Made by a program: the position numbers and the translations under genes. From positions 2,332 through 66,331 of IMG/VR virus record IMGVR_UViG_3300047440_000580: 64,000 nt of DNA. One strand, written 5' to 3'. Shown here one piece after another: positions 1 to 64,000 of this stretch. Source of the DNA: a virus. How positions within the stretch are numbered: the first letter of the stretch is position 1; each line of letters begins with the position of its first letter. The notes under the pieces were generated by a model. That model did not search any database. It was not told where the DNA came from and saw nothing but the letters and a program-made list of their open reading frames with translations.

Positions 1-1
1 C

Positions 2-121
2 GTACGTTTCATCGTCCCCGTCCTGTGCCAGACGGACGAGCGCTTCCTCGTACTTCTTGCGGGTCGAGAACCTGAACTCCGGTGTCTTTTGGTCCTGGTC
101 TTCCATCTCTAGAGCTTGCAT
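2..121 (-). CDS. hypothetical protein, partial (runs off left edge)
   Basis: ATG at 121 with GAGG RBS, directly downstream of 127..1533; open to window edge (MQALEMEDQDQKTPEFRF...). Confidence 0.55.
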   Translation of the reverse strand, partial: MQALEMEDQDQKTPEFRFSTRKKYEEALVRLAQDGDDETY

Positions 122-126
122 TGTCC

Positions 127-1533
127 TCACGTTATCCTGAACTTGAATCCCCGGTCGATGATCTGCTTCCGACCGTCTTGATCAAATAGGAAGACAACGC
201 GATAGACCTGCCCCGGTGCGAGGCAACTCATGAAGAACGAGAAGTAGTTTCCGTTCCCATCGTAGCTGAGACGGGTCCAGTCGGTCCCGCCCTGGTACGA
301 TCCCGTGCCGAAAGGCACGACCTGCTCCTTCGTCCGATCGTTGTCGATCCTGTAGTAGCCGCGGTTGATGATGGTCCCCACCGGCGAGACCGACCCGGTA
401 TTCACGACGGCCGGGTTGTAGTCGAACGGACGGACGAAGACCCGCAGCTCGGGATCTTCATCGACCGAGTACTCATTCTTGAGGTTCGGCATGTCCACTT
501 CGAACCGGCCCGTAGACAACGTGGGCTGGGCGAAGTTGTCTGTCGGCATGAAGTTGCCGGTCATGTAGGCCCGGTTGCCGAGGAACCAGATGTCCGAGAA
601 CACCGATCCCGAGTAGGAGCCGGTCGGCAGCAACATGCTGCAGCTGTAGATTCCAGGCTGACCGGTCCAGCTTGCGGAAGCGACCAACAACGTCCCGCTC
701 AGATCCTCGATGCGGACGGTCAGGCAGTCCGGACCGGACGTGATCCCCGGGATGTTGACCGGCTGGCCGCGCACCTCGTTGTAGAGGTAGAGCGTGCCGG
801 AGTTGTCGAACACGAAGTTCGAACGGTCGTCCCTGATGGAGTCGTCCCAACGCGCCTCGAGGTACGGGCGACGGTCCAGGAAGTTGGTGGACCGACCGTG
901 GAACTTCTTGACGAAGTAGTCAAACGGGTCTACCTCCTGCGAGGATGACACACGAAGCAGGAACCCGTTGTTCCCATTGGTCGGATTGAGCGGAAGCGGG
1001 TTGATGCCCAACCAGCGTTCTACCTGGGTGGAGACATCCGCATCGACGTTCTCCGGTCCTTGGTCGACGTGGAAGGTGTCGATCAGTCCGGTCTCCACGT
1101 CGCCGCCGGGAGTGGTCCAGTAGGTGGTCTTCTTGGCCTGCACCCAGTTCGCCTGTCCGAGGTCGAGGAAAGTCTCCTCGTCGAAGCCCGGACCCTCGTC
1201 CCAGGCGGTCGTCACCGAGAGAATCTCGATGTCGTAGCTGGAAGGCAGGGTCTCGGCGTGGCGAGCATCCTTCAGATTCAGCCGCCACATCGGGTGTTCC
1301 GGAGCCTGCAACGATGCGGTCAGGTCCTGGAAGGCTCCCAGGTCGAACTGCATCAGGATGTGACCGAGACTCGAGCTCCCGTTCCATCCGAGAGCGCCGG
1401 AGACTCCAGCCTTCTTGAAGAGGTCGAGGATCTCGCTGGCGCCGAAGTTGGAGCCGGTGACCGGGACAGTCGGGAACTGGCGGACCAGGTTGGTGATCCA
1501 CGTGTCCTTCTGTGGGAAGATTCTGAAGATCAT
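127..1533 (-). CDS. putative virion structural protein next to baseplate wedge
   Basis: Start reassigned to MIFRIFPQKDTWITN (TAATG overlap with upstream stop); beta-rich; synteny with gp6-like gene. Confidence 0.6.
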   Translation of the reverse strand: MIFRIFPQKDTWITNLVRQFPTVPVTGSNFGASEILDLFKKAGVSGALGWNGSSSLGHILMQFDLGAFQDLTASLQAPEHPMWRLNLKDARHAETLPSSYDIEILSVTTAWDEGPGFDEETFLDLGQANWVQAKKTTYWTTPGGDVETGLIDTFHVDQGPENVDADVSTQVERWLGINPLPLNPTNGNNGFLLRVSSSQEVDPFDYFVKKFHGRSTNFLDRRPYLEARWDDSIRDDRSNFVFDNSGTLYLYNEVRGQPVNIPGITSGPDCLTVRIEDLSGTLLVASASWTGQPGIYSCSMLLPTGSYSGSVFSDIWFLGNRAYMTGNFMPTDNFAQPTLSTGRFEVDMPNLKNEYSVDEDPELRVFVRPFDYNPAVVNTGSVSPVGTIINRGYYRIDNDRTKEQVVPFGTGSYQGGTDWTRLSYDGNGNYFSFFMSCLAPGQVYRVVFLFDQDGRKQIIDRGFKFRIT

Positions 1534-3401
1534 TACTGCGACACTCCCTGGATGTCCACCATCGGGTACTTCACCTCGAAGATCGAGTCCTGCGGGCAGT
1601 AGATGATCTCGTTCTGACGCTGGTGAGAGACGTCGAACCTCGTGGTGGAGTAGGGCAGGGTGATCTGACTGCCCGGCAGCGGAGCGTTTCCGATCACGTT
1701 GGTGAAGGTCAGCTCGTACACCGAGATGACTCCCTGGACCGCCTGCAGGTTGGCCGACAGCTCGGAGACCACGATGGGGTGACCGATCTGCTGCGAGTCG
1801 ATGTCGAAGTAGTCCTGCACCACCGCGAGGCACTTGGCCAGCACCTCGGTCCGGTTCACCTTCGGGGAGACGGTCACGCCGAACTTCACCCGCAGGTTGA
1901 TGATCTTGGCGTCCAGGATGTTGATCCCGTCCGTGATCATCCGATACGGAGTCAGGTAGGTAGCGATGTTCGCCTTCAGGTTGGCGGACGCCAGCTGCAG
2001 GTGGTTGTCCGCGTCACGCGCCAGGACGTGAACGTCGATGGCGAGCGGGTTGATGCTGTCCCGGCGGACGTACACCTTGTCCGGCTTGCCGAACTTGGCC
2101 GGCAGGGTCAGGATGCGGGCGATATAGTCTTCCCTGGTGACGACGCGGTTCTGCGCCGCGAAGAAGGCGGCCGAGTTCGCCTTGACCTCTCCGATGGTCT
2201 CCTCCGGAGATCCACCGTCCGTCTTCTGGACGTTGATGCACTCCAGCGACTGGACCACGGCGCCCTTCTTGGTGGCGTCCAACGAGGTGGTCGAGAAGTC
2301 CAGCTCGGCGTTCGTGACCGTCTTGATGCTGCCGGCGATCACGTTCGTCTGCGGTCCGCCACCCACTCTATAGGAGACGGTGAGCGTCGTGTTGTACGGG
2401 CTGAGTCCCAGAGTCTGGGTCTTCAGGAAGTTCTGCGGGTCGATCGCGAAGGAGGCGAAGGTCCGACGACCGGCCAGCGGTAGGGCGTAGTCGGCCAGGT
2501 TCGGGATGAGCTCGTCGTCGAAGTTGACGCCGTCACCCGAGCCGAAGATCAGGGAGGTGGTGCTGTCCGTCGGGTCTCGGTCGGTGACGTACCGACGGGG
2601 GACGGTAACCAGCTTGAGCAGGTAGGGCACGTCCGTGTTGTCGGTCAGGTCCGAGTTCACGTCGGCGTCGAACACCGCTTCCTGGGCCAGGTAGTCCACC
2701 TCGGTCCAGGGGTTCCCCTCGGAGTCATAGACAGAGAGGACCTCGATCACGTCCGGGTTGCTGAGCTTGATCTGGAGGAACTGCTCGAAGTTGGTGATCT
2801 TGAAGGTCTCGACGATCGTCTGACCGGCCGTGATCTCCATGTCCTTGCGGATGGCGTAGTGGGTCGGGAGTCCGGTCGCCGAGTCGAACTGGGAGCCGGT
2901 AACGAGACGGGGGTAGTCCGGGCTGGAGGCGCTGAAGACCACATCGTCCAGCGTCTCGAAGATGGTGTTGCTCGGTCCCTGGACCTGGGCACCGGCTCGG
3001 AGGATCGGGGCGAACGAGTCATCCGGGATGGACTGGCCGTTGACGGTGATGGCCGGGACCTCGACGAAGAACGTCTCCTTGCCTCGAGCGGCGCGCTTTC
3101 CCTGCGGACGGTAGCCGAGGGACTTGGCGAACGACACGACGTTCTCGATCTGCTGGGCCGACTCCTGCTTCACTTCCTCGAACTGCATGTCCTGGTAGAG
3201 CGAGAGGATGTCCCCGATGAACGCCTGGAGTTCCAGGATCGCCATACCGGGCGATGACTCGTTGTAGTCCTGGAAGACGCCCGAGTGGTGCGCCTGCGAG
3301 AACTGCATGAGGTCGCGCTTGAACCCCTGGAAGTCCTTGTTCAGGTACTTGACAGTCTGGTCCTTGGTGAAGGCGGTCTTGTTCTGCTTCGGTGCCGGCA
3401 T
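1533..3401 (-). CDS. baseplate wedge subunit (T4 gp6-like)
   Basis: YLNKDFQGFKRDL...SSPGMAILEL...IGDILSLYQD N-terminus; GG.PEET...FAAQNRVVTREDY motif. Confidence 0.9.
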   Translation of the reverse strand: MPAPKQNKTAFTKDQTVKYLNKDFQGFKRDLMQFSQAHHSGVFQDYNESSPGMAILELQAFIGDILSLYQDMQFEEVKQESAQQIENVVSFAKSLGYRPQGKRAARGKETFFVEVPAITVNGQSIPDDSFAPILRAGAQVQGPSNTIFETLDDVVFSASSPDYPRLVTGSQFDSATGLPTHYAIRKDMEITAGQTIVETFKITNFEQFLQIKLSNPDVIEVLSVYDSEGNPWTEVDYLAQEAVFDADVNSDLTDNTDVPYLLKLVTVPRRYVTDRDPTDSTTSLIFGSGDGVNFDDELIPNLADYALPLAGRRTFASFAIDPQNFLKTQTLGLSPYNTTLTVSYRVGGGPQTNVIAGSIKTVTNAELDFSTTSLDATKKGAVVQSLECINVQKTDGGSPEETIGEVKANSAAFFAAQNRVVTREDYIARILTLPAKFGKPDKVYVRRDSINPLAIDVHVLARDADNHLQLASANLKANIATYLTPYRMITDGINILDAKIINLRVKFGVTVSPKVNRTEVLAKCLAVVQDYFDIDSQQIGHPIVVSELSANLQAVQGVISVYELTFTNVIGNAPLPGSQITLPYSTTRFDVSHQRQNEIIYCPQDSIFEVKYPMVDIQGVSQ

Positions 3402-3406
3402 CTACT

Positions 3407-3814
3407 TTACCCTCCCCCGGGGCCGGGGACGACTTGGAACAGAGACGCCACGTTGGTCGGCTTGCTGACCAGGAAGAACTTCATGGCGACCCCCACCCCG
3501 TTGGCTGGGACTCTCGAATCATCCTCGTGGAACGTGATCACCAGGTCCTGGAGCCTGACGAAAGGAAGCCACTTCTGGAGCTGGTCCACCACCCGGTCGG
3601 ACATCTTCTGACGGAGCACGTCGTTCTTCAAGGGCTCGAAGAGGAACTCCACGAAGTTGCAGCCGAGGTGGAAATGCATGGGCCTATCGCCCCAGTTCGT
3701 GACCAGGAGCGACTTGATGTTCTGCTTGGCCGCTTCTACCTCGTCGTCCGTGAAGGCGAGAACGCCCAGCGAACCGGTAGACTGCGTGAAGGGAACTGTC
3801 AATCCAATAGGCAT
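3407..3814 (-). CDS. baseplate protein, GPW/gp25 family
   Basis: MPIGLTVPF...KQNIKSLLVTNWGDRPM..LGCNFVEFLFE. Confidence 0.85.
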   Translation of the reverse strand: MPIGLTVPFTQSTGSLGVLAFTDDEVEAAKQNIKSLLVTNWGDRPMHFHLGCNFVEFLFEPLKNDVLRQKMSDRVVDQLQKWLPFVRLQDLVITFHEDDSRVPANGVGVAMKFFLVSKPTNVASLFQVVPGPGGG

Positions 3815-3821
3815 CTTAGTC

Positions 3822-4340
3822 TTAAGCCGGTACACCCGTTGCCAGCGGCAGCGTCGTCGGAGTTGGCGACGGTGGGACTGGCACCAGAATGTAGATCAGC
3901 TGGTTTGTAGCTTTAAATAGAACGCCCGCAATCTTATCTGCCACATCGTCCAAAGAAGGTTCCTGTCCCTTCTTCGCGAAGTCCAGCATGATCTGGGCCA
4001 TGTCGGCTGGTATCGTGGCTCCAGCGGTGGCGGAGGTGGGACCCATGAGCCCCGAGGTGGTGGCCGGGACGGTGACCGTAGAACCTGTCCAGTAGGAAAT
4101 GAAGCCCGGTCCCCACCCCGCGAACATCGGAGCGGAGAGAGCGGACTTCAGAGCGGACTTCTGGACGACTGGGCTGAAGGCCTTGAGGGGAAGCATTGCC
4201 CAATCGTCGTAGGCAGTTGCCAGGGCGTCGCAGGACTCGTCGTTCGGAACGGGAGCCGTCGAGCTCTTGTCCTTGGAATCCTTGAGCTTTTGGAGGGCAT
4301 CCTTGATCTTGGACTTGAGATCTGCCTGTACGTACGGCAT
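3822..4340 (-). CDS. hypothetical (probable structural) protein
   Basis: 172 aa ORF in coupled baseplate operon. Confidence 0.6.
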   Translation of the reverse strand: MPYVQADLKSKIKDALQKLKDSKDKSSTAPVPNDESCDALATAYDDWAMLPLKAFSPVVQKSALKSALSAPMFAGWGPGFISYWTGSTVTVPATTSGLMGPTSATAGATIPADMAQIMLDFAKKGQEPSLDDVADKIAGVLFKATNQLIYILVPVPPSPTPTTLPLATGVPA

Positions 4341-5110
4341 TAGGGAATCACGATCTCTGGCTTGTTGGAAGCTCCCGTCGAGGCAAGTTGGTCCTTCTGG
4401 GGCTTCAGTGGCTCGAGCGGAGGACCAGAAGGACCGACGCCGGTCGGATGCTTGTGGTTGTCGAACTTGTCGAGGAAAGCCTCGGCCTGAAGGATGTGGT
4501 TGGCGGCGCCCTCGGACAGCTCGATCTTGCCAGACTTGTCCACGTCGATGGTGACCTTCTTCCCGCCGCCGTCGATGACGACCTTGGCGGCAGAGCCGAT
4601 CTTCATCGTGGTCTTGTCCTTCTCGACCTTGATGTAGTTCTTTCCGTCCGCGATGCTGATGATGGCCGAGTCCTTGTCGACGAACACGAAGTTCGTGCTG
4701 TCCTCGATCACGATCATGGCGTTCTTGCGGAACATGACCCGGACGTTGTCGGACTTCATGACGCCAGCCGGGACGTCGTTGTCCTTGGGGACCTTGGCGT
4801 CGCCCTTGGTGGAGATGTTCAGGTTGTCGTCGAGCTTGGTCTTCATGGCCAAGTACAGGAACGACATGTCCTTGGAGAAGTCCGGATCCCCGTTCTTGTC
4901 CTTGCGACCGGCGACCAGGTGGGCCACTCCGGTGCCCTTCCCCTTTCCGCCATCGTCGACGGTTCCAAGCCCGTCGTCGACCGTGGCCGGACCGTTCTTG
5001 GCACGATCGCGACCGAGGATCAGTGAACTGTTGTTGGAACCGTGGACGGCGTAGTCACCGACACGGACCTGAAACGGAGGGACGTCCTCCTCGACCATGT
5101 CGTAGGACAT
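4340..5110 (-). CDS. baseplate central spike C-terminal part (gp5/gpV-like)
   Basis: beta-repeat region followed by NHKHPTGVGPSGPP (HxH metal-binding tip motif). Confidence 0.7.
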   Translation of the reverse strand: MSYDMVEEDVPPFQVRVGDYAVHGSNNSSLILGRDRAKNGPATVDDGLGTVDDGGKGKGTGVAHLVAGRKDKNGDPDFSKDMSFLYLAMKTKLDDNLNISTKGDAKVPKDNDVPAGVMKSDNVRVMFRKNAMIVIEDSTNFVFVDKDSAIISIADGKNYIKVEKDKTTMKIGSAAKVVIDGGGKKVTIDVDKSGKIELSEGAANHILQAEAFLDKFDNHKHPTGVGPSGPPLEPLKPQKDQLASTGASNKPEIVIP

Positions 5111-5760
5111 TAGCCCCCGCCCTTGGTGTCATCGAACTTGTCGGCGAGGCGACCGTCCTTGATCCCGGACATACTGGCCTCGAGCTCGGTGTTGTACTTC
5201 GGACCGTCTCCGCTGCCTGCTCCCGCCGTGTCGTCGAACTTGGAGGCCAGTGTGTCATCGTCGTCCGTCTTGTAGGTGGACTGGCCGGACTTGAAGTTGA
5301 CACCCTCGTGCCCCGGCATCTTGCCCACCCACAGGCCGTGTGTCATGTCACGGTCCTCAAACAGGACGTACACATGCTCACCGGGCTTGATGGGGACGCT
5401 GACGTGTTCCGGGAAAAAGGGCCAGAACACTCGGAGGTTCTGATCTGAGAAGAACTGGTCTCGACCGCCTGTCAGCAGCCTGGCCTTGATGGAGTTCTTG
5501 GGATTGAGCGGGCCGACCTGTGCCTTGACGTCGACCGACTGACCGTTGGGAAGGACGTGCTTGACCTTGTCGTTGTTGCCTGGCTGCGGACTCTCGAGCT
5601 TGCCGCCTACCACATCGACGGCAACGACGAGCGCACGATACAGGACCGGTGCGGCCTCGCCGTGTTCCACCAGCTCGCCACGCATGTACTTCTGCAGGAG
5701 CTCTGCGAGAAATACTTCCGGGCGCCGGTAGTAGTCATTATACTGTGGTTGACGTGGCAT
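5110..5760 (-). CDS. putative spike N-terminal OB-fold-like protein (gp5 N-terminus-like)
   Basis: VFWPFFP..VSVPIKPGEHVYVLFED motif; translationally coupled to 4340..5110. Confidence 0.55.
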   Translation of the reverse strand: MPRQPQYNDYYRRPEVFLAELLQKYMRGELVEHGEAAPVLYRALVVAVDVVGGKLESPQPGNNDKVKHVLPNGQSVDVKAQVGPLNPKNSIKARLLTGGRDQFFSDQNLRVFWPFFPEHVSVPIKPGEHVYVLFEDRDMTHGLWVGKMPGHEGVNFKSGQSTYKTDDDDTLASKFDDTAGAGSGDGPKYNTELEASMSGIKDGRLADKFDDTKGGG

Positions 5761-5947
5761 CCTTTCCGGGATCGAGATCGATCCCCCTCTTCTTCATTTC
5801 CTCGACGACCGTCGCAGCCTCGAAGCGATCGTCCGAGATCTTCTTGAGCATGGGCGCGACGTACTTGAGATTGTAGTCCAGGCGCTTCAGGAGCGCGTCC
5901 AGGCGCACCCTCAGTTCGTCGTCACTTGTCTTGCTGAAATCCGCCAT
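5738..5947 (-). CDS. hypothetical coiled-coil protein
   Basis: 69 aa ORF, coupled. Confidence 0.6.
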   Translation of the reverse strand: MADFSKTSDDELRVRLDALLKRLDYNLKYVAPMLKKISDDRFEAATVVEEMKKRGIDLDPGKDATSTTV

Positions 5948-6279
5948 CAGTTGCTCCCGTCGTCTTCCGCTTCCTCTCCTTCGATCTCATCGAACATGGT
6001 GTCCGCCTCGTCCTCGTCGAAGCCCTCACCCTTTCCCTTGGTGACGGACTCCTTCTTGGCACGTAGCTTCGCCAGCTCGATGAGCAGGGAGTTGTTCTTG
6101 GTGAGTTCGCCCGTGAGCCGGGCGAAGGATTCTGCGAGGGCGATCTTGGCGAGTGGGTCGACGTCTTCGCCGACAGAGATGGCCTTGTTCAGGAGTTCGG
6201 TGAACTCCTTGATCTTGGCACGATCCTCCCCTAGGTTGCCGTGCGCCTCGTCGATGAGATCTTCGGATTGCTTTGACAC
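5947..6279 (-). CDS. hypothetical helical protein with acidic tail
   Basis: 110 aa ORF, coupled. Confidence 0.6.
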   Translation of the reverse strand: MSKQSEDLIDEAHGNLGEDRAKIKEFTELLNKAISVGEDVDPLAKIALAESFARLTGELTKNNSLLIELAKLRAKKESVTKGKGEGFDEDEADTMFDEIEGEEAEDDGSN

Positions 6280-6956
6280 TCTTCACTTTCTCCGGTAGAC
6301 AAGTACCTGTCCTTCCACTCGTTGAACAGGCCCTTGATCTTCTTCAGGTTCACCACGACCTGCTTGGTGTTCAGCCCGGTCATCTCCCGGAGGTACAGGT
6401 AGACGGCCTTCTTGTTGTAAATAGTGACTAGATCTGAGTTTCGCATGAGGAAGATGACTGCTTCGAGAACCTGGGTCTCGGTCTTCTTCGTAAGCTTCTT
6501 CCTCCAGGACTCCAACTCCTTGTAGAAGGCGACCCAGAACTCACGTTCCTCGACCTTGTCCTCGTGGGGAGAGAGAGTGAAGTTGGGGTCGGAGCGGACC
6601 ATCTCGTGGTCGAGATCATAGTACAGGTCCGACTCGAGCCGGTTGCGCTTGTTCTTCTCACGGGTCTTCTGGATGAACCAGTTCTTCGCGATGACGTTGA
6701 AGTACGAGAATCCCTTGGTCCCCTTGTTCGGATCGAACTTCGGGATCATCTCGTACAGGTTCGCCAGGCAGTCCTTCTTCAAGGTCTCGACGTCGTCGAT
6801 GCTGAAGAAGCCGTACACGTAGATCAGGTTCTCCACCAGCTTCTCGAAAGCCGGGCGGATGTGTACGTCGAAGACCTCGTGCTTCTCCTCGACCACCGTC
6901 GAATTGATGAACTTCGCGAGGTACTCGTCCGTCTGCTTCGTGAAATACTGGGCCAT
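6231..6956 (-). CDS. phage sigma factor (T4 gp55/sigma70 region 2-like)
   Basis: YFT...LVENLIYVYGF...DCLANLYEMIPKFDPNKGTKGFSYFNVIAKNWF. Confidence 0.75.
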   Translation of the reverse strand: MAQYFTKQTDEYLAKFINSTVVEEKHEVFDVHIRPAFEKLVENLIYVYGFFSIDDVETLKKDCLANLYEMIPKFDPNKGTKGFSYFNVIAKNWFIQKTREKNKRNRLESDLYYDLDHEMVRSDPNFTLSPHEDKVEEREFWVAFYKELESWRKKLTKKTETQVLEAVIFLMRNSDLVTIYNKKAVYLYLREMTGLNTKQVVVNLKKIKGLFNEWKDRYLSTGESEECQSNPKISSTRRTAT

Positions 6957-6967
6957 CGTGGACCTTT

Positions 6968-7297
6968 CTAGCCTACCGCTACGGGTGGCTTCGGAACCGT
7001 GAGCTTTCGGACCTTCGTCCCTGTAAGTTCTTCGAAGCGACTGAGGTACTCGTCGAGCCGTGCCGACATGGTCGCCATGTTCTTGTTGGCGTCCATGATC
7101 TCTGGCGCGTTGGACAGCACCGGAGTGTTGGTCAGCTCATCGAAGTACCTGACGTTGGTCTCCACGTCGTCGACCAGGTAGTTCACCAGATCGTCGAACT
7201 GGAGGAGCTTCTGGCTCGCTCGGACCAGAAGCCAGGACGCGACGGCACCGTATGCAACCGCGAGTCCCAACAGGATTCCCAAAACTACACCGATCAT
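6968..7297 (-). CDS. membrane-anchored hypothetical protein
   Basis: Start reassigned to MIGVVLGILLGLAVAYG (TM helix); ATGA overlap with upstream gene. Confidence 0.65.
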   Translation of the reverse strand: MIGVVLGILLGLAVAYGAVASWLLVRASQKLLQFDDLVNYLVDDVETNVRYFDELTNTPVLSNAPEIMDANKNMATMSARLDEYLSRFEELTGTKVRKLTVPKPPVAVG

Positions 7298-7485
7298 CTG
7301 CCTCTTCCTTTCGAGTACCCGTCCTTGGCCCACCCGCCGCCCTGGAGGGCGAAGGAGGTGGACTGGATCACACGGTACATGTTCTCCCCGCATGAAGGAC
7401 AAGGGTACCCCGGCTTGTCCTTGATGGACTGGACGACCTCCATCGTCTGTTGACAGGGGTCACAGCCGTAGATGTACGTGGGCAT
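7294..7485 (-). CDS. FmdB-family zinc-ribbon protein
   Basis: MPTYIYGCDPC...CPSCG...FALQGGGWAKDGY. Confidence 0.85.
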   Translation of the reverse strand: MPTYIYGCDPCQQTMEVVQSIKDKPGYPCPSCGENMYRVIQSTSFALQGGGWAKDGYSKGRGR

Positions 7486-7670
7486 CAGTAGAGGTCCGGG
7501 TCGGAGTCCCTACGATCCACGTACGCCTGGGTCAGCTCGATCGTGCCGTCCGACGGATCGTCGAGCTCGATGTCCCGAAGCTGCTGGGAGATGTCGATCC
7601 CCTGCGTCAGTCCCCGCTGGACGATCGCCACGATCTCCACCAGGACCGTCTTTCCAAGTTTCAGCGCCAT
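7485..7670 (-). CDS. hypothetical protein
   Basis: 61 aa; AGGAGG RBS and extended -10 promoter upstream. Confidence 0.7.
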   Translation of the reverse strand: MALKLGKTVLVEIVAIVQRGLTQGIDISQQLRDIELDDPSDGTIELTQAYVDRRDSDPDLY

Positions 7671-7690
7671 GTACTCCTCCTTACAGTTCC

Positions 7691-7702
7691 ATTATATCAC
7701 AG
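7691..7702 (-). promoter_or_regulatory. extended -10 early-type promoter
   Basis: CTGTGATATAAT on minus strand. Confidence 0.7.
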
Positions 7703-8623
7703 GTAGGCGACAGATGTACCAAACTTTTGGACCACCTGCGCTGCTGCCGAGTTCGCAAACTTCACTGCCGATCGGACGTCCCGAGTCTTCAGCGCACAGA
7801 AGGCCATGGCGGCCGTGTGGGTGTCCCCACAGCCGGTCACATCCTTGACCATCGCTTGAATCACTGGGAACTCCTCGGAGTGATTCACGTAGGAATCCCC
7901 GATGATCCTACCAGGGGCCAGGTCCGCCTTCACCGTCTTGGCGTGGTCACACATGATGAGGGTCGCACCCTCACTACCGCGGGTGACCACCACGTACTGG
8001 AAGAACTCGGTGAAGTTGGTGTAGAGCTTGCTGGAGACCTGGGAGGAGTACTCCTTCTCGTTCACCTTCAGGATGTTGATCCCGTCGAAGATCCGGAGGT
8101 CCTCTCGCTTGGAGTCCACGATCGTCATGGGCGCCAGCTTCCTGAAAACCTCCATGACCTTCGGGGTGATGGTCCCCTTGTCGTAGTCGGAGAAGATGAC
8201 GCAGTCGAAGCTCTGCTCCCAGTAGTCCATCATCATCTCGAAGAACTCTACCTCGGGCTGGTCGAACTTCCTGAAGTTGTCGAGACGCATGACGAAGTTG
8301 TTGTTCTCGTCCACGAACCGACGCTTGACCATCGTCTCATGCCCAAGCATCCGGTCGTGCTTGATCCCAAGCTCGCGCAGACGATGGATGACCACCAACG
8401 ATCCGCAGATGCCGGCGAGGTGCACTTCCACTTCCGCTCCTCCGAGCGCCTTCAGGTTGTGAGCCACGTTGGCCGCCCCACCGAGACGGTACTCCTGGCG
8501 CAGCTCATCCCAGACGGGGATCTTGGCCTCCTCGGCCTGTCGCACCGTCTTGACGTACGTGTACTGGTCGAGCATGATGTCCCCGACCACGAGAACCTTG
8601 TAGACCTTGTCAGGAGATTCCAC
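7697..8623 (-). CDS. HldE/RfaE-type heptose kinase (PfkB family), copy 1
   Basis: VLVVGDIMLDQY, LGGAANVAHNL, FSDYDKGTIT, DVTGCGDT. Confidence 0.85.
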   Translation of the reverse strand: MESPDKVYKVLVVGDIMLDQYTYVKTVRQAEEAKIPVWDELRQEYRLGGAANVAHNLKALGGAEVEVHLAGICGSLVVIHRLRELGIKHDRMLGHETMVKRRFVDENNNFVMRLDNFRKFDQPEVEFFEMMMDYWEQSFDCVIFSDYDKGTITPKVMEVFRKLAPMTIVDSKREDLRIFDGINILKVNEKEYSSQVSSKLYTNFTEFFQYVVVTRGSEGATLIMCDHAKTVKADLAPGRIIGDSYVNHSEEFPVIQAMVKDVTGCGDTHTAAMAFCALKTRDVRSAVKFANSAAAQVVQKFGTSVAYL

Positions 8624-9101
8624 GGATCTTCTCCACGATGTTGGAGGTCGAGTTGCCGTCCAGGAACGGACAGGTCACGACCAGGGCGAGATCAGAGCCT
8701 ACCACCGTCTTGGGATCATAGTCTCCACCCTTGACGATCACATGCGGCTGCAGCGCTCTGATGAGCTCGTAGGGTGTGTCTTCCTCGAACGTAATGACGT
8801 GGTCGACCATCCTGAGATGGATGAGCAGGAGGGCGCGGGTGTGCTCATCCTGGATCGGGCGGTCCTGTCCCTTCAGGCGCTTGATCCCCTCGTCGGAGTT
8901 CAGACCTACCACCACGGTTCCCCGGGCTCCCGCCACGCTCCTGGCGTAGTTCAGGACGTCGAGGTGCCCACGGTGGAGGAGGTCGAAGCAGCCGTTGGTG
9001 AAGACGATTCGATCGTACCCCGTCTCGGGAAACAGGTACAGCCCGGCCTCCCTGATGGACCGGGCGAACCGTTCGTATGTCTCAGACGCCTGCGAATTCA
9101 T
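8610..9101 (-). CDS. HldE domain II-type sugar-1-phosphate nucleotidyltransferase
   Basis: VFTNGCFDLLHRGH, VGLNSDEGIKRLKGQDRPI, VKGGDY. Confidence 0.9.
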   Translation of the reverse strand: MNSQASETYERFARSIREAGLYLFPETGYDRIVFTNGCFDLLHRGHLDVLNYARSVAGARGTVVVGLNSDEGIKRLKGQDRPIQDEHTRALLLIHLRMVDHVITFEEDTPYELIRALQPHVIVKGGDYDPKTVVGSDLALVVTCPFLDGNSTSNIVEKIRGIS

Positions 9102-9429
9102 CCGGCCTCAGACTCCTGTCGTCGACGTACCTGTCACCCGGGGGCTTCCCGAAGATCAGCTCGTGGAACCACACTCCGTTGTCGATCAGCCAGTCCCGAG
9201 TCTTTTCTTCGTAGAGCTCGATGATCTTCTTCACGTCACCGTTGTGGGTTCGCATTCCACGAGCCGTGTGAATGGTGACGTGCCACCCCTCGTCATAGCA
9301 GCGGTTGACCCGGGCGATGACGTCCTTCTTCGGCTGGGCGGTCCAATAGGCGTCACCCCCTGCGGTCTGTTCGCAGAGGGTGCCGTCGAGGTCCATCACC
9401 AGACGTCGGTCGTGAAAGGGATCATTCAT
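9082..9429 (-). CDS. HAD-family (capsule biosynthesis-type) phosphatase
   Basis: MDLDGTLC, IHTARGM, FGKPPGDRYVDDRS. Confidence 0.8.
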   Translation of the reverse strand: MNDPFHDRRLVMDLDGTLCEQTAGGDAYWTAQPKKDVIARVNRCYDEGWHVTIHTARGMRTHNGDVKKIIELYEEKTRDWLIDNGVWFHELIFGKPPGDRYVDDRSLRPDEFAGV

Positions 9430-10369
9430 CGATGACCGCACGATCCTTCATCTTCTCCCAGTCGTGGTCCTCCCGGATCTCGTTGTTCCGGTCGATCACG
9501 GCGGTGAAGAGCTTCTCGGGAACGCCCTGCTGACGGCAGACGTTCCGGAGGTTGTTGATGTCCTTCGGGAAGCAATGGCCTCCCGCGCCCAGAGAACCGT
9601 CGTGACCGGGGACGTAGGTGTGACTCACCCCGATCCGGAAGTCCAGCGTCGCCAGGGTGCGGACCTCCTCGTAGTCGATGCCCATCTTCTGGCAGAGCTG
9701 GTACATCTCGTTGCAGAAGAGGACCTTCGTCATCAGGATGCCGTTGGTGAAGAGCTTCGCCATCTCGGCTTCCTTCGACTCGCAGCCGACGATGACGACC
9801 TGGTTCATGAGGATCTTCTCGTAGAGCCGAGCCTCGAAGAACTTGAAGGCGACGCGCCCGTCCTCCGTGTCACCACCCAGGAGGACGCGGTTCGTGTTCT
9901 CGAAGTCGGCCACCGAGTTCTTCTCCGTGAGGAACTCGGGAGAGAAGAGCAGCCTGATCGGCATCTTCTTCCGCATCTCGTCGGTGAAGCCCGGATAGAC
10001 CGTGCTCTTGACGACGACGACGAATGAGCTCGGGCTTCTTCCCTGACGCTCTGCCTCGTTCAAGATGTCCTTGAGCACCGACTCCACGATGCCCGTGTGG
10101 CAGGAGCCGTCCTTGCGCATCGGGGTGGGCACGCAGACGAAGATGATCTCCGCCTTCCCGACCACGTCGGCCAGGGTGTCCATCTCGGGCTTGGCCTTGT
10201 CGAAGACCTTGACGTCGAAGAGCTGCGCGGGGTTCCCCTTCTCGTCCGTCTTCCAGCGGAAGAACTGCTCGACGGCGCGCCCGACGTACCCATAGCCAAC
10301 CACTCCGACCGTTCCCTTGGTGGAATCGAACTTGGCTACGAAATCGGTAGCGTTGATGTCAATGCTCAT
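9422..10369 (-). CDS. UDP-glucose/GDP-mannose dehydrogenase family, short form
   Basis: GYGYVG, CVPTP, KSTVYPG, SPEFL, GAGGHCFPKD; C-terminal domain absent. Confidence 0.85.
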   Translation of the reverse strand: MSIDINATDFVAKFDSTKGTVGVVGYGYVGRAVEQFFRWKTDEKGNPAQLFDVKVFDKAKPEMDTLADVVGKAEIIFVCVPTPMRKDGSCHTGIVESVLKDILNEAERQGRSPSSFVVVVKSTVYPGFTDEMRKKMPIRLLFSPEFLTEKNSVADFENTNRVLLGGDTEDGRVAFKFFEARLYEKILMNQVVIVGCESKEAEMAKLFTNGILMTKVLFCNEMYQLCQKMGIDYEEVRTLATLDFRIGVSHTYVPGHDGSLGAGGHCFPKDINNLRNVCRQQGVPEKLFTAVIDRNNEIREDHDWEKMKDRAVIDE

Positions 10370-10371
10370 GC

Positions 10372-11397
10372 CTACTCTCCCTTGAACCTTTGATTGAATC
10401 TTTCCGCTTGGACCTGCCAGCTTTCCGAAACCGCCTGGTCCACCGCGTTCCTACAGATCTGAGAAGCCGCCGGGGTGCCGACCAGCTCTACTATCTTGTC
10501 GATCCATTGGTTGACAGGCCGCATGACGCCCGTCTCCATGTCTCTGACGTACTCTGAGGGGGTGCCCATGCCCGGTGGATAGAGGACCAGGCTGCCGGCG
10601 GCCTGCGCCTGGCGAGCGGCTCGTGAACTCGGCTCTTGGAAGGTCGACGAGTACGGCAGGATGCCCGTCTCATTGAAAAGCTTCCAGAGTTCCGGTCCGT
10701 TGCTCACGTTTCCGTGCCAGACGATCGACGGATGGACGATCGGGGACATGTTGGTGTAGTCCGGATGGCAGACGTGAAGCTTGAACCGACGGTCCCTGGC
10801 GTGCAGTTTCACGGCCAATTGCACCGCCCCGATCAGCCCGCGGCCCGGATCCGAGCTCCAGAGCATGGCGTGGGGGTCCTTGGAGGGCGACGGATGGTAG
10901 ATCTCCGGGTCCACGCCGAAGGTTAGCTCCGTTTCGATCAGGTTCAGGCACTGGGAAGGGTCCAGACCGAGCTCTACACCGACCTGGTTCGCGTGCCAGC
11001 CCTTGTAGCAGATGATCTTCTTCAGCTTCCCCGAAGAGAGAGCCGCCCGGACGTCCCGCTTCCAGTCTTCTGGGTAGGTGTGGTCACAGGTGTGGAGGAC
11101 ATTGATGGCGTCCTTGTGGTAGAGCTCCGGAAAGAACTTCCGCCAGTGTACCACCACGTCGTAGCGGTGATGGTCGTGGCCGCCCATGTAGCTCAGCTCG
11201 GCGTCGTTGCGGAACTTGCCGCCAGACAGAAACTCCTCGGAGGCTCCGATGTAGTTCGTGGTCGTGACCGTGACGTCGTTCCCACCAAGCTCCGCGTAGT
11301 AGAACGGGATCTCCAGGTGGTACTTGTTGAACATGCGGACGTAGCCAGCTCCGAGCTTCTGGTAGTCCCGCTTGACCCCGACGAACGCGATCTTCAC
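10372..11397 (-). CDS. glycosyltransferase, GT-B (GT4-like)
   Basis: WSSDPGRGL...YSSTFQEPSSRAARQAQAAG. Confidence 0.7.
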   Translation of the reverse strand: MKIAFVGVKRDYQKLGAGYVRMFNKYHLEIPFYYAELGGNDVTVTTTNYIGASEEFLSGGKFRNDAELSYMGGHDHHRYDVVVHWRKFFPELYHKDAINVLHTCDHTYPEDWKRDVRAALSSGKLKKIICYKGWHANQVGVELGLDPSQCLNLIETELTFGVDPEIYHPSPSKDPHAMLWSSDPGRGLIGAVQLAVKLHARDRRFKLHVCHPDYTNMSPIVHPSIVWHGNVSNGPELWKLFNETGILPYSSTFQEPSSRAARQAQAAGSLVLYPPGMGTPSEYVRDMETGVMRPVNQWIDKIVELVGTPAASQICRNAVDQAVSESWQVQAERFNQRFKGE

Positions 11398-11999
11398 TGG
11401 TCACCCCAGGTCAGTTCAGCCTTGGTGGCTCTGAGCTTGATGTTCCAGTTCGCCTGCTGGTGATCGTGTTCCAGGGCGTGGATGTTGGCGAAACCGTTCT
11501 TCTCCAGGAGCCTGCCCAACACCTCCTCGGTGAAGGCGGTGTAGTGCCAGTTCCCTTGGACGTCCTGCCCCCCATAGAGCCTATGGATGGCGGCGTCCTG
11601 GATGTCTGCGATGCTCTGGCCACACTTCGAGCACCCATGGCCGTCCGACCCCAGCATCCAGTTGCCACACCGGTTGCACTGGTAGTCCAGACCGTCGTCG
11701 TCCAGCACGGCGTAGGCGCAGTGTTGGAAGTCCGGCACCTGGATGTCCACCGTCCCGCCGGGAAGCAGGACTCGCCAGACTTCCTGCAGGATCTTCTCCG
11801 TCTGCTTGTACGGGAAGTGTTCGAGGAAGTCCAACATGAGGATCTCCTCGGCCGACTCATCCTCCCACGGCCAAGGCAGCTTGGACAGGTCCGTCAGCAG
11901 GAACCCGACGTCGGCCGGGATCCACTTCGGACCCAGGAAGTCAACATTGAGATATCCGGGCCGGAGGTCCGACCCGCATCCGAGATTGAGCTTCATCAC
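11394..11999 (-). CDS. class I SAM methyltransferase
   Basis: KLNLGCGSD..GYLNVD, FLEHFP, RVLLPGG. Confidence 0.85.
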   Translation of the reverse strand: MMKLNLGCGSDLRPGYLNVDFLGPKWIPADVGFLLTDLSKLPWPWEDESAEEILMLDFLEHFPYKQTEKILQEVWRVLLPGGTVDIQVPDFQHCAYAVLDDDGLDYQCNRCGNWMLGSDGHGCSKCGQSIADIQDAAIHRLYGGQDVQGNWHYTAFTEEVLGRLLEKNGFANIHALEHDHQQANWNIKLRATKAELTWGDQ

Positions 12000-12886
12000 A
12001 GGCTCCTGATGAAATCGACCATCTGCTGGGCGCGATGCTCCGGCTTGTGGCCGGCCATCATCTCACCGTAGAGGTCATGGGCCAGCTGCTGACGGTGGCC
12101 CGGGTCGGCGAGCAGGTAGCGGACCTGGTCCTGGAGGTCCTGCTCGCTGGAGAAGAACCAGAAGCTCTTGATCCCGTCTCGAGCAGTCTCGTTTGAAACG
12201 ACGTTCGACAGGACGCAGGAGCGTGTCATGCCCGCCTCGAAGTGTCGGCACTGGTAGCCGTAGCCGAAACCGAACTCCTGCCCCACGTCGGTCGCGTGGT
12301 TCAGGATGATCTTCGAGCGGTTGTACATCAGGTTCAGTTGCTCGATGTCGTAGATCGCACCGTGGAAGAAGGTGTGCACTCCCGGCATGTTGTTGACGAT
12401 CTGGCACATCCTGACCCGGCTCTTGTGGTTGGCACCTGGTGTCAGGCTTCCAATGAAGCAGACGTCGATGTCCTTCTCTACCTGAGGGAGCGGGCGGTAG
12501 AGCGTGTCATCTGCCGTCAGGAGCAAACGCTCCGCCTTCTTGTACCCGTACTCCCGGGCCAGCTGGGCGCCGTCTTCGTCGAACGTGAAGGCGAAGTCAC
12601 AGTACTTCCGCATGTCCAGCATCATCTGCTTGATGTGCGGGAAGCGAAGATCGTCGGGCTGGTAGACGATCTTCTTGCCCTTGGTGATGGCCAGGTCATG
12701 CCAGTAGCCCTGCATGGTCTTGAAGACCACCGTGGCGTCGGCGTCGTAGTCCCAGACCTGACCGGGCTGGCTGTCGTCGATGACATTCACCAGGTGCTCG
12801 CCGAGACGGTCGAAGCCTTTCTTGAAGGCGATCTCCGTCCCGAACGGGGCGTTCCTGATGAATGCTCCGACGAGGTTGATACGCAT
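11996..12886 (-). CDS. glycosyltransferase (CgeB/Glyco_trans_1_2-like)
   Basis: DIDVCFIGS, YNRSKIILN, RHFEAG, HKPEHRAQQM. Confidence 0.75.
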   Translation of the reverse strand: MRINLVGAFIRNAPFGTEIAFKKGFDRLGEHLVNVIDDSQPGQVWDYDADATVVFKTMQGYWHDLAITKGKKIVYQPDDLRFPHIKQMMLDMRKYCDFAFTFDEDGAQLAREYGYKKAERLLLTADDTLYRPLPQVEKDIDVCFIGSLTPGANHKSRVRMCQIVNNMPGVHTFFHGAIYDIEQLNLMYNRSKIILNHATDVGQEFGFGYGYQCRHFEAGMTRSCVLSNVVSNETARDGIKSFWFFSSEQDLQDQVRYLLADPGHRQQLAHDLYGEMMAGHKPEHRAQQMVDFIRSL

Positions 12887-13090
12887 CTACTCGTCCTGGG
12901 TGCTCACGTAGCCGAGGACCTTGAGGACGCGCTGGCTAAGCTTCTTGAACTGCTCATCGATCAGCGCGTCTTCCTTCTCGGTCCGACCCTCGTCACCCTC
13001 GACGGAGCCGATGTTGAGGACAGCGTCGACCAGGACTTCCTTCGCCAGATCCTTGGGAGAGCACTTCTCGCCCTTCTTGTTCTTGATCAT
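12887..13090 (-). CDS. hypothetical protein
   Basis: MIKNKKGEK..., 67 aa, RBS AAGGG. Confidence 0.55.
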   Translation of the reverse strand: MIKNKKGEKCSPKDLAKEVLVDAVLNIGSVEGDEGRTEKEDALIDEQFKKLSQRVLKVLGYVSTQDE

Positions 13091-13091
13091 T

Positions 13092-13463
13092 TCAGTTCCC
13101 CTTTTCGACTCGGTATGAGTCGGATTCTTCGTGCATGGTGCTGAACTCGAACAGGTCCGACTCCTCGATGGCGCCGATCTGGTGGACCAGACCACGGTCG
13201 ATGAGGATGGACTCACCCGGCAGGAGGTCGACGTAGTACGGCGCCCCCTTCTCCGGGTCAATCAGTTTCAGACGGACGTGTCCCTTCTGCAAGTACATCG
13301 TCTCCATCTTGTTCATGTGGAAGTGCAGGCTGCAGCACTTGTCCTTGTAGATGTGGAGGAGCTTGCCACAGTACTCCGGCTCGTTCTCGATCCAGAGCTC
13401 GTAGCCCCACCCGCGCTCGACGCGCTTGATGTCGGACGCGGTCCTCTTCTTTACTTCAGCCAT
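13092..13463 (-). CDS. cupin (mannose-6-P isomerase-like) protein
   Basis: RGWGYELWIEN..YCGKLL...CSLHFHMNKMETMY...VHQI. Confidence 0.8.
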   Translation of the reverse strand: MAEVKKRTASDIKRVERGWGYELWIENEPEYCGKLLHIYKDKCCSLHFHMNKMETMYLQKGHVRLKLIDPEKGAPYYVDLLPGESILIDRGLVHQIGAIEESDLFEFSTMHEESDSYRVEKGN

Positions 13464-14164
13464 GAGTCGATGTCCTCCTGGAATTGCTTGACCGCCTTGT
13501 CCGTCTGGGGATGGGCGATCACCTGCTTGATGATCGACAGGGAAGCCGTCACGATGTCCGCCCCGTTCAGCCAGCAGTCCTGCAGGTCTTCCGGCTTCCG
13601 GATGCTGCCACAGATGATACGGCAGTTTCGGTTCAGATCGTTGGCGAACAGGCTCAGCTCCATGTCGGCGTCCAGATCCCCGTCCTTCATCCGATTGTAG
13701 AAGAACGAGACGATGGGAGCGCCGGCATCGTGGGCCAGCTTCGCCTGAAGGGCTGTCATGGCCGCGGTGGCGTTCACCTTGACCCCGTCGTCGCCAAGTC
13801 TCGAGATCACCTCGAGTGACTCGAAGAGGATCGGGATCTTGACGTGCAGCTGCACCTTGTCGTACTTCCCGAGGGCGTCCCGAAGACGGTGCGCCTGATC
13901 GTACATCTCCTGGGGATCGAGGGTGATGACCTCGACCGAGAGGTGCTTCCTGGCCCGCGCACGAGTCTGGAAGACCTGGCAGACGTCGTCCAGTCGCTTG
14001 ACGTAGTGGTCCCACTTCTCCTTCGAGAAGCGAGGTTCCAGCGAGACGACCTTGGTCTCCTTGGCCATGAGTGACGGGTTGGTCGTCACACCGGCCACGG
14101 CGTCCGTCCGGACCGCGAGGGAGATGTCGTCCAGGTTCGCGCTGTCGAGGAAGAGCTCTTTCAT
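13451..14164 (-). CDS. tal: transaldolase (TalC/Fsa type)
   Basis: LFLDSAN, GVTTNPSL, HVKIP (Schiff-base Lys), VNAT, GSIRKP. Confidence 0.85.
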   Translation of the reverse strand: MKELFLDSANLDDISLAVRTDAVAGVTTNPSLMAKETKVVSLEPRFSKEKWDHYVKRLDDVCQVFQTRARARKHLSVEVITLDPQEMYDQAHRLRDALGKYDKVQLHVKIPILFESLEVISRLGDDGVKVNATAAMTALQAKLAHDAGAPIVSFFYNRMKDGDLDADMELSLFANDLNRNCRIICGSIRKPEDLQDCWLNGADIVTASLSIIKQVIAHPQTDKAVKQFQEDIDSWLK

Positions 14165-15081
14165 GGGCGCTCCTTGGGAACGATCGTCCCCTTATAAGTA
14201 GTGCTCAGGCCGGCCCACCTGTTGGCGAAGTCGAGGTCTTCCGACACGGCGTAGGCGGCCAGGAAAGCGTCCCCGGCCCCGCAGGTGTCCACGGCCCGGA
14301 CATCGTATGCTTCCGACTCGTGGTACTCGTCCGAGTCCTTGAACATGGTGGCCGAACCGTGGTGTCCCAGCTTCAGGGTGATCCCAGAGTGGAGGCGTTC
14401 CTTGGCCCGTTGGACACGGTCCACGATGCAGTCCACCTCACGGGGACGACCGACCACGGCCTCCAGCTCCTTGAGGTTCAGGAACATCATGTCGGCGCCG
14501 GCGTAGTTGCTGTGGTTGCTTTCCTTCTGGGAGACCTGGCTGTCCACGAAGAGCTTCCCGCCGTAGCGTTCCTTCTTCTGCCGGATGAGGTCCATCAGGC
14601 TGTAGTCCATCGTCCCGTGGCGGTTGTCGCAGACCACCACGGCGTCAGCCACGTTGCGGGCCTGGACATAGGCGTCGGCCATGATCTGCTTCAGGTCCTG
14701 GGAGTAGTACGCCTCGTTCCGAACGTCGTACTGCACCATCTTGTAGTCGTCGACGTAGAACCGACGCTTCTCCGTCCACTTCCATCCCTTGCCCACGATC
14801 GGGCTGTAGTCGAGCCGGTTGAGCTCGTCCTGGGTGGGGGCGTCAGTGGACTCCACCAGCCGGGTCCAGAGGCTCTCGTCGCCGCCGACAGTCAGGAGCC
14901 GGACGTTGGCACCCAACCTGAGGAGATGTCTGACGACGAGGGCCGCACCTCCGATGAAGCGTTCCGTTCGCTCGTAGTCGGCCACGATGGTCGGAGTCTC
15001 AGCGGAGACACCGAGCTTCTTTCCGTGGGTGTACTCGTCGAGGATCACGTCCCCGACCACCAGGATGTTCTTATTCGTCAC
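14161..15081 (-). CDS. HldE/RfaE-type sugar kinase (PfkB family), copy 2
   Basis: GTG start; ILVVGDVILDEY, GVSAETP, DTCGAGDAF. Confidence 0.8.
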   Translation of the reverse strand: MTNKNILVVGDVILDEYTHGKKLGVSAETPTIVADYERTERFIGGAALVVRHLLRLGANVRLLTVGGDESLWTRLVESTDAPTQDELNRLDYSPIVGKGWKWTEKRRFYVDDYKMVQYDVRNEAYYSQDLKQIMADAYVQARNVADAVVVCDNRHGTMDYSLMDLIRQKKERYGGKLFVDSQVSQKESNHSNYAGADMMFLNLKELEAVVGRPREVDCIVDRVQRAKERLHSGITLKLGHHGSATMFKDSDEYHESEAYDVRAVDTCGAGDAFLAAYAVSEDLDFANRWAGLSTTYKGTIVPKERP

Positions 15082-15520
15082 CGAGGTACCCCAGCTTCTC
15101 CACCCTGGCGATGTGACGGCCTTCCTCGAAGGCGGTCTCCAGGAAGGTGTGGATGAGCTCGTCCATGGAACCCAGGGGAGTGCGCCACTGGCCGAGGACG
15201 AGGACATTGCAGTCGTTGTGCTGGCGCATGAGCTCGGCCGTGGCGCGATCCGTCGCCAGGCCGGCGCGGATGGAACGGAACCGGTTGGCGGCGATCAGCA
15301 TGCCCGTCCCCGTACCGCAGATCAGGATGCCGGTGGCGTCGTCCTTCATGACGCCCTTGCACAGCTTCTCGGCGATGTCCGTGTAGTCGACCTTGTGCTC
15401 GTAGTCGTCCCCGTTGACGTCGCACACGCAGTAGCCAGCGGCCAGCAGGAGCTTCATGATGTAGCCCCGGGCCGCGTTCCCGTTGTGGTCTGAACCGAGG
15501 TAGATGGTGTTACTGTCCAT
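15071..15520 (-). CDS. rpiB: ribose-5-phosphate isomerase B family
   Basis: IYLGSDHNG, GILICGTGTGM.IAANRF, RQHNDCNVLVLG, FEEGRH..RV. Confidence 0.9.
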   Translation of the reverse strand: MDSNTIYLGSDHNGNAARGYIMKLLLAAGYCVCDVNGDDYEHKVDYTDIAEKLCKGVMKDDATGILICGTGTGMLIAANRFRSIRAGLATDRATAELMRQHNDCNVLVLGQWRTPLGSMDELIHTFLETAFEEGRHIARVEKLGYLGDE

Positions 15521-16154
15521 AGGTCGTGTTGTACCTTTTGTGCCAGGCCTTGACATCTTCGCCGTGCATCAGGCGACAGTTGCCACCGTTGAGGGTGTGG
15601 GCGATGTAGTTCTTCTGAGCGATGTTCTCCAAGGCGGCCGCCAGCTCCACAGCCTTGTTTGGAGTGTCGCCGAAGGTCAGGACACCGTGCTGGTAGAGCA
15701 GCACCGCCTTCTCATCCGGATCCAAGAGCAGCTCGTCTCCCCACCGGTCGATGTCCGGCCTTCCGGTCGTCCGGATGTCGTGACCGAAGTAGTCGGCATG
15801 CTCCGTGCACCTGACCTCGAGGTCCCTACCCGAGATGGCGTAGCCGACGGCGTAGGGCGAGTGGGTGTGGCAGATGGAGTGGACGTGAGGATATTTCCGA
15901 TAGATCGCCAGGTGATGGGGAAGGTCCACGGAGGGCTTCCGCTTGCCCATCAGGATCTCGCCGTCTGAGATCGCCACGCAGACGACGTCTTCGACCTGGA
16001 TCTGCTCGTACGGCATGCCGCTCGGCTTGATGCAGACGACTCCACCGGGAGCCAGCACGGAGAGGTTCCCGTGGGTGTCCCGGATCACGTCATTCATCTT
16101 GGCCATCCTGCGCAGCCCGCTGACGAGGGCCGCTACGAACACAGAGGTAGTCAC
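15510..16154 (-). CDS. class II aldolase / AraD-like epimerase
   Basis: GNLSV, IKPSG, PSVDLPHHLAIY, HTHSPYA, HGVLTFG. Confidence 0.85.
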   Translation of the reverse strand: MTTSVFVAALVSGLRRMAKMNDVIRDTHGNLSVLAPGGVVCIKPSGMPYEQIQVEDVVCVAISDGEILMGKRKPSVDLPHHLAIYRKYPHVHSICHTHSPYAVGYAISGRDLEVRCTEHADYFGHDIRTTGRPDIDRWGDELLLDPDEKAVLLYQHGVLTFGDTPNKAVELAAALENIAQKNYIAHTLNGGNCRLMHGEDVKAWHKRYNTTYGQ

Positions 16155-17056
16155 AGCAGCTCCTTGATCTTGGTAAATACTTCCTCCACCGTGATGGGGG
16201 TATCTATGCCCTCTACGACCCGATACTCCTGACACCAGGGATGTGCCTTGACGGAGGAGTTCCACATCTTGAAGATCCCCACGACCTTCTTGTCTTGGGC
16301 TGCCGCCACGTGCATCATGCCGGTGTCATTCCCGACGTACATGTGACAGGAGTTCACGACCTCTAGAGAATGGATCAGGTTCGTCGGGATGAGCTGGAGA
16401 CGGAGGTCGTCCACCATCTTCATGATCGGCATGATGGAAAGCTGGATGTCGGCCATGTCACCCGTGGTCACGATCTCGCAGTCTGGAATCTCCGCCAGGA
16501 TCCGCTTGCAGAGCTCAGCGTAGTTCTCATTCCCCCAGTGCTTCACCTTCCAGAATCCGGCGGCGTCCTTCTTGTACCCGACCCCGAGGTAGATCCTGAA
16601 CTTGGCGTTCGGGGGAGGGAGCCACTTCGGCATGAACGAGCAGTCCGGGGTCACGTGGTTGTAGCCCATGACCCGGGCGTTCTCCATCTGGTACTCGACC
16701 TCGTGCTTCTTCCAGGAAACAAGACCAGTGGTGGAGGGATCTGGTCTGGTCCTGCCGTCCATCATCTGGAAGGCGTGATAGTGGGTCCCGTTGTGCCAGC
16801 GGCCGTCGAAGGGGATCGACATGATCGCCATCTTGTACATCGGGTCTTCCACGGGTTGCGCCCGATCCACCCAGATGTTTTTGATGCAGCGGTAATGGGT
16901 CTTCAAGGACCGCAGCACTTCCAGGGCGCCGACGTCATCCCGTGTGCTGCCGACCAGGACGTCGAGCTCACAGCCGATGTGGTGGAGCGCCTTGATGGCC
17001 GGGACCGCCATGACGGCGTTTCCGAGCCCAAAGACCTTCCCGAAGAGGGTCCTCAC
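16151..17056 (-). CDS. GT9 (heptosyltransferase-like) glycosyltransferase
   Basis: GLGNAVMAVPAIKAL, KHWG.ENY, YVGNDTGMMHVAAA. Confidence 0.85.
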   Translation of the reverse strand: MRTLFGKVFGLGNAVMAVPAIKALHHIGCELDVLVGSTRDDVGALEVLRSLKTHYRCIKNIWVDRAQPVEDPMYKMAIMSIPFDGRWHNGTHYHAFQMMDGRTRPDPSTTGLVSWKKHEVEYQMENARVMGYNHVTPDCSFMPKWLPPPNAKFRIYLGVGYKKDAAGFWKVKHWGNENYAELCKRILAEIPDCEIVTTGDMADIQLSIMPIMKMVDDLRLQLIPTNLIHSLEVVNSCHMYVGNDTGMMHVAAAQDKKVVGIFKMWNSSVKAHPWCQEYRVVEGIDTPITVEEVFTKIKELL

Positions 17057-18096
17057 TTGAGCACCGCGTACATCTGGAGCATGCGAGCCCGAAGGGTGTG
17101 ATGAGCCATGGCGTGAGAGTGTCCCTGCCAGGCGATCCACTGGGCCCGCTTCTCCGACTCCAGGGCGAACTCGATCTGCTCGTCCAGCCGCTTCAGGTCC
17201 TTGAAGTAGAGACAGTGTCTCCGGTCGAGGAACGGTTCGATCTGGACGGCGCCGGAGTCCTGGGTCAGCATCAGGCTGCCGACGTAGGGGATCTCGTAGA
17301 ACCGCAGGGTCTTCCCGTTCTCGGCCGCTCCCCTGAGGTTGAGGCAGATCCGGGACTGGGCCATCACGTCGAAGTACACGTTCTTGCGGACGTAGGCCCG
17401 CATCGTGTTCGGCTCACGTTCCAGATCGATCTTCAGCCGGAGGTGTCCCCACTTCGAGAGGACGTGATCGATGATCCTGGCCCGATCGGGATGGCTGTTG
17501 TAGCCCTGAAAGGAGATGTCGTACTTCTTCTCCTGGGTCCGGTGCGGCGTCCAGTACTGGTCGAAATTGATGCACCAGTTGTAGACATGGGCCTTGGGGA
17601 TGCTGTCGTACTCCGGACGCCAGTTGTCGAGGAACATGGCCTCGAGCCTGGTGCCGTAGCGGGCGGCCACGAACTCGGGGCTCCTGTTCCAGAACCTGTC
17701 GTGACCGGCCACCACGACCACGGGGACATCGTAGAAGTTCGCCCGAAGCTTCATGTAGAGGGCGTAGGTCTCGTCCCGTTCGTCCAGGAAGATCCGCTTG
17801 ATGTTCCCCCGGCTCAGCTCGTCTCGGAGCTCTTCTTCAGAGTACATCGAGACCCGCTTGTTCTCGGGGGTGAACCCGAGCATCCCGCGCTCCCGTCCCC
17901 AGTCCTTCTCCGGATCTCCCGTGAAGGTGAGGTCCCACCGGTGCTTCCAGTGGTATGGGTGGTCGATGACCTTGGCCGGACCGAGCAGCTGCACATGTCC
18001 GGCGAACAACAGGTCCTGTCCCCAGTCGCTGCCCTCCCGGGCGTCGATGAGCAGGGTCTTCCGTTCGTTCTCGGGTAGCGGCAGCTTGGGGATCAT
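17053..18096 (-). CDS. glycosyltransferase (CgeB/Glyco_trans_1_2-like)
   Basis: YDISFQG, SRICLNLRGA...RFYEIP..GSLMLT. Confidence 0.75.
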   Translation of the reverse strand: MIPKLPLPENERKTLLIDAREGSDWGQDLLFAGHVQLLGPAKVIDHPYHWKHRWDLTFTGDPEKDWGRERGMLGFTPENKRVSMYSEEELRDELSRGNIKRIFLDERDETYALYMKLRANFYDVPVVVVAGHDRFWNRSPEFVAARYGTRLEAMFLDNWRPEYDSIPKAHVYNWCINFDQYWTPHRTQEKKYDISFQGYNSHPDRARIIDHVLSKWGHLRLKIDLEREPNTMRAYVRKNVYFDVMAQSRICLNLRGAAENGKTLRFYEIPYVGSLMLTQDSGAVQIEPFLDRRHCLYFKDLKRLDEQIEFALESEKRAQWIAWQGHSHAMAHHTLRARMLQMYAVLK

Positions 18097-18653
18097 TTTC
18101 CGACCAACGCGACCAGCTCCCCGGCATTCTCCTGGCCGGGATCGAAGAAGGTCTTGAGGGTCATCCCCAGCTCGAAGATGTGGTCCTTGGTCACGTAGTT
18201 CCGATGGACCTCGTTGGGGTTCCCGTCTTCTTCACCCTGCGGCCACGAGCCCCATGGGCAGCAGTAGACGAGCGCCTTGCCGGCGTAGTCCAGGAGCTTG
18301 GGGGTGCACTCCTTGAGCTCTTCCCAGGTCACGTGCTCGGGACCGTGGTCCCAGAAGATGACGTCCCAGAACCCCTTGACCAGAGCGGAACCCGGGTCAC
18401 GAGCGTCACCAGCGATGACGGAGTCTACCTGGTAGCGACCGTTCCAGACGGCGTGCTCCAGGTCCGAGATGTTCTTCGGGAAGATCTCCAGCACTCCCAG
18501 CGGACCTCCGAGCTGCTTTGCCATGTAGTCATGCCACCACGGCTTGCAGTCATGGCGCCAGCCGACGTAGAGCATCGACTTGCATCCCGCCTTCTGCAGG
18601 AGAGGGATGACATTTGATTCGAAAAAGTCGAACGCGACCTTGTTGTGGGGCAT
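18093..18653 (-). CDS. putative SAM methyltransferase
   Basis: MLYVGW, LEIF, DVIFWDHGPEH. Confidence 0.6.
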   Translation of the reverse strand: MPHNKVAFDFFESNVIPLLQKAGCKSMLYVGWRHDCKPWWHDYMAKQLGGPLGVLEIFPKNISDLEHAVWNGRYQVDSVIAGDARDPGSALVKGFWDVIFWDHGPEHVTWEELKECTPKLLDYAGKALVYCCPWGSWPQGEEDGNPNEVHRNYVTKDHIFELGMTLKTFFDPGQENAGELVALVGK

Positions 18654-19255
18654 CAGTCCTCCGTCTTCCTCAGAGCCGCGGTGTCCTGTAGCTCGTGTGG
18701 AGGGACGTAGAACCTGTCCACGATCTCCATGTTGCGTTCCTTGATGGCCTTCTCGTAGGCCTGCAGGATGCACTCCTCGTAGAGGTCATCGAAGATGATG
18801 TATCCGCCCTTCTTCACGAAGCGGTAGTAGAGATCGAAGTCTCCCCACACCGCCTCGAACGGATGATGGCAACCGTCGATGACGAGGATGTCGGCCTGTC
18901 GGCCGGCCAGGTGCCTCTCCACGCTCTCGATGACGTCTGGCCACATGGAGCACCCGACGACGAGCTCGATCGGAAAATCCTGTGTCCGACGCCTGAACAG
19001 GTTGATCTTGTCCTGGTTGGGGGAAAGATCCTGTACGACGTCCCCACGCTTCCGGCTGTCGATGTCCGGACGGTCGGCGACCATCGGATCGACGCAGATG
19101 ACCTTGGAGCAGAAACCGGCATAGCGCTGGGTTCCCTGCCCGTCGGCGCATCCGATCTCGATGACGAGAGGACGGCGCCTGTTCTCTTGGTTGCAGCGGG
19201 AGATGCACTCCATCACCATCCCACAGACCCTGCAATAGATGTTTGGTTCGATCAT
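18653..19255 (-). CDS. class I SAM methyltransferase (Methyltransf_24-like)
   Basis: VIEIGCADG, DILVIDGCH.FEAVWGDF, KKGGYIIFDD. Confidence 0.8.
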   Translation of the reverse strand: MIEPNIYCRVCGMVMECISRCNQENRRRPLVIEIGCADGQGTQRYAGFCSKVICVDPMVADRPDIDSRKRGDVVQDLSPNQDKINLFRRRTQDFPIELVVGCSMWPDVIESVERHLAGRQADILVIDGCHHPFEAVWGDFDLYYRFVKKGGYIIFDDLYEECILQAYEKAIKERNMEIVDRFYVPPHELQDTAALRKTED

Positions 19256-19262
19256 GTGTCCC

Positions 19263-19931
19263 CTACATTATACCACAGATTTTGGAAAGGAACAGGTCCA
19301 AGTGCTCGAAGCCGATATTTTTTTCCCACGTCCAGTGGAGACCGATCACGAGCGGACCATGTGAATTATATGGGTTTTCACGTGCTTTAGATTCCGAGAT
19401 GATGGCGTTGACCGACCCTCCGGCCATCATCTCGTCCGACCTGCCATAGTAGGGAGGGAAGCTGGGGAACGTCTGCAGCCCGTTCTCGCAGGCGTACATG
19501 GCCACGTCGAAGTCCGTCCCCGGTCCCGAGTGGAGCATCGTGAACCCCGCCTTGAGGAGGGCATTCACCGTCTTTCGGTCGATGACATTGTGCGGCGGGA
19601 TGTAGGCGTGCACCGGCTTCCCCGTCTCCTCCTCCAGGATGGCCTTCTCGTTGCGGAGGATGGCGTACACCTCCGCCTCGGTCTGGTGGTCCCTGAACTC
19701 GTTCGGGAAGCGCTCGTCGTGGTTCACGCCGTGCATGGCCACCCGGATGTTCGGCTGTTGGCCGAGCCACCGGAGAGCCTCGTCTGAACTGTAGACCGGG
19801 ATGACTCCCAGGTCGTAGCTCAGGCTGTACTTCGACATGACCTGGTGGAACTCCTTGAAGGTCTCCAGGTTGTGCCGGTAGAACTCGTTGGGCTTGGTGC
19901 CCGGGAAGTCATCAACCCGAAAGAGGGTCAT
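19263..19931 (-). CDS. polysaccharide deacetylase-like (NodB fold)
   Basis: FRVDD, AMHGVNH, YIPPHN, IGLHW. Confidence 0.7.
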   Translation of the reverse strand: MTLFRVDDFPGTKPNEFYRHNLETFKEFHQVMSKYSLSYDLGVIPVYSSDEALRWLGQQPNIRVAMHGVNHDERFPNEFRDHQTEAEVYAILRNEKAILEEETGKPVHAYIPPHNVIDRKTVNALLKAGFTMLHSGPGTDFDVAMYACENGLQTFPSFPPYYGRSDEMMAGGSVNAIISESKARENPYNSHGPLVIGLHWTWEKNIGFEHLDLFLSKICGIM

Positions 19932-20931
19932 AGCCGAACTCCTGCGTCAGGTAGTTCAGCCAGTTCTGGCGGAAGACTTCCACCGAGAAGCGAGCAGCGA
20001 ACTCCCTGGCCTTCTCCCCCATGGTCGGACCGAGGATGACGTGCTCCAGGCAGGAGCGGGTCCCGTTGAGGGTGTATTCCTTGTCGTAGCCCTTGCGGTC
20101 GAGGATGCGTCCGAAGTCTCCCTGGAGCCCTTCCTCGAGAGCCTGGTACATCAGGCCCACGTTGTAGCTGACGATGGGAACTCCCGAGGCCAGCGTCTCC
20201 AGGACGAAGTAGCTGTTCCCCTCGTGGGCTGAAGGGTGGACGACCAGGTCGGCCTGGGAGAGGGCCGGATACTTGGGCAGCCCGAAGTAGGCCGGTGCCT
20301 CGTCCAGGAGGAGGATGGTCGCGTCGATGTTCCGACCGAGGTACTCGATGTGAGATGAGCCCTTGTTGGCCGTCGTGGTCCCGTGGATGATGATGGGACG
20401 GTCACGCTTCTTCCGGTCCGTCGTGGGGACAAACCTCTTCATATCGATCCCGTTGTTGATGACCGGGAAGTCGAAGCCCCACTGGAGCTTGCACTGGTTG
20501 GCGATGAAGTCGGACACGGCCACGATCTTTCCGCCACGCTCGACCATCTTCTTCCGATAGTCCAGTTGGACGGCGGCATGCAGCGGGAACTCCGGCGCGA
20601 CTCCGTTTGCCACGTCGTCTGCCGTGGTGTGGCTCCAGTTGCCGTGGGCCACGCTGACCACGTTCTTGTGGTCCTCCAGGCCCAGACCCCAGAAGCCGTC
20701 GGCGATAACGATGTCGTCCGGCTTGATCCGCTTGGTGGCCTTGAGCCAGCCGTTGAGGGCACGTGCCTTGTCCCACTCATGGATGTTGGCGTCCGGTCGA
20801 CGGAGCTCCTTCAGCATGTCGAACCAGGAGTAGTGCTTACTTTTGGGAAGAGCATACATGAGGTCGCGGTTGAAACGAGGAACGCCACCACCGGCGCCGA
20901 TCTGGGTGTAGGACACGAGGATTACGTTCAT
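19912..20931 (-). CDS. GT4 glycosyltransferase
   Basis: VINNGID, VHPSAHEGNSYFVLETLASGVPIV. Confidence 0.85.
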   Translation of the reverse strand: MNVILVSYTQIGAGGGVPRFNRDLMYALPKSKHYSWFDMLKELRRPDANIHEWDKARALNGWLKATKRIKPDDIVIADGFWGLGLEDHKNVVSVAHGNWSHTTADDVANGVAPEFPLHAAVQLDYRKKMVERGGKIVAVSDFIANQCKLQWGFDFPVINNGIDMKRFVPTTDRKKRDRPIIIHGTTTANKGSSHIEYLGRNIDATILLLDEAPAYFGLPKYPALSQADLVVHPSAHEGNSYFVLETLASGVPIVSYNVGLMYQALEEGLQGDFGRILDRKGYDKEYTLNGTRSCLEHVILGPTMGEKAREFAARFSVEVFRQNWLNYLTQEFGYDPLSG

Positions 20932-21692
20932 CCGAGTTCCCTTCTGACGTTGAGCTTGTCCGAGTCTGACTCGGGCATCTCACGTCCGTTCTGGAGCCAA
21001 GTGCTCTTGTCGTAGCCTGCGTGCACCATCATACCAGGAAACACCAGGTTGGTGCGCCCAGTCTTGCAGACAGAGTTTGGGTGATTGCGGATGAACCACC
21101 AGTCGACTCCCGATCCCATGCCGTCGTTGGGCTTGGCCCGCACTCGGCTGGTCTCCCAGTCGAGTCGGGGGATCGGGAACATGCTCATCCAGTATTCTCT
21201 ACGGGCGAACATGTTGGCCGCCCGGATCCAGTCCTTGAGGATCATGCCGTTCCCGATGTCTTTCCGGACGACGTGCTCGATGGACTCGATCCCGGAGGCG
21301 AAGCCGAGCTTGTACTGCTTCTCGAAGAGGAGGAAGAACTTGGCCATCTTCGGGAGCCAGCCCTTGGTGACCAGCACATCGTCTTGGATGTAGCAGACGA
21401 ACGCCGCCACCTGAGCCTTGTCGCCGTGGGTCGGGTGGGCGTACCACTCGTTCAGGGCGTTGATGTGGGCCAAGGCCTGGTTGATGGATGGACCCAGCCC
21501 CAGGTTCTCGGTGTGGATCAGGGTGTGGTCGGGGAGGGTCCGGAGGAGCGGGGCGACGGAAGAACCGTCGACGACGAGGTGGAGGCGGTACTGGTCTCGC
21601 TCAGTGTTCTCAGCGATGGCCTTCAGGCACTTTTCGAGGAGGTCCGTCCGACCGGGCTTGTGGGTGACGAAGATGTCCGCGATGAGGGCCAT
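20928..21692 (-). CDS. GT2-like glycosyltransferase
   Basis: LLEKCLKAI, VVDGS, NLGLGPSINQAL, YIQDDV. Confidence 0.7.
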   Translation of the reverse strand: MALIADIFVTHKPGRTDLLEKCLKAIAENTERDQYRLHLVVDGSSVAPLLRTLPDHTLIHTENLGLGPSINQALAHINALNEWYAHPTHGDKAQVAAFVCYIQDDVLVTKGWLPKMAKFFLLFEKQYKLGFASGIESIEHVVRKDIGNGMILKDWIRAANMFARREYWMSMFPIPRLDWETSRVRAKPNDGMGSGVDWWFIRNHPNSVCKTGRTNLVFPGMMVHAGYDKSTWLQNGREMPESDSDKLNVRRELG

Positions 21693-21707
21693 ACACTAAC
21701 TATTATA

Positions 21708-24700
21708 TCACACTTCCATCCTGGCGATCCACTCTTTCATCACGGCAGGATTTGAACGCTTCAGCTCGAAGACCGGCGCCTTCTGGTGCTCTCCGCCCTG
21801 GGCCTTCATCTCGGCCGCCTTCTTCAGGACGTCTTCCTCGGTCTTCACCTCGGGAAAGCGGGGCTGCGGCGCCGGATCGTTGTAGAGGTTGCTCCAGCAC
21901 TTGTCCCAGAAGTCCCGGAAGTTCCGGATCTTGCGGGGGATGTCCGCCCACGAGTAGTGGTAGACTGACGGGAGCTCTCCATAGATCTGGTTCATCTTCT
22001 CGCCAAAGGCCTCCGGGTTGGAACGACGGAGCATCTCCATACCCTTGTCGTAGAAGCCGATGTGCGGGACGAAGTCGTAGTTCATCATGTCGATGTACTC
22101 GCAACCGTCCGACATGCCCTTCCGGGCGAAGGTCTTGCCGGTCTTCTCGTCCACCACCCGAGCGTCCTTGAAGATGCCGTGGGTGATGTTGAAGACGTTC
22201 CGGCTGAGGCGCCACTTCCAGGTGTGACGGTCCGTGCGACAGTGCTTGCTGTCGCCCCAGAGCTCCACCACCGGAAGGTGGACCAGGCTGACTTCCTTCG
22301 GGAAGCGCTTGACGAGCGCCCTGACCTTGTCGTAGTCTTCCTCGTGGACGACCTCGTCGCAGTCCTGCTGCCAGAGGAAGTCCCCGGTGCAGAGGGCCCG
22401 ACCGAACGCCTTCTGCTGTCCGTCCATTCCCGGCTCTTCCCAGTCCCACGGGCGGACCGAGACCTCGAGCCGCGGCTCTTCCTTCGCCCAGGCCTGGAGC
22501 TTCTCCAGGGTCTCGTCCTGGGATCCACCGTCCACCACGACCACCTGGTCGCAGAAGCCGAGCATGGACTGGATGGACTCCTTCCACGGGTACCCCTGCT
22601 TGCTGGGGTTCAGGATGTGGGTGTAGCCGCTGATGGTCGGGCGGTACTCCTTGTAGTCCGTCATCTTCTCCATGATGACCGAGGAGTTGGAGTGCATCGC
22701 GATGACGCGAAGAGTCTCCTCCACGACCTTCTTCGGAGAGATCTCGTTGACGCAGGGATGGTCCTTGTCCACCGAGCAGGTGTACTTGTAGCAGGCCCGG
22801 TCGCAGGAATAGCGGTCCGGCGTGTCCAGCAGGACGGCCAGCTTCTTCTTGTTGACCGGACCCGTGGACGTGGCGTAGGAGCTCCCGTAGAGGGAGACCT
22901 GTGGAACGTCCAGACCGTCCGCCAGGTGGGACGTGACCGAGTCGATGCTGAGGAGGAGCTTGGCGCCCTTGACCACGGAGGCCAGCTGGTTGTAGCTGGT
23001 CTTGCCACGGAAGTCGACGACGTCCTTGTACTCCGGATCGTCCGGCATTCCGACCTGGACGACCGGAAGTCCCGTCATGGCCCGCAGGTTGCTGATGACC
23101 TCCTGCCAGTGCAGGTAGTTCCGTGCCTCCCACTGTCCCTTACCCGATCCGGGGTTGAGGACGATGTACTCCTCGGGGAGCCCGTCGACCTTGTCCAGGG
23201 CGATCCGGTACTCTCCGAACTCCACGTCGCAGAGGTGCGCCATCTCGTTTCCGAGGAGGCGTCCCTTGCCACGCTTGACCCAGTTGGCCGCCGTGGTCTG
23301 GATGGCCAGGTTGGGTGTGAAGACGTCGTCGAAGACCTGCTCGCAGAGCGGGACGTTCTGCATCCAGCCCTCGAACTGGACGCCCTGGTCGATGTCCGGG
23401 TTGTCCCGGATGATCGAGGCGTACTGCTCGTTCGTGGCGAAGAAGATCTTGTGTTCCGGGAACTTCTTCCGGAGGGAGTTCACGACCGCCGTGGAGATGT
23501 AGACGTCCCCGGCCGACATGGGCATCGTGTAGAGGAGGGTCTTCTTCCCGTCCCCCGAGAAGCGCTTCTTGAGGAGAGCGACCGCCTCCGCCTCCGAGCG
23601 GGGGTTCTGGGCGGTGTGGAGCTTCAGGAACTCCCCGATGGACTGGTAGAGCGTGTAGCCGGTCTTCTGCTCGGAGAAGTTCTCGGCCACGTGCTTGGCC
23701 AGTTCGGCCGCCCACTCCTTCGGCTTCTCGTAGCTGAGGGTCAGCTTCTTCAGCTTCAGCTTTACGTCGTCTTCCTTGGGGTTGGCCCACTGGCTCCCCT
23801 TCTCCATGACGCCGTTCCAGATGCAGGACTCGGGGATCTCCTTGAGCTCGTACTCCAGGGGAACGAACTTCTTCCGTCCGTCGATCTGGAGGAAGTCCAG
23901 GTGACCCGACCAGGCGGTGGCCACGACCGGCAGGCCGCAGGCGGCGGCCTCCAGGAGCGGCAATCCGAAGCCCTCTCCGTGGGTCAGGGACACCAGCGCC
24001 TTGACCTGGGGATGCTTATACAGGCCCGCCATCTCGGCATCACTCAGACGTCCGTGGATGAGCTGGATGCGGGGGAACTTCTCGCATCCGACCAGCTTCT
24101 TGATCTCCTTGAGCCGGTGGACCATCGTGTCGTAGTCCATGAGGGACCCGTTGACGATGCCCGCCTTCAGGACCAGACCCACATTCGGGTCATCCTTGAA
24201 GCGCTCGCAGAACCACTTGACGAGGTTGCCGAGGTTCTTCCGGTCCTCGCCCAGCGGCTTGTCCAGCCCCAGCCCCACGAAGAGGTAGTTGAAGGGTGCG
24301 TCGAGCTCGAACTTCCGGACGTCCTCGGGGACGGGATCCGTGTTGTAGTACCGGACGTCCACGCCCTCGTGGCAGACCGCCAGGGGCTTGGTGACCCTGA
24401 GCTGTCCTTCGGGGGTGTTGTACCCCACGTTGAGCATGGTGTTCTTGGAATGCTCCGAGGGGACGACGATGAGGTCGATCTTCTCGTTGATCTTCTTGAT
24501 CCACTCCGGGGAGACGCGGTCGACCTCGATGCCGGCCGTGATGCCGATGTTCACCCGGGCCATCTTCTCGAACTCGTTCGGGATGGTGACCTGGACGGAC
24601 ACGTCGTACTGCGTGTTCCCCTGGGCCTTCTCCATCTCGTACTTGACGATGAGGTCCTTGATCTTGGCGAAGAACGGGGTCTGGTCGAGGATATACGAGG

Positions 24701-24833
24701 TATTGCCCCAGTTGCAGGCCATCACACTGACGTCGTACTCCCCGCAGGCCAGGAGGGCCTTGAGTACCTGTCGGGAGTGGACACCGTAGCCCGAGGCCGT
24801 GAGGACCGGGGCGCGGAGGAGGAGCTTGAGCAT
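21708..24833 (-). CDS. tri-modular glycosyltransferase (GT4 + GT9 + GT2)
   Basis: N: RKNLG, HGEGFGLPLLEAAACG; middle: SAGDVYIST, LSIDSVTSHLA; C: FCDQVVVVDGGSQD, QQDCDEVVH. Confidence 0.85.
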   Translation of the reverse strand: MLKLLLRAPVLTASGYGVHSRQVLKALLACGEYDVSVMACNWGNTSYILDQTPFFAKIKDLIVKYEMEKAQGNTQYDVSVQVTIPNEFEKMARVNIGITAGIEVDRVSPEWIKKINEKIDLIVVPSEHSKNTMLNVGYNTPEGQLRVTKPLAVCHEGVDVRYYNTDPVPEDVRKFELDAPFNYLFVGLGLDKPLGEDRKNLGNLVKWFCERFKDDPNVGLVLKAGIVNGSLMDYDTMVHRLKEIKKLVGCEKFPRIQLIHGRLSDAEMAGLYKHPQVKALVSLTHGEGFGLPLLEAAACGLPVVATAWSGHLDFLQIDGRKKFVPLEYELKEIPESCIWNGVMEKGSQWANPKEDDVKLKLKKLTLSYEKPKEWAAELAKHVAENFSEQKTGYTLYQSIGEFLKLHTAQNPRSEAEAVALLKKRFSGDGKKTLLYTMPMSAGDVYISTAVVNSLRKKFPEHKIFFATNEQYASIIRDNPDIDQGVQFEGWMQNVPLCEQVFDDVFTPNLAIQTTAANWVKRGKGRLLGNEMAHLCDVEFGEYRIALDKVDGLPEEYIVLNPGSGKGQWEARNYLHWQEVISNLRAMTGLPVVQVGMPDDPEYKDVVDFRGKTSYNQLASVVKGAKLLLSIDSVTSHLADGLDVPQVSLYGSSYATSTGPVNKKKLAVLLDTPDRYSCDRACYKYTCSVDKDHPCVNEISPKKVVEETLRVIAMHSNSSVIMEKMTDYKEYRPTISGYTHILNPSKQGYPWKESIQSMLGFCDQVVVVDGGSQDETLEKLQAWAKEEPRLEVSVRPWDWEEPGMDGQQKAFGRALCTGDFLWQQDCDEVVHEEDYDKVRALVKRFPKEVSLVHLPVVELWGDSKHCRTDRHTWKWRLSRNVFNITHGIFKDARVVDEKTGKTFARKGMSDGCEYIDMMNYDFVPHIGFYDKGMEMLRRSNPEAFGEKMNQIYGELPSVYHYSWADIPRKIRNFRDFWDKCWSNLYNDPAPQPRFPEVKTEEDVLKKAAEMKAQGGEHQKAPVFELKRSNPAVMKEWIARMEV

Positions 24834-24843
24834 CGGATGCCTT

Positions 24844-25782
24844 TCAGCGAGCCAGGATGATGCTGGGTTGGTTTCGCTTCTCGTAGAGGTCCAGGACCTC
24901 CAGACCCTGCTTCAGACTGAGCTGGGGCTTCCACCCCAGGACGTCCCGGGCCTTGCTGTTGTCGGCCAGGGTGACCATCGCCTCGGCCGGACGGTCGGGG
25001 ATGTAGGTCTTCTCGCCGCCGACCATGTCGGCTACCTGGTTGATCGAGTAGTTCACGCCGGTCCCGATGTTGAACACACCGGTCGCGTTGCGGTTCATGG
25101 CTGCCAGCATGTTGGCCCGGACCACGTCGCCGACGAAGGTGAAGTCCCGGCGCTTCTCGCCGGTCCCCACGACCGTCAGCGGCAGGCCTTCCCGCAGCTG
25201 CTTCCTGAAGATGGCGATGACGGTGGCGTACGAGCCCTCTTCCTGGTGGCGGGGGCCGTAGACGTTGAAGTAGCGGAGGGCCACAGTGGAGAGCCCGTAG
25301 AGTTTGGTGTAGACCTCACAAACGTCCTCACCGAACTTCTTCCCCAGGGCGTAGGGGTTGAGGCAGTCGGAAGGCATCGTCTCCTTGAGGGGAGGCTTGT
25401 TCTTCAGACCGTAGCAGCTGGAGCTGGCCGAGTAGACGACCCGCTTGACCCCGCCCTGACGGCAGGCCTCGAGGACGTTGGCCGACCCCATGCAGTTCTG
25501 GCTGAACGCCAGAAGGGGGTCGGTGATGCTCGGCTGGATCCGGCTCATGGCCGCCAGGTGGAACACCCAGTCCTTGTGGTCCACCACCCGCCGAACCATG
25601 TCGAAGTCCCGGATGTCTCCCCGGACGACCTCGAGTCTGGGCTCGTCTTTCCAACGGTAGAGGTTCTCGATCTTCCCTTCCGAGAAGTTGTCGAGGACCA
25701 TGACCTCGTGTCCCTGCACCAGGAGCTCGTCGACCAGGTGCGACCCGATGAAACCCGCTCCTCCGAGAACTGCAACCGGCAT
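24844..25782 (-). CDS. NAD-dependent epimerase/dehydratase (extended SDR)
   Basis: GGAGFIGSHL, SASSSCYG, YALGK, LRYFNVYGP, RDFTFVGD. Confidence 0.9.
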   Translation of the reverse strand: MPVAVLGGAGFIGSHLVDELLVQGHEVMVLDNFSEGKIENLYRWKDEPRLEVVRGDIRDFDMVRRVVDHKDWVFHLAAMSRIQPSITDPLLAFSQNCMGSANVLEACRQGGVKRVVYSASSSCYGLKNKPPLKETMPSDCLNPYALGKKFGEDVCEVYTKLYGLSTVALRYFNVYGPRHQEEGSYATVIAIFRKQLREGLPLTVVGTGEKRRDFTFVGDVVRANMLAAMNRNATGVFNIGTGVNYSINQVADMVGGEKTYIPDRPAEAMVTLADNSKARDVLGWKPQLSLKQGLEVLDLYEKRNQPSIILAR

Positions 25783-25790
25783 GTCTTCTC

Positions 25791-27113
25791 CTAGACTGAG
25801 GCCAGGCGGACGTTCTGACGTCCGCGCCCCTTGTAAATATTGATCTGACCTTCCAGGACCTTGTCCCAGTCGTCGATCATCTTTTGCTCGCCGAAGTTCT
25901 CGGCGACCCACTGACGAGCCTCGAGACCGAGAGCCCTCCGCTTCTGCCTTCCCATCTCGTAGAGCCGGACGAGGCCGGAGACCACGTCGTCGTGGTTCAC
26001 CTTGTCGTCGTAGATGTAGGGGATCGGCTGGCTGCCCGTGCAGGAGCGGGAGGCCGTGAAGACGGGGCTGCCCCACCACTTGCCCTTGCCGGCGCGGTAC
26101 ATCTTCTTGGCATGGGCCGTGAGCTTCTCCTGGTCACGAAAGTCCTTGAGATCCTTCCACCAGTCGCCCATCTGGTACTGGAGACCACCTGTCATGTGGA
26201 CGATGATGGGGGTCCCTGAGGAGAGAGACTCCAGGGTGCCCAGACCGAACCCCTCGTTGGAGGCGATGTTGATCGTGGCGTCGCAGACGTTGAGGAGCAT
26301 GTTCAGCTTGGCCGGTTCGATTCGGGCCTCGCTGATGATGAGGTTGTTGTCGATGTTGAACCGTTCGGCTACCGCCGAGATGTCCTGCCCTTCGGGATCG
26401 TGCACGTTGGTGTGCATGAAGAGGGCGACGTTCTGCTTGCCCACCTTCTCGGCGAACTTGGCGAAGGTGGCCACCACGTCTCCGGTCTGCTTCCGGCGGG
26501 CGTTGCGGTTGTTCCAGAAGAGGATGAACTTCTTGTCCGCGTGGGGACCGAGATGCTCCCGCTTGAACTTCTGGATCTCTTCCTCGTCGAGAGGCTTGAA
26601 GTTGTCCATGGAGACCGAGTGGGGGATGTAGCTGCAGCGCTCGTACCCCATGTCATCCAGGAGGCCCTTCGTCTTCATCGACAGGGCCACAATGTGGTCG
26701 GTCGACTCGTACAGGACCTTGTTGAACTTCGGGGTCGGATCGTTGTCCCAGACGTGCCAGTAGACGATCGGGCACTCGGCGCGGACCTCGTCCTCGATCT
26801 CCCAGAGCCACATAAAGAAGCGTGGATCGGTGAAGATGAAGACCGCGTCCGGACGTTCGGCCATGATCATCTGCCGGATCGTGTTCTTGTCGCCGTGGCC
26901 CTCGACCGGGAAGATGATCCAGTCGTCCCCGAACTTGTCGGGAGCCACCTTCTGCGGTCTCATGTCGGGGTGCTTGATCGCGCCACCGAGACAGATGAAC
27001 TTGTACTTTCCGGTGGCGAGCAGCCCCTCGATGAGGTACTTCGCCTGGGTGCCGACACCCGAGGGAACGAGGGGGTGATCGGAGAGAAAGAGGATCTTGC
27101 GCTTCTCGGCCAT
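25791..27113 (-). CDS. GT4 glycosyltransferase
   Basis: WNNRNARRKQ, ASNEGFGLGTLESLSSGTPII. Confidence 0.85.
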   Translation of the reverse strand: MAEKRKILFLSDHPLVPSGVGTQAKYLIEGLLATGKYKFICLGGAIKHPDMRPQKVAPDKFGDDWIIFPVEGHGDKNTIRQMIMAERPDAVFIFTDPRFFMWLWEIEDEVRAECPIVYWHVWDNDPTPKFNKVLYESTDHIVALSMKTKGLLDDMGYERCSYIPHSVSMDNFKPLDEEEIQKFKREHLGPHADKKFILFWNNRNARRKQTGDVVATFAKFAEKVGKQNVALFMHTNVHDPEGQDISAVAERFNIDNNLIISEARIEPAKLNMLLNVCDATINIASNEGFGLGTLESLSSGTPIIVHMTGGLQYQMGDWWKDLKDFRDQEKLTAHAKKMYRAGKGKWWGSPVFTASRSCTGSQPIPYIYDDKVNHDDVVSGLVRLYEMGRQKRRALGLEARQWVAENFGEQKMIDDWDKVLEGQINIYKGRGRQNVRLASV

Positions 27114-27120
27114 GTGTTAC

Positions 27121-28068
27121 CTAGGCTTTCGGGGGTGGCACAGGGGCGTCACAGTGCTCAGTCCCCAGGTATGGGCAACGTTCGTTCCAGTCGTCGATGC
27201 AGTTCTTGTGGTTCTTGATGAGGGTGCCGGCGTCGAACCTCTTCTTCAGCTGGGTGATGTCCTTGTTTAGAGACTCCACCGCCCTGCCGACGGAGACAGG
27301 ACCCGCTGAGATAGGGAGGAATTCGATCGGCTTCACCAGCTCCTTCGATCCCCTGGACACGGGACGTGGAGCCCTGAGGAGGAGGACGAAGGCGGTACGG
27401 ACGTTGGCGGGATCCAGCCCGTGCTTCTTGCAGAAGAAATGCTTGTAGAGCAGGATCTGGTAGTGGAGCTCGTGGTCCGTCTTCTTGTCCATCGGCCAGC
27501 CCCAGCCCGCGGTCTTGAAGTCGATGATGTACAGGATGGTCTCGCCGCGCTTCGACTTGGTCTTGACCACCATGTCGATGTAGCCCTTGAACTTGATGTC
27601 CAGACCGTCGGTCCGGGCGATGGGCTCCTCGAGCTTGTACTCGTTCCAGAGCACCTGGGCCGTGGCCAGCTCCTCACACTCGTGGAACCGTCTCAGGACC
27701 CGCTCACCGGCCTCCAGGAAGGTCTCGGGGCGGAGGGCGGACTTGTTCGGCTTCCCGTTCTCGTCGTGGGTCGGGGTCCAGAGACGGACCTGTTCCTTCT
27801 CCTGGTACTTGAGGACGTTGGACCAGAACAGCCACTCGAACTTCTTCTTGAAGTAGAAGACGGCGATCTCGATGTCGGTGATGATGGGGTTGCGAGCGTG
27901 GCAGAGCTCGATGGTCTCGTGCAGGGCTGTCCCGAAGTCCATGTAGATCCCATAGACCTTGTGGTACAGCTTGTCGATGGAGTTGAGCTTCCACCGCCAC
28001 TGGCAGTGGTTGCGAGCTTCCATCCAGCCCGAGTAGCTGATCTTCTTGGGGAACTCTACGTCAGACAG
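27121..28068 (-). CDS. PD-(D/E)XK nuclease, Cas4/AddB-like with 1+3 Cys pattern
   Basis: ISYS..C, GTALHE, KGYIDMV, IIDFKT, QILLY, C-terminal C..C..C; CTG start proposed behind GGAGG. Confidence 0.85.
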   Translation of the reverse strand: MSDVEFPKKISYSGWMEARNHCQWRWKLNSIDKLYHKVYGIYMDFGTALHETIELCHARNPIITDIEIAVFYFKKKFEWLFWSNVLKYQEKEQVRLWTPTHDENGKPNKSALRPETFLEAGERVLRRFHECEELATAQVLWNEYKLEEPIARTDGLDIKFKGYIDMVVKTKSKRGETILYIIDFKTAGWGWPMDKKTDHELHYQILLYKHFFCKKHGLDPANVRTAFVLLLRAPRPVSRGSKELVKPIEFLPISAGPVSVGRAVESLNKDITQLKKRFDAGTLIKNHKNCIDDWNERCPYLGTEHCDAPVPPPKA

Positions 28069-28069
28069 G

Positions 28070-28420
28070 TTAGCCTCCCGTCTTTGTGATTACAACGACG
28101 GTGGCGTTCGGATCGAGCGATCCCGTCTGGAGATTCTGCAGGGTGCTGCGCCAGAGAACATCGTAGCTCTGGCCGTCGATGGCGACGTGGTTCGGGTTGG
28201 CCGACAGCAGGAGGGCGGCGTTGGAAGCCTTCTTCTCCGTATCGGCCAGCTTCTTCTTCAGGTCGGTGATCTGACCGTTGGAAGCCGAGAGCGCCTGGTG
28301 GTGGAAGGCCAACGATCCCGACAGTCTCTGCCGGTCCGCCCTCAGGGAGGCGATGGTCGCCTGCAGCACGGCCGGATCTAGACTTCCCGAACCGAGACTT
28401 CCGGAACCGTGCGTTGGCAT
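28070..28420 (-). CDS. coiled-coil hypothetical protein (paralog A)
   Basis: C-terminal NHVAIDGQSYDVLWRST...VVITKTGG. Confidence 0.7.
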   Translation of the reverse strand: MPTHGSGSLGSGSLDPAVLQATIASLRADRQRLSGSLAFHHQALSASNGQITDLKKKLADTEKKASNAALLLSANPNHVAIDGQSYDVLWRSTLQNLQTGSLDPNATVVVITKTGG

Positions 28421-28423
28421 GCC

Positions 28424-28807
28424 TTACCCTCCGGACTTGACGATGACGACCGCGGTCTGGTCCTCGTGGACGTTCCGCTTCTGGTAGCCCTCGACAGCCA
28501 GGTCTCTCACTGTCGATCTCCAGATTATATCATACTTCCCACCGTCGATGAACACATGATTGCCATCGCAGAGCGGGAGACCCGCATCCTTGTCCTCGGA
28601 GGCCTTGAGCTTCGCCTTCAGCTCCTTGACGTCCGACTTCCAGCCGTTCTTGGCGGCCTTCAGCGAGTTGTCCGAAGCTGCGAGCTTCGAAGTGGCGTCT
28701 TCCAGCGCTGCCTGCAGTTCGGCGACCTGGGCCTGGAGGGCGGTCTTCTCGGGATCTGCCTCGGGTACGCTCGCGTCCGCGGGAGCAGCAGTCTGATCTT
28801 CAGCCAT
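28424..28807 (-). CDS. coiled-coil hypothetical protein (paralog B)
   Basis: C-terminal NHVFIDGGKYDIIWRST...VVIVKSGG; GAGG RBS. Confidence 0.7.
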   Translation of the reverse strand: MAEDQTAAPADASVPEADPEKTALQAQVAELQAALEDATSKLAASDNSLKAAKNGWKSDVKELKAKLKASEDKDAGLPLCDGNHVFIDGGKYDIIWRSTVRDLAVEGYQKRNVHEDQTAVVIVKSGG

Positions 28808-28851
28808 CTTCCTCTTTCTCCTCTACTCTCTTCTCTAGAAGAAGTAGTATA

Positions 28852-28895
28852 AAGCTATATAGCTTAAAGGCTATAGTAGCTGTAGGCGCCTACAG
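28852..28895. repeat. two perfect palindromes in AT-rich strand-switch region
   Basis: AAGCTATATAGCTT (28852-28865) and CTGTAGGCGCCTACAG (28880-28895). Confidence 0.8.
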
Positions 28896-28991
28896 TTTCT
28901 TATAAGTAGAGACTCTCACGCTTTCTGACCAAATCTAGTTGTCGTGTGATAGGTATCTTGTACCCAGTCCACCTGAAAGGAGGTGACTTTC

Positions 28992-29144
28992 ATGCAAATG
29001 TTGACGCTAGCAGTACTACTAGGCCTTGCCGCGGGCGCGGCCTACCTCGGAGGTTCCAGACTCTGGGGATGGCTGAAGGGAGCGGAGGAGAAGGTCGTCG
29101 AGGAAGCGAAGAAGGTCGAGGAAGAGGTGAAGAGCAAGCTCTGA
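28992..29144 (+). CDS. small membrane protein, 50 aa (not in ORF track)
   Basis: AAAGGAGGTG RBS; MQMLTLAVLLGLAAGAAYLGGSRLWGWLKGAEEKVVEEAKKVEEEVKSKL; terminator follows. Confidence 0.75.
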   Translation: MQMLTLAVLLGLAAGAAYLGGSRLWGWLKGAEEKVVEEAKKVEEEVKSKL

Positions 29145-29161
29145 TCCGATCCCTGAAACAG

Positions 29162-29207
29162 AAAAAGCCCCTGAGAGAGAGAGTGGTCTCCTCAGGGGCT
29201 TTTGTTT
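29162..29207. terminator. bidirectional intrinsic terminator
   Basis: AAAAGCCCCTGAG...CTCAGGGGCTTTT with A/T tracts on both sides; closes the tRNA array and the small + gene. Confidence 0.85.
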
Positions 29208-29282
29208 TGGTAGCGCGTAGGGGTTTTGATCCCCTTCCTTCAGGTTGAGAACCTGACAACCTAGCCAGTAGTCGAACGCGCC
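29208..29282 (-). tRNA. tRNA-Glu(CTC)
   Basis: loop TT-CTC-AA; T-loop ATCAAAA; CCA encoded. Confidence 0.85.
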
Positions 29283-29288
29283 GTAAGA

Positions 29289-29400
29289 TGTGCCGTCGTG
29301 GAGTCGAACCACGAACCAGTGGCAGCAGTCCGTTCCTTTTCGCCTCCCAAGGCTACTTCAGGACAGAAAGTGGGATCTGTTGCTGGCCCGCCGGGCGGAC
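29289..29400 (-). ncRNA. tRNA-like RNA: T-arm plus long irregular helix, no anticodon arm
   Basis: CGTGG-TTCGACT-CCACG T-arm; CCAG/CAACAG pairs with CTGCTG/CTGG; imperfect acceptor. Confidence 0.45.
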
Positions 29401-29402
29401 TT

Positions 29403-29475
29403 TGGAGGCCATCCAGGGAGTCGAACCCTGCCCACGTGGTTTGCAATCACGTTTGCCCAGCCAGGACTGACGGCC
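29403..29475 (-). tRNA. tRNA-Cys(GCA)
   Basis: loop TT-GCA-AA; U73; CCA. Confidence 0.85.
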
Positions 29476-29489
29476 AATGTTGACGATGT

Positions 29490-29564
29490 TGGAGCCCCCT
29501 CGGAGAATCGAACTCCGACCGCCTGATTACGAAACAGGCATGCTACCATTAGCACCAAGAGGGC
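29490..29564 (-). tRNA. tRNA-Thr(CGT)
   Basis: loop TT-CGT-AA; CCA. Confidence 0.9.
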
Positions 29565-29565
29565 G

Positions 29566-29652
29566 TGGCGGAAAGTAGAGGAATCGAACCTCAGTCGTAA
29601 GACCCAAACGCTTAGCAAGCGCCGCTGGAGTTCCCAGGCCAGATTACTTTCC
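29566..29652 (-). tRNA. tRNA-Ser(GCT)
   Basis: loop TT-GCT-AA; long V-arm; G73; CCA. Confidence 0.9.
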
Positions 29653-29710
29653 AAACCTACCTGGCCTGCGAGCCAGGTGTCCTAGAAGTCGCAGCCCCTA
29701 GGATCTTCAG

Positions 29711-29778
29711 TCGCTCAGGTGAGAATCGAACTCACTGCGCTGGGCTTATGAGGCTCAGCTGGTTCCAAACCCAGAGCG
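29711..29778 (-). tRNA. tRNA-Met/Ile2(CAT)
   Basis: loop CT-CAT-AA; D-arm GGTT-TGG-AACC; no CCA. Confidence 0.7.
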
Positions 29779-29867
29779 GTTGCGGGGGTAGGAGTTGAAC
29801 CTACCATTGCAAGCGTTAGCTCGCGAGGGGTATGAGCCCTCATTGGCCACCTGGGCCTGTCCCCGCT
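29779..29867 (-). tRNA. initiator-type tRNA(CAT) with long variable arm
   Basis: A1:A72 mismatch, GGG/CCC anticodon stem, loop CT-CAT-AC, extra arm GCGAGC-TAAC-GCTTGC. Confidence 0.75.
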
Positions 29868-29879
29868 ATAACTTGAAAC

Positions 29880-29953
29880 TGGAGCCCCGGGAGAGAGTCG
29901 AACTCTCGATTCCTCCTTACCAAGGAGGCGGTTTGCCGTTGACCTACAGGGGC
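29880..29953 (-). tRNA. tRNA-Thr(GGT)
   Basis: loop TT-GGT-AA; CCA. Confidence 0.9.
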
Positions 29954-30036
29954 ATTCTCGAACACCTACGAACGCTTCAGAGCCTTCCCAACCACCTAGG
30001 CCATGGATGTACCTGGCCTGGTGTCACAACACTTCG

Positions 30037-30112
30037 TGGAGCCCCCGGTGAGAATCGAACTCACGTCCCAGGTTTACAAGGCCCGTATTCTTAGCCACTG
30101 AACTACGGGGGC
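30037..30112 (-). tRNA. tRNA-Thr(TGT)
   Basis: loop CT-TGT-AA; CCA. Confidence 0.9.
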
Positions 30113-30172
30113 GATGCGGCTGGGTTCGCGGGCAAGACCACGACCACTTAGCTCCCTGGCGTCGGGAGTACC

Positions 30173-30247
30173 TGGAGCGGGTAGCGGGAATCGAACCCGC
30201 CATTTCTGGTTGGAAGCCAGACGTGTTGCCACTAGCACTACACCCGC
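30173..30247 (-). tRNA. tRNA-Gly(TCC)
   Basis: loop CT-TCC-AA; U73; CCA. Confidence 0.9.
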
Positions 30248-30252
30248 AAAAT

Positions 30253-30350
30253 TGGGAAGATCGGCCGGTATCGCACCGGGCCAGGACGTCTCCCGGCTCA
30301 TCGCGTTTTCGGATTCACAATCCGCTGACTTTTCGTAGTCCACGACCTTC
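30253..30350 (-). tRNA. atypical tRNA-His(GTG) with about 29-nt variable region
   Basis: G-1:C73 8-bp acceptor GAAGGTCG/CGATCTTC, loop TT-GTG-AA, extra hairpin GCCGGGA-GACG-TCCTGGC, T-loop TGCGATA, CCA. Confidence 0.7.
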
Positions 30351-30423
30351 AGAGCGGGATGCGGGAATCGAACCCGCGCTTCAGGCTTGGGAAGCCCGTT
30401 CGCTACCACTACAACAATCCCGC
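30351..30423 (-). tRNA. tRNA-Gly(CCC)
   Basis: loop TT-CCC-AA; no CCA. Confidence 0.85.
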
Positions 30424-30544
30424 AACGTGTGACAACCGGCTTTGACCCCTTGCAAGGGGGTTCCCACGCCACATCCCGCTGGATAATCGCGAATCACCAG
30501 ACGAGAAGGCCGGCCAAGCTTTAAGACCTCCAAAAGGGCCACAC

Positions 30545-30618
30545 TGGTGCGGGTAGAGAGAATCGAACTCTCGCTTCGGACTTGGCAAGCCCGTTCGCTA
30601 CCATTACAACATACCCGC
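30545..30618 (-). tRNA. tRNA-Gly(GCC)
   Basis: loop TT-GCC-AA; A73; CCA. Confidence 0.9.
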
Positions 30619-30622
30619 GAAA

Positions 30623-30690
30623 TGGAGGGGACCCGACGGCTCTCACGTCTTCGAGCGGTTGGGCGCCGCCAGGTGTTTCCCACTGTCCCC
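30623..30690 (-). ncRNA. highly degenerate tRNA-Gly-like cloverleaf with CCA
   Basis: GGGGAC/GTCCCC acceptor, U73, CCA; loop CG-CCC-AA; T-loop TGAGAGC. Confidence 0.5.
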
Positions 30691-30691
30691 G

Positions 30692-30766
30692 TGGTCTGAG
30701 AGGTGGGATTCGAACCCACGGCCTCCTGGCTCCAGACCAGGCCGTCTACCGCTGACTTACTCCCAG
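30692..30766 (-). tRNA. tRNA-Pro(TGG)
   Basis: loop TC-TGG-AG; CCA. Confidence 0.85.
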
Positions 30767-30823
30767 ATGATGCCCTGTTCGTCCCACCACACTGCGTGGG
30801 CACTGCGTCCAGGCTACGTAGAG

Positions 30824-30896
30824 TCGGGATGGTGAGTTTCGATCTCACGACCTCGTGTCCCCCAGACACGCGCGCTCCCAGCTGCGCCACACCCCG
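30824..30896 (-). tRNA. tRNA-Pro(GGG)
   Basis: loop CT-GGG-GG; T-loop ATCGAAA; no CCA. Confidence 0.85.
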
Positions 30897-30905
30897 TTGC
30901 TGAAT

Positions 30906-30980
30906 TGGTCTGGATGGGTGGAATCGAACCACCTACGTCCTCGCTCCGAAGGAGGGTGTCTACCAATGACTTACATCCAG
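30906..30980 (-). tRNA. tRNA-Pro(CGG)
   Basis: loop TT-CGG-AG; CCA. Confidence 0.8.
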
Positions 30981-30981
30981 A

Positions 30982-31050
30982 TGGTCCCGAATGCCGAGTT
31001 GAACGGCTCCCCCGGTTTGACCCGGTGTGCTGACGTTACACTAACTAAGG
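30982..31050 (-). pseudogene. degenerate tRNA (Asp-like, 6-nt anticodon loop)
   Basis: T-arm GCCG-TTCAACT-CGGC, CCA, mismatched acceptor, loop GTCAAA. Confidence 0.5.
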
Positions 31051-31052
31051 GA

Positions 31053-31129
31053 TGGTCGGAAATACACGATTCGAACGTGCGGCCTCTCGGACCCGAACCG
31101 AGCGCTCTACCAGGCTGAGCTAATTTCCG
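31053..31129 (-). tRNA. tRNA-Pro(CGG), second copy
   Basis: loop TT-CGG-GT; CCA. Confidence 0.9.
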
Positions 31130-31133
31130 GGAC

Positions 31134-31511
31134 TTACAACTTTGAAGGCATCAGAGGGGGGAGGGCTGGAGGGACATTGTCTGTTGCAACGCTCCCGTCC
31201 GTTTCGCTTGGCCCTTCCCAGATGGTGCCGTATCCTTGCCTGTACGCCATGTCCAGGACCTTCTGCATCTTGGCGCAGTTTTCCTTGGTCATGCTCGTGC
31301 AGTCCCACCCCATGTCGTGCTCCCAGCCGAGCTGGAACACGTACTTGAAGGCGGTCCAGACTCGCTTCCAGAATCCCTTCCAGTTGCGGTGCTGGTAGTG
31401 AAGAGTCATGCCGATCTCGACGTCGTACTCGGCGACGGCCATGTGACCCTTGGTCCCACAGTCGCACTCGATGTACTCACGCGTGATCTCTACTTGAGGC
31501 TTCACTTTCAT
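31134..31511 (-). CDS. hypothetical protein inside tRNA array
   Basis: 125 aa; A of ATG is the terminal A of tRNA-Gln CCA. Confidence 0.7.
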   Translation of the reverse strand: MKVKPQVEITREYIECDCGTKGHMAVAEYDVEIGMTLHYQHRNWKGFWKRVWTAFKYVFQLGWEHDMGWDCTSMTKENCAKMQKVLDMAYRQGYGTIWEGPSETDGSVATDNVPPALPPLMPSKL

Positions 31512-31585
31512 GGTTCCCCCACAACGGTTCGAACGTTGATCGTCTGAGTCAGAGTCAGGTGTCCTGCCAGTTGGACGATAGGGGA
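31511..31585 (-). tRNA. tRNA-Gln(CTG)
   Basis: loop CT-CTG-AC; CCA. Confidence 0.9.
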
Positions 31586-31589
31586 ATAA

Positions 31590-32402
31590 CTATTCTTCTA
31601 CGAGCTCCGAGAAATCCTCGGGCTTGGCATTCTTCGCGTCTTCGCAGCTCTTCATGAGCTCCTTCTCCTTCTCGTCGCGACGATTGGGAGACCAGAAGAA
31701 GCAGAGCTCGTTGAAGAGTCCGTAGAGGAACTCGCCGAGCTCGTAGGTGACGCGGACGTCCGTGTTCTCGTAGCCGTCCGTCGTCCTGTCCGAGACCCAA
31801 CTGAGCCCGCGCTCAAACTTCTTGGAGCCCTTCCGCTTGAAGCCCATCTTCTTGGGCTTCTGCTTCTTCCACTTGTGCTTGCACAGCACCACGGTCTGCT
31901 TCATCGTGAGAGGCAGGTTGAGCAGGTAGGCCCAGGGCGTGAATTCGATCGCGTAGGAGTTTCCACGCTTCTCCAAGGGTACGTCCTCGCATCCTTCCTC
32001 CCAGTATGCTCCGATTCCGTGAGCAGAGACCGTATGGTCCTGCATGTCCCATTTCTCGATGTCGTCGTAGTTCGACATCTCGTAGTACTTGTAGACTTCG
32101 ATCGCCGTCAGCTTCGACTTGCGGTCGGGGTCGCGCTTGGCCACCACGTTCTCGTCCTTGAGGTACTCGTCCAGGTTCGCGTGACAGAGCTTCGCGACCA
32201 GGTCCAGCACCAGCGGATCGAACTTCTTGAGGACGGCGACCAGATCCTTCAGCCGGACCTTGCCCTTGATCTCCAGGCCGTGGTGCCAGGCTTCGAGGAA
32301 GAGGTGAGTCGTGGTGTTGATCTTCCACGTCTTGTACTTCTTCTTCTTGCCGTCCCACTCGCTGGCCCAGAACCCGTCCTTCTTGAGGATGACTTTGTCC
32401 AT
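31590..32402 (-). CDS. hypothetical protein inside tRNA array
   Basis: 270 aa, phage-like codon pattern; ATG abuts tRNA-Arg CCA. Confidence 0.75.
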   Translation of the reverse strand: MDKVILKKDGFWASEWDGKKKKYKTWKINTTTHLFLEAWHHGLEIKGKVRLKDLVAVLKKFDPLVLDLVAKLCHANLDEYLKDENVVAKRDPDRKSKLTAIEVYKYYEMSNYDDIEKWDMQDHTVSAHGIGAYWEEGCEDVPLEKRGNSYAIEFTPWAYLLNLPLTMKQTVVLCKHKWKKQKPKKMGFKRKGSKKFERGLSWVSDRTTDGYENTDVRVTYELGEFLYGLFNELCFFWSPNRRDEKEKELMKSCEDAKNAKPEDFSELVEE

Positions 32403-32478
32403 TGGTACTCCTATCCAGAGTCGAACTGGAATCCCACCCTTAGGAGGGGCGTGCTCGGATCCATTGAGCTATAGGAGC
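32403..32478 (-). tRNA. tRNA-Arg(CCT)
   Basis: loop CT-CCT-AA; CCA. Confidence 0.9.
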
Positions 32479-32492
32479 ATTATACCACAGAT

Positions 32493-32939
32493 TCATTTCT
32501 TTGTAACGGCAATCGCATACATTTCGCCGTTTGGCTTACGCCACCTGCGGAGAAGGCCTCTGATATCTAGTACGTGGATACCATTTTCCCGCTTGTTCTT
32601 TTTCGTCCGCTCGGAGTCCACGATCAAGAACCTGTCCCCGATCGTGCAGGCGATCACCGCCCAGTGGGTGTCCCCGTCGCAGGCCATGATGAGAGGGCAT
32701 CCCTTGCCGAGGTACTTCTTCAGGGCCGCCTTGGCGTGGGTGGCCTTGGTCGTCTCGTACACCTCTGAAGTGTAGCCGAGGTGATCCAAGGCATTCAACA
32801 CCCCTGCCTCCGTGGTGCCGTCGTCGTCCGTGCCGGCGAGCTGGCGTAGACGGTGTTCCCCGACATTCTTCCCGAAGAGCTTCAGGACGTTCCGGATGGA
32901 CGCCGCCCCGCATGAGTTCTTCGTCTCCTGGAACCTCAT
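32493..32939 (-). CDS. C39-family cysteine peptidase
   Basis: QE..NSCGAAS, GTT, HWAVI, LIVDS catalytic pattern. Confidence 0.8.
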   Translation of the reverse strand: MRFQETKNSCGAASIRNVLKLFGKNVGEHRLRQLAGTDDDGTTEAGVLNALDHLGYTSEVYETTKATHAKAALKKYLGKGCPLIMACDGDTHWAVIACTIGDRFLIVDSERTKKNKRENGIHVLDIRGLLRRWRKPNGEMYAIAVTKK

Positions 32940-32949
32940 ACGATAAATA

Positions 32950-33025
32950 TGGTCTCCTCGGAGGGATTCGAACCCCCACCCCTGGGCTTAGAAGTCCCGG
33001 ATCTGGCCACTTGAATTACGAGGAG
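32950..33025 (-). tRNA. tRNA-Arg(TCT)
   Basis: loop CT-TCT-AA; CCA. Confidence 0.85.
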
Positions 33026-33026
33026 G

Positions 33027-33101
33027 TGGTGGAGCCACCGGGAATCGAACCCGGGTCTGAACCTTGCGAAGGTCCCGTTCTACCGCTGTCACTATGGCCC
33101 C
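33027..33101 (-). tRNA. tRNA-Ala(CGC)
   Basis: loop TT-CGC-AA; G3:U70; CCA. Confidence 0.9.
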
Positions 33102-33337
33102 GTGAAGAACTCTTCGAACTTGTCCAGAACCAGACTTTCCGAGCGGTCGTACTTCTCGCAGAAACCGTCTTGGTGGACGCTGAGGAACCGCGTCTCTTTG
33201 TGCTTCGCGTGTTCGTAGGTGTTCTCGGCGCAGTAGCCGAAGTTCCCTAGGGGGAAGTCACCGTGTCGACATGTTTTGCACGTAGGACTGATTCGGTACT
33301 TCAACTCCCGCAACACTTTCAGCTTGTTCTGGTCCAT
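33092..33337 (-). CDS. Cys-rich hypothetical protein inside tRNA array
   Basis: 81 aa CKTCRH..C..C; ATG overlaps tRNA-Val CCA; stop inside tRNA-Ala 5' end. Confidence 0.65.
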   Translation of the reverse strand: MDQNKLKVLRELKYRISPTCKTCRHGDFPLGNFGYCAENTYEHAKHKETRFLSVHQDGFCEKYDRSESLVLDKFEEFFTGP

Positions 33338-33812
33338 GGTGTCCCCGGATGGAATCGAACCATCGTCTCCACCTTGTCACGGTGGTGTGCTCCCATTTTA
33401 CCACGGGGACTTCTTTTTGTACAACGGTCATGATGATCGGCTCGAACCCGTTGTGCTTCAGGAGTCGCGCGGTCTTGATCGTCAGATCTACACATCCTCG
33501 CCAGATGCCTGGGTCGGACGCCTTCCTCTTGATCACCCAGCGTCTTCCGACGTTGGCGCCGTAGGGCCCGTGGTCGACCACCTTGGCCACTACCACCTTG
33601 CCTGTCCGGGGGTTTTCGAGCTTCACCCGGGTGCCGCAGGGGAGGTCCCTGTGGGCGATCCCGATGTCGTCCGGTCCGAGCTCTCTGTGGAGGCAGACTG
33701 CTTCGCCTCCCTTCAGTTCGTCGTCCTCCCATCCGAAGATCGATGCGTTGCACGGAGTCGGGGGAGGGGGCGCGCTCATGAAGAGAGCGATCAAAGCTGT
33801 CAGTAGATCCAC
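33258..33812 (-). CDS. RlpA-like (DPBB) lytic transglycosylase family protein
   Basis: AHRDLPCGTRVKLEN..GKVVVAKVVDHGPY...VDLT; N-terminal hydrophobic segment; frame runs through tRNA-Val. Confidence 0.7.
   Translation of the reverse strand: MDLLTALIALFMSAPPPPTPCNASIFGWEDDELKGGEAVCLHRELGPDDIGIAHRDLPCGTRVKLENPRTGKVVVAKVVDHGPYGANVGRRWVIKRKASDPGIWRGCVDLTIKTARLLKHNGFEPIIMTVVQKEVPVVKWEHTTVTRWRRWFDSIRGHHGPEQAESVAGVEVPNQSYVQNMSTR
33337..33410 (-). tRNA. tRNA-Val(GAC)
   Basis: loop GT-GAC-AA; CCA. Confidence 0.85.
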
Positions 33813-33838
33813 ATCGGACCAGCCTTTCTGCCTGAGAG

Positions 33839-33913
33839 TGGTGGAGCTAACGGGGGTCGAACCCGTAATACCGGTCTGCCGAACCAGCGTGTTCCCATTA
33901 GCACTATAGCCCC
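33839..33913 (-). tRNA. tRNA-Ala(GGC)
   Basis: loop TC-GGC-AG; G3:U70; CCA. Confidence 0.85.
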
Positions 33914-33942
33914 ATTGTAACACGGAAACTTCTAAAAGTAAA

Positions 33943-34017
33943 TGGTGCCCTCCCACGGAACCGACCCGTGATCCCTGGGGTTTCAATCCAGTGCTCTTCC
34001 GATTGAGCTAAGAGGGC
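33943..34017 (-). tRNA. tRNA-Phe(GAA)
   Basis: loop TT-GAA-AC; T-loop GTCGGTT; CCA. Confidence 0.8.
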
Positions 34018-34026
34018 ATGATGAAG

Positions 34027-34102
34027 TGGTGACGCGTATGGGTTTTGATCCCATTCCTCCTGCTTGAAAGGCAGGCCACCTAGCCAGTAGTAAGAACGCG
34101 CC
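34027..34102 (-). tRNA. tRNA-Glu(TTC)
   Basis: loop CT-TTC-AA; T-loop ATCAAAA; CCA. Confidence 0.85.
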
Positions 34103-34103
34103 G

Positions 34104-34181
34104 TGGCCCCACGTACGGGAATCGAACCCGTCTTCCTCTTCCGTGACAGGGAAGTGCCGCCTGCCAGGCGGCTCACATGGG
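34104..34181 (-). tRNA. tRNA-Asp(GTC)
   Basis: loop CT-GTC-AC; G73; CCA. Confidence 0.85.
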
Positions 34182-34187
34182 AAATCT

Positions 34188-34286
34188 TGGTACCCCCGTA
34201 GGGAATCGAACCCTAGTCGTCACGCTTAAAAGGCGTGCTTCCGTCGCTGCCCTTAGGTGAGCAGGCCGTATCCATCGGGCGGGGGC
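34188..34286 (-). tRNA. tRNA-Lys(TTT) with greatly expanded D region
   Basis: loop CT-TTT-AA; about 42 nt between acceptor and anticodon stems incl. hairpin CTGCTC-ACCTAA-GGGCAG; CCA. Confidence 0.75.
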
Positions 34287-34287
34287 A

Positions 34288-34377
34288 TGGTACACGCGCT
34301 AGGGATCGAACCTAGTCTGAGCCGGTAATCTGCCGGAAAGGATCTATAAGGTCCCTCTGACTCCAAGTCTCGCGTGC
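34288..34377 (-). tRNA. tRNA-Ile(TAT) with extra arm carrying a GAT loop
   Basis: loop CT-TAT-AG; second arm CCGG-CAGATTA-CCGG; D-arm GACT-TGG-AGTC; CCA. Confidence 0.7.
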
Positions 34378-34378
34378 G

Positions 34379-34454
34379 TGGTGAACCAGGTGGGGGTCGA
34401 ACCCACAGCCAATGGATTAAGAATCCACTGCTCTGCCAGTTGAGCTTCTGGTCC
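34379..34454 (-). tRNA. tRNA-Lys(CTT), canonical
   Basis: loop TT-CTT-AA; CCA. Confidence 0.9.
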
Positions 34455-34457
34455 AAA

Positions 34458-34545
34458 TGGTCCCCCGACTGGGAATCGAACCCAGATCACACGGCTTAAG
34501 AGGCCGGTCGATGTGCCGTTAGGCTTCCAATCATCGGGCCAGGGG
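34458..34545 (-). tRNA. tRNA-Lys(CTT) with expanded D region
   Basis: loop CT-CTT-AA; CGATG/CATCG stem enclosing GCC-TAAC-GGC hairpin; CCA. Confidence 0.75.
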
Positions 34546-34548
34546 ATG

Positions 34549-34627
34549 TGGCGTATCCTCTAGGAATCGAACCTAGCTTGACGTGAGTTAACAGCTCACC
34601 GCAATCAACCAGACATGCCAAGGATAC
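34549..34627 (-). tRNA. tRNA-Asn(GTT)
   Basis: loop CT-GTT-AA; G73; CCA. Confidence 0.85.
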
Positions 34628-34631
34628 AAAG

Positions 34632-34707
34632 TGGCTCCAGGGGCAGGCTTCGAACCCGCATCTTCTCCATTAACAGTGGAGCGGCTTACCAGTTAGCCTA
34701 CCTTGGA
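34632..34707 (-). tRNA. tRNA-Asn(GTT), second copy
   Basis: loop CT-GTT-AA; CCA. Confidence 0.9.
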
Positions 34708-34708
34708 A

Positions 34709-34786
34709 TGGTACCCCAGACGGGATTCGAACCCGCACATCCTGCGGTCTGAACGCAGTGACTCCTACCAATTGGTCTACCGGGGC
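34709..34786 (-). tRNA. tRNA-Leu(CAG), short variable loop
   Basis: loop TT-CAG-AC; CCA. Confidence 0.85.
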
Positions 34787-34789
34787 AAA

Positions 34790-34866
34790 TGCAGGGGCGT
34801 GCTACACATCATACACCAACTCGTGCATAGAGGTCACGAGTCCTGGGTCGGTCCAGGTTCTCCCCT
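34790..34866 (-). ncRNA. cloverleaf-like RNA of unclear identity
   Basis: AGGGG/CCCCT closing stem, CCTGG/CCAGG arm, ACTCGTG-ACCTCTATG-CACGAGT arm; no TTC T-loop. Confidence 0.4.
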
Positions 34867-34868
34867 TC

Positions 34869-34945
34869 TGTGCTCTTGATGAGATTCGAACTCACACCTG
34901 TCAGCCTTCTCAGGACTGTGCCTCTACCAATTGGGCTACAAGAGC
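34869..34945 (-). tRNA. tRNA-Leu(GAG), short variable loop
   Basis: loop CT-GAG-AA. Confidence 0.85.
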
Positions 34946-34984
34946 GTCGCCGGTGTTTTAGCTGCTTTACCGGTAGCAGTATAG

Positions 34985-35063
34985 TGGTACACCCGGCGGG
35001 ATTCGAACCCACACTGTTCCTGATTCGTAGTCAGGTGGCCTATCCAGTTGGCCGGACGGGTGC
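34985..35063 (-). tRNA. tRNA-Arg(ACG)
   Basis: loop CT-ACG-AA; CCA. Confidence 0.9.
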
Positions 35064-35064
35064 A

Positions 35065-35142
35065 TGGTGTCCCTGGCGAGATTCGAACTCGCACTGATCC
35101 ACCTTCGGAGGGTGGTGGCCTATCCAGTTGGCCGACAGGGAC
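35065..35142 (-). tRNA. tRNA-Arg(CCG)
   Basis: loop CT-CCG-AA; CCA. Confidence 0.9.
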
Positions 35143-35146
35143 AAAT

Positions 35147-35430
35147 TGAAGTGGAACGTAAGCGGGGTTCTGTTCAAGAACGATCATTCGTCTGGGATGA
35201 CTGTCACCAGTCACCTCTAGCTCTCAACCCGTCAGCATCGGCCGGACCAGCCCCTGACTGCTCGAGATTGCTCCAGATGGACTCCCCCGTTTCAGCCGAG
35301 CATTACCTCGGTTCGTCTCTGTTGAGAGTATCTCCAGGTCACCCCGGACCAGTCGTTAGCTGGCATCCTGTCCTATGGAGCCCCGACTTTCCTCTGGTTT
35401 GCGAAGCCAGCGATCGTTGCATCCACTTCA
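35147..35430 (-). ncRNA. rnpB: RNase P RNA, compact bacterial A-type
   Basis: P1 TGAAGTGGA/TCCACTTCA; CR-I GAGGAAAGTCGGGG; CR-V ACAGAACCCCGCTTA (P4 covaries); P2, P3, P5, P7-P9, P12, P15-P18 identifiable; P13/P14/P19 absent. Confidence 0.92.
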
Positions 35431-35435
35431 AAACT

Positions 35436-35509
35436 TGGTAGTCCCTGAGGGAGTTGAACCCACGTAGACGGTTTGTAGGACCGCCACTCTACCGTTGAGT
35501 TAAGGGACC
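35436..35509 (-). tRNA. tRNA-Val(TAC)
   Basis: loop CC-TAC-AA; CCA. Confidence 0.85.
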
Positions 35510-35517
35510 GAAAAAAT

Positions 35518-35610
35518 GCAGGTTGGCTCGCCGTCGACGTTGTCCCGAAGGAGACGGTAGAGCGGATTACCCGGATGCTCTGCATCCCAGACTCACGAGG
35601 TCTGACCTGC
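35518..35610 (-). ncRNA. unknown multibranch structured RNA
   Basis: GCAGGT/ACCTGC closing stem; CAGAC-CTCGTGA-GTCTG; GGATGC/GCATCC; CCGTC..TCC-TTCG-GGA..GACGG. Confidence 0.45.
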
Positions 35611-35614
35611 AAAT

Positions 35615-35688
35615 TGGTACGCCATGAAGGAATCGAACCCTCGTCACCCGGTAATCGGCCAGGCGCACTACCATTGTGCTAACGGCGC
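35615..35688 (-). tRNA. tRNA-Ile(GAT)
   Basis: loop CC-GAT-TA; CCA. Confidence 0.8.
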
Positions 35689-35702
35689 ATGAGAGAAAAG
35701 AC

Positions 35703-35773
35703 GGCCGGCGTCCTTCCGCTAGACTACCAGGGACCGAGGTCCCCGGGCGGGATTCGAACCCGCGTTTCCGGCC
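35703..35773 (-). ncRNA. circularly permuted tRNA / YrlA-like tRNA-mimic module
   Basis: GGCCGG-AAAC-[GCGGG TTCGAAT CCCGC]-[CCGGGGAC CTCG GTCCCTGG]-TA-[GTCT AGCGGA AGGAC]-G-CCGGCC. Confidence 0.8.
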
Positions 35774-35776
35774 CAG

Positions 35777-35850
35777 TGCTTGCAGAGAGATTCGAACTCT
35801 CAGGAAGGTAGGTTTGAGCTACCTATGTCTACCTGTTGCATCATGCAAGC
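35777..35850 (-). tRNA. tRNA-Leu(CAA), short variable loop
   Basis: loop CT-CAA-AC; no CCA. Confidence 0.85.
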
Positions 35851-35931
35851 GATGCGAATACCCGGCCCCAACCCGTCGCCGGTATTCTGACAGTCCCCAC
35901 CCTAGACTGTCTTGCCCAGTGCTGAGGAAAT

Positions 35932-36003
35932 TGGCATGTGCTGTAGGAATCGAACCCACTCCTGGAGTTTTGGAGACTCTTTGGACACCATGTCCTAGCA
36001 CAT
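35932..36003 (-). tRNA. tRNA-Trp(CCA)
   Basis: loop CT-CCA-AA; short D-loop; G73; CCA. Confidence 0.85.
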
Positions 36004-36004
36004 A

Positions 36005-36080
36005 TGGGGTGATCGACGGGGTTCGAACCCGCGCTACGTGATCCACAATCACGCGTGCTTCCTGTTACACTACGAACACC
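36005..36080 (-). tRNA. tRNA-His(GTG), canonical
   Basis: G-1:C73; loop TT-GTG-GA; CCA. Confidence 0.9.
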
Positions 36081-36083
36081 ATA

Positions 36084-36169
36084 TGGTGCGCGGGCTGAGA
36101 GTCGAACTCAGCTGCCACGAGGGAACCGGTTTACAGCCGGCCCAGGGAACCGTCCCTGTCGTCCCGCGC
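36084..36169 (-). tRNA. tRNA-Tyr(GTA)
   Basis: loop CT-GTA-AA; long V region; CCA. Confidence 0.9.
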
Positions 36170-36226
36170 ATATGCGGCCCGAAGGCCGCTTCATCGTCAA
36201 CTATTCGATTGTCAAGTACTGCTCAG

Positions 36227-36297
36227 TGGAGCCGACGGGAATCGAACCCGCCACGGTCTGCTTGCAAGGCAGTCCTGTCACCTTGAATCTCGACCCC
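36227..36297 (-). tRNA. tRNA-Ala(TGC)
   Basis: loop CT-TGC-AA; G3:U70; weak D-arm; no CCA. Confidence 0.8.
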
Positions 36298-36310
36298 AAG
36301 AAACCAAATC

Positions 36311-36401
36311 TGGCGGAAGAAGGAGGTCTCGATCCCCAGCCGACTCACGCCGACCACACCGCTTTCGAAACGGGTCCCAGTCCAAACCGGGTTCTTCTTC
36401 C
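36311..36401 (-). tRNA. tRNA-Ser(CGA)
   Basis: loop TT-CGA-AA; long V-arm; T-loop ATCGAGA; CCA. Confidence 0.85.
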
Positions 36402-36403
36402 AG

Positions 36404-36491
36404 TGGCGGAGAGAGGAGGTATCGATCCCCAGGCGCTTTCACGCTCGAGCCGCCTTCCAAGCGGTCCCGGTCCCTGACCGGTTCTCTCTCC
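36404..36491 (-). tRNA. tRNA-Ser(GGA)
   Basis: loop TT-GGA-AG; long V-arm; T-loop ATCGATA; CCA. Confidence 0.85.
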
Positions 36492-36492
36492 G

Positions 36493-36578
36493 TGGCGGAG
36501 GGCGGAGGATTCGAACCCCTGCCTGACGGTACCATCCCGGTGTTCAAAGCCGGTCGCAGTCCAACTGCGGCACCCTCC
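36493..36578 (-). tRNA. tRNA-Ser(TGA)
   Basis: loop TT-TGA-AC; long V region; CCA. Confidence 0.85.
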
Positions 36579-36583
36579 GTTTT

Positions 36584-36757
36584 TTATTCTCCGATCACCC
36601 CCTTCGCTTCATCATCCAGCGGCAGCAGTCTGTCCCGGTGCCGCGCCATCTTTCGTTTTCCGTCCGTGACGATGAAGAGTCCGGTCGAGGTCGGTCCACT
36701 GAGGATCTCGACCTCGATGTTCCCTTCATCATCCACCCCGAAGGTTAGGGCCTTCAT
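36584..36757 (-). CDS. small hypothetical protein
   Basis: MKALTFGVDDEG..., TGATG coupling with upstream gene. Confidence 0.55.
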   Translation of the reverse strand: MKALTFGVDDEGNIEVEILSGPTSTGLFIVTDGKRKMARHRDRLLPLDDEAKGVIGE

Positions 36758-37248
36758 CAGGACCTCGCGAGGTACCCCTTCACGATGTGGTCGGCAGCGT
36801 GGCTTGCAGCCCATGCGTCCGGCTTGATCACCGCGTTGAAGCCCTGCCCGAGAACCAGGCCCACCATCTCCTGCACGACATCCGAGGACTTGTACTGCGT
36901 GTCCGGGTTGGCGTCGATGTGGATGGTCAGCTTGTTGGCCTCCGGGATCTCCGAGTTGAGCTCCATGCCGAGCTCGACGGACATCCAGGCTTCCTTCAAG
37001 AGCCTCTCCCTCAGCGACCGGATACGAGTCATCCGCTCACGGCTGAAGAAGCACCGACCTCCCTTGCCCGGGGTGAGGATGATCACCACCGTGATGTACT
37101 CCGTCACGTTCCCCGCGTTCTGCGAGTCCGTGCCGATGACGAGTTCACGGTCCGGCGATTCAGCCATCAGGGCCCGTATCTCGGCCTTGAGGTCCACCGT
37201 CTTCTTTCCTACCATCGTCTTCCAGGTCTTCTCGATCATGGTCGCCAC
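36757..37248 (-). CDS. RNase H-like YkuK (DUF458) family protein
   Basis: LVIGTDSQ, RLLKEAWMS, IHIDAN, IKPDAWAASHAADH. Confidence 0.85.
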   Translation of the reverse strand: MATMIEKTWKTMVGKKTVDLKAEIRALMAESPDRELVIGTDSQNAGNVTEYITVVIILTPGKGGRCFFSRERMTRIRSLRERLLKEAWMSVELGMELNSEIPEANKLTIHIDANPDTQYKSSDVVQEMVGLVLGQGFNAVIKPDAWAASHAADHIVKGYLARS

Positions 37249-37269
37249 CTTTCCTGTGTAGCCTGGTAC

Positions 37270-37344
37270 TGGTTCCGAGAGAGGGACTCGAACCCCCGCC
37301 GCCCTGGTTCAAAGCCAGGTGTCCTGCCGTTAGACCATCCCGGA
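37270..37344 (-). tRNA. tRNA-Gln(TTG)
   Basis: loop CT-TTG-AA; CCA. Confidence 0.9.
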
Positions 37345-37372
37345 AAACTAAAAAGGCCCCCTTTCGGGAGCC
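37345..37372 (-). terminator. terminator-like hairpin directly before first tRNA
   Basis: GGCTCCC-GAAA-GGGGGCC followed by TTTTTAGTTT. Confidence 0.6.
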
Positions 37373-37403
37373 CTCCATCAGAACCTATCTTAATTCTTGC
37401 CTA

Positions 37404-37559
37404 GGTTTGGAGGGCGTTGGACCTGGCAAGATCCCACTTGATCGAATTGGCCTGCTGCGGCTTGATGCTACCGCGCTCGGCCGTCCGATACACAAAGGAC
37501 GAGCGTCCGGTCATGCCGGCGGCTTCGAACTTCGTATGTAGGGTTGACTGTGTCACAAC
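37404..37559 (-). CDS. possible small protein (51 aa) at head of array
   Basis: AGGAG RBS, GTG start, VTQSTLHTKFEAAG...; downstream of TATAAATA. Confidence 0.35.
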
Positions 37560-37621
37560 GATGCTCCTGTTTATTTACCTAGTTGTCTCAGAAAGTTTTT
37601 GCCCAACAAAAGTGAGCGACC

Positions 37622-37629
37622 TATTTATA
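37622..37629 (-). promoter_or_regulatory. T4-type late promoter motif TATAAATA
   Basis: exact match in intergenic DNA pointing toward the tRNA array; gp55-like sigma present in window. Confidence 0.5.
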
Positions 37630-37665
37630 CCAAACGACCAAAACGGAAATTCCGAGGCAGCTCCC

Positions 37666-38139
37666 ATGATCCTGGCGATCCTCATCACCGCCGCCCTTTC
37701 CTTCCTCCTAGTGGAGGTCGTGGGCTTCAGCGTGCATCGCCTGGCCCACTCTCCCAAGAGTGGAAAGCTGTTCCGGGACCATCTCCACCATCACGCCCAA
37801 GCCTACCCCCCGAGCCGCTACCAGACCGAAAAGTACCTGGGAGACCTGAAGACCTCGTTCCTGCCGGTGTTCGTCCCCCTGTTCGTGGGGATGAACCTGC
37901 TGATGGTCTCCGTCCTGCCTTGGCCTCTGTACCTGACCTTCTTCGTGGTCACGTCAGCCTTCAGCCTGGCCAACAACTACCTGCACGACTCGTTCCACAT
38001 CTCGACCCACTGGCTCCGGAGGTTCTCCTGGCACAAGCGGCTGACCGCTGTCCACCAGGTTCACCACCAGAACGTGAAGAAGAATCTCGGGATCTACTGG
38101 TACGGGTTCGACCGTCTCTTCGGTTCCTACCGCACCTAA
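37666..38139 (+). CDS. fatty acid hydroxylase / sterol desaturase superfamily membrane enzyme
   Basis: His boxes HRLAH, HLHHH, HDSFH, HQVHH; N-terminal TM segment; C-terminal GIYWYGFDRLFGSY. Confidence 0.85.
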   Translation: MILAILITAALSFLLVEVVGFSVHRLAHSPKSGKLFRDHLHHHAQAYPPSRYQTEKYLGDLKTSFLPVFVPLFVGMNLLMVSVLPWPLYLTFFVVTSAFSLANNYLHDSFHISTHWLRRFSWHKRLTAVHQVHHQNVKKNLGIYWYGFDRLFGSYRT

Positions 38140-38197
38140 CCGCGACTTGTGAATCCATTATAAGTGGACTCACACGGGTTGTAAAGGAAAAAGTGCT

Positions 38198-38425
38198 TTA
38201 GGCGGGAAGAGGCGGGAAGACGATCTCGGGGTCGTTCCCGTTCACGAGCTTCAGGTAGTATCCCCCGAAGTGCTGGATGTGGCCCGCTGCGCATTCCGAG
38301 GCGTAGCTCTCCGAGCCGTCGTCTAGCTTGTAGACATTCGCCCGGTTCATGCACATGATGTGCCCGGCGTGGTTCCGTCCGAGGTGCTGAGGACAGGGAC
38401 AGGTTCCGACGTAACTCTTGGCCAT
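38198..38425 (-). CDS. Cys/His-rich hypothetical protein
   Basis: 75 aa. Confidence 0.55.
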   Translation of the reverse strand: MAKSYVGTCPCPQHLGRNHAGHIMCMNRANVYKLDDGSESYASECAAGHIQHFGGYYLKLVNGNDPEIVFPPLPA

Positions 38426-38435
38426 TTCCGATCTC

Positions 38436-38780
38436 CTAGAAGCTGACGGACTTCCCGCACCCGCAGGAAGAGGTCGCCTTCGGGTTGTCGAAGATGAATC
38501 CTTTCAGGGGCTTGAAGTCCAGGGTCATGTCACCGACGAACTTGTAGCTCTTGTGGTCGACGAAGATCCAGGCCTTCCGGAAGTTCCACTGTCCGTCCAC
38601 CTGGACGGGCGGCGGCTCCAGCAGGTGGTTGTCGTTCGTGAAGGCGACCATCGGGTCCATCCAGCCCATGTAATACTGGAAGCCGTTGCATCCCCCGCCA
38701 CGGACGAAGAACTGGACCCAGCGCTGCTTGCCGGCGTCCTGCCTGATGATCTCCTGCCAGGCTGATTCGGTGACGTTCAT
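38436..38780 (-). CDS. iscA: HesB/IscA A-type Fe-S carrier
   Basis: VRGGGCNGFQY, FDNPKATSSCGCGKS. Confidence 0.9.
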   Translation of the reverse strand: MNVTESAWQEIIRQDAGKQRWVQFFVRGGGCNGFQYYMGWMDPMVAFTNDNHLLEPPPVQVDGQWNFRKAWIFVDHKSYKFVGDMTLDFKPLKGFIFDNPKATSSCGCGKSVSF

Positions 38781-38789
38781 AGGGGATAA

Positions 38790-39272
38790 TTAGTCCAGGT
38801 GCTTGGAAAAGACCTTCCTGTAGGTCCCGACGAACTTCGTCCGACTCTTCTTCATCCAGACTTCATCCATCTCGATCTTCAGCTTCTTCAGGATGTTCTC
38901 CCCACGGGTCCAGGCCGCTTCCTCTAGATCTATGATGACCCGTCGGAGCTTCCGAAGATACTTCTTCGAGATGGAGACTTCTCCGAGTCGCCACATGTTG
39001 AAGAGCCCGACACACTGCATGTGCCGGTAACATTCCCTCTTTCCCATGTCGTCGAAGTCTGAAGCGTGACCGAGCTCGTGGGCCAGGCTGTGGATGAGGT
39101 GGCGTTCTTCCCGATGGGTCTTGAGGTCAGGAGAGAGGGTGACGACACGCGCAGGGATGTTGTAGTAGCCCGAAAGCTTTATGGTTCCAAGAGGATGTCT
39201 GGAGCTGAAGCGGACGCGGACCTTCTTCTTCTTGGCGTAGTCCTTCAGCTTCTTGAGGTCACTTCTTCTCAT
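38790..39272 (-). CDS. HExxH metallopeptidase-like protein (ImmA/IrrE-like)
   Basis: HSLAHELGHASD ... EEAAWTRG. Confidence 0.55.
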   Translation of the reverse strand: MRRSDLKKLKDYAKKKKVRVRFSSRHPLGTIKLSGYYNIPARVVTLSPDLKTHREERHLIHSLAHELGHASDFDDMGKRECYRHMQCVGLFNMWRLGEVSISKKYLRKLRRVIIDLEEAAWTRGENILKKLKIEMDEVWMKKSRTKFVGTYRKVFSKHLD

Positions 39273-39441
39273 CCATCGCCCTCAGGATCTTGAGGACGCC
39301 GTCTACCATTCGGTAGAACCAGTCGTCTGTGGGCCAGCCCTCACGTTCCCACTTGCGCATGGGATAGGCTTCGGCGTAGATGCATCCCTCGAGGTGCAGC
39401 CTACGGGCTACCTCCTCCACAAGAGGTGGGAGTTCGAGCAT
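39259..39441 (-). CDS. hypothetical protein
   Basis: 60 aa, coupled. Confidence 0.5.
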   Translation of the reverse strand: MLELPPLVEEVARRLHLEGCIYAEAYPMRKWEREGWPTDDWFYRMVDGVLKILRAMDEKK

Positions 39442-39444
39442 CTG

Positions 39445-39810
39445 TCATCGACCCCCGCTTGCCTTTCCGACAAGCCAGTCTGGGAGGGCATCGTTCGGAC
39501 AGTGTGAGGCGCAACACTCACACAGGTACCAGCGGTGGGAACCGACCGGCACCTCAGATCTCACGGTGCCTCCGTAGAGGCGCTTGTGTTGGGGGTGGGG
39601 GCACATGATGCCCCAGTTGGAAAGCTCATCGGCGTACACCACGTAGGGGTCACGCTTCTGCTTGTCGACGAAGAGAGCTTGGAAGAAGGAGGTGGAGAAC
39701 TGGTTCTTTTCGAAGTCGGAGAGGTCCTTCCACGGGATCAGGGGGTGCTTCCCCTCCGCGGCGCAGTACTTGAGCCTATGCAGCTCAAGTCTTGTAGGAC
39801 GCTTCGCCAT
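39445..39810 (-). CDS. hypothetical zinc-binding protein
   Basis: MAKRPTRL...CPHP...CECC. Confidence 0.6.
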   Translation of the reverse strand: MAKRPTRLELHRLKYCAAEGKHPLIPWKDLSDFEKNQFSTSFFQALFVDKQKRDPYVVYADELSNWGIMCPHPQHKRLYGGTVRSEVPVGSHRWYLCECCASHCPNDALPDWLVGKASGGR

Positions 39811-40243
39811 GTCTTTCGTTCCAGCCCACTCCTGATAAGTAGCAACGGCCTTCCTGATCAACCAGGAAAAATTTCTTTTTGAGATCCACAGCATGTGTCA
39901 CCGTATTTTCTGTGCCGCCCTTCCGGTTGGGATGCACGAGCGCGAATAGAAGACTAGAGTCGACCACGATATCTTTGTTTCGAGAGAAGGCCCTGAAGAC
40001 GAAGTCCTGCTTGGAGGTGATGGGCGGGTCACGGGGGATGGGATGGTCCTTGTACTCCAGGCCGTAGAGAGCCGCGGCTTCCTTGGCGAAGGAGTCCGGA
40101 CCCTCGGCCCCTCCTGAGACGATGACGATGTGTTTGTCAGGAAATGCTACCGTCGCGGACCGGACGATGTCGATGACGATCTGCCGGTCCTTCAGGGTGT
40201 TCCGCCGGCGGGAGCCGACGATCCCTATGCGGAGCTCCCCCAT
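39785..40243 (-). CDS. SLOG-family (DUF2493/DprA-like) protein
   Basis: IGIVGSRR, IVSGGAEGPD, RNKDIV, GGTENT. Confidence 0.8.
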   Translation of the reverse strand: MGELRIGIVGSRRRNTLKDRQIVIDIVRSATVAFPDKHIVIVSGGAEGPDSFAKEAAALYGLEYKDHPIPRDPPITSKQDFVFRAFSRNKDIVVDSSLLFALVHPNRKGGTENTVTHAVDLKKKFFLVDQEGRCYLSGVGWNERHGEASYKT

Positions 40244-40244
40244 G

Positions 40245-41849
40245 CTAGAAGGGCTCTTCCATCTCCATGTCGCTGGTCAGGTGCTTCGGGAACATGTGCC
40301 CCCACTTCTCGAGCATGTCGAGGTAGCACTCGTCCAGGATGTAGGTGGCCGTGAAGTCCGTCTCCGAGCGGACGCAGCGTCCCATGGCCTGGGCGAGCGC
40401 CCGGACGGTCCGCCAGTTGTACCACTCCCGGTCCGAGCTCATCTTGGCCTTGACGACCGGGTCTCCCATGTTCGGGTACGGGACCTTGCAGATGATCTGG
40501 AAGCGACCGAGGTCGTCCCGAAGGTCGAGCCCCTCAGTCATGCCGGGAGAGACGATGACGGTCGGGTCCGGGCTCTTCATGTGCCGATTGATGATGTCCT
40601 TCCGGTCGTTCGCGTTCTTCTGGACCAGGAGCCGCTTGTTCGTGATCTTGCCGACTTCCTTGGTGATCTCGTAGTTGGCGGTGTGGATGATCCCCTTCTC
40701 ATTGGGGTGGGCGTCCAGGATGCGCTTGATGGCCCTGCCGATGAGCGGGAGGGACTGGTCGATCCCCTGCCTGGACATCTTACCCACCGGTCGGAAGTGC
40801 ACACCGAACGACTTCGGTGAGAACGGGGTGGGGATGGAGATGAAGCCCGCGTCCGCCGGAAGACCGGCGCTCCGGGTGAAGACGTCCTTGTCGAGGATCG
40901 TTGCCGACATGAGGAGGACGCGTTGCGCCTGGCTGTAGAGGATGTCGTTTGCCAGCCCCGCAACCTCCAGCGGCTGGTAGGAGATCGTCTGCCCGCCCTG
41001 GTCCCAGTTCGTCAGGATGGTGCCACCCTTGTCCAGGATGCGGTTGATCTGGCACAGACGCTTGTCCAGCATCTCGTTGTCCTCGGCGATCTTCTCGAGC
41101 GCCCCGGGACCGAGGTTCTTGCCGAACATCTCGATGAGCTTCTTGGCCACCTTCTCCATCTTGTCGAGAATGGTCTTCTTGTACTCGCCGCCCAGCCAGT
41201 CGATCAGCTTCTGGGGAGAGGTGCCGAACTTGGGGAGCTCCAGGTTGAGCTTGCCCGCGTCCTTCCAGTCGACGTTCACGGTCGCCCAGCGACGGACCTC
41301 GTCCTCGATGTTGTGGGCCTCGTCGAGCACGAGCAGGTGCCGCTTCGGCAGTTGACCGGCGTAGACGGACTCCGAGAAGAAATAGGAGTAGTTCGTGATC
41401 CCGAGGGGACCTTCAGCGAACGCTTTCTTGGCCTCTCGGTACGGGCAGCTGCTGCAGGCCAGTCGAGGATCGAAAGTCTCGCCCTGGACCTTCATGAAGG
41501 CCGTCCGGACTCGGGAAGTGGCCGCGCAAGTCGGACCGAGCTTGGGATGGACGCAGGGGAAGTTCGCCGCGGACCGCAGGTCTCGCGCGTGGGAGAAGTC
41601 CTTGACGTACTGGTCCTGAAGGATCTTCTGCGAGGTGAGGACGACGGCCCCGGGCTTGTAGGGATCCACCGGTTCCTCGATGGACGCCAGCCACCCGGCC
41701 ATCGTCACCGCGATGGCGGACTTGCCGACACCCGTGCCAAGCTCAGCGAGGAGGACCCGCTTGCCGGCTAGAGCGTCTTCGCAGAGTTGATCGAGCGCCC
41801 GAGCCTGGTCGGGACGTGGTTCCTTGAGCGGAAAGTATGGTCTCCACAT
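40245..41849 (-). CDS. DinG/Rad3-like SF2 helicase
   Basis: Q motif RPDQ, GTGVGKS, DEAH, MSAT, GLDLRDD..RFQII.KVPYP, QAMGRCVRS. Confidence 0.9.
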   Translation of the reverse strand: MWRPYFPLKEPRPDQARALDQLCEDALAGKRVLLAELGTGVGKSAIAVTMAGWLASIEEPVDPYKPGAVVLTSQKILQDQYVKDFSHARDLRSAANFPCVHPKLGPTCAATSRVRTAFMKVQGETFDPRLACSSCPYREAKKAFAEGPLGITNYSYFFSESVYAGQLPKRHLLVLDEAHNIEDEVRRWATVNVDWKDAGKLNLELPKFGTSPQKLIDWLGGEYKKTILDKMEKVAKKLIEMFGKNLGPGALEKIAEDNEMLDKRLCQINRILDKGGTILTNWDQGGQTISYQPLEVAGLANDILYSQAQRVLLMSATILDKDVFTRSAGLPADAGFISIPTPFSPKSFGVHFRPVGKMSRQGIDQSLPLIGRAIKRILDAHPNEKGIIHTANYEITKEVGKITNKRLLVQKNANDRKDIINRHMKSPDPTVIVSPGMTEGLDLRDDLGRFQIICKVPYPNMGDPVVKAKMSSDREWYNWRTVRALAQAMGRCVRSETDFTATYILDECYLDMLEKWGHMFPKHLTSDMEMEEPF

Positions 41850-41869
41850 CCTACCATTATACCACAGCT

Positions 41870-42148
41870 TCAGTTCAAGGTGTTGTTCTTTGCGTTCTTG
41901 TCCGCCAGCTGCTGGGCGAGCGCTTCGGCTGCTGCTTTGGTGAAGTCGGCCGAGAGGGCGGCCATGTAGTAGAACTCCTGCGCCGAGAGCATGTAGTTGT
42001 GCTCGTCGACCTTGCTCTGAGTCCTGTCGTACCGACGCTTGGCGGCCAGGGCTCTGAGCTTTGCCCGGCGGACCAACCGCTTCAGGGCTTCCAACGCGTC
42101 CTTGACCGAGTCTCCTGCTTCAGAGACGATGCTGAGCTTCTTGTCCAT
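41870..42148 (-). CDS. hypothetical helical protein
   Basis: 92 aa. Confidence 0.6.
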   Translation of the reverse strand: MDKKLSIVSEAGDSVKDALEALKRLVRRAKLRALAAKRRYDRTQSKVDEHNYMLSAQEFYYMAALSADFTKAAAEALAQQLADKNAKNNTLN

Positions 42149-42572
42149 TGGGATACTTAGATGCCCACTCGACGTAGTTCCGGAGTTCCTTGTCCTTCAC
42201 GTCTGGGACGATCTCTCCTTTGACGAACATGTTGTAGGAGTCTGCGGCGTACTTCCCGACTCCATAGAGGGAGAGTGGGTCGTTGCCGTCCCACTTCAGA
42301 AAATCTCCGGTCATGCACAGGACCCTCGTGGCTCTCCTATTTTGGAACCCCAAGGGGCGAAATAGGACCGTCATGTCGGCCAACGCCGTGGACGTCGGAG
42401 CATCATGCAGGGACTGGGCTGTGGGGTACATCTCGAAGAACTTCTGCCAGATCGGCTTGGCGACCTTGGCGGAGACCTGGTTGAGGAGGATGCATCCGAC
42501 GAGCAGCTTCCACGGCTCGTTCCGGAACTCCTCCTGCATGAGGGCGTAGGGCGAGATCTCAGTCGGGATCAA
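42120..42572 (-). CDS. MBD4-like HhH-GPD DNA glycosylase
   Basis: TTG start; LMQE..RNEPWKLLVGCILLNQ, PLGFQNRRA, LYGVGKYAADSY. Confidence 0.85.
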   Translation of the reverse strand: MIPTEISPYALMQEEFRNEPWKLLVGCILLNQVSAKVAKPIWQKFFEMYPTAQSLHDAPTSTALADMTVLFRPLGFQNRRATRVLCMTGDFLKWDGNDPLSLYGVGKYAADSYNMFVKGEIVPDVKDKELRNYVEWASKYPNGQEAQHRL

Positions 42573-43135
42573 TTGTTCTCCTTCTTCGGCTTCCGGACCC
42601 GCTTGACATGCGGGCTTTCCTTGTCCCGATGGGAGATGACCTTCACCCCATTCTTGTTGATCTCCCGCATCCGTCGGCTGAACTCCTTGTCGGCCTTGTC
42701 CGCCTTCGCCTCCACCTCGGGCCACATCTCCGCCATGGTCTGCAGGACGATGTCTCGCTGGTCCGGGGTGAACACGACGCAGTGGAGCCAGCCGTGGATC
42801 TTGTAGTACTTCTGTCCGTCGGGAGTGGTCCGCTCGGGGGCGTCGATGAGCTTCCTGACGAAGTACTGGAAGTCCTGGGATGGGATGTCGAGGTGGAAGG
42901 TGTCGATCTTGATCTTCTCGATCGGACGATCGACCATGATCATACCGGGACGGTCGCACCAGCCGGTGTCGGTCCCTGAGACATCGACCACTTCCCCGGC
43001 CCCCTCTTCCTCGTGCTCACGGGTGGTGAGGTCCTGGATGATGGCGGCGACCAGCTGTTTCGGTACGTAGTGGGCCTTGTAGCCCGTCACGTGGACGAAG
43101 GCCCAGAGGTGGTCGCTCAGGTCATCAGTTTTCAT
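42569..43135 (-). CDS. hypothetical protein
   Basis: 188 aa, coupled. Confidence 0.65.
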   Translation of the reverse strand: MKTDDLSDHLWAFVHVTGYKAHYVPKQLVAAIIQDLTTREHEEEGAGEVVDVSGTDTGWCDRPGMIMVDRPIEKIKIDTFHLDIPSQDFQYFVRKLIDAPERTTPDGQKYYKIHGWLHCVVFTPDQRDIVLQTMAEMWPEVEAKADKADKEFSRRMREINKNGVKVISHRDKESPHVKRVRKPKKENN

Positions 43136-43328
43136 TGCTCGGATCGCGCGTCAAGTCCTGGACCTCGGGCAGTCCGAAGATGAGCGTCCCTTCGTCGAAG
43201 ATGTCCTTCTGGCGGAGCATGCGGATCCCGTCCTCCTTGAAGAGCTCGAGAGCCCGCTCGTACTCGGACTCGTCGAAGGAGGCGTAGCCGGACCCACTCT
43301 TGAAGACGACCTTGTAGCGCATGTTCAT
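43125..43328 (-). CDS. hypothetical protein
   Basis: MNMRYKVVF..., ATGA overlap with rtcB stop. Confidence 0.55.
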   Translation of the reverse strand: MNMRYKVVFKSGSGYASFDESEYERALELFKEDGIRMLRQKDIFDEGTLIFGLPEVQDLTRDPSNEN

Positions 43329-44488
43329 CCCTTCACGCAGAGCACTTGCTTCAGCTCTGCCACGATCTCCACCAGGTCGGACTGGTTCGCCATGACCTGA
43401 TCGATGTCCTTGTAGGCGCCCGGGATCTCGTCCAGGACCGCCTCGTCCTTCCGGCACTCGACGCCCGCCGTCTGGGCGATCATGTCGTCCAGCGTGAACG
43501 AACGCTTGGCCTTGCCGCGGCTCATCCGGCGGCCCGCCCCGTGGGACGCGCTGCAGAACGACTCCGGGTTACCGACTCCCCGAACGATGTAGGACTTGGT
43601 TCCCATCGATCCCGGGATGATGCCGAGCTCTCCGGCCTGGGCCGAGATCGCCCCCTTGCGGGTCACGATCAGGTCCTCACCGAAGTGGTTCTCCTCCGAC
43701 ACGTAGTTGTGGTGACAGAGGATCGGCTTCTCGAACTTCACCTTCCCGAAGTGCTCGATCATGATCTGCTTGTAGATTTCGAACATGGCCTTGCGGTTCA
43801 GGAACGCGTACTCTTGCGCCCAGTACAGGTCGTGCCGGTACGCCTCCATCTCCGGGGTCCCAGCCAGGAAGACCGCGAGGTCCTTGTCCGGGAGGCCCGT
43901 GTTGTGGGTCAGCTTCTGGGCGACCGCCATGTGGATCTCGGCCAGGGTCTTGCCGATGTTCCGGCTGCCCGAGTGGAGCATCATCCACACGTTTCCCTCG
44001 GTGTCCAGGCAGAGCTCGATGAAGTGGTTTCCGCCACCGAGCGTACCCACCTGCTTCCGGGCCTTGCCCTCGAGGTCACGGACCCCACGGCTCAGGTCGC
44101 CGAACTTCCTGAAGAGGTCGTTGGACGCCTTGACCACGGCGTTGGTGTGCTCGTTGAACCCGACCGGGATCCGCTCCTCGAGGTCGAGGCGGATGCGCTT
44201 CAGGCTGTCCGGCAGGTCGCTGGCCTTCAGGTCCGTCTTGATCGCTCCCATGCCGCAGCCGATGTCGACTCCCACGGCCGCCGGCGAGACCGCGCCCTTC
44301 ATGGCGATGACGGACCCGACGGTCGCGCCCTTGCCGAAGTGGACGTCGGCCATCGAGGCCACGTGGTGGAAGACCCACGGCAGGGCCGCGATGTTCTTCA
44401 GTTGGTCGAGGGCGACCGACTCTACCTCGTGGATCGGTGCCCAGAGGTGGATCGGTACGTTCTTCCCGTTCAGCAATGCGATTGACAT
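43325..44488 (-). CDS. rtcB: RtcB RNA ligase
   Basis: ADVHFGKGATVG, VGVDIGCG, GTLGGGNHFIE, HSGSR, HNY, SHGAGR, DEIPGAYK. Confidence 0.97.
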   Translation of the reverse strand: MSIALLNGKNVPIHLWAPIHEVESVALDQLKNIAALPWVFHHVASMADVHFGKGATVGSVIAMKGAVSPAAVGVDIGCGMGAIKTDLKASDLPDSLKRIRLDLEERIPVGFNEHTNAVVKASNDLFRKFGDLSRGVRDLEGKARKQVGTLGGGNHFIELCLDTEGNVWMMLHSGSRNIGKTLAEIHMAVAQKLTHNTGLPDKDLAVFLAGTPEMEAYRHDLYWAQEYAFLNRKAMFEIYKQIMIEHFGKVKFEKPILCHHNYVSEENHFGEDLIVTRKGAISAQAGELGIIPGSMGTKSYIVRGVGNPESFCSASHGAGRRMSRGKAKRSFTLDDMIAQTAGVECRKDEAVLDEIPGAYKDIDQVMANQSDLVEIVAELKQVLCVKG

Positions 44489-44541
44489 GTCCGTTGCTCC
44501 TGTCCTATTATACCACAGAATTGCGTAAGATGATACCTAGG

Positions 44542-45375
44542 TTACTTCTGGCAGGACGGGCAAAAATACGTTGAACGACCGCGCAAGTCCTTCTTTTCGA
44601 TGAAACCTTCACAGCGGGCGCAGTCCTTGCGCCGGTAGCACCAGAGTCCCGAGTAGTCCAGCTTCCGCATCAGCGCCTCTCGGAGGACCAGCTGTCCGGA
44701 CTCGAAGAGCCGTTGCCACTCGTCAGTGGTCAGCTTCTTGACGATCTTGAACGGGTTGATCCCGGCGGCGTGGAGCGCCTCACAGGCATAGATGTTCCCG
44801 AAGCCGGCGACGGCCTCCTGGTCCATCATGGCGTGCTTGACCTCGACCTTCTGGTTGAAGAGCATGGCCGCGTCCAGGACGTTCCACTCCCGCTTGGACT
44901 TGTCGATGCTCATGTCCACATTCACCGTGTTGAACGCCTCGGGTCCCATGTTGGCGAAGGTCCCGATGTCCTCGATGCTCCGGCACGGCTGGTAGTAGCG
45001 GAAAGAGCCAAAGAGCCGGGCGTCGTGGAACCGGACGGTCTTCAGCTCCTTGTCACACAGGACGTCGAACTCCATGCGGACGTCGCTGTCCTTGGCCGTC
45101 CTGGCGCCCTCGACGTAGTCGAAGCACCACTCGTCGCCCTTGATGTCCCAGTAGCCGGACATGGCGTTGTGGGCCACGGCGATCCCGTTGCTGAGGTGGA
45201 ACGTCATGTACTTCCCGCGACGGCCCACCGTGTGGAGGGTCTGGCCCACCATGGCGGTCGCCTGGTCGTACCGGCCACCGGGACTGCGGAGCACCCGGAC
45301 AGCCTTGACTTCCCCGTCGATGGCCCGCTCCCGCAGGTAGGCCACCATCGTCTCTACTTCAGGAAGCTCGGGCAT
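44542..45375 (-). CDS. mutM: Fpg/MutM DNA glycosylase
   Basis: MPELPEVE, RRGKY, AMSG, DARLFG, GFGNIYACE, C4 zinc finger with RSTYFCPSCQ. Confidence 0.92.
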   Translation of the reverse strand: MPELPEVETMVAYLRERAIDGEVKAVRVLRSPGGRYDQATAMVGQTLHTVGRRGKYMTFHLSNGIAVAHNAMSGYWDIKGDEWCFDYVEGARTAKDSDVRMEFDVLCDKELKTVRFHDARLFGSFRYYQPCRSIEDIGTFANMGPEAFNTVNVDMSIDKSKREWNVLDAAMLFNQKVEVKHAMMDQEAVAGFGNIYACEALHAAGINPFKIVKKLTTDEWQRLFESGQLVLREALMRKLDYSGLWCYRRKDCARCEGFIEKKDLRGRSTYFCPSCQK

Positions 45376-45376
45376 G

Positions 45377-45958
45377 TCACTTCTTCTTTCGGATGAAGTT
45401 GGCGATCTCGATGCGCTTCCGCTCGGGGAGAGCGTCGACGAACAGCTTCCCGTCGAGGTGGTCGATCTCGTGCTGGAAGACCTGCGCCCAGAAACCCTTG
45501 TAGGTCTCCTCGACGTGCTTGACTTCCCAGCGTCCGTCGATCCTCAGCATCGTGCTGTACTTGACCTTGACGGCCCGGTGGCGACGGACCTTCATGCCGA
45601 ATCCCGGGAAGGAGAGGCACGCCTCGTCCAGCATGTCAGTCTCGGGAGACTTCTTCAGGATCTCCGGGTTGATGACGAACGGCGGGATCGCCATGACGAC
45701 CGGGTCGTCCTTCCCCATCCTGGCAGTGGTCGTCTGGTTCATGGCGACCACCCGCATGTCGACGCCGATCTGATTGGCCGCCAACGCGGCTCCGAGATCT
45801 GACTCTTCGAGTGTGTCTTCCATGTCCGTGAACAGCTTCTCGAGACAGATCAGGATGGTGCCCCCGATCTCCTGGTCTTCCAGGTCCTCGAGGACGACGG
45901 GCTTGCACTTCTGCCGGAGGATCTTGTCGGGGTACTTTATGATCGTTCTGACGGCCAT
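45377..45958 (-). CDS. def: peptide deformylase
   Basis: GAALAANQIG, EACLSFPG, QHEIDHLDG. Confidence 0.92.
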   Translation of the reverse strand: MAVRTIIKYPDKILRQKCKPVVLEDLEDQEIGGTILICLEKLFTDMEDTLEESDLGAALAANQIGVDMRVVAMNQTTTARMGKDDPVVMAIPPFVINPEILKKSPETDMLDEACLSFPGFGMKVRRHRAVKVKYSTMLRIDGRWEVKHVEETYKGFWAQVFQHEIDHLDGKLFVDALPERKRIEIANFIRKKK

Positions 45959-45970
45959 GGAACCATTATA

Positions 45971-46804
45971 TCACACGTCGTGGAGTCCGAGGACGTAATT
46001 TGCGTCGACCCTGTCCTCGATCCCCCTGAACCAGACGTGACACACCTCGGGCAGGTGGATCTGTCCCTTCTCGAAAGAGAAGAGGTCGAAGTGTGCTCCG
46101 AAGATCCCGCCGCCCGTGTCGGTCACGGTGATCCAGCCGTCGTGGACGAAGCCACCGACCGTCATCCCGTCGAGCTCCTTGATGTAGCACTTCGTCCCCA
46201 CGGGGACCAGTCCACCCTTCCCCTTGAAGCGGGGGTCGTCCTTGGGAGTGCGTCCGATGTCCGCGGCGACCGTGCGGAACGGGTCCAATGGAAACCCATT
46301 GGCAGAGCCGTAGCCCTTCCCTGCGGCCTCTCCTGTGACGACCACGTAGGCGAAAGCCTTGACCACCCGGTCGTTCACGACCATGAGACCGGAGTAGCCG
46401 GGGCTACGCTTCGAGAGGTACTTCTTGTGGTAGTCCCACACCGGCTGGTACTTGTCGGCGTCGACTGGGACGTACTTCCCTGAGACGTTGATGAGCTTCC
46501 CGTTCGCCAGGATTCCGGTGCCCTCCAGCGAGAGAGAGCTGAAGAACGAGGGTGAGGCGTAGCCGAGGACTACCCCGTCCGTCCGAAGCACGGGAACGGT
46601 CTGCGAGCCGGCATGGTTCTTCTGGTCTGAGACGTAGTACTGCGTGATCCGCCACTTACGGAGCTGGGCGTCGGTGGGCTTGGCCTCGGGGGGAGCGGTC
46701 GGGGCGGCTGCGGGGCCCTGCGTAGACTGAACAGCATCGGCTACCTGGACCACATTCGGTGGCCAGTGGGTGAAGATGTTGAGGATTTGTTCGATGATGT
46801 CCAT
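45971..46804 (-). CDS. 3D-domain (MltA-like) cell-wall protein
   Basis: TVAAD, VPVGTKCYIKEL, TDTGGGI..AHFDLF. Confidence 0.75.
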   Translation of the reverse strand: MDIIEQILNIFTHWPPNVVQVADAVQSTQGPAAAPTAPPEAKPTDAQLRKWRITQYYVSDQKNHAGSQTVPVLRTDGVVLGYASPSFFSSLSLEGTGILANGKLINVSGKYVPVDADKYQPVWDYHKKYLSKRSPGYSGLMVVNDRVVKAFAYVVVTGEAAGKGYGSANGFPLDPFRTVAADIGRTPKDDPRFKGKGGLVPVGTKCYIKELDGMTVGGFVHDGWITVTDTGGGIFGAHFDLFSFEKGQIHLPEVCHVWFRGIEDRVDANYVLGLHDV

Positions 46805-46831
46805 GGCCTAAGTAGCCACGGACGTAAGAAA

Positions 46832-47011
46832 TCAGAGCTCTTGGAAGAGTTCGATGAGCCCCTTGGTGCAGTCGGCGATCCCTCCGCCGATGATCTCGAA
46901 GATGTCTGCCGCCCCTCGGAGGATGCGGACAGTGAGGGCGAAGGCCAGGATCACCACGACCATCAAGAGCCAGATCGGGGTGAGAACTATATTGATGATG
47001 CGACCGAGCAT
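46832..47011 (-). CDS. small membrane protein
   Basis: MLGRIINIVLTPIWLLMVVVILAFAL. Confidence 0.55.
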   Translation of the reverse strand: MLGRIINIVLTPIWLLMVVVILAFALTVRILRGAADIFEIIGGGIADCTKGLIELFQEL

Positions 47012-47787
47012 GGGGGCACCTCTTCTTTCTTGAGACTTTCCTGGAACTGTGAACGTCCGGCCAGCACGTCTCCGAGGCACTTGCTGCAGAAGTCGTGTGG
47101 CATGATGTCGATCCCTGGCTTCCCGTCGAGGGAGGGTCCGATGTTCATGACACAGGGGATGACCTCGGTCTTGGTGTCGTGGTGGGTGAGCCCCAGCGTA
47201 TGCCCGACCTCGTGGACGACCAGCTTCACCAGCCGGCTCCACGGGATGTGAGTGCTCCCGAGCTTCCCGATCCCGAACGTGGAGACCACGCAGACGGGGA
47301 GCGCCATGCTGCCGTAGCCGTAGACCCAGATGTTGTTCTTCTGGGCGGCGTACAGCTCCTGGTCCGTGACCATCACCACCCGGCCGTGCTTGAGAAACTC
47401 GGCGCCCTTCTCCAGGACCGCCCCGGCTTCCGCCCTCCTGCGGTTGGGATCGTAGACTTCCGGCCAGAGGGTGCGACGACGCAGGACCTTCACGGGGACT
47501 CCGAAGATGTCCCAGGCGATCCGGCAGATGACGTCGATGGTGAGGACAGACACTTCCCCGATGGGGACGATGACGATGGCCGGTCCCTTCCCCTGCGCCA
47601 TGTCCAGCATGCGTGGCGAGAATCGGAGGGAGGCTTCCTCGACAAACCCCTTGGGGATCCCACGGCCGGCACGCATGAACTCGTGCAAGGCCAGGCGACC
47701 AAGCAGGGCGGTGTGTTCGTAGAAAGAATCGGCTGAGTCTGAGCCGACATCTACACAGATGCTGAGGCCGAGGTCTCGCAAGCGCAT
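46987..47787 (-). CDS. archaemetzincin-like (M54) zinc metalloprotease
   Basis: VMVTDQELY, VYG, VVST, KLVVHEVGHTLGLTHH, CVMN. Confidence 0.8.
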   Translation of the reverse strand: MRLRDLGLSICVDVGSDSADSFYEHTALLGRLALHEFMRAGRGIPKGFVEEASLRFSPRMLDMAQGKGPAIVIVPIGEVSVLTIDVICRIAWDIFGVPVKVLRRRTLWPEVYDPNRRRAEAGAVLEKGAEFLKHGRVVMVTDQELYAAQKNNIWVYGYGSMALPVCVVSTFGIGKLGSTHIPWSRLVKLVVHEVGHTLGLTHHDTKTEVIPCVMNIGPSLDGKPGIDIMPHDFCSKCLGDVLAGRSQFQESLKKEEVPPCSVASSI

Positions 47788-47800
47788 CTCCGAAATTTTC

Positions 47801-48298
47801 CTAGGCTCCTGTCGCCTGCTCGTTCTCTGGGATGTACGGCGCGATCTTCTCGACGACGGTGGCCAGCTTGGCGGCGATCTCGGTGGTGGAAGCCCCGTTG
47901 GCCGCCAGCTCGTGGATGATGCCGATCATGCCGAGCGCCCAGGTCATCACGGCCTGGGCCTTTCCCACCTGCTGGAGGATGTCGGAGTTCAGCCAGCCAT
48001 AGGACCAGGAGGCGGACTCATCCGAGTCCGGATCGTGGGGATTGTCTTCCAACGTGGCCCCGCGGTTGGCTGCCTCACGACCGCTCTTCTCGGCCTCGAG
48101 GATCTTCTCTTGGACTCGGACCTGCTCGAGGTAGAGCTCGATCTTCCCCTCGAGCAGGAGGTTCTTGTCGGACAGCTCCTGGTTCTTGTTCCTGAGGAGC
48201 TGGACCTCCTGCACGATCTTCTCGGCGCAGGTGACACATGTCCCAATCTTCTGCTCCATCCCGGTGACGAGAGGAGCTCCGCAGGTGAGGCACGGCAT
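47801..48298 (-). CDS. Zn-ribbon/coiled-coil protein with Rmf-like segment
   Basis: C..C...C..C, coiled coil, GREAANRG...NPH....SWSYGW. Confidence 0.55.
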   Translation of the reverse strand: MPCLTCGAPLVTGMEQKIGTCVTCAEKIVQEVQLLRNKNQELSDKNLLLEGKIELYLEQVRVQEKILEAEKSGREAANRGATLEDNPHDPDSDESASWSYGWLNSDILQQVGKAQAVMTWALGMIGIIHELAANGASTTEIAAKLATVVEKIAPYIPENEQATGA

Positions 48299-48552
48299 TA
48301 GTTGAGCTTGTCCTTGTCGTCCGGCGGGGACTCGTCATCCGTCTCATGCTTCGGCATGTAGATGACGCCGTCACGCACGGTCGCTCCGAAGAACTGTGCC
48401 ACCGCCTGATTGACGCAGTTGGCAAAATTCATTCTCCAGATGAGGTCCAGCTTCCAGAGCTGGCGACGCCACCACCAGATGGGGGCGACTACGCCGGCCA
48501 CAAAGCCAGCGAAAATCCAGACGATCGCAGTGAGGACGGGTCCCATGTTCAC
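48298..48552 (-). CDS. small membrane protein
   Basis: TM helix VLTAIVWIFAGFVAGVVAPIWWW; CTAAATA motif upstream. Confidence 0.6.
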   Translation of the reverse strand: MNMGPVLTAIVWIFAGFVAGVVAPIWWWRRQLWKLDLIWRMNFANCVNQAVAQFFGATVRDGVIYMPKHETDDESPPDDKDKLN

Positions 48553-48581
48553 CTCTTATATTTAGAACATCTCCCGGCTTT

Positions 48582-48893
48582 TTACCGATTGGCCCAGAGG
48601 AGATCTCTGGCCGCCACGAGGGTGTCCAGCTTCTTCGTGATGGTCCCGTCCGGTCTTTCCTTGGCGATGTCCCGGATGGCGACTTCCAGCCCGAGGATGA
48701 TGAGGTCCTTGGCTTTCGGGTCCGCGTTCTTCCAGTTCTCGGCGGCCATCTCGGCAGAGGTCTTCCGGCCGGCCTCGTCCTTGAACTTGGCTTCCTCGTC
48801 CGAGACGTCGAACTTCTCGCTCGGAGCACCGCCCAGAGCCTTTTCCTTCTTGCGACGGAAGAGGCCCGGGATGACTGACGACGGGAAGCCCAT
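48582..48893 (-). CDS. hypothetical protein
   Basis: MGFPSSVIPG..., TGATG coupling. Confidence 0.55.
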   Translation of the reverse strand: MGFPSSVIPGLFRRKKEKALGGAPSEKFDVSDEEAKFKDEAGRKTSAEMAAENWKNADPKAKDLIILGLEVAIRDIAKERPDGTITKKLDTLVAARDLLWANR

Positions 48894-49306
48894 CAGCCGC
48901 CCGCTTTCTTGAGCTCTGCCAGCTCCGCTTCCGCGGCCGCCAGGCGAAAGCCCATGGGCTCGAGCTGGTCCCGCAGGACAGCGAACTCCTTGATGAGCCG
49001 GATGGTGCAGTCGACGGGCGATTCTTCCTTGCCGACCTCCTCCGGGAGGTAGAGGATGATGGCCTGGGTGATCTCCCCGAACGCCATCTCCATCTCCTGC
49101 TTGATCGCGCTGAGCTGGACGATCTGCTGGCCGTAGCCGAGGAACAGGGTCTTCAGGTCGCGTACCCACGCCGGCAGGCCCTTCAGCGGACCCTCGGCGA
49201 TGGGGGTGTTGTCCGGAACGTACATCTGGGGCTGGTCGGACTCGAGTTCCTCGGGAGACGCTTCCTGCGTCTCCACTTCCAGCTCGGGCGGCGTCTCTTC
49301 GCTCAT
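48893..49306 (-). CDS. hypothetical protein
   Basis: 137 aa; AAGGAG RBS. Confidence 0.65.
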   Translation of the reverse strand: MSEETPPELEVETQEASPEELESDQPQMYVPDNTPIAEGPLKGLPAWVRDLKTLFLGYGQQIVQLSAIKQEMEMAFGEITQAIILYLPEEVGKEESPVDCTIRLIKEFAVLRDQLEPMGFRLAAAEAELAELKKAGG

Positions 49307-49315
49307 CGTATCTCC

Positions 49316-49606
49316 TTAGCTTGCCTGACCCGGCTTGATCCGCGGCATCCTGTCGATGAGGGCCTCGGTCAGCCGGATGTTTTCTGCCTTGATGTCTTCG
49401 AACATCTTCATGAGCTTTTTGGCGGCCACGTCCGTCTTCTGGGCGAGCTGCTCGTACTCGTCGTTCAGGGCGATGAGACGCTCACGTTCGTTCTTCAGCC
49501 AGAGCAAGGTCTTGTTGAGCTCGTTGACCGTGAGGGCCCAGTCCTCCAAGAGCTTCTTCTTGATGAGAACGTAGTCCCCGATGTTCAAAGCGTCCTTGGC
49601 GTCCAT
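49316..49606 (-). CDS. coiled-coil hypothetical protein (leaderless)
   Basis: ATG 7 nt after TATAAT. Confidence 0.65.
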   Translation of the reverse strand: MDAKDALNIGDYVLIKKKLLEDWALTVNELNKTLLWLKNERERLIALNDEYEQLAQKTDVAAKKLMKMFEDIKAENIRLTEALIDRMPRIKPGQAS

Positions 49607-49626
49607 AGATCCCATTATATCACAGA

Positions 49627-50016
49627 TCAGGGAACGATGTCATACCCCGTTTCGTAGCAGGCGTCCCTGGTGGCATCCTTGCGGTCCCCATAGATGCCTT
49701 CGACCTTCGTCGAGTGAGGCGGAACCCGGACGTCCAGGTTCACCATGGTCTTGCAGTCGAAGTGCACCACGACGGTCCGGGAGTAGGGGTTGTCGACGAA
49801 GAGCAGCTTCTCGCAGAGGTCGTGGCTGTCGTCGGCCCAGCGGACGAACTGCTCGTGGGTCTGCGGCTGGTTCTCCTTGCCCAGGTAGGGCTTGATCGTC
49901 GAGCAGCCGAACAGGGCGGCGCCCAGGACGACGATGGTGAACAGGCCGAGGATGACGGCGATGAGCGCCGCTCCGACCTGATGCAGGGTGATCTTGGGTC
50001 TCAGTTCTCGGTCCAT
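49627..50016 (-). CDS. putative lipoprotein/membrane protein
   Basis: TM helix ending LFGC lipobox-like motif. Confidence 0.6.
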   Translation of the reverse strand: MDRELRPKITLHQVGAALIAVILGLFTIVVLGAALFGCSTIKPYLGKENQPQTHEQFVRWADDSHDLCEKLLFVDNPYSRTVVVHFDCKTMVNLDVRVPPHSTKVEGIYGDRKDATRDACYETGYDIVP

Positions 50017-50019
50017 GGG

Positions 50020-50214
50020 TCATTCCTTTCGGGTGGGCTTCTCGGGTTGCTCCTCGAGCGGAAACTCGAAGGGTGTGACGGTTCCGTAGAGCGCCTTCAC
50101 TTCCGCGGGCTTGGCACACAGGAAGTGGGCCATGGAGACCCTCTCGCCCTTCACTTCGACGATGATGCAGGAGCCGAACCCCAGGTCCTTCTTACAGCGT
50201 ACGCACTGGTCCAT
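50020..50214 (-). CDS. small Zn-finger protein
   Basis: CVRC...HFLC. Confidence 0.5.
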   Translation of the reverse strand: MDQCVRCKKDLGFGSCIIVEVKGERVSMAHFLCAKPAEVKALYGTVTPFEFPLEEQPEKPTRKE

Positions 50215-50377
50215 CCGGGCCTCCCCATACGAGGCGGACACCTTCCGCCTTCGTGATCTTCTTGCGGTTGACCATCTTGAGGATCTTCACTGCGTGATTG
50301 TGGCAGTCGAAGCAGAACCCGCTGCCGGGACCGTACTTCTCCTCGCCACAGATCGTGCAGGGTTCGATGTTACTCAT
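50192..50377 (-). CDS. small Zn-finger protein
   Basis: CTIC...CFDC. Confidence 0.55.
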   Translation of the reverse strand: MSNIEPCTICGEEKYGPGSGFCFDCHNHAVKILKMVNRKKITKAEGVRLVWGGPDGPVRTL

Positions 50378-50612
50378 AGGTCGGTTCCTTTTCCTCGCCC
50401 TCGTCCTTCGGGCGACGCTTCCGGCGCATGTACTCGAGGTAGGTCACCTCAGCCAGCGCCCGGTCATCCTGAAGGTACTTCAGGCGGCTCTTCGCGAGGT
50501 ACGGGTAGAGCCCGTCCCACTTGATGACGAAGAGCTCCGTGGAGACCTGGTTCTCCGGTTTCTCCAGGTGGTTGTACACGTCCTGGACGCAGGTGAACCC
50601 GGGATCAGCCAC
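50370..50612 (-). CDS. hypothetical protein
   Basis: 80 aa, coupled. Confidence 0.55.
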   Translation of the reverse strand: MADPGFTCVQDVYNHLEKPENQVSTELFVIKWDGLYPYLAKSRLKYLQDDRALAEVTYLEYMRRKRRPKDEGEEKEPTYE

Positions 50613-50835
50613 GGATTACCTCGAACCAGTCGTAGTAGTCCTCCTCGTAGTACACCCCGAAACGGATGCGCTTCGCGGGGTCTTCTCCCACGAAGAACGA
50701 GTAGGCCGCGTCGAACTCGTTGGAACCAGGTTGGATGTCCAGGACTGTCAAGATGTCCTCCTTGTTCTCCGGTTGCGTCGGGGGGCACCAGTCGGAGTAT
50801 CCGAACTGGGGCATCTCTGTTCCAAGAACGCTCAT
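50605..50835 (-). CDS. hypothetical protein
   Basis: MSVLGTEMPQ..., ATGA overlap. Confidence 0.55.
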   Translation of the reverse strand: MSVLGTEMPQFGYSDWCPPTQPENKEDILTVLDIQPGSNEFDAAYSFFVGEDPAKRIRFGVYYEEDYYDWFEVIRG

Positions 50836-51077
50836 TGCTTTCTTCCGGTCTGCCCCAGCTTCTTGAGTCTTGAGGCGACGTCGCCCAGCTTCCAGCCCTT
50901 GGCCTCCGCCTCGTCGGCAGAGAAGACCACGACCGAGCCGCAGGTGCACAGCATCTCCACTGACGCCTTGGAGATCGTGGCCCCGTCCACCGTGTGCATG
51001 GCATGGTCCGGGTCGGCCGCCTCCAGGATGTCCCGAGACGTGGCCGTGTCGATTGGGAAAATCGGATTTTTCTCCAT
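50832..51077 (-). CDS. hypothetical protein (leaderless)
   Basis: ATG 6 nt after TATAAT; HxMH..CTC. Confidence 0.6.
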   Translation of the reverse strand: MEKNPIFPIDTATSRDILEAADPDHAMHTVDGATISKASVEMLCTCGSVVVFSADEAEAKGWKLGDVASRLKKLGQTGRKQ

Positions 51078-51109
51078 GGTCCTATTATACCACAGAAAAT
51101 TACTGGTTG

Positions 51110-51333
51110 TCACCAAATGGTCGACCGCAGTGACCACAACGCTTCATGAGCGTCGCGCAACCCCCGCAGAGACGGCAGCCGCCGTCCTGGCTGAGGTTCA
51201 TGCGGTTGATCTCGTTCCCGCAGTTCCGGCAGGCGAACTTGTCGTTCGGCGGTGCCATGTCTTCCTGGGGGTGACGGACGCCACGGCAGCAGCGGGGGTT
51301 CTTGCAGTTCGATTCGACCTGGGGCATTGTCAT
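51110..51333 (-). CDS. Cys-rich small protein
   Basis: multiple CxxC pairs. Confidence 0.55.
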
Positions 51334-51620
51334 ATCCTCTTTCTGGAGAAACGCCGGACGACCGGCTTGGGTGGGTTGGGCGGGCCGTCGAGGACGGCGT
51401 AGTACTCGTGGTAGGTGATCGCGGTGGCGGTCCCCATGGCATCGAAACGGATCTCGATGCCACAGCCGTCGTCCCAGTCGGCGGTGATGATGTCCGGCGA
51501 CAGGACATACTTCCGGACCTTGTAGCCGCGGTTCTTCAGCTGCCACTCCACAGAGTCCTGAGAAGTGCCGAAGAGCAGCTGGAAGAAGCGCTCGTGCTCG
51601 TAGAAGATCCCGTGATCCAT
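51330..51620 (-). CDS. hypothetical protein
   Basis: MDHGIFYEHE..., TGATG coupling. Confidence 0.55.
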   Translation of the reverse strand: MDHGIFYEHERFFQLLFGTSQDSVEWQLKNRGYKVRKYVLSPDIITADWDDGCGIEIRFDAMGTATAITYHEYYAVLDGPPNPPKPVVRRFSRKRI

Positions 51621-51829
51621 CAGTTCACCGTCGGGAGCGACCCGTTGGCCTGGATGAGCACGATGATCTTGTCCTTGCCGGACTCCTCCATGCTCCGCAT
51701 GAACTCCTGGATCTTCTCCTTCGAAAAGGCGAAGACGACGTCCCCGTTCTCGTTGCGGACGTACGCGGCCCCGTTCCGGGCCAGGCTGTCGTTGAAGCGG
51801 TCCATGGCGTCCTTCTGGTCGTCTTTCAC
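51620..51829 (-). CDS. hypothetical protein
   Basis: 69 aa, coupled. Confidence 0.6.
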   Translation of the reverse strand: MKDDQKDAMDRFNDSLARNGAAYVRNENGDVVFAFSKEKIQEFMRSMEESGKDKIIVLIQANGSLPTVN

Positions 51830-52026
51830 TGGAGTCCCTCGCAGTCTTTGTGGTCTGCCACGGCATAGGTGCTACACCGCACGCACAGGATGAGGTCGAT
51901 CATCTTCCCTTCCGCCTCGGCGAACTCCTCGAGGTAGGGGATGAGGGCGACGGCTGTCTGCACGTCGATGAAGACGCGCGCCGGACCGTGCTCGGTCAGA
52001 AGGGGGACGACGAGGATGCGGCTCAC
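51826..52026 (-). CDS. hypothetical protein
   Basis: 66 aa, coupled. Confidence 0.55.
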   Translation of the reverse strand: MSRILVVPLLTEHGPARVFIDVQTAVALIPYLEEFAEAEGKMIDLILCVRCSTYAVADHKDCEGLQ

Positions 52027-52628
52027 TTGTAGTACCCGTCGTAGAACGGCTTGTACTTCGCCACGTCGGCCTCCAACTCCTTGATCTTGGCTTCCGCCTC
52101 GTTCAGCTGGTCCTTGACGGACTTTCCGGAGCGGCGCTGCACCACGACGTCGAACTGCTCCCCGTGGTAGTTCATGACGCAGGTGATGTTGTTCCAGTAG
52201 GACTTGTCGTCCTTCCGGAGCAGGTCGGCGATGCTGGCCGCGATGACCATCATGGCCCAGTTGTTCCGCCAGGAGATCTCGAACGGCGTGCCGTGCTCCC
52301 AGTGGATCTTGGCCAGCTCTGGCTTCAGCTTGCCGGTCTTCAGGCCCTTGACGAAGGCGGAGAAGCCCTCCTTGATCCGCTTGGACATGCGTCCACCGAT
52401 CGTGGCCTCGTCCTTGGGCAGGTAGATCTCGGCGATCCTGAGGAAGGACTGCGCCTGGTCCAGGAGCTCCTTCTCGCGGTCGTACTGCTTCTTCAGGTAG
52501 TTGCCGGTGTCAAACAGGATGCCGGCCATCTGCTCCACGAGCTCGTTGCCCTCTTCCCGGGCCTGGAGCTCGATCCGCTCGATCTCGGCCTCGTCGAAGG
52601 GCTTCGTCCTGTCACGCTTGAAATCCAT
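52023..52628 (-). CDS. hypothetical protein
   Basis: MDFKRDR..., 201 aa. Confidence 0.65.
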   Translation of the reverse strand: MDFKRDRTKPFDEAEIERIELQAREEGNELVEQMAGILFDTGNYLKKQYDREKELLDQAQSFLRIAEIYLPKDEATIGGRMSKRIKEGFSAFVKGLKTGKLKPELAKIHWEHGTPFEISWRNNWAMMVIAASIADLLRKDDKSYWNNITCVMNYHGEQFDVVVQRRSGKSVKDQLNEAEAKIKELEADVAKYKPFYDGYYK

Positions 52629-52635
52629 GGGATAT

Positions 52636-52833
52636 CTATCCCTTCCCCTCGAGGGTGGGCAGACCATCGCACCACGCGATGAACGCGCGGAGATGTTCGA
52701 GGGTCAGCTCGTCATCCGACCCGTTCAGGATGCGCAGGTGGTGGGGTCGGCCGTTCTCCCACCAGACCTGGAAGCTAATCGCGCCGACTTTCACGTTGTC
52801 GGCCCGGTGCGTGGGGGTCACTTTCAGCGCCAT
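52636..52833 (-). CDS. hypothetical protein
   Basis: 65 aa. Confidence 0.55.
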   Translation of the reverse strand: MALKVTPTHRADNVKVGAISFQVWWENGRPHHLRILNGSDDELTLEHLRAFIAWCDGLPTLEGKG

Positions 52834-52985
52834 CCTTCCACTTCTTCCTGGAGGTCGTGCAAGGTGACCTCCCCGTTGTTCAGAGCGATGGAAAGCTCCA
52901 CCAGGCGTTCGGCGTATGCCACTTCTTCGGTCTTCTTGGGCTCAGGCCTTCGGGACCGAAACTCGAGGAGGATTCCCGTCTTCAT
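52824..52985 (-). CDS. small hypothetical protein (leaderless; not in ORF track)
   Basis: ATG 6 nt after TATAAT; MKTGILLEFRSRRPEPKK..., 53 aa. Confidence 0.55.
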   Translation of the reverse strand: MKTGILLEFRSRRPEPKKTEEVAYAERLVELSIALNNGEVTLHDLQEEVEGWR

Positions 52986-52991
52986 GATACC

Positions 52992-53062
52992 ATTATATCA
53001 CAAGTTGTGAGCACGGGAACACACAAGTTTCCTATTTACTTTGGAACTCCGTGTGATATAAT
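52992..53062. promoter_or_regulatory. back-to-back extended -10 promoters
   Basis: TGTGATATAAT on both strands (TATAAT at 52992-52997 minus, 53057-53062 plus); TTTACT at -35 of the + promoter. Confidence 0.8.
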
Positions 53063-53069
53063 GGTATCC

Positions 53070-53585
53070 ATGGTTGACACCAAACAGGAGAAAAACTCGA
53101 TGGACAATCAAGCATTTGTTCAGGACGCGACCGTCATGTTGGCGGCCGGCCTCGTGGAGCGCAGCGCGGACCTCATCCGCGACGGCTGGATCCGCGGAAC
53201 CTTCTACAAGATGGTGGAAGGGAAGACCCCGGTGGCCTTCTGCATCCTCGGAGCCCTCGAAGAGGCGCTGAACGAGCTGATGCCCCGTAGCCAGTACGTG
53301 GAGGACGCCAGGCACCAGGTCCACGACGTGGCGTGCGCCTTCATCCTCGACGAGGTCGAGGAGCAGACCCGCGAGAAGACCTCCAGCATCCCCGGCTGGA
53401 ACGACTCCGGCACCCGCACCCAGGAAGAGGTCGTGAGCGTCATGGAGGCGGCGGCCAGCCGGCTCTGGGACATCAGCCTCGACTCCAGCGAGAAGCTCGC
53501 AGACATCACTCGCCTCGTTTCGTCGGCGGCCCAGCGTGGTGCTGGTCTGCGTACGGCGGAGCTCACCCTGTCCGACAACAACTAG
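53070..53585 (+). CDS. DUF6197-like protein (leaderless)
   Basis: ERSADLIRDGWIRG...CILGAL...GWNDSGTRTQEEVVSVM. Confidence 0.65.
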   Translation: MVDTKQEKNSMDNQAFVQDATVMLAAGLVERSADLIRDGWIRGTFYKMVEGKTPVAFCILGALEEALNELMPRSQYVEDARHQVHDVACAFILDEVEEQTREKTSSIPGWNDSGTRTQEEVVSVMEAAASRLWDISLDSSEKLADITRLVSSAAQRGAGLRTAELTLSDNN

Positions 53586-53599
53586 CGAAAGGCCTCACC

Positions 53600-54607
53600 A
53601 TGAAGGTCCCCCACGTTCAGCCCGCGCCGATGAAGCGCCTGTCGACCGTGATCGTACCCCCGGATGCCCCGCGCATCTCGACGGGGTTGCCTTCCCTCGA
53701 CACTTGCCTTGCCGGCAGTGACGAGGAGCCGGCCGGGCTGCCCGAAGGGGCGTCCGTCCTCATCAGCGGCGCGCCAGGAGGTGGCAAGTCCACCCTGGCC
53801 GCCCTGATGGCCAACGCCTCCGCCCTCTCCCTCATCCTCCACGGCGAGGAGCCCGAGCGGAACGTGAAGAAGCGGTGGGAGCGCCTGAAGCTCACCCAGG
53901 ACCCGTACCTGGCCTCCCTGAGGGACGTCGAGGTGGCGCTGGACAACGTCCGTGACGCCCAGGCCAACCTGGTGGTGGTCGACTCGGTCCAGACGCTGGT
54001 CCGCGAAGGCAAGCGTCGGCACGACTACCAGGCCATGGCCGCTGAGGAGCTCGTCGGTACCATCTGCGGCTCGGGCGGGGTGGCGGTGCTTGTCTGCCAC
54101 GTCTCCAAGGACGGCACGGCTCACGCCGGCGACCAGAGCCTGGCCCACCTCGTCGACGTGCACCTCCACGTCACGACGAACGCCAAGAAGGGTGAGCGGA
54201 AGCTGGAAATCCGGAAGAACCGCCACGGGCGGGCCGGCTTCGAGGTTCCGCTCACCATCACCCAGTTCGGGGTGGACGTCGGCACCCCCTCAGCGATGGG
54301 GAGCCTCGCCTCGGCCCGGTCGGGGCTGGAGAAGGCCGCTGAGAAGGCCATCGAGCTCCTGCTCATCGGAAAGACGCTGACGGGGTACGACTTCGACCTG
54401 GCGGGCGTCTCCGGCGGCATCTGGCGGGCCGGTCTCGAGATGGGGGCCAAGCGCCTCCAGCGAGACGGCAAGGAGATCGAGTGCATCAAGGTGCAGGGCC
54501 GCCGTGGCTTCCGCATCAAGGTGGAAGGCCCTCTCCCCGAGGGCGCCATCGTAATCCCCTTCCCGGTGAACACCGTGCCGGGAGAAGAAGACAACGTGAA
54601 CGAATGA
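53600..54607 (+). CDS. RadA/Sms-like RecA-family ATPase
   Basis: STGLPSLD, GAPGGGKST, VVDSVQT, HVSKDG..AG...LAHLVD, KNRHG. Confidence 0.85.
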   Translation: MKVPHVQPAPMKRLSTVIVPPDAPRISTGLPSLDTCLAGSDEEPAGLPEGASVLISGAPGGGKSTLAALMANASALSLILHGEEPERNVKKRWERLKLTQDPYLASLRDVEVALDNVRDAQANLVVVDSVQTLVREGKRRHDYQAMAAEELVGTICGSGGVAVLVCHVSKDGTAHAGDQSLAHLVDVHLHVTTNAKKGERKLEIRKNRHGRAGFEVPLTITQFGVDVGTPSAMGSLASARSGLEKAAEKAIELLLIGKTLTGYDFDLAGVSGGIWRAGLEMGAKRLQRDGKEIECIKVQGRRGFRIKVEGPLPEGAIVIPFPVNTVPGEEDNVNE

Positions 54608-54942
54608 CCCGAGACGACGAGGGGCACCGGGCCCTGTTTGCCCTCCTTTTCCTGGCCCTCTTCTGGATCTGCCTGGGCTGCTGCCACGGGTGCTCCTCGT
54701 CGAACGCGGGCGAAGCCCCGTTGGACATGGGGGTTTCCCAGAGCGTAGACCAGCACCCCGAGCGGTGCCGGGGACCGCAGGACTCCGGCAAGGTCATCTG
54801 GTGGGTCTTCCGGCCCGACCAGGGGATCAACGAGCTCGTGCTGGAGCCGGTGGAGGCCATCGTCCGGCAGGTCGGCTCGAAGTACGTCTGCAAGAACCAC
54901 GCCAAGGAGCAGCACGGCTTCTGGTGGGAGCAGAGCAGATGA
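54604..54942 (+). CDS. putative lipoprotein
   Basis: hydrophobic N-terminus ending CLGC. Confidence 0.55.
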   Translation: MTRDDEGHRALFALLFLALFWICLGCCHGCSSSNAGEAPLDMGVSQSVDQHPERCRGPQDSGKVIWWVFRPDQGINELVLEPVEAIVRQVGSKYVCKNHAKEQHGFWWEQSR

Positions 54943-55238
54943 GCTCGGACCGGATGATCGACCCGTACGACCCGGTCCCCGAGGCTGCGGCGGCGGCCGA
55001 TGTTTCACCGAATCTACAGGCAGATTCGGCCGAAAGCATCGTCCTCGCGCTGGCAGCGGCGGACCCGCTCGCCTTCGTGGCGGCGGTCCCGAAGGAGGAG
55101 GGGCTGGGGGTCATCTTCCACCGGAAGTACACGGCCTTCCTCGAGTGCGTCCTCTGCCACGGGGAGATCCCCCACGGCCACACGGACTCCTGCCCCTGGT
55201 GGCGGGCGGAATGCTACAAGAAGGAGCGGGGACTATGA
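54939..55238 (+). CDS. hypothetical protein
   Basis: C..CH...H...CPW; coupled. Confidence 0.55.
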   Translation: MSSDRMIDPYDPVPEAAAAADVSPNLQADSAESIVLALAAADPLAFVAAVPKEEGLGVIFHRKYTAFLECVLCHGEIPHGHTDSCPWWRAECYKKERGL

Positions 55239-55501
55239 TCAAGGTGCAAGACATCATCGGGCACGGGCCACGGAACGCGGACGCCGCCCAGGTCCAGACG
55301 GTCGTCGACCTCATCAAGGGAAGCTCGGAGCTCCAGACGAACTTCTTCCTCAACTTCCAGGGGCTGGCGGCCGAGCTGCTCGTCCAGTCGAAGCAGGGGA
55401 AGGGGACCGCCACCCAGGACTTCCGGGACACCTGCGCCTGGCAGGCGGCGAACATCAACCGGTTCGTGGCGGCCGTGAAGAAGAAGCTGGGGGCCACGTA
55501 G
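55235..55501 (+). CDS. hypothetical protein
   Basis: 88 aa, coupled. Confidence 0.55.
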   Translation: MIKVQDIIGHGPRNADAAQVQTVVDLIKGSSELQTNFFLNFQGLAAELLVQSKQGKGTATQDFRDTCAWQAANINRFVAAVKKKLGAT

Positions 55502-55663
55502 ATGTTGGACGCGTTCATCATCGACGAGATCCGGCGCCGGGAGGAAGTGGAAGACCGTCCGACCGTGGACATCCCCTACTGGGACCCGGACTGGACCCCG
55601 CCCGAGCCGATGGACACCGGCAGCTCGGACCGGGGCGTCACAATCATCGACATGAACCCCTAA
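55502..55663 (+). CDS. small acidic protein (not in ORF track)
   Basis: MLDAFIIDEIRRRE...RGVTIIDM, 53 aa; TAGATG coupling. Confidence 0.65.
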   Translation: MLDAFIIDEIRRREEVEDRPTVDIPYWDPDWTPPEPMDTGSSDRGVTIIDMNP

Positions 55664-55682
55664 CCTGTGGTATAATGGTACC

Positions 55683-55859
55683 ATGGCGACAACGGATCGG
55701 CTCGGCAAGGCGTCTGTCCTGGTGACCATCCTCCTCGGGCTGAACACCCTCTACGAGGGGCACGTCAACCGGCGGCGGAACCGGGAGCTGGACGAGAAGG
55801 ACCGGAAGATCCGGGACCTAGAGGACCGGCTCAAGAAGCTGGAGCGGGAGAAGAAGTGA
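55683..55859 (+). CDS. small TM/coiled-coil protein (leaderless; not in ORF track)
   Basis: CTGTGGTATAAT-GGTACC-ATG; MATTDRLGKASVLVTILLGL... Confidence 0.6.
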   Translation: MATTDRLGKASVLVTILLGLNTLYEGHVNRRRNRELDEKDRKIRDLEDRLKKLEREKK

Positions 55860-56434
55860 TGGGCGAGGCGCTGCACAAGCTGGTCTTTCTGGACATCGAC
55901 GGGGTCGTGAACTCGGGGCGGAACTACCACGAGTGGAACGCGGCCCACGACGAGGCCCTTCAGCGGAAGCGGGAGCAGGGGACCGTCGGGATGACGGGCG
56001 GGGACGACCGGTGGGTGACCCCGGCCGACGACCCGTTCGTCCTCAAGCTCTTCGACGAGGAGAACGTCGGCTACCTGAACCGCATCACCCAGGAGGCCGG
56101 GGCGAAGATCGTGGTCTCGAGCTCCTGGCGGATGTTCTACGCCCGGCACTTCGACCACCTGGTAGGAATCCTGGCCGGGGCGGGCGTCACCGCCGAGGTG
56201 ATCGCGCCGACCCCCTGTCACATCCCCCACCGCGGGGCGGCCATCGACGGCTTCCTCCAGTCGAACTTCAAGGGGAAGTCGGTCCACATGGTCATCCTGG
56301 ACGACGAGCCGAAGTACAGCTTCACCCAGAACTGCGACCCCTGGCTGGTCCAGACGGACGGGGCGAAGGGGCTGCAGGAGAAGGACATCGCCCGGGCCCT
56401 CAAGGTCCTGAACGGAAGACGATGGAACGGATGA
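55856..56434 (+). CDS. HAD-domain protein (Swiss Army Knife RNA-repair-like)
   Basis: VFLDIDGVVN, IVVSSSWR, VILDD, VQTD. Confidence 0.85.
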   Translation: MMGEALHKLVFLDIDGVVNSGRNYHEWNAAHDEALQRKREQGTVGMTGGDDRWVTPADDPFVLKLFDEENVGYLNRITQEAGAKIVVSSSWRMFYARHFDHLVGILAGAGVTAEVIAPTPCHIPHRGAAIDGFLQSNFKGKSVHMVILDDEPKYSFTQNCDPWLVQTDGAKGLQEKDIARALKVLNGRRWNG

Positions 56435-56571
56435 GCCTGGAGCTCCACGACGAGCTGAAGACGGCCCGGCGGCTGGCCTGGATCAACGTGGCTGAGTACG
56501 AGGACCCGGGCGACTACGACGACAACGACCCCCTGCTTGACTGCAGGGATCCAGACGAGGGAGACCGATGA
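56431..56571 (+). CDS. small hypothetical protein
   Basis: 46 aa, ATGA coupling on both sides. Confidence 0.45.
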   Translation: MSLELHDELKTARRLAWINVAEYEDPGDYDDNDPLLDCRDPDEGDR

Positions 56572-56906
56572 AGAACGAGATGCCGCAGGCCGCGATCGTG
56601 CTGGTGGACCGGGAGGGCCGGAAGACCGCCCCGAACATCAGCAACCCGGTGCACAGCACCCTGGACATGGAGCTCGTCCTCAAGGAGGAGATGATCCACA
56701 TCAAGATGTGGGCCATGGCGGCCGCCCAGGGGAACGGCTCGGCCGGCTGCGAGGTGACCGACCTCCGGACCGGGGAGGTCGTCTACGCCGGGGGCGGGAG
56801 CTACTTCAGCCTCGGGGAGGGGTCGAAGCCGAGGATCTACGTCCCGGGTCCCTGGGAGAAGGTCATCCTGGACCGGGCCAAGCAGTACACGGAGCGTCTC
56901 CGATGA
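56568..56906 (+). CDS. hypothetical protein
   Basis: 112 aa, coupled. Confidence 0.6.
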   Translation: MKNEMPQAAIVLVDREGRKTAPNISNPVHSTLDMELVLKEEMIHIKMWAMAAAQGNGSAGCEVTDLRTGEVVYAGGGSYFSLGEGSKPRIYVPGPWEKVILDRAKQYTERLR

Positions 56907-57202
56907 AGTCGACGCGGAAGATCCGGCTGACCTCGGACGTGCGCCCCCTCACGGAGGAGCAGATCAAGGGTCTCAGCGACCATGGCCTGAAGGCCTACCG
57001 GACGAAGGTCCTGGCCTTCCGGGACCTGGCCCACGACGCGGCGAACGAGTACTGCTGCGGCCAGCGGGCGGGGTGCAACGTGGTGGTGAACACCCGGCCC
57101 CGGGAGGAGCTCACCGAACGGGAGGTGGCCCGTATCCGGAAGATGGACTTTCTGGCGGCGGCCTGTAACCGGGAGTGGCGGAAGCGGGACCTCGGGCGAT
57201 GA
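56903..57202 (+). CDS. hypothetical protein
   Basis: 99 aa, coupled. Confidence 0.55.
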   Translation: MKSTRKIRLTSDVRPLTEEQIKGLSDHGLKAYRTKVLAFRDLAHDAANEYCCGQRAGCNVVVNTRPREELTEREVARIRKMDFLAAACNREWRKRDLGR

Positions 57203-57474
57203 AGCTCGTAGAGGTACCGGTCTGGGAGCACCCCTTCACCTGCGAGCACTGCCTCGCGAAGGCGGTGGCCACCCGGGGAGACCTCGAGCTGGCCCGGATC
57301 GGGAGCTACGACGAGATCGACTACGAGTACTACTACGTCGAGTGCCCGAACTGCAAGTCCCACGTCATGCTGGACGGGGACAAGGAACCGATGAAGGGGA
57401 AGACGAAGGTCTTCGTGCCGCAGGACGAGAAGTCGGCGGCCCACGCCAGACGGAACAAGAAGTGGGGAAGATGA
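57199..57474 (+). CDS. Zn-ribbon hypothetical protein
   Basis: CEHC...CPNC. Confidence 0.6.
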   Translation: MKLVEVPVWEHPFTCEHCLAKAVATRGDLELARIGSYDEIDYEYYYVECPNCKSHVMLDGDKEPMKGKTKVFVPQDEKSAAHARRNKKWGR

Positions 57475-57848
57475 TGAGCCGAAACGTCCAGAGCCTCTAC
57501 GTGACCCGCACCTACGGGGGCTTCCTCGAGGGGACCTACGAGATGTGCAACCGGCACCTGAGGAACTCCATCCCGAACCAGGCCAAGCGCCTCTGGGGGG
57601 AACGGGCGACCCACGTCTTCTGGCCGGAGACGGACCCGACGAAGAAGTGGCCCGAGCATGTCTACTACGCCTGGCTGGACGACCCGCTGACGGGCCCGGT
57701 CTCGGGATGGCGGCCGGACGACCCGGACGGGCGGGAGCTGGTGGTCGTCTGGTTCTCGGACGAGCCGGTCGGGGAGATCGAGCACGACCTGGCTGCCCTC
57801 GTGACGGATGAGCTCTTCCGGGAGAAGGGGAAGGACTACCAGATATGA
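57471..57848 (+). CDS. hypothetical protein
   Basis: 125 aa, coupled. Confidence 0.6.
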   Translation: MMSRNVQSLYVTRTYGGFLEGTYEMCNRHLRNSIPNQAKRLWGERATHVFWPETDPTKKWPEHVYYAWLDDPLTGPVSGWRPDDPDGRELVVVWFSDEPVGEIEHDLAALVTDELFREKGKDYQI

Positions 57849-58078
57849 TCGACCTCCTGAAGAGGGCCCGGAAGCTGCTGGACGGGGCCATGATCCGCTA
57901 CACGAGCTCTGAGACGGAAGCGGAGCGCAAGCTAGTCTTCCAGGAGCTGTCCAACCTGATCTCCTCCTCCGAGGCGGAGCTGGCCGCCCTGGACGCCTAC
58001 GTGTCGCAAAAAGAAGAAGAGTCGCTCCAGGAGAAGCCGGCCCCAGGGGCGGTGGTCCGCCTGCCGGTGATCCAGTGA
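57845..58078 (+). CDS. hypothetical protein
   Basis: 77 aa, coupled. Confidence 0.55.
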   Translation: MIDLLKRARKLLDGAMIRYTSSETEAERKLVFQELSNLISSSEAELAALDAYVSQKEEESLQEKPAPGAVVRLPVIQ

Positions 58079-58623
58079 TCCGAGGGGTGTGCCGGGTGGC
58101 CCGGGCCCTGCCCGGACTCGCACTGTTCCTCCTGTTCTGGCCGTGGAAGCCGCGCTGGACATGGATCTGAGGTGGTGGGAGACGGCCTACCCGACCGGAA
58201 GCTTCGCGTACCGGCACGCCGCGTGGACGGAGGCCGCCTGGCTGGCCGACGTCCTGCGCCTCCGCCGGTTCTGGGACGCCGCCGGTCCGGAGCAGTACTT
58301 CGGATGCGCCCTCTAGTCACTCTAGTGACGCTCCGAGGCCCTTTCCACGTGCGGGTGGTAGGATTCCATGGTCCCGTCCTCTGACCTCCCTGGGGCCCTC
58401 CTGGGGACCGAGCTCTGGCTCTGGGGCGGGATCCTGGCCCTTACCCTCTGGATCGTCCTCTCCGACCTGCCCCGGAAGCCCCCTAAGTAACCCTTAGCTA
58501 ACAAAATCAATGGCTTAGGCGAAAACCTGGGCTGGAAAAATGGGCCTCGCATCTCGGGAGCAGATCAAGCCGGGCCTAAATGCCTAATATTCCATATGAA
58601 CCCCAATACCCCTTTCCTTTATA

Positions 58624-58718
58624 ATATCATAGGCTTATAGGACGGCTCATATTCCTTAATGGTTCCAATAGGATACACGCCTATGCACTATCTGCATACC
58701 GCCGTAAGCCTATGATAT
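58624..58718. repeat. 14-bp inverted repeat in AT-rich intergenic region
   Basis: ATATCATAGGCTTA (58624-58637) / TAAGCCTATGATAT (58705-58718); inner TATGCA-CTATC-TGCATA. Confidence 0.75.
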
Positions 58719-58850
58719 CGTTATGTTCTTAGGCCTGTTTTTAAAAATGGAATTTGATATAATAGGTTCATAAGGCAAGGAAGGATGGAAAGGAAAAGGC
58801 CGGAATCATCCGGTCCCCTCCCCCTCCCCTCGCCCCAACGGAGCCAACAC

Positions 58851-59285
58851 ATGAAGACCAACGTCACCTACATCGACGCCGCGAAGTTCGAGACCCTCAT
58901 CACCGCCTCGGGCCTCCCGATGTCGGGACAGAAGGGGTTCGTCAAGGTCACCGGTCCCAAGGGGCGTCAGGTCTACGTGGCCTCCACGAAGCGGGTCGGT
59001 CGGGTGGACATCAGCGGGTTCACGATGGAGGGCCCCGGCTACGTCTCCCCCCACTGCGGTCCCTTCGGGAACGTGAAGCAGCAGCTCGACTTCTCCCTCC
59101 CCGAGGACGAGGTGCTCAGCAACTTCGCCGCCCTCCTCGAGCACATGAAGACCCTGGCCCCGGTCGAGAAGGCGGTCCGCGCCCCGGCCACCCCGAAGGC
59201 GGACGAGCCCAAGGGCTGGTCGGGCAAGGCGGAGCGGGCCAAGAAGATCGCGGCCAAGTCCAAGGCCTCTTCGCCGGCCGCCTAG
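58851..59285 (+). CDS. early protein with K/A-rich tail (paralog 1)
   Basis: MKTNVTYIDAAKFE...VYVASTKRVGRVDISGF...HCGPFGNVKQQLDFS; TGATATAAT upstream. Confidence 0.8.
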   Translation: MKTNVTYIDAAKFETLITASGLPMSGQKGFVKVTGPKGRQVYVASTKRVGRVDISGFTMEGPGYVSPHCGPFGNVKQQLDFSLPEDEVLSNFAALLEHMKTLAPVEKAVRAPATPKADEPKGWSGKAERAKKIAAKSKASSPAA

Positions 59286-59294
59286 TCCGGTCCC

Positions 59295-59335
59295 GAGGTG
59301 GCCTCCTCTACGCCGGGAGGCCACCTCTTCTTCTT
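59295..59335 (+). terminator. intrinsic terminator
   Basis: GAGGTGGCCTCC..GGAGGCCACCTC + TTCTTCTT. Confidence 0.7.
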
Positions 59336-59586
59336 CCACCCGAGGCGGCCCGGTGAGGCGAGGAGAAGAGGAGCCCCAGGGAGCTGCCCTCTCCGCCACC
59401 GGACCACCGCCTCTTTTCCGGAGGGGTAGACACCAACGGGACTCCTGGGGCCTCGGCCTGTCCCGCCTCCCCTCCTCTTCTGGCCTCGGCTGCCTGGTGG
59501 CAGAGGGTAACCACTCCCTGCTGGGTTCGATCCCCGGTCTTGGCCCTACTGTTTGGCTGTCCAACCCGTACCACGGAGGTTCCTCT

Positions 59587-59688
59587 ATGCGTAGAAGCAA
59601 CACGACCGACTGGCTCCTGGCCGCCATGGTGGCCTGCCTCACCGCCTCATGGGCCTGCCTCTGCGCCAGCCAGGCGGTGGCCCGATGA
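59587..59688 (+). CDS. possible small hydrophobic peptide
   Basis: GGAGG RBS; MRRSNTTDWLLAAMVACL...; ATGA coupled to next gene. Confidence 0.4.
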   Translation: MRRSNTTDWLLAAMVACLTASWACLCASQAVAR

Positions 59689-59996
59689 AGACCTACAGCC
59701 GCAAAGAGATCCGGCACGACCAGTGGGAGATCCTTCAGCTGAAGGCCTACGCCTCCCTGCGGTTCCTCCGGGCCCGCCTCATCGAGGAGGAGACCACGGA
59801 CGAGGAGGACATCGTGGAGCTGGTCGACCGCATCCTCCGCTGGGAGGGCGTCCTCTCCGCCACCTGCCGGCTCCTGGGCGCCTCCTCGGAGATCGACCTC
59901 CAGGACTACCAGGCCTCCCTGTGGCAGGACCCGTCGGAGCACCAGGTCGACCACATGATGGCCCTCGCGGCCGCCTCCTCGCCGGACCTCCAGTAA
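59685..59996 (+). CDS. hypothetical protein
   Basis: MKTYSRKE..., 103 aa. Confidence 0.6.
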   Translation: MKTYSRKEIRHDQWEILQLKAYASLRFLRARLIEEETTDEEDIVELVDRILRWEGVLSATCRLLGASSEIDLQDYQASLWQDPSEHQVDHMMALAAASSPDLQ

Positions 59997-60052
59997 CGTG
60001 ACGGCCCCCGGTCATCTCCTCTCGGGGGCCCCTCCCGCCCGCCACTCCCTTC

Positions 60053-60155
60053 ATTATACCACGTATGCCTCCGGTTGTACACCCCTTTTTGCCGCGAAAA
60101 AAAGTGCGTCCCTCGTCACTTTTTCCTTTACGTTCGGTCCGAAGTTTGGTATAAT
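60053..60155. promoter_or_regulatory. divergent promoter pair
   Basis: minus: TGTACA-17-TATAAT (GTGGTATAAT); plus: TTTACG-17-TATAAT. Confidence 0.7.
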
Positions 60156-60229
60156 GGTTATATCAAGTGGCGGAAATGGTTCGAGGAATTATCCTCCGGC
60201 CATCGAAGCCAAGAAAAACGGAGAACGAG

Positions 60230-60655
60230 ATGAAGACCAACGTGACGTATGTGGACGCGGCGAAGTTCGAGACCATCATCCTGGCGAGCGAGCTCCCCAT
60301 GACGGGCCAGAAGGGGTTCGTCAAGGTCCAGGGGCCGACCGGGCGGGCCGTCTACGTGGCCAGCACCAAGCGGGTCGGCCGGGTGGACATCTCGGGCTTC
60401 GAGGTCTCCTACGGGGTGTCCCCGCACTGCGGACCGTTCGGCAACGTCAAGCAGCAGCTGGACTTCTCGAAGCCGGAAGACGAGATCCTCTCGGACTTCA
60501 CGCAGCTCCTGGCCGACCTGAAGGCCCAGGCCCCGGTCGAGAAGAAGCAGCGTGCGGCCTCGAAGCCCAAGGCCGACGAGCCCAAGGGCTGGACCACCCC
60601 GGCCGCGAAGGCCGCCCGGAAGGCCAAGATCGCGGCCCACAGCTCGCAGGCCTAA
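60230..60655 (+). CDS. early protein with K/A-rich tail (paralog 2)
   Basis: closely similar to 58851..59285; GGAG RBS. Confidence 0.8.
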   Translation: MKTNVTYVDAAKFETIILASELPMTGQKGFVKVQGPTGRAVYVASTKRVGRVDISGFEVSYGVSPHCGPFGNVKQQLDFSKPEDEILSDFTQLLADLKAQAPVEKKQRAASKPKADEPKGWTTPAAKAARKAKIAAHSSQA

Positions 60656-60687
60656 AGCCTACCCTCGAATCACTTAGCCTCCTCTTT

Positions 60688-60720
60688 GCCCCCGGTGGCC
60701 AACGGCTACCGGGGGCTTTT
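60688..60720 (+). terminator. intrinsic terminator
   Basis: GCCCCCGGTGGCC-AAC-GGCTACCGGGGGC + TTTT. Confidence 0.8.
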
Positions 60721-60886
60721 CTATGCCCACGGGACGCCTCGCCTCTAAGCCCTGGCCAGATACCTCTAGCTCGACATAGAACGAGGGGCCCAGCTCTTCT
60801 CCTCCCAGATCCGCCTCTAAGCCCCTGCTACTCTACGCGCGCGCGAGGGGCCGTATCGCGGGCGGGTATCGGGCGAGGCCATCTCT

Positions 60887-61177
60887 TCACCCGCCCCAGT
60901 AGCACCTCCCGTACTGCGCCAGGTAGTCCCGGTGCGCCTGCCCGCTTCTTCCACAGTCGAAGCACGGCCTCTCTAGCTCCTCGAACTTCTCGAGGAAGAG
61001 AGACATGGGCCGGTCCCAGGGCAGGTCCTTCTTGAACTGAGGGGGTGACTCCTCGTAGACGGCCCTCTCCTCCTGGGTCTCGCTGTCCCTTGTCACGCTG
61101 AGGAGCACGTAGGTCTGCCTGGTCTTCAGGTTGACGTACTCTCTCCCTGGCTTGATCGCGTCTCTCCTCATGCTCAT
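60887..61177 (-). CDS. DUF1653-like protein
   Basis: PGREYVNLKTRQTYVLLSV.RDSET.E..VYE....W.RP.S.F.EKF. Confidence 0.7.
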   Translation of the reverse strand: MSMRRDAIKPGREYVNLKTRQTYVLLSVTRDSETQEERAVYEESPPQFKKDLPWDRPMSLFLEKFEELERPCFDCGRSGQAHRDYLAQYGRCYWGG

Positions 61178-61452
61178 GTCTGCCCGACCTCCTCTTCGAT
61201 CTCGTTGTACAGGTCGTAGAACTCCTCTTGCCCGAGGCTGTCCTCCCCGATCAGGTCCATCGTCTTCCTGAGGAGTACCTTCAGCCTCTCGTTCTCCTCT
61301 TCGGCGGTCTCTTTGCTCAGTTCTTTGTTGGCCGCCCGCGCCCTGCCCTTCAGGGGCTTGTCGGACTTCATGATGCCCTTGCAGGTACGGCACCTCCGCT
61401 CCGTCTTCGGGGAGTTGTGTCTGGCCGTCTTTCCCTTGCCGTATTTCTGCAT
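61174..61452 (-). CDS. hypothetical protein
   Basis: 92 aa; CxxC then coiled coil. Confidence 0.6.
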   Translation of the reverse strand: MQKYGKGKTARHNSPKTERRCRTCKGIMKSDKPLKGRARAANKELSKETAEEENERLKVLLRKTMDLIGEDSLGQEEFYDLYNEIEEEVGQT

Positions 61453-61455
61453 GTC

Positions 61456-61854
61456 TTAGCCCACCTTGTTCCAGATGGAGTTGGCTTGCCGCGCCGATTC
61501 CGTCTGGCGATCGTACTCCTCGGCCTGTCTACGTTCCTCCGCCCGACGGACCGGGTCGTGAAAGAACGGGCCCTTGATCTCCTTCCCGGGCTTCAGGGTG
61601 TAGCGTCTGGTCTCGGGGTGCTGGACCATCCAGAGGGAGATCAGGCCCTGGCGGTTGCCCGAGCCGTAGAAGTTCGTGCACCAGAATCCGCGGGTGGTCC
61701 GGCCGCCGGAGCCACGCTCGAAGAAGTCCCAGTCGGGGTGGGCCTTCACGAACACGAAGTGCTGCATCTCGGCGAAGCTCATGCCGCGGTCTCCACGGGC
61801 CTGGATCTCGCGGAGCAGCTGCTCGGTGACGGTGGGGGCCTTGGTTTTATCCAT
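61456..61854 (-). CDS. hypothetical protein (leaderless)
   Basis: TGTACA-17-TATATT then ATG after 6 nt. Confidence 0.65.
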   Translation of the reverse strand: MDKTKAPTVTEQLLREIQARGDRGMSFAEMQHFVFVKAHPDWDFFERGSGGRTTRGFWCTNFYGSGNRQGLISLWMVQHPETRRYTLKPGKEIKGPFFHDPVRRAEERRQAEEYDRQTESARQANSIWNKVG

Positions 61855-61907
61855 GGTCTTAATATATCACGGAGTTTCCCTCGTGTACACAGGAATGTGT
61901 GAAGATT

Positions 61908-62234
61908 CTACCACTCGATGCGGTGCCAAATGGACTTGACCTCGCGCTCCGCCTCCCACTTGGCCATGTTGGCCGTGAGCTCCGCTTCCGAGGCCTTCCA
62001 CCGGGCGTGCTTCTCCGGGTCGTAGACGTAGACCGCGGTCGGGGTGGTCGTGCCGCCGAGCGGGCCTTTCTTGGTGCAGGTGATCATGTGGCCGACGGCG
62101 CCCAGGGCCGACTCGTACGGGGAGCTCGGGCTTCCGCCGAAGTTCTGGTACTTCTTGCCCGCCTCGCCCAGGGTGAACTCCCGGTCCACGGTCTGGACCC
62201 AGTCGGCGAGGCGGGATTTGATGGTGTCGGCCAC
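61908..62234 (-). CDS. hypothetical protein
   Basis: 108 aa. Confidence 0.6.
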   Translation of the reverse strand: MADTIKSRLADWVQTVDREFTLGEAGKKYQNFGGSPSSPYESALGAVGHMITCTKKGPLGGTTTPTAVYVYDPEKHARWKASEAELTANMAKWEAEREVKSIWHRIEW

Positions 62235-62235
62235 G

Positions 62236-62727
62236 TTACTTCGCCGCGGCCAGCAGCTTCGTCTGGAGCTTCAGCTTGAAGCTGTTGATCTGCTCGAGGA
62301 CGGTGCGGCCCTCGTCGGTCTGCTCGAGGAAGCGCTTCAGGATCTCGTTCTTGGCCCGCTGCTTGTTGCCCTCGAGCTCGTTCCGCACGGTGCGGAGGCG
62401 CTGCAGCTCCGCCTGGACGGCGTGCATGCGGCCGACGCGGGCGGTGAGGGCGCCCACGTTCTTCAGCTCGGCCGAGAGGCTCAGCTGGATCTTCGACTTG
62501 TCGTTCCAGCTCTCGCGGATGTTGACGGTGGCGGAGGTCAGGAGGGCGGCCACCTCGCTGAGGGGGAAGTTGCAGATGGTCTTGAGCTCCTCCTCCAGCG
62601 CGTGCTCCTGCGCCTTGAGCTCGGAGCTCATGCTCTCGATGATCAGCTCGATGACCTCGCTCTTGGTGAGCTTGGTCTCGACCGGGAGGGAGGGGGAACC
62701 GATGAGGGAGAGCTCGTTCTTCGACAT
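62236..62727 (-). CDS. coiled-coil hypothetical protein
   Basis: 163 aa; GGAG RBS; TGTACT-17-TATAAT promoter near 62770-62800. Confidence 0.7.
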   Translation of the reverse strand: MSKNELSLIGSPSLPVETKLTKSEVIELIIESMSSELKAQEHALEEELKTICNFPLSEVAALLTSATVNIRESWNDKSKIQLSLSAELKNVGALTARVGRMHAVQAELQRLRTVRNELEGNKQRAKNEILKRFLEQTDEGRTVLEQINSFKLKLQTKLLAAAK

Positions 62728-62817
62728 TTTGTGGGCTCCTCGGGTTGGTTTATTCCAACCTTATAGAATCATTATACTACAGAGTCTACTCGGAGTACAC
62801 AGGAATGAGTGGAGATT

Positions 62818-63054
62818 CTAGAACTCCGGGCACTGGCAGCGGCCGGTGTGCTTCCCTGAAGGGCAGGTCCCCTTCGGCTCGGGCACCGTGATCTGGTGCA
62901 GCTTCCAGTAGAGGGTGCCGCACTCGAAGTCTTCCGACATCTCGTCTTGCATGGCTGCCCGCTGCTGCGCGTCGGTCGGCTTCCGTCGCCAGCCCGTGTC
63001 CAGGACACCCTCGTCCCCGCTCTCGGTGTTCCACGTGATGATCCAGACTTTCAT
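62818..63054 (-). CDS. hypothetical protein
   Basis: MKVWIITWNTESG..., ATGA coupling. Confidence 0.55.
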   Translation of the reverse strand: MKVWIITWNTESGDEGVLDTGWRRKPTDAQQRAAMQDEMSEDFECGTLYWKLHQITVPEPKGTCPSGKHTGRCQCPEF

Positions 63055-63251
63055 TCGGCACGTCCCTCGCGGTATTCGATGCCCTCGTCCTCGGCCCACG
63101 CCATCGCTTCCTCCGCGGCCAGCTCCTGGGAGTCGTAGGCCCCGAGGCCCGTGTCCCAGGGCTCGTAGAATCCACCCATATCTGGATTCCACCAGAGCAT
63201 GACGGCCTTCCACCCGCCGATGGAGAGGTACGTCGTGATGTAGCGCGGCAT
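63051..63251 (-). CDS. hypothetical protein
   Basis: 66 aa. Confidence 0.6.
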   Translation of the reverse strand: MPRYITTYLSIGGWKAVMLWWNPDMGGFYEPWDTGLGAYDSQELAAEEAMAWAEDEGIEYREGRAE

Positions 63252-63656
63252 CTAGTGGATGCTCGGGCTCGGCTCGGGCGGACCGACGTCGTCCAGCGCC
63301 TCGACGGCCGCCATGACCGCGTTGCGGAAGGCGGAGATGTTGGCCCGCGATCCGCCGCCATGTCCGATGTGCCAGTCGTAGACCGGCAGGGCGCGGAACG
63401 TGCGGACGGACGGCAGGTCGCGGTCGTAGCCCCGCGTCTCCTTGTAGTCGTAGATCGTGTAGGTCTGCCCGCCGAAGGTGACGACCCACTCCGTCGAGAC
63501 CTTGTACCCGTCGCCCTCGCAGTTCGGGGGTCCGAGCAGCGTCCGGAGCGCCTTGTACGGCGCGCTCATGTAGCCGGCCAGGGAGCTGCCGTTGTGCTCG
63601 CCGCCGAGGGTGACGCCCGGGATCTTCGTCTTCGTCTTCATTTTGGTCTTCTCCAT
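63252..63656 (-). CDS. hypothetical protein (leaderless)
   Basis: TGTACA-17-TAGAAT then ATG after 6 nt; TIYDYK...WHIGHG. Confidence 0.65.
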   Translation of the reverse strand: MEKTKMKTKTKIPGVTLGGEHNGSSLAGYMSAPYKALRTLLGPPNCEGDGYKVSTEWVVTFGGQTYTIYDYKETRGYDRDLPSVRTFRALPVYDWHIGHGGGSRANISAFRNAVMAAVEALDDVGPPEPSPSIH

Positions 63657-63709
63657 TTTTTAATTCTATCACTAGATGCCCGCGGTGTACACCACTTTGT
63701 TCTACGTCT

Positions 63710-63991
63710 TCAGTCGTTGTAGATGGCGATGATGTACTTCCCGCAGTAGCTGGTGTAGAGCGTGGAGATCAGGTCGTTCTCCGCGTCGTACGTGCGGTCA
63801 ATCAGGGTGAAGAGGACCAGCTTGTCGGTCCGCTGGCTGCGCACCATGAAGCCCAGGTCGCAGGCGTCACTCCAGACCTGGGTGTGCATGATCGGGAAGT
63901 CCGACCGCTCCGCCACGCCGTGGTTTCCCTTCCACGTGAAGAGCGAGCCCATGTGGACGGGGAGCCCCTGCGGTCCGTCGGGCTTCTTCAC
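63710..63991 (-). CDS. hypothetical protein
   Basis: 93 aa. Confidence 0.6.
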   Translation of the reverse strand: MKKPDGPQGLPVHMGSLFTWKGNHGVAERSDFPIMHTQVWSDACDLGFMVRSQRTDKLVLFTLIDRTYDAENDLISTLYTSYCGKYIIAIYND

Positions 63992-64000
63992 TGGATCACC

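Follow-up and report, generated by a model that had tools for sequence, protein, structure and literature searches.

Here we report that the gene for YkuK (DUF458), an RNase H-like nuclease, is a regular resident of phage tRNA clusters, which is our main new result, and that both YkuK and an RNase P RNA are real residents of a tRNA array in a large phage. The 64,000-nucleotide (nt) stretch analysed (hereafter referred to as the window) lies in a 73.6-kb IMG/VR fragment that is rated 36% complete and whose annotation includes myovirus-type baseplate genes and glycosyltransferase genes. The ORF270 protein encoded in the array is identical to one on a 204,762-bp contig, and 23 soil or rhizosphere DNA runs contain the stretch; the source is a jumbo phage of soil or the rhizosphere whose genome is about 205 kb long. 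We read the minus strand as carrying a translation-autonomy region, composed of a conserved core and lineage-specific add-ons, and give this reading a probability of roughly 0.6. The features concerned are as follows.

29156..29199, minus strand: GC-rich strong hairpin and, after it, a U-run (28808-29207 spacer, sequence and predicted fold)
29208..37344, minus strand: co-oriented tRNA operon with 43 cloverleaf and 3 decorated tRNA genes (ARAGORN, Rfam, manual reading)
31134-31511, minus strand: ORF125, in the array
31590-32402, minus strand: ORF270, in the array
32493-32939, minus strand: C39-like peptidase, in the array
35143..35430, minus strand: reduced class A RNase P RNA, 288 nt (RF00010, 166.9 bits)
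35689-35775, minus strand: circularly permuted tRNA-like element (weak YrlA-like match)
36757..37248, minus strand: YkuK/DUF458 RNase H-like nuclease gene, in the array (PF04308, E = 1.4e-33)
37270..37344, minus strand: tRNA-Gln(UUG), the first gene of the array (ARAGORN and synteny)
39445-39894, minus strand: ORF149 (synteny)
39785-40243, minus strand: SLOG/DprA-like small protein (synteny)
43325..44488, minus strand: RtcB RNA ligase (PF01139, E = 9.3e-125)
45377..45958, minus strand: peptide deformylase (PF01327, E = 4.1e-37)
47801..48298, minus strand: 165-residue protein with a weak ribosome modulation factor (RMF)-like domain (profile match)
55856..56434, plus strand: stand-alone HAD_SAK_2 phosphatase (PF18143, E = 6.7e-22)

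Default ARAGORN detects 35 tRNAs between 29208 and 37344, every one on the minus strand. Rfam, relaxed ARAGORN and manual reading add eight more, namely Cys(GCA), Ser(GCU), Glu(UUC), Lys(UUU), Tyr(GUA), Ala(UGC), Ser(CGA) and a long-arm tRNA with a UAU loop, for a total of 43, and three decorated tRNA-like genes (a Lys(CUU)-like gene whose D-loop is 20 nt long, an additional His gene and an additional CAU gene) raise the count to 46. This inventory bears out the initial annotation, which had proposed about 46 tRNAs serving all 20 amino acids, most of them with an encoded CCA (found in 37 of the 43), and had listed Leu UAA/UAG, Val CAC and Arg UCG as missing anticodons; all of these are indeed absent. 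The array serves all 20 amino acids and can read 59 of the 61 sense codons. The set is effectively self-sufficient: the only codons without a phage tRNA are UUA and CUA, which account for 0.22% of codons. Neighbouring genes are in many cases 0–6 nt apart. Directly 3′ of the last tRNA, Glu(CUC), the hairpin and U-run probably form the terminator of the operon, judging from their sequence and predicted fold. The C39-like peptidase, ORF270 and ORF125 (31134..32939), spaced by tRNA-Arg(CCU) and tRNA-Gln(CUG), form a trio that is conserved within the array among five syntenic relatives. Large tRNA clusters interleaved with small genes, as in the window, also occur in Vibrio phage KVP40, RpAliso and the cluster C/M mycobacteriophages with RtcB.

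The presence of a YkuK RNase H-like gene inside the array, noted in the initial annotation, is confirmed by the profile match, the fold and the acidic residues, which place the protein in PF04308. Its D41-E86-D112-D153 site is conserved: D41, E86 and D112 do not vary among 30 sequences, nor does D153 in a five-sequence alignment. The AlphaFold model has a pLDDT of 90, and its best structural matches are RNase HI enzymes. We examined 80 viral YkuK loci, the top hits of a profile made from array-linked members, many of them redundant (51 clusters at 90% identity). Of these, 64 have at least five tRNAs within 5 kb, 67 lie no more than 500 nt from a tRNA and 50 are flanked by tRNAs on both sides, with all nearby tRNAs on the strand of YkuK itself. 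At 50% identity, six of the eight clusters are array-linked, and tRNAs are scarce or absent around the members of two deep clusters. For comparison, at least five tRNAs are found near RtcB at 20 of 80 viral loci (within 10 kb) and near HAD at 4 of 80 (within 5 kb). In isolates, YkuK lies in the array of Ruegeria phage RpAliso and beside the tRNA cluster in KVP40 and Milchi.

We know of no function assigned to the YkuK/DUF458 family, which Knizewski and Ginalski reportedly predicted in 2005 to be a nuclease. Majorek et al. assigned YkuK to the RNase H1 clade in 2014 (PMC3985635). The window protein shares with the family its Pfam membership, RNase H-like fold and acidic active site; the setting in the window and in most of the viral homologues examined is a tRNA array in which YkuK is embedded and co-oriented. 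We found no literature report of YkuK embedded in tRNA arrays.

The RNase P RNA that the initial annotation listed alongside the tRNAs is likewise confirmed. It scores well above the RF00010 gathering threshold of 100 bits, aligns over model positions 1–367 and retains the catalytic core, in that the CR-I and CR-V blocks are both present and form P4, with a C-to-G change in CR-I balanced by a G-to-C change in CR-V. Among nine viral copies, the P4 columns covary, as do 27 of the 40 consensus pairs. The specificity helices P13/P14, which help to bind the tRNA T-loop, are absent from the window RNA (43 model positions deleted), as they are from four other viral copies (L071, L010, L006 and L012). 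To our knowledge, P13/P14 are missing in all archaeal and some bacterial type A RNAs, so that their absence is compatible with membership in class A. The CR-I and CR-V blocks, the P4 helix and the overall core are common to the window RNA and Escherichia coli M1 RNA (rnpB; RF00010). Unlike bacterial class A RNAs, however, the window RNA is virus-encoded, is only 288 nt long, has short P3 and P12 helices and lacks P13/P14. Moreover, unlike bacterial rnpB, it sits in a tRNA operon and is abutted by tRNAs, with tRNA-Val(UAC) 5 nt before it and tRNA-Arg(CCG) 0 nt after it, and therefore does not form a transcription unit of its own.

The RNase P RNA of ten other viral arrays points in the same direction as all of their tRNAs and, in most of these arrays, abuts a tRNA at a distance of 0–6 nt. 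Two soil metatranscriptome contigs match this element alone in the window: one of 228 nt falls entirely within it with one mismatch, and one of 286 nt, from a second study, spans 35145-35431, exactly the RNase P RNA, with compensatory changes in P12 and in a P15-17-type hairpin. As Logan assemblies of RNA libraries, in which DNA carry-over is possible, these contigs speak for presence and give a hint of the ends. Among 50,697 isolate phage records searched with blastn, no genuine phage had an RNase P RNA. No rnpA (PF00825) match was found in the 73.6-kb record (36% of the genome), and the predicted RNase P activity would therefore depend on a host protein.

A comparison with five syntenic relatives separates what is kept from what varies. 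Their core order runs from the deformylase block through tRNA-Gln(UUG) and YkuK to the tRNA array with its protein trio; in one of them (G022), the RMF-like protein, again adjacent to the deformylase, is followed by deformylase, ORF188, SLOG, ORF149, tRNA-Gln, YkuK and the array. The SLOG/DprA-like protein and ORF149 form a conserved backbone just upstream of the array, the deformylase belongs to the conserved upstream block, and tRNA-Gln(UUG) is always immediately upstream of YkuK (G022, L285, L282 and L287). The closest relative (L285) encodes a YkuK 94% identical to that of the window and has the same tRNA order, His-Trp-Leu-Ile-Val-RNase P-Arg-Arg-Leu; it alone among the five retains the RNase P RNA (172.6 bits), with the same two tRNAs on either side. 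Two others (L282 and L287) share the backbone; they have no RNase P RNA but carry tmRNA and cREC instead. Among the relatives, the RNase P RNA and RtcB are variable, and only YkuK, the deformylase and the array are kept together.

The RtcB and deformylase genes named in the initial annotation are both intact in their motifs. RtcB retains all of its catalytic residues, comprising the metal-binding residues and the GMP-accepting histidine, and its D-x-x-C, N-H, H-S-G-S-R, H-H-N and S-H-G-A-G-R motifs align with those of solved RtcB structures. The deformylase has the three catalytic motifs of its family (G-x-A-A-x-Q-type, E-x-C-L-S and H-E-x-x-H). RtcB lies between the deformylase and ORF188, upstream of the array, and is missing from this position in G022, which keeps both neighbours. 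It is an accessory gene, and the Fpg-RtcB pair is an add-on in this lineage. In isolate tallies, RtcB is common in mycobacteriophages (cluster C/M), and isolates with YkuK or HAD mostly belong to other groups (Vibrio, Cronobacter) than those with RtcB.

These observations suggest how the region may work. The core, as the synteny in five relatives shows, comprises the deformylase, RMF-like protein, ORF188, SLOG-like protein and ORF149, followed by the single co-oriented tRNA operon, which starts with tRNA-Gln(UUG) and YkuK, holds the C39-peptidase/ORF270/ORF125 trio and ends at the hairpin and U-run; the RNase P RNA, shared with the closest relative only, and the Fpg-RtcB pair are the add-ons. 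Transcription of the operon would yield long precursors in which more than 40 tRNAs are packed, each requiring one RNase P cut. The phage RNase P RNA would be freed from the same transcript through maturation of its two flanking tRNAs and, probably borrowing host RnpA, would raise or secure the capacity for 5′ processing. The YkuK nuclease may act on the array transcripts or on R-loops at the array. The mature tRNAs would read 59 of the 61 codons whether the host pool is lost to shut-off or to tRNA-cleaving defences, and phage translation would therefore be independent of that pool. RtcB, where carried, would rejoin breaks with 2′,3′-cyclic-phosphate and 5′-OH ends, and the deformylase would support additional protein synthesis.

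The jumbo-phage counter-defence framework of Iyer et al. is said to be based on earlier work by Burroughs and Aravind from 2016. As set out by Iyer, Anantharaman, Krishnan, Burroughs and Aravind in 2021 (PMC7824862), it combines tRNA supply with RNA repair and proposes that translation is thereby kept running when the host attacks tRNAs; the counter-defence idea is thus already published for jumbo phages and is not new here. Like the systems surveyed there, the window belongs to a large phage that combines numerous tRNAs and a tRNA-like RNA with an RtcB ligase and a stand-alone Swiss-Army-Knife HAD phosphatase; RNase P and YkuK each have 0 occurrences in that survey. Unlike those systems, the window HAD is accompanied in the 73.6-kb record by neither an ATP-dependent ligase, which it is expected to serve (PMC7824862), nor PNK, it is unlinked to the array, and the parts do not co-occur across relatives. 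The record covers 36% of the genome, and PNK, Rnl, a CCA-adding enzyme, Ro/TROVE and rnpA may be encoded in the remainder. The Swiss-Army-Knife-type HAD protein itself, another element of the initial annotation, is real, with its DxD (DxDG), SSSW and DD motifs invariant in the alignment. However, it belongs to a transcription unit of its own on the opposite strand, and 19 kb separate it from the array and 11 kb from RtcB. The 73.6-kb record (36% of the genome) contains no PF09414 ATP-dependent ligase, RtcB accompanies HAD at only 2 of the 80 viral HAD loci, and we found no general linkage of HAD_SAK_2 to RNA ligase, kinase or tRNA genes. HAD_SAK_2 is probably outside the tRNA array unit.

The initial annotation had joined the tRNAs, RNase P RNA, YkuK, RtcB, HAD, deformylase and tRNA mimics into one counter-defence and translation-takeover module of supply, processing, repair and decoy; on this reading, the module would have been selected as a unit against tRNA-cleaving defences. 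Its parts are all present with catalytic motifs that look intact, and YkuK, the deformylase and the array are conserved jointly; the published concept, the RtcB loci near arrays counted above, three other lineages in which an array comes with both RtcB and RNase P RNA (G006/G010 and L071), a single array with YkuK, C39 peptidase, RtcB and tmRNA (G016), and, in Shewanella phage 1/4 and RpAliso, HAD and YkuK homologues that adjoin peptidyl-tRNA hydrolase genes also fit such a module. Yet the parts are not co-inherited, and the expected co-occurrence of rnpB, rtcB and HAD is weak in every direction tested: of 12 RNase P-bearing viral contigs, 2 carry RtcB and none carries YkuK or HAD, and of 35 YkuK-bearing contigs, 2 carry RtcB, 6 carry HAD and none has an RNase P RNA that passes the threshold. 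Syntenic relatives differ in whether they carry RtcB and RNase P RNA, sister phages have tmRNA and cREC in place of RNase P RNA, HAD loci are almost never near tRNAs, RtcB needs no 3′-phosphatase, and unrelated genes (Fpg, a DinG-like helicase, SprT, IscA and peptidases) are interspersed among the parts over the 27-kb span. Neither co-inheritance nor operon linkage of the supply-plus-repair kind (PMC7824862) was found, and we consider the single module improbable; the region is a kit of mix-and-match parts, not one fixed module. Somewhat less improbable, though still unlikely, is ordinary translation boosting, in which the array, RNase P RNA and deformylase match G/C-ending codon use and late synthesis after host shut-off, with no specific link to tRNases and with RtcB and HAD as unrelated enzymes of general repair or nucleotide metabolism. 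The tRNA set does mirror phage codon use, in that CNN and GNN anticodons are numerous and no codons other than the two rarest go unread, the deformylase and RMF-like protein are conserved beside the array, and no defence or anti-defence gene was recognised adjacent to it. Nevertheless, the full 20-amino-acid set far exceeds rare-codon filling, and the canonical/decorated tRNA pairs (Lys, His and CAU) and the conserved permuted mimic are hard to fit to codon supply. The cREC, tmRNA, PTH2 and RtcB genes in or beside the arrays of sister lineages point to damage and rescue, with cREC predicted to process 2′,3′-cyclic phosphates (PMC7824862).

For YkuK alone, a competing reading, which we hold to be possible but doubtful, is a true RNase H that clears R-loops at the heavily transcribed GC-rich array and so protects replication, with no part in RNA processing. 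The closest structures, which include RNase H domains bound to RNA/DNA hybrids, the intact DEDD site with invariant or nearly invariant residues, the RNase H1-clade placement (PMC3985635) and the strict co-orientation, which fits co-expression with array transcription, are all consistent with such a role. The structural similarity is distant, however (TM about 0.4), the genes next to YkuK in other phages have to do with RNA (peptidyl-tRNA hydrolase and a DUF2828/DUF7788 gene with an RNA-binding annotation), and clearing R-loops would not require placement among tRNAs. That the array and RNase P RNA are bacterial DNA mis-assembled or mis-binned into a viral contig is very improbable. Some IMG/VR matches to the RNase P motif (L009, L014 and L015) are full-size RNAs at a contig edge with no tRNA array, and these copies resemble host flanks. 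By contrast, phage genes flank the window array on both sides in a single contig, the arrangement recurs in an independent sample (L285) at 65–94% protein identity, the 23 DNA runs hold the stretch, and the RNA is reduced and punctuated by tRNAs, as in ten other large viral contigs.

The tRNA mimics described in the initial annotation include the permuted element, which consists of a closing stem, a T arm, a closed acceptor hairpin and a D arm. YrlA, a bacterial Y RNA, and Ro60 (Rsr) are often encoded with RtcB. The element scores 24.1 bits against the YrlA/Y RNA model (RF02553; threshold 69), placing it outside that family, and the 73.6-kb record (36% of the genome) has no TROVE match for a partner. 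Like YrlA, it has a T arm, a closed acceptor-like hairpin and a D arm, with the RNA ends at the anticodon-arm position; unlike YrlA, it has a closing stem of a mere 6–7 bp and lacks the Ro-binding helix, so that the predicted tRNA-like layout is all that the two have in common. The element is kept at the same site in one relative, with compensatory changes.

The tRNA genes of the window form a near-complete, co-oriented and tightly packed operon with a ribozyme gene and a nuclease gene inside it. This architecture is conserved in relatives, the catalytic motifs of the encoded proteins are intact, and contigs from RNA libraries coincide with the ribozyme. The principal features are as follows.

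29208–37344, minus strand: tRNA array
31134–31511, minus strand: ORF125
31590–32402, minus strand: ORF270
32493–32939, minus strand: C39-like peptidase
35143–35430, minus strand: class A RNase P RNA, 288 nt
35689–35775, minus strand: permuted tRNA-like element (mimic)
36757–37248, minus strand: YkuK

With default settings, ARAGORN located 35 tRNAs in the array, all on the minus strand. Rfam added two tRNAs at gathering score and several long-arm tRNAs slightly under threshold, and relaxed ARAGORN together with manual fold reading brought the additions to eight in all, for a total of 43. The added tRNAs are Cys(GCA), with U73 and an A31·C39 mismatch; Ser(GCU); Glu(UUC); Lys(UUU), with a large D-region insert; a long-arm tRNA with a UAU-centred loop, which has either a 9-nt loop or a mismatched 31–39 pair around UAU; Tyr(GUA); Ala(UGC), with G3:U70; and Ser(CGA). 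Three decorated tRNA-like genes lie in spacers: a Lys(CUU) with a 20-nt D-loop and a large D-region insert, a further His copy, whose variable hairpin is large and whose T-loop is odd, and a further CAU copy with a very small D arm. Together they make 46, the number estimated in the initial annotation, which also proved accurate in stating that the set covers all 20 amino acids, lacks Leu(TAA), Leu(TAG), Val(CAC) and Arg(TCG), and mostly encodes CCA (37 of the 43 tRNAs). The odd tRNAs, decorated or long-arm UAU, adjoin canonical ones (34188–34548, 30253–30350, 29654–29725 and 34288–34379, minus strand).

At least 14 junctions within the array measure 0–6 nt. Under standard wobble rules, the phage tRNA set reads 59 of the 61 sense codons, and the only uncovered codons, UUA and CUA, account for 0.22% of codons in 70 window genes. 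The last tRNA is followed by a GC-rich hairpin with a U-run, and a promoter scan revealed no convincing promoter for the array. A terminator-like hairpin (37351–37376, minus strand) lies immediately upstream of the first tRNA, tRNA-Gln, and a sigma-70-like promoter (11/12) is present at 38157–38185 (minus strand), where it is antisense to the fatty-acid hydroxylase gene on the plus strand.

The RNase P RNA scores 166.9 bits against a threshold of 100. It starts 5 nt past the CCA of tRNA-Val(UAC), and its end directly abuts tRNA-Arg(CCG). The RNA lacks the 43 positions that make up P13/P14 in the model, and its P3 and P12 helices are short; helix P4 is kept, with a C-to-G change in CR-I compensated by a G-to-C change in CR-V. 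Two IMG/VR motif scans combined with Rfam identified ten other large viral contigs (up to 463 kb) with RNase P RNA in tRNA arrays, where it shares the strand of every tRNA and mostly has tRNAs adjoining it at 0–6 nt. Across nine viral copies, 27 of 40 consensus pairs display a compensatory change, and P13/P14 is absent in five of the nine. Among 50,697 isolate phage records, blastn found no RNase P RNA in genuine phages, the three matches obtained being to records that look bacterial or mislabelled, and a literature search found no publication describing a virus-encoded RNase P RNA.

Two soil metatranscriptome assemblies from different studies contain contigs that match the RNase P RNA alone. 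One contig, of 228 nt, lies entirely within the RNA with one mismatch, and the other, of 286 nt, spans 35145–35431 end to end at ~94% identity. Relative to the window, the latter has lost both partners of one pair in P12, and carries an A·C-to-G·U change and a U-A-to-C-G swap in the P15–17-type hairpin. These contigs are a hint, not proof, of a discrete, stable and structure-constrained RNA. Short partial pieces in sequencing run X26, with unlike flanks, were set aside as probably derived from the RNase P of other organisms. In a 476-kb record of IMG/VR class provirus, a 214-nt sequence (locus L197, G025:C1:312469–312682) aligns to the full length of the RNase P model with a score of just 48.9 bits and may represent a miniature RNase P-like RNA missed by the curated threshold; a YkuK gene lies a few kilobases from it, and RtcB is also present.

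The YkuK protein matches PF04308 (E 1.4e-33) with an invariant D-E-D(-D) site. Among solved folds, its predicted model (pLDDT 90) lies closest to RNase HI, with distant similarity (TM about 0.4). The YkuK/DUF458 family has no known function and has been assigned to the RNase H1 clade (PMC3985635). Searching viral contigs with the YkuK sequence alone gave no match; loci were obtained by a profile search, and the best 80 of at least 574 viral loci were examined over ±5 kb. Among these 80, at least five tRNAs are present at 64, a tRNA lies within 500 nt of the gene at 67, tRNAs flank the gene on both sides at 50, and every tRNA shares the strand of the gene. Clustering reduces the 80 loci to 51 groups at 90% identity and to 8 deep groups at 50%, six of which are linked to arrays. 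The genes differ sharply in how often tRNAs accompany them: at least five tRNAs are present at 20 of 80 RtcB viral loci (±10 kb; no tRNA at 43) and at 4 of 80 HAD_SAK_2 viral loci (±5 kb; no tRNA at 66). Few proteins recur in phage tRNA arrays as regularly as YkuK-family nucleases. This near-obligate link, quantified here, is the most interesting lead of the locus, and a literature search made without Burroughs and Aravind (2016) found no publication on YkuK in tRNA arrays.

Isolate phages display similar arrangements. Ruegeria phage RpAliso carries a YkuK gene within its array, adjoining a PTH2 gene. The YkuK genes of KVP40 and Pseudomonas phage Milchi border a tRNA cluster, and close to them lies a DUF2828/DUF7788 gene whose annotated product is an RNA-binding protein (L113:4517–5953, KVP40.0300; L115:10645–12033, Milchi); such a gene was found by tblastn within 5 kb of YkuK at 5 of the best 80 of at least 574 viral loci. 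A megablast search of isolate phages with 3 kb of the array gave no match.

Viral relatives reveal which parts travel together. In the closest, L285 (YkuK 94% identical, ORF270 65%), the entire array lies on 12 kb in the order of the window: fatty-acid hydroxylase, tRNA-Gln(UUG), YkuK, Ser, His, Trp, Leu(CAA), Ile, Val(UAC), RNase P RNA (172.6 bits), Arg(CCG), Arg(ACG) and Leu(GAG), with C39, ORF270, ORF125, a PD-(D/E)XK nuclease and glycosyltransferases in the tail. The permuted tRNA-like element occupies the same Leu–Ile spacer at 85% identity, with compensatory stem changes. The more distant L282 and L287 (YkuK 58%) keep the deformylase, ORF188, SLOG, ORF149, tRNA-Gln, YkuK and then the array, which contains C39–ORF270–ORF125; the nuclease and glycosyltransferases are also kept. 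Their arrays hold a tmRNA and a cREC domain and no RNase P RNA. G022 (YkuK 54%) has an RMF-like gene, the deformylase, ORF188, SLOG, ORF149, tRNA-Gln, YkuK and the array, with neither Fpg nor RtcB between the deformylase and ORF188, and its HAD gene lies 30 kb away. At the viral locus L281, RtcB, cREC, NAD-salvage genes and PTH2 lie near an ORF270 homologue, and contig G016 combines YkuK, C39, RtcB and tmRNA within one array.

These comparisons define a conserved core, consisting of the deformylase block and the tRNA-Gln–YkuK–array unit with the C39/ORF270/ORF125 trio, around which RNase P RNA, tmRNA with cREC, RtcB and PTH2 are interchangeable accessories. The initial annotation had placed the tRNAs, RNase P RNA, YkuK, RtcB, HAD, deformylase and mimics in one counter-defence and translation-takeover module. 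This reading is partly supported: the core does stand as a unit by synteny, but RNase P RNA and RtcB vary among relatives. Nor did the parts prove to be regular companions on viral contigs, where genome-level co-occurrence of YkuK, HAD, RtcB and RNase P RNA is weak.

Co-occurrence of parts on viral contigs, each set being selected for the part that names it
12 contigs with the RNase P motif (in 10 the RNA lies within a tRNA array): YkuK 0, HAD 0, RtcB 2
35 YkuK contigs of at least 40 kb: HAD 6, RtcB 2, RNase P RNA 0 above threshold
9 closest RtcB relatives: YkuK 1, RNase P RNA 0

In a further RNase P contig, L071, RtcB lies 7 kb from the RNA.

In L282 (8147–8951) and L287 (7004–7833), a cREC_REC domain gene is directly followed by the tmRNA inside the array; the window lineage has no tmRNA at this site and instead has RNase P RNA elsewhere in the array. 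The cREC domain is predicted to process 2′,3′-cyclic phosphates (Iyer et al., PMC7824862). The trio (31134–32939, minus strand) comprises the C39-like cysteine peptidase and the 270- and 125-residue proteins with single tRNAs between them, and recurs in L280, L282, L283, L285 and L287.

Among the window proteins, RtcB has the full set of catalytic residues, and the peptide deformylase and the HAD_SAK_2 protein retain their catalytic motifs. The deformylase, an Fpg/Nei glycosylase and RtcB are spaced by 2 and 54 nt, and are therefore probably co-transcribed. The span also contains unrelated genes, encoding a DinG-like helicase, SprT-like and IscA-like proteins, a fatty-acid hydroxylase, M54 and C39 peptidases and a KaiC-like ATPase. 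RnpA, TROVE, a CCA-adding enzyme, an ATP-dependent RNA ligase and PTH2 had no match in the 73.6-kb record, which, as only 36% of the genome, gives no evidence of their absence. ORF270, ORF81, ORF149, ORF188, the HAD neighbours and others belong to no family by Pfam or PHROGs, and ORF125 has a weak PHROG match only (E 4e-4). For ORF270, the ESM Atlas gave no usable match, and Foldseek found no PDB structure resembling its confident model (pLDDT 94), for which the best VIA-align Z was 3.3.

The source record is a 73,655-bp IMG/VR viral sequence with a CheckV completeness of 36%, from which the window takes bases 2332–66331. A protein identical to the window-encoded ORF270 is present on a 204,762-bp contig, indicating a genome of about 205 kb and hence a jumbo phage. 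The window has a G+C content of ~60%, the minus strand is the reading strand of nearly all genes, and genes at coordinates below the array include those for a baseplate wedge and a glycosyltransferase. It is nearly complete in about 20 soil and rhizosphere DNA runs, and a sequencing-run search with the window gave no RNA run among the matches listed.

Phage tRNA clusters are now viewed as weapons against tRNA-cleaving defences, and to our knowledge the question of how dozens of tightly packed phage tRNAs mature has hardly been asked. Iyer et al. 2021 had already set out 'supply plus repair' in jumbo phages; they list RtcB, stand-alone Swiss-army-knife HAD phosphatases, CCA-adding enzymes, Ro/TROVE with tRNA-like RNA, and tRNA provisioning, and they place HAD in ATP-dependent ligase pathways rather than with RtcB (PMC7824862). 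Their survey mentions neither RNase P nor YkuK (PMC7824862), both of which are present here, and the new elements are thus the maturation parts. In some large phages the tRNA substrates come together with parts for processing them, here a slimmed-down RNase P ribozyme and an RNase H-fold nuclease. The picture of a fixed supply–process–repair–decoy module is thereby corrected to one of a tRNA-Gln–YkuK–array core with swapped accessories (RNase P RNA or tmRNA with cREC; RtcB present or absent), and the locus provides a testable handle on DUF458/YkuK function and on minimal RNase P RNAs.

We tentatively propose, at a probability of roughly 0.3, that phage YkuK/DUF458 proteins are dedicated tRNA-operon nucleases that, with a tRNA-punctuated phage RNase P ribozyme, constitute a pre-tRNA maturation pathway of some jumbo phages' own. 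Most likely, the operon yields long precursors, in which RNase P would cut at each tRNA 5′ end and, by the same cut, leave no more than a few extra bases on the CCA-ended tRNA before it. The ribozyme would be released by these same cuts, its own reaction, with host RnpA as the presumed partner, and YkuK would act either on transcripts of the array or on R-loops formed there. The mature tRNA set would make phage translation independent of the host tRNA pool, while RtcB would reseal cleaved RNAs and the deformylase would support the extra synthesis. The selective pressure may be tRNA-cleaving defence, host shut-off or codon mismatch; the duplicate tRNAs with decorations, the conservation of the mimic, and the genes for rescue and repair found in sister arrays lean towards a part played by damage. 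If correct, the proposal of a maturation pathway with YkuK would mean that such a phage could turn a precursor of more than 40 genes into a complete decoding set without depending on host processing capacity, and would provide a first function for the DUF458 family.

Several neighbouring genes merit mention. A small SLOG/DprA-like (YAcAr-type) protein (39785–40243, minus strand; viral loci L199:16799–17209 and L114:2162–2551) is encoded immediately upstream of the array in the window, G022, L282 and L287, and RpAliso has a gene annotated as DprA-like inside its tRNA array. A protein of ~160 residues adjoining the deformylase (47801–48298, minus strand; L199:14831–15289) weakly matches RMF (ribosome modulation factor), independently in the two phages (E 0.002 and 6e-5, both below the Pfam cut-off), and may be a phage ribosome-hibernation-like factor. 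Assignment of 41870–42148 as ribosomal protein S21 was not used, because the Pfam match (E 0.003) is below threshold and there is no conserved homologue. The HAD_SAK_2 homologue of a 210-kb viral genome (L168:9220–9699), 3.7 kb from YkuK and alongside a 26-tRNA array, is interrupted by an in-frame stop codon and was excluded from the alignment; the stop could reflect a pseudogene, a sequencing error or an alternative code. On a ~84-kb viral contig, a GOLLD RNA (L083:4301–5661, 182 bits) adjoins a tmRNA, a 21-gene tRNA array and RtcB. Finally, 3′ of the array, the window carries the PD-(D/E)XK nuclease and a long glycosyltransferase and sugar-nucleotide cluster (7697–28023, minus strand), the order of which is kept in all relatives examined (L280, L282, L285 and L287) at 48–88% identity.

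Follow-up and report, generated by a model that had tools for sequence, protein, structure and literature searches.

The textbook initiator tRNA is a class I molecule with a short variable loop. An extra base-paired arm is reserved in textbooks for the tRNAs of Leu, Ser and Tyr. Natural tRNAs that combine a long arm with an anticodon unexpected for class II are the nematode nev-tRNAs (PMC3333845) and the bacterial allo-tRNAs (PMC5389517). Both are elongator tRNAs with Leu or Ser identity. Phage tRNA copies that differ from the host version and escape defence have also been described (e.g. PMC11555353); in these cases the differences are small and concern elongator tRNAs. The literature searched contained no account of an initiator tRNA with a long variable arm, and neither a review of non-canonical tRNAs (PMC7609411) nor the huge-phage paper (PMC7162821) mentions one.

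The tRNA described in this report lies in a 64,000-nt stretch of virus DNA, referred to here as the window, to which all coordinates apply unless another locus is named. The source record is a 73.6-kb IMG/VR virus contig with a CheckV completeness estimate of 36%. The window has a G+C content of ~60% and encodes baseplate proteins, a helicase, a large glycosyltransferase cluster and RtcB. Unlike the nev-tRNAs and allo-tRNAs, the tRNA has initiator hallmarks, and its acceptor/T branch is 7/5 whereas those of the allo-tRNAs are 8/4 or 9/3. With the defence-escaping phage tRNAs it shares that a phage copy differs from the host version, here in a genome that encodes RtcB; the difference, however, consists in a whole arm on an initiator without a known cognate nuclease. 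New are a divergent member of a long-arm class with A1·A72, C38 and an odd D arm, a series of orthologs with two body designs in one slot, an abutting CAU tRNA with a reduced D arm and a proposed link of the initiator to a phage peptide deformylase.

Sequence and fold of the tRNA

ARAGORN finds 35 tRNA genes between 29208 and 37344 of the window, all on the minus strand, and among them a tRNA-Met(CAT) at 29778-29867. The first-pass annotation had read this gene as a tRNA(CAU) with an A1:A72 mismatch, three G-C pairs, the loop CU-CAU-AC and a 6-bp extra arm, all of which are confirmed by ARAGORN, sequence and fold. The tRNA, its parts and the adjoining gene are as follows.

29780-29867 (-), initiator-type tRNA(CAU) with a long variable arm, 88 nt from A1 (29867) to A73 (29780); ARAGORN, sequence, fold and ortholog covariation
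29861-29867 (-), 5' strand of the acceptor stem, AGCGGGG, with A1 opposite A72 and the pairs G2:C71, C3:G70 and G4:C69; sequence and fold, A1·A72 kept in five orthologs
29842-29860 (-), atypical D arm consisting of ACA, a 4-bp stem GGCC/GGCC with the 5-nt loop CAGGU (which has GG), and AAU; fold
29825-29841 (-), anticodon arm GAGGG-CUCAUAC-CCCUC with CAU at 29832-29834; sequence and fold
29805-29824 (-), variable region of 20 nt with the 6-bp stem GCGAGC/GCUUGC, the loop UAAC and the 3' tail AAUG; fold
29788-29804 (-), T arm GUAGG-UUCAACU-CCUAC with a canonical T loop; fold and a compensatory A:U to G:C change in the related locus L284
29780-29787 (-), 3' strand of the acceptor stem, CCCCGCA, and discriminator A73; sequence
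29711-29778 (-), second CAU tRNA, elongator type, 68 nt, with C1:G72 and without GGG/CCC; fold and ortholog covariation

The predicted fold is a cloverleaf with a fifth helix. Its minimum free energy is -42.2 kcal/mol compared to -29.7 ± 3.2 for shuffled sequences (z = -3.9), and none of 200 shuffles is as stable. The pairs G29:C41, G30:C40 and G31:C39 adjoin the 7-nt anticodon loop, in which CAU follows U33 and position 38 is C. The D stem is offset by one base, and the same atypical layout of the D arm is present in the loci L284 and L002. The CCA end is incomplete, since A73 is followed by a single C (29779) before the next tRNA begins. No other initiator-type tRNA was found in the 73.6-kb contig.

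The resemblance to bacterial tRNA-fMet (the E. coli metZWV/metY type) includes the anticodon CAU, the unpaired 1:72 position, G2:C71, C3:G70, G4:C69, A73, the three G:C pairs next to the anticodon loop and the 7/5 branch. The T loop UUCAACU is close to UUCAAAU of tRNA-fMet. Apart from position 1, the acceptor stem matches that of E. coli tRNA-fMet. Position 38 of initiator tRNAs is usually A. The tRNA has general features of an initiator (CAU in a 7-nt loop, no Watson-Crick pair at 1:72, three G:C pairs, G2:C71, C3:G70 and A73), whereas A11:U24 in the D stem and a class I body with a variable loop of 4-5 nt are absent. In detail, tRNA-fMet has C1·A72 instead of A1·A72 and a variable region of 5 nt instead of 20 nt with a 6-bp hairpin. 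The phage tRNA also differs in that it lacks A11:U24 and U8, has a D loop of 5 nt, carries C38 in place of A38 and does not encode CCA.

The base-paired arm between anticodon and T arms is shared with class II tRNAs (bacterial Leu, Ser and Tyr) and tRNA-Sec. The variable region exceeds 10 nt and folds as a stem-loop, as in class II, but neither an anticodon for Leu, Ser or Tyr nor an arm layout typical of these isotypes is present. The D stem has 4 bp, and the identity elements for Ser, Leu and Tyr are absent except for A73. The unpaired bases on the 5' and 3' sides of the arm are mostly (1,1) in phage tRNA-Ser, (1,2) in tRNA-Leu and (1,3) in tRNA-Tyr. The arm described here has (0,4), whereas the wider long-arm class introduced below has mostly (1,3), i.e. 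one unpaired base 5' and three 3', as in phage tRNA-Tyr. The arm is class II-like as a hairpin, yet by its flanks not Ser-type.

Two assignments to known long-arm families were considered and rejected. The gene scores below the threshold of the Rfam tRNA model, and its best Rfam match is tRNA-Sec (RF01852) with 28.5 bits, below the cut-off of 47; together with the 7/5 branch, which is not 8/5, 8/4 or 9/3, this rejects a tRNA-Sec or allo-tRNA. A Ser-type arm is rejected by the (0,4) layout, as Ser tRNAs are mostly (1,1).

The adjoining tRNA at 29711-29778 was missed by both ARAGORN and Rfam. Its D region is reduced (~14 nt separate the acceptor stem from the anticodon stem), and the latter stem contains an A·C mismatch. 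It is kept in five related phages, where two-sided changes are seen in 12 of its 19 pairs. It could be a tRNA-Met or a tRNA-Ile2. An elongator-type CAU tRNA next to an initiator-type one fits a division of labour. Furthermore, a cut by RNase P at the 5' end of this tRNA would at the same time set the 3' end of the initiator.

Orthologs and the wider phage class

Relatives were found by a protein search with the neighbouring PD-(D/E)XK nuclease (27121-28023) and by contig look-ups in metagenomes; two scans for related loci, each with a single neighbouring protein, gave no relatives. An identical tRNA is present on contigs from other samples that carry an identical nuclease (L279, L283). The phage is present in soil samples, for example JGI 3300046780. 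In L284 and L285, the nuclease is 82% identical and an ortholog occupies the same slot after tRNA-Thr(GGU). Compared to the L284 ortholog, 12 of 90 positions are substituted, whereas all 26 predicted pairs remain intact. Within the extra arm, a G:U pair is replaced by C:G (two-sided) and an A:U pair by G:U (one-sided, compensating). The arm loop is rewritten from UAAC to GGAA, with three of four bases changed, and three bases of the D loop differ as well. Substitutions without a broken pair and compensating changes in the arm are the pattern expected of a helix under selection. By this comparison the tRNA is evidently a maintained gene. A pseudogene was considered and rejected, since no pair is broken across the 12 substitutions.

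More distant relatives, ranked by identity of the neighbouring protein, are L286 (79%), L291 (49%) and L290 (47%). Their initiator-type tRNAs, none of which is called by ARAGORN, are in the same slot.

L286:8200-8289, initiator-type tRNA of a sister phage
L291:124-202, initiator-type tRNA of a sister phage
L290:8784-8862, initiator-type tRNA of a sister phage

These three tRNAs begin with AGC(G/A)GCU and retain A1·A72, GGG/CCC, CAU and A73. Across all five orthologs in the slot after tRNA-Thr(GGU), A1·A72, GC(G/A)G at positions 2-5, GGG/CCC, CAU and A73 are kept. The body, on the other hand, differs: the tRNAs of L286, L290 and L291 have a variable loop of 9-11 nt without a hairpin, a T loop of CGCACAU or UGCGAGU and a D loop without GG. 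Positions 32, 37 and 38 of the anticodon loop vary in this series (CUCAUAC, UUCAUAA, UUCAUGG). Judged from the alignments, the determinants of Met charging, formylation and P-site binding are fixed, while elbow and core exist in two predicted designs within one phage clade. This series is a natural experiment, with one slot, the same identity elements and two body designs. The retention of the hallmarks in a rebuilt body suggests a pressure to look unlike the host initiator tRNA.

Long-arm initiator-type tRNAs are not restricted to this clade. The pattern GGGCTCATANCCC-N(18-36)-GGTTCRANTCC, scanned in IMG/VR and in prokaryote genomes, matches 104 IMG/VR stretches, which reduce to 84 distinct sequences and ~55 clusters at 80% identity. 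The tRNA of the window forms its own cluster at this identity. It shows the features that define the class, namely GGG-CUCAUAN-CCC, a variable region of 13-27 nt with a hairpin, a weak or absent 1:72 pair and location in phage DNA. Among the 84 sequences, these features are distributed as follows.

1:72 mismatch: 56/84
1:72 weak pair (A:U or G:U): 25/84
1:72 G:C pair: 3/84
GCG at positions 2-4: 57/84
A73: 68/84
A11:U24: 35/84
U8: 70/84

The variable regions of the class (13-27 nt) have a mean folding energy of -2.76 kcal/mol compared to -0.77 kcal/mol in shuffles (sd 0.12), and the arms often end in GNRA loops. Sequence and length of the arm differ widely between clusters. An alignment of a seven-member cluster has covariation across the whole cloverleaf. 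A pooled pairwise count over the class (109 two-sided, 45 one-sided and 115 broken) mixes arms that are out of register and is not relied on.

In prokaryotes, searched with one genome per species (185,579 species), the pattern has only 56 matches. Archaeal initiators with intron-like inserts and duplication artefacts account for many of these; the remainder, located on MAG contigs, are similar to the viral types. The long-arm class is phage-enriched and nearly confined to phages. An archaeal-style intron was rejected as an account of the arm, since the cellular matches of this kind are archaeal, have A1:U72 and form no tidy hairpin. Among the matches listed, 27 of 80 long-arm tRNAs are on contigs of at least 100 kb compared to 8 of 80 with canonical length (Fisher p = 0.0005). 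A canonical-length initiator-type tRNA is also present in only 3 of 105 long-arm loci, within the stretch fetched for each.

Searches by similarity recovered few relatives. Megablast of the tRNA array against cultured phages gave no match, and blastn of the tRNA itself gave only short matches to the T arm. With three class representatives, blastn matched only a 735-kb uncultured huge phage (LR756501), which has a long-arm and a canonical-length form in tandem. The cultured phage crAss001, which infects Bacteroides intestinalis, has a CAU tRNA of 88 nt (MH675552, 5720-5807) with C1·A72 and a 5-bp arm. With only two G:C pairs in its stem, this gene escaped an exact search with GGGCTCATANCCC and was found by allowing two mismatches. 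crAss001 is thus a cultured system that carries a class member.

The phage-restricted class breaks the short-loop rule yet keeps the determinants by which an initiator is charged, formylated and selected for the P site. In long-arm loci, ~10% of the tRNAs are enlarged forms of other class I isotypes, compared to ~3% in control loci, so that the initiator arm is the most frequent case of a wider tendency. Separately, L018:3002-3087 holds an 86-nt CAU tRNA with a long variable arm and a non-initiator anticodon stem (CCGCC/GGCGG type); it adjoins both a long-arm and a canonical initiator-type tRNA.

Proposed initiator pathway and role of the arm

The preferred reading, with a rough probability of 0.6, is that the tRNA is a working phage initiator whose arm most likely sets it apart from the initiator of the host. 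Three further genes of the window bear on this reading.

35143-35430 (-), compact phage-encoded RNase P RNA within the tRNA array; Rfam RF00010, 166.9 bits
43325-44488 (-), RtcB RNA ligase; PF01139, 417.6 bits, phrog_1075
45377-45958 (-), peptide deformylase ORF; PF01327, 126.6 bits, at contig 47747-48280, which is window 45416-45949

The first-pass annotation had called the tRNA a modified initiator. This is supported by the five orthologs, in which the acceptor-end and anticodon-stem hallmarks of tRNA-fMet are kept while the body changes, and further by the separate elongator-type CAU tRNA next to it and the phage peptide deformylase. A phage deformylase points to proteins initiated with fMet and makes sense if phage proteins start with it. 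Most likely, judging by its determinants, the tRNA is a working, formylatable initiator.

In the proposed pathway, the tRNA would be transcribed within the minus-strand array of more than 35 tRNA genes. RNase P, with either the host's or the phage's own RNA, would cut its 5' end; the phage RNase P RNA is likely the 5' processing enzyme. Cleavage at the abutting downstream tRNA would free the 3' end, which a CCA-adding enzyme would complete. The host MetRS, a class I synthetase, would charge the tRNA through CAU and A73. Synthetases of class I reach the acceptor stem from its minor groove, with the variable region facing the solvent. G2:C71 and C3:G70 are determinants of the formyltransferase according to work in E. 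coli. Formylation by the host formyltransferase is expected from the unpaired 1:72 position and the pairs G2:C71, C3:G70 and G4:C69, as in E. coli tRNA-fMet. The three G:C pairs would allow its acceptance in the 30S P site. In elongation, class II tRNAs are bound in the P site of the ribosome. The products would then be processed by the phage deformylase.

Some features count against initiator function. The 1:72 mismatch is A1·A72 and not the canonical C1·A72, and A11:U24, a minor determinant of formylation and initiation in E. coli, is absent. The absence of U8 and the unusual D arm could impair folding and recognition by enzymes.

If tRNAs of this class work, a bulky initiator arm must be accommodated by MetRS, formyltransferase, IF2/IF3 and the 30S P site. 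Such tRNAs would also be natural scaffolds for orthogonal initiator tRNAs, and would point to the initiator tRNA as a molecule contested by phages and bacterial defences.

The 6-bp arm is probably a selected structural add-on to the tRNA body and not part of Met or initiator identity. It would make the phage initiator look different from the host tRNA-fMet. Factors that read the shape of tRNA-fMet, for example toxins or nucleases of the host or a tRNA turnover activity induced by the phage, would then fail on it. The most likely role of the arm is to tell the phage initiator from that of the host; this is ranked above a handle for a partner and above a neutral or buttressing insertion. It is favored by the fixed identity elements in a redesigned body, the essentially phage-only distribution of the class and the presence of RtcB. 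RtcB implies a capacity for tRNA repair and points to tRNA cleavage and repair.

A stronger form of this reading is put forward only tentatively. According to it, the clade's private initiator body (the arm or the rebuilt T and D loops, together with C38) is immune to an activity that inactivates the host tRNA-fMet, in an arms race over the initiator. This activity could be an abortive-infection toxin of the host or a shut-off factor of the phage itself. After infection, initiation would run mainly on the phage tRNA, and the arms race would have left its mark in a body redesigned repeatedly while the identity elements stayed fixed.

The alternative that survives best, although unlikely, assigns the arm no part in a conflict. 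It would be a structural buttress for a core with a degenerated D arm or a nearly neutral insertion under relaxed constraint. The atypical D arm of the tRNA is in line with a buttress, and the sister phages manage without an arm. Moreover, given the enlarged other isotypes (~10%) and several array tRNAs with inserts, the arm may reflect a general looseness of phage tRNA bodies. Yet in most of the 84 class members the D arm is normal (U8 in 70/84, A11:U24 in 35/84), so that a compensation for degenerate D arms does not hold across the class. The upkeep of the arm helix by compensatory changes and the near confinement of the class to phages also speak against this alternative.

Quite unlikely is an arm that serves as a handle for a phage partner. 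This partner would be an initiation factor, a formyltransferase, a MetRS or a ribosomal protein with its gene in the 64% of the genome that is missing, and would open a private initiation channel, e.g. for mRNAs without a Shine-Dalgarno (SD) sequence or leaderless mRNAs. Huge phages do encode IF1, IF3, S1 and S21 (PMC7162821), and the long-arm class favors very large phages. In most loci the long-arm tRNA is the sole initiator-type tRNA (only 3/105 also have a canonical-length one), and SD-like motifs are barely enriched in the window. The 73.6-kb fragment contains no Fmt, MetRS, IF3 or CCA-adding enzyme, an absence that shows little as the fragment is 36% of the genome. Sister phages without the arm keep the initiator hallmarks, which is hard to reconcile with a handle that co-evolved with a protein. 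The wide differences in arm sequence and length between clusters point in the same direction.

Very improbable is a tRNA that is no initiator at all, i.e. a class II tRNA(CAU) charged by LeuRS, SerRS or TyrRS in the manner of the nev-tRNAs and allo-tRNAs, an elongator tRNA-Met or a decaying pseudogene: the long arm with A73 (as in Leu and Tyr tRNAs), the weak tRNA-Sec match and the leucylation of V-arm nev-tRNAs with unexpected anticodons (PMC3333845) are outweighed by the 7/5 branch (not 8/4 or 9/3), the Sec match below the cut-off (28.5 against 47), flanks of (0,4) where phage Ser tRNAs have mostly (1,1) and Leu tRNAs mostly (1,2), the unpaired 1:72 position and GGG/CCC conserved in the orthologs, the adjacent elongator-type CAU tRNA and the absence of broken pairs between orthologs. 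The separate CAU tRNA is of elongator type. An unpaired 1:72 position and GGG/CCC pairs disfavor use by EF-Tu.

Two specific roles had been suggested for the modified initiator, resistance to VapC-type cleavage and a bias towards leaderless mRNAs of the phage. As applied to this tRNA, both are unsupported speculation. Enteric VapC cuts tRNA-fMet between A38 and C39 (PMC4105405; PMC5175351). If escape of the VapC type matters, C38 is a better candidate than the arm. C38, which the tRNA of the window has, is rare in initiator-like tRNAs of phages (0/92 with canonical length, 3/84 with a long arm). As to leaderless mRNAs, a crude count in the window finds SD-like motifs in front of 20 of 77 crude ORFs, compared to a background of 17.7%. 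This indicates weak use of SD sequences at most; it fits non-SD initiation and is silent on leaderless mRNAs or the arm. Leaderless transcripts cannot be deduced from an SD count, since this requires transcription start sites.

Other features of the tRNA array

CCA is encoded in 30 of the 35 array tRNAs, and enlarged tRNAs for His, Lys and Ile are also present. All three tRNA-Leu genes of the array (34709-34786, 34870-34945 and 35776-35850, all on the minus strand) are only 75-78 nt long and lack the long variable arm. To our knowledge, bacterial tRNA-Leu always has a long variable arm. Short tRNA-Leu genes (<82 nt) are frequent in other phage loci (18/86 and 19/34).

Three class II tRNAs of the array were missed by ARAGORN (29569-29653, 36088-36169 and 36315-36401, minus strand). 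Their anticodons, read by eye from the folds, correspond to Ser(GCU), Tyr(GUA) and Ser(CGA), respectively, and they give weak matches to the tRNA-Sec model with 30.4, 43.5 and 28.2 bits. A 207-nt gap (29283-29489, minus strand) extends from tRNA-Thr(CGU) to tRNA-Glu and contains two T-arm-like hairpins (GGGUUCGACUCCC and GUGGUUCGACUCCAC). One candidate in the gap resembles tRNA-Cys(GCA) and has an anticodon arm of irregular form, and relatives have a tRNA-Cys at the same position.

The peptide deformylase gene adjoins genes for an Fpg-type glycosylase (44542-45375) and RtcB (43325-44488). Two protein genes lie inside the tRNA array (32493-32939 and 36757-37248, minus strand) and encode a protein with a C39-family peptidase domain and a PF04308 RNaseH-like protein. 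The C39-family and PF04308 genes are retained inside the tRNA arrays of the related phages L284, L286, L289 and L290. The array of L290, whose neighboring protein is 47% identical, additionally contains a gene for a TROVE/Ro60-like protein (L290:2721-4325, weak Pfam match).

Follow-up and report, generated by a model that had tools for sequence, protein, structure and literature searches.

A putative class-A RNase P RNA gene embedded in the tRNA array of a large uncultured soil phage

RNase P RNA is, to our knowledge, regarded as a housekeeping gene universal to cells and organelles, and a sequence resembling it between two tRNA genes of a viral record raised the question of what this element is and what it might do there. 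The stretch of DNA that was analyzed (the window, 64,000 nucleotides) comprised bases 2332-66331 of the IMG/VR virus record IMGVR_UViG_3300047440_000580, which is 73,655 bases long; unless another contig is named, coordinates refer to the window and the features described lie on its minus strand. Our preferred reading, to which we assign a probability of about 0.75, is that the locus encodes a functional catalytic RNA of a bacterial-type RNase P within the tRNA operon of a soil phage, with its catalysis, protein partner, and benefit being inferred.

A search with the Rfam covariance model, the check proposed in the initial annotation of this DNA, provided a significant match. RF00010 (RNaseP_bact_a) was detected by cmscan with 166.9 bits (gathering score, 100 bits) and an E value of 4.7e-52, the alignment extended over model positions 1-367 of 367 without truncation, and the match was reproduced on the whole 73,655-base record. 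The gene identified in this way spans 288 nt (35143-35430) and is of class A without P13/P14; its P1-bounded core, 35147-35430, is the same element that had been annotated, bounded by the last P1 pair. The flanking genes also had been named correctly. On one side, tRNA-Val(UAC) (35436-35509; ARAGORN and Rfam), with an encoded CCA, is separated from the first P1 base by 5 nt (AGUUU, 35431-35435), and on the other the +1 base of tRNA-Arg(CCG) (35065-35142) follows 4 nt (AUUU, 35143-35146) past the last P1 pair. The exact 23-nt CR-I pattern had no other occurrence in IMG/VR. We conclude from the conservation of its sequence and predicted structure that the element is truly an RNase P RNA of class A; its catalytic activity is inferred from the same conservation, with no cleavage assay.

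Helices were mapped onto the RNA by script, with the RNA numbered from position 35430, and 87 of the 89 pairs across the mapped helices were standard. We located P1 (10 bp), P2 (7 bp), P3 (7 bp, with one mismatch and a 3-nt loop), P5 (4 bp), P7 (5 bp), P8 (4-5 bp), P10 (2 bp), P11 (5 bp), P12 (5 bp), P15 (4 bp), P16 (5 bp), and P17 (4 bp), of which P3 and P12 are minimal, along with P9 (6 bp, 35333-35348, also supported by covariation) and P18 (8 bp, 35196-35215), each capped by a GUGA tetraloop (35339-35342 and 35204-35207, respectively). The P4 pseudoknot is formed by CR-I, GAGGAAAGUCGGGG (35381-35394), as its 5' strand and CR-V, ACAGAACCCCGCUUA (35159-35173), as its 3' strand; it contains eight standard pairs, a bulged U45, and a flipped pair, G47-C267 in place of the usual C-G. 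The P6 pseudoknot (4 bp) pairs GUCC in L17 (35244-35247) with GGAC at 35370-35373. All helices listed in the initial annotation, including the GUGA-capped P18 and the P6 pairing given there as possible, were found as described, as were its strings for CR-I and CR-V.

The combination of P15-P17, the P6 pseudoknot, and the L15 GGU corresponds to the C-domain of class A, instead of which class B RNase P RNAs possess P5.1 and P15.1. The 3' side of L15 reads GGGU (35227-35230), and the GGU motif within it (G202, G203, and T204) was invariant in the six-sequence alignment described below; this motif presumably pairs with the 3'-CCA of the pre-tRNA, as it does in class-A enzymes such as E. coli M1 RNA. 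In the S-domain, P7-P12 were mapped, the junction sequences ACAGAGACGAA and CUGAAA were found, and many columns were invariant. J11/12 and J12/13, which recognize the tRNA T-loop, bear conserved family sequences, as do J5/15 and J18/2, and P2 joins CR-V with no insert. P13/P14 are missing, as had been noted: 43 model positions were matched by 0 residues in the Rfam alignment, and J12/13 (CUGAAA) leads directly to CGG and the 3' strand of P11 at the deletion junction (35289-35290). The same deletion is common to five related RNAs introduced below (L182, L044, L045, L187, and L206). The P13/P14 brace is a feature of structures of the E. coli and T. maritima type and is not universal. Its absence is not decisive for membership in class A because P13/P14 are missing in various bacteria (PMC8172020). 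Plain minimum free energy folding, a method unsuited to pseudoknotted RNA, recovered only some of the helices and gave a z-score of only -1.9 versus shuffled sequences.

The source record is classified as viral in IMG/VR and has a CheckV completeness of 36%, which for 73,655 bases suggests a genome size of ~200 kb. PHROG matches in the window included a baseplate wedge protein (phrog_219, 2.7e-23), a DinG-like DNA helicase (phrog_2488, 1e-93), and a PD-(D/E)XK exonuclease, and a gene for the tRNA-repair RNA ligase RtcB (PHROG 1075, 6.7e-139; Pfam RtcB, 9e-125) lies 8 kb upstream of the ribozyme at 43325-44488; these genes and the virus record are as expected for a phage of the Caudoviricetes and agree with the earlier description of the RNA as phage-encoded. 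No capsid or terminase genes were present in the window fragment, and no PHROG or Pfam family match was obtained for most of its ORFs, including most neighbors of the ribozyme. The best GenBank phage matches of the helicase included the jumbo phages Tunturi_5 (309 kb, 33% identity) and Bacillus phage G (498 kb) as well as three uncultured phages of ~640 kb; Tunturi_5, the best-matching cultured phage by helicase, infects an acidobacterium. When the 12-kb locus was compared with GenBank phages by megablast, no match was obtained. The source is a large uncultured soil phage, here summarized as a jumbo phage. No host was assigned, and the P4 variant hints at a host in the Actinomycetota.

A contig that is chimeric with the host chromosome at this locus would have refuted the initial annotation, and the locus is not such a chimera. 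A separate metagenome assembly (L182; 10.8 kb, 23 tRNAs) was collinear with window positions 43322-33349 at ~75% identity, and its RNase P RNA (162.7 bits) is flanked by tRNA-Val and tRNA-Arg in the same order. Twenty studies contributed at least 20 DNA runs, from soil or rhizosphere, in which the locus also was found; these runs contained 52-98% of the 31-mers sampled from a 4.5-kb stretch spanning the ribozyme gene. The independent assembly of L182 with identical gene order and the recovery of the locus from these runs rule out a chimera. The G+C content is continuous (0.56 in the gene, 0.58 in the tRNA array, and 0.61-0.62 in the flanks).

ARAGORN identified an array of 35 co-oriented tRNA genes (29208-37344) with the ribozyme inside it, in agreement with its annotated placement. 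The 3'-CCA is encoded in 30 of the 35 tRNAs, and six pairs of neighboring tRNAs in the array are only one base apart. Non-canonical tRNA-like genes that the initial annotation had placed in gaps of the array were not called by ARAGORN. The array also contains a gene for a YkuK-type RNase H-like protein (36757-37248; Pfam PF04308, 1.4e-33) and one for a protein with a C39-family peptidase domain (32493-32939; PF03412, 6.5e-13). The best promoter-like site upstream of the array lies at 38157-38185 (TTTACA, 17 nt, TATAAT; 11/12, a consensus match only), and a consensus search detected none between this site and the ribozyme. As a separate observation, the 105-nt spacer between tRNA-Ile(GAU) and tRNA-Val(UAC) (35510-35614) gave a closed three-way junction when folded (-40.5 kcal/mol, z -3.3) and shares 91% identity with its counterpart in L182, in a region of ~75% identity, with compensated changes in two hairpins. 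No Rfam family matched it, and the spacer probably encodes a small structured RNA, conserved but of unknown kind.

The initial annotation had also suggested a search of related phage contigs for conservation, and L182 was found to keep the gene between the same tRNAs with a compensated fold. The window and L182 RNAs are 83.6% identical and differ at 17 pairs, 13 of which show two-sided compensated changes and two of which are kept by a one-sided change, leaving two broken. By using a signature pattern for the P13/P14-less junction, we obtained a further four RNase P RNAs that lie within tRNA arrays (L044, L045, L187, and L206), of which L044 is carried by IMGVR_UViG_3300032770_000004 (G043), a complete 169,962-base phage genome with terminal repeats. 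The L206 contig contains a GOLLD RNA (RF02032; 359-823, minus strand, 182.9 bits) in addition to its array-embedded RNase P RNA (11114-11397, minus strand, 140.2 bits).

In an alignment of the six array-embedded RNAs (window, L182, L044, L045, L187, and L206), 86.4% of the cells were paired, versus 36-43% when the 3' partners were slid by 1-3 columns, and two-sided changes were seen in 44 of 87 pairs; none of 500 shuffled alignments reached any of the five measures that were used. All eight P4 pairs were standard in all six copies; seven of them never varied, and the flipped pair was G-C in five sequences and C-G in one. Two-sided changes affected three of the four P6 pairs and six of the eight P18 pairs. 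The tested structure was derived from one of the aligned sequences and thus was somewhat favored, and the count of pairs between the window and L182 is independent of the distant alignments. Two RNAs were left out of the covariation set: L188, which scored below the Rfam cut-off, and L139, a short form of different architecture that was binned with an Acidimicrobiaceae metagenome-assembled genome, has no tRNAs nearby, keeps P13, and lacks P18. As judged from these substitution patterns, the RNA fold is under selection.

Contigs from four soil metatranscriptome runs were compared with window positions 34800-35800. One run (X25) yielded a 228-nt contig wholly within 35175-35402 with one mismatch. 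A second (X28) yielded a 286-nt contig corresponding to the full length of 35145-35431, with 14 substitutions and four indels that indicate its origin in a relative, and the ends of this contig lie no more than 2 nt from the predicted gene ends. A 284-nt contig from a third run (X29) derives from another relative and has an insertion in P12. The flanks at 34800-35140 (340 nt) and 35440-35800 (360 nt) were not covered by the gene contigs of these three runs, with only conserved tRNA pieces of 19-35 nt being found. The flanks consist mostly of tRNAs, which assemble poorly, and they are a weak silent control. The contigs are assemblies that do not show the exact ends, strand, or level of the RNA, and DNA carry-over is not excluded. 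The results support, without proving, a discrete stable RNA of the length of the gene, and the ends of the X28 contig agree with excision by the tRNA-maturation machinery.

The statement that RNase P RNA is not a routine phage gene was substantiated by three comparisons. RF00010 was not detected in any of 42 IMG/VR records with a related helicase, some of them 93%, 84%, and 70% complete, or in any of the three best-matching GenBank phage records (Tunturiibacter phage Tunturi_5 and two uncultured ~640-kb phages). Of 50,697 GenBank phage records, no more than 7 resembled any of three different RNase P RNAs in blastn searches; these are all metagenome-derived or mis-filed, with none from a cultured phage and none annotated as a phage gene. 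The gene thus is dispensable in this phage group, given its sporadic occurrence and its absence from all 42 helicase relatives. A full-text literature search uncovered no description of a virus-encoded RNase P RNA; most subscription journals were outside its scope, and the absence of such a description is unproven. In a 2024 review of RNase P, phages appear only as sources of substrates (PMC11143913).

Two features that might set the molecule apart proved to be shared with cells. The P4 change had been described as compensated on both strands, and that compensation is real; the flip is not peculiar to the phage, with the same 19-nt CR-I variant occurring in at least 120 cellular species genomes, mostly Acidimicrobiia along with other Actinomycetota and some Clostridium. 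We therefore rejected the flip as a phage-specific compensatory innovation. The P13/P14-less junction signature was found at 61 metagenome loci, most of which, on ~50 contigs, look cellular and lie outside tRNA arrays, and the lack of P13, P14, and P18 is reported to be "not uncommon" in bacteria (PMC8172020). Loss of P13/P14 as a phage-specific minimization was rejected as well because most of the signature loci lie outside tRNA arrays and on the basis of the same paper. The initial annotation's description of a minimized phage RNA could not be upheld, as both traits are ordinary cellular variants. It follows that the molecule is an ordinary compact class-A RNA and that its location is the unusual part. 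In seven of the other contigs with the signature (at most 198 kb each), which form a group of their own, the P13/P14-less RNase P RNA starts immediately downstream of a single tRNA-Gly(CCC), and no tRNA array is nearby. Nine others from soil, along with further contigs of the same type, combine the P13/P14-less form with a normal CCGGG P4 and have a tRNA-Met ~2.1 kb upstream; they probably represent one cellular lineage with the compact form as its housekeeping gene.

The ancestry of the window RNA was assessed by comparison with 95 cellular RNAs of the P4-variant type, to which it is at most 63% identical, whereas it is 67.5% identical to the L044 RNA. In a maximum-likelihood tree, the window RNA, L182, and L044 formed a supported clade (98/91) outside of the cellular group (97/96), and these relationships indicate that the window RNA is not a fresh capture from cells. 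The cellular set in the tree comprised P4-variant RNAs only, and because of this bias no donor can be named. The complete genome that carries L044 has no detectable homologue of the window phage's helicase or RtcB, which indicates that two unrelated phages possess sister RNase P RNAs. Such sisters could have arisen by phage-to-phage transfer or by capture from related, unsampled hosts. A more far-reaching idea, which we advance only tentatively and would not bet on at even odds, is that a virus-borne RNase P RNA lineage moves between unrelated large phages along with tRNA-array modules and supplies them with an enzyme for tRNA maturation that lies outside host control of RNase P or resists it. 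If this idea is true, a ribozyme of the universal translation apparatus would for the first time be known as a viral auxiliary gene.

Assuming that the preferred reading is correct and that this is a working RNase P RNA gene, the following scheme can be inferred from its position and predicted structure. The ribozyme would be transcribed within the polycistronic tRNA precursor, a probable arrangement because the 5-nt gap leaves no room for a promoter. Its 3' end would be created by the RNase P cut at the 5' end of tRNA-Arg(CCG), and its 5' end would be freed when the upstream tRNA-Val is trimmed to its encoded CCA. The fold of the resulting RNA of ~286 nt into a class-A core with P4, P6, the L15 GGU, L9, and L18 and without P13/P14 is borne out by sequence and covariation. 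The RNA most likely would bind the host RnpA protein and cleave the 5' leaders of the phage pre-tRNAs that encode CCA. With CCA encoded in 30 of 35 tRNAs and one-nucleotide gaps between several neighbors, cleavage by RNase P would by itself leave both ends of adjacent tRNAs almost mature. We count the fit of these CCA-ending substrates to the invariant L15 GGU in favor of this scheme, with the role of the GGU again taken from M1 RNA. The presumed benefit is that RNase P capacity would be raised or secured while the 35-gene array is expressed and pre-tRNAs are produced in a burst.

With regard to the protein partner, no match to RnpA (PF00825) at E ≤ 1 was obtained in the 73,655-base record (36% complete) or in the complete 169,962-base genome that carries L044, and the RnpA proteins of bacteria are interchangeable between species (PMC4919922). 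For these two reasons the use of host RnpA is the economical reading, and the earlier suggestion that the phage borrows this protein fits the absence of PF00825 from both sequences; binding itself is inferred. Since the record represents only ~36% of the genome, the missing part could encode a phage RnpA or some other cofactor. The short P3 and P12 and the missing P13/P14 brace may lower the activity of the RNA alone.

Several other explanations of the locus were considered. The suspicion that it is an artefact, either an assembly chimera with host DNA or a cellular tRNA island instead of a phage, draws on the large share of ORFs without a PHROG or Pfam match and on the absence of capsid and terminase genes from the window, but it is scarcely tenable: the same junctions occur in the independent L182 assembly and in at least 20 runs, only gaps of 5 nt and 4 nt separate the ribozyme from its co-oriented tRNA neighbors, the G+C content is continuous (0.56-0.62 across the gene, array, and both flanks), and the baseplate wedge match (2.7e-23), the phage-type helicase (1e-93), and the IMG/VR/CheckV call all identify a virus. 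The RNA could instead be a neutral passenger, that is, a copy of a host rnpB acquired with the tRNA genes and not yet decayed. Its sporadic distribution among related phages and its P4 variant, common to Actinomycetota, would suit such an origin. We nevertheless consider it very improbable, given that the RNA is no more than 63% identical to the sampled cellular RNAs, clusters with the RNA of another phage rather than with those of cells, and is found in RNA libraries; moreover, it occupies the same site in the ~75%-identical L182, where the RNA is 83.6% identical and compensated pairs outnumber broken ones by 13 to 2.

Two further explanations accept that the RNA is functional and differ from the preferred reading in what it does. 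As a decoy or regulator, it would sequester host RnpA or compete for pre-tRNA and so shut down host tRNA maturation, or, as no more than a structured spacer, it would direct how the array is processed; any binding of RnpA does imply sharing with the host RNA, and the position between tRNAs is conserved. The whole catalytic core, the P6 pseudoknot, the L15 GGU, and the substrate-binding junctions J11/12 and J12/13 would be superfluous in a decoy, yet all are conserved and the helices covary, and a blockage of RNase P would hit the phage's own 35 tRNAs too, so we judge this explanation improbable. The RNA also might act without the host protein, either alone or with an unrecognized phage cofactor, in which case phage tRNA maturation would not rely on host RNase P at all. 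RnpA is indeed absent from both the record and the complete L044-bearing genome, most ORFs neighboring the ribozyme lack a family match that could identify them, and class-A RNAs are catalytic alone in vitro, as established for M1 RNA. That activity requires unphysiological salt, however, an unaided fold would be weaker without P13/P14 and with so short a P3 and P12, and no candidate cofactor was identified, whereas the host must have an RnpA and these proteins are interchangeable (PMC4919922). On balance this possibility is unlikely, and we retain the working RNase P RNA that uses host RnpA as the preferred reading.

The molecule is a member of a known family, and a core-translation ribozyme that is carried by a phage, conserved, and apparently expressed seems not to have been described. 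Genes of the translation apparatus already known from viruses include those for tRNAs, tmRNA, synthetases, and ribosomal proteins, and a phage-borne RNase P RNA that is expressed and constrained would add a catalytic RNA to them. Its presence raises the questions of whether host RNase P is limiting or targeted during infection, by what mechanism a ribozyme excises itself from a tRNA precursor, and how small a natural class-A enzyme that works with a foreign RnpA can be. Cell-free processing of tRNA arrays could make use of this compact 286-nt RNA together with its natural multi-tRNA substrate.

Comparison with known systems places the phage RNA close to E. coli M1 RNA (rnpB) and the Thermotoga maritima P RNA, with which it shares P1-P12, P15-P18, the P4 and P6 pseudoknots, and CR-I/CR-V, and it resembles class-A RNAs (RF00010) in general by the bulged U of P4, the L15 GGU, and the GNRA loops on P9 and P18. 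Unlike cellular class-A RNAs, which measure ~340-390 nt, it is 288 nt long, has no P13/P14, and has a very short P3 and P12; it also is virus-encoded, and tRNA genes adjoin it at distances of 5 nt and 4 nt, the 5-nt gap being too short for a promoter of its own. In contrast to the bacterial RNase P holoenzyme, its rnpA partner gene is absent from the phage record. The natural P13/P14-less class-A RNAs of cells (PMC8172020) likewise have the brace deleted and P12 retained, but they stand alone on cellular-looking contigs, whereas the phage copy resides in a tRNA array and groups with a phage RNA. Archaeal type A RNase P RNA also is without P13/P14 and P18 (PMC4919922). The GUCGGGG/CCCCGC variant of P4 and the identical 19-nt CR-I are shared with RNAs of Actinomycetota (Acidimicrobiia, Coriobacteriia, and Actinomycetes); those RNAs, however, score 200-290 bits, carry P13/P14, and mostly have 260-300 nt between CR-I and CR-V, compared to 207 nt in the phage RNA, which is at most 63% identical to them. 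A parallel in terms of setting is provided by the theta ribozymes, minimal HDV-like ribozymes of gut phages (PMC10879173), which also are phage catalytic RNAs situated beside phage tRNAs and concerned with tRNA maturation. Theta ribozymes are small and self-cleave in cis, whereas the phage RNase P RNA belongs to a family of trans-acting, multiple-turnover endonucleases that remove 5' leaders.
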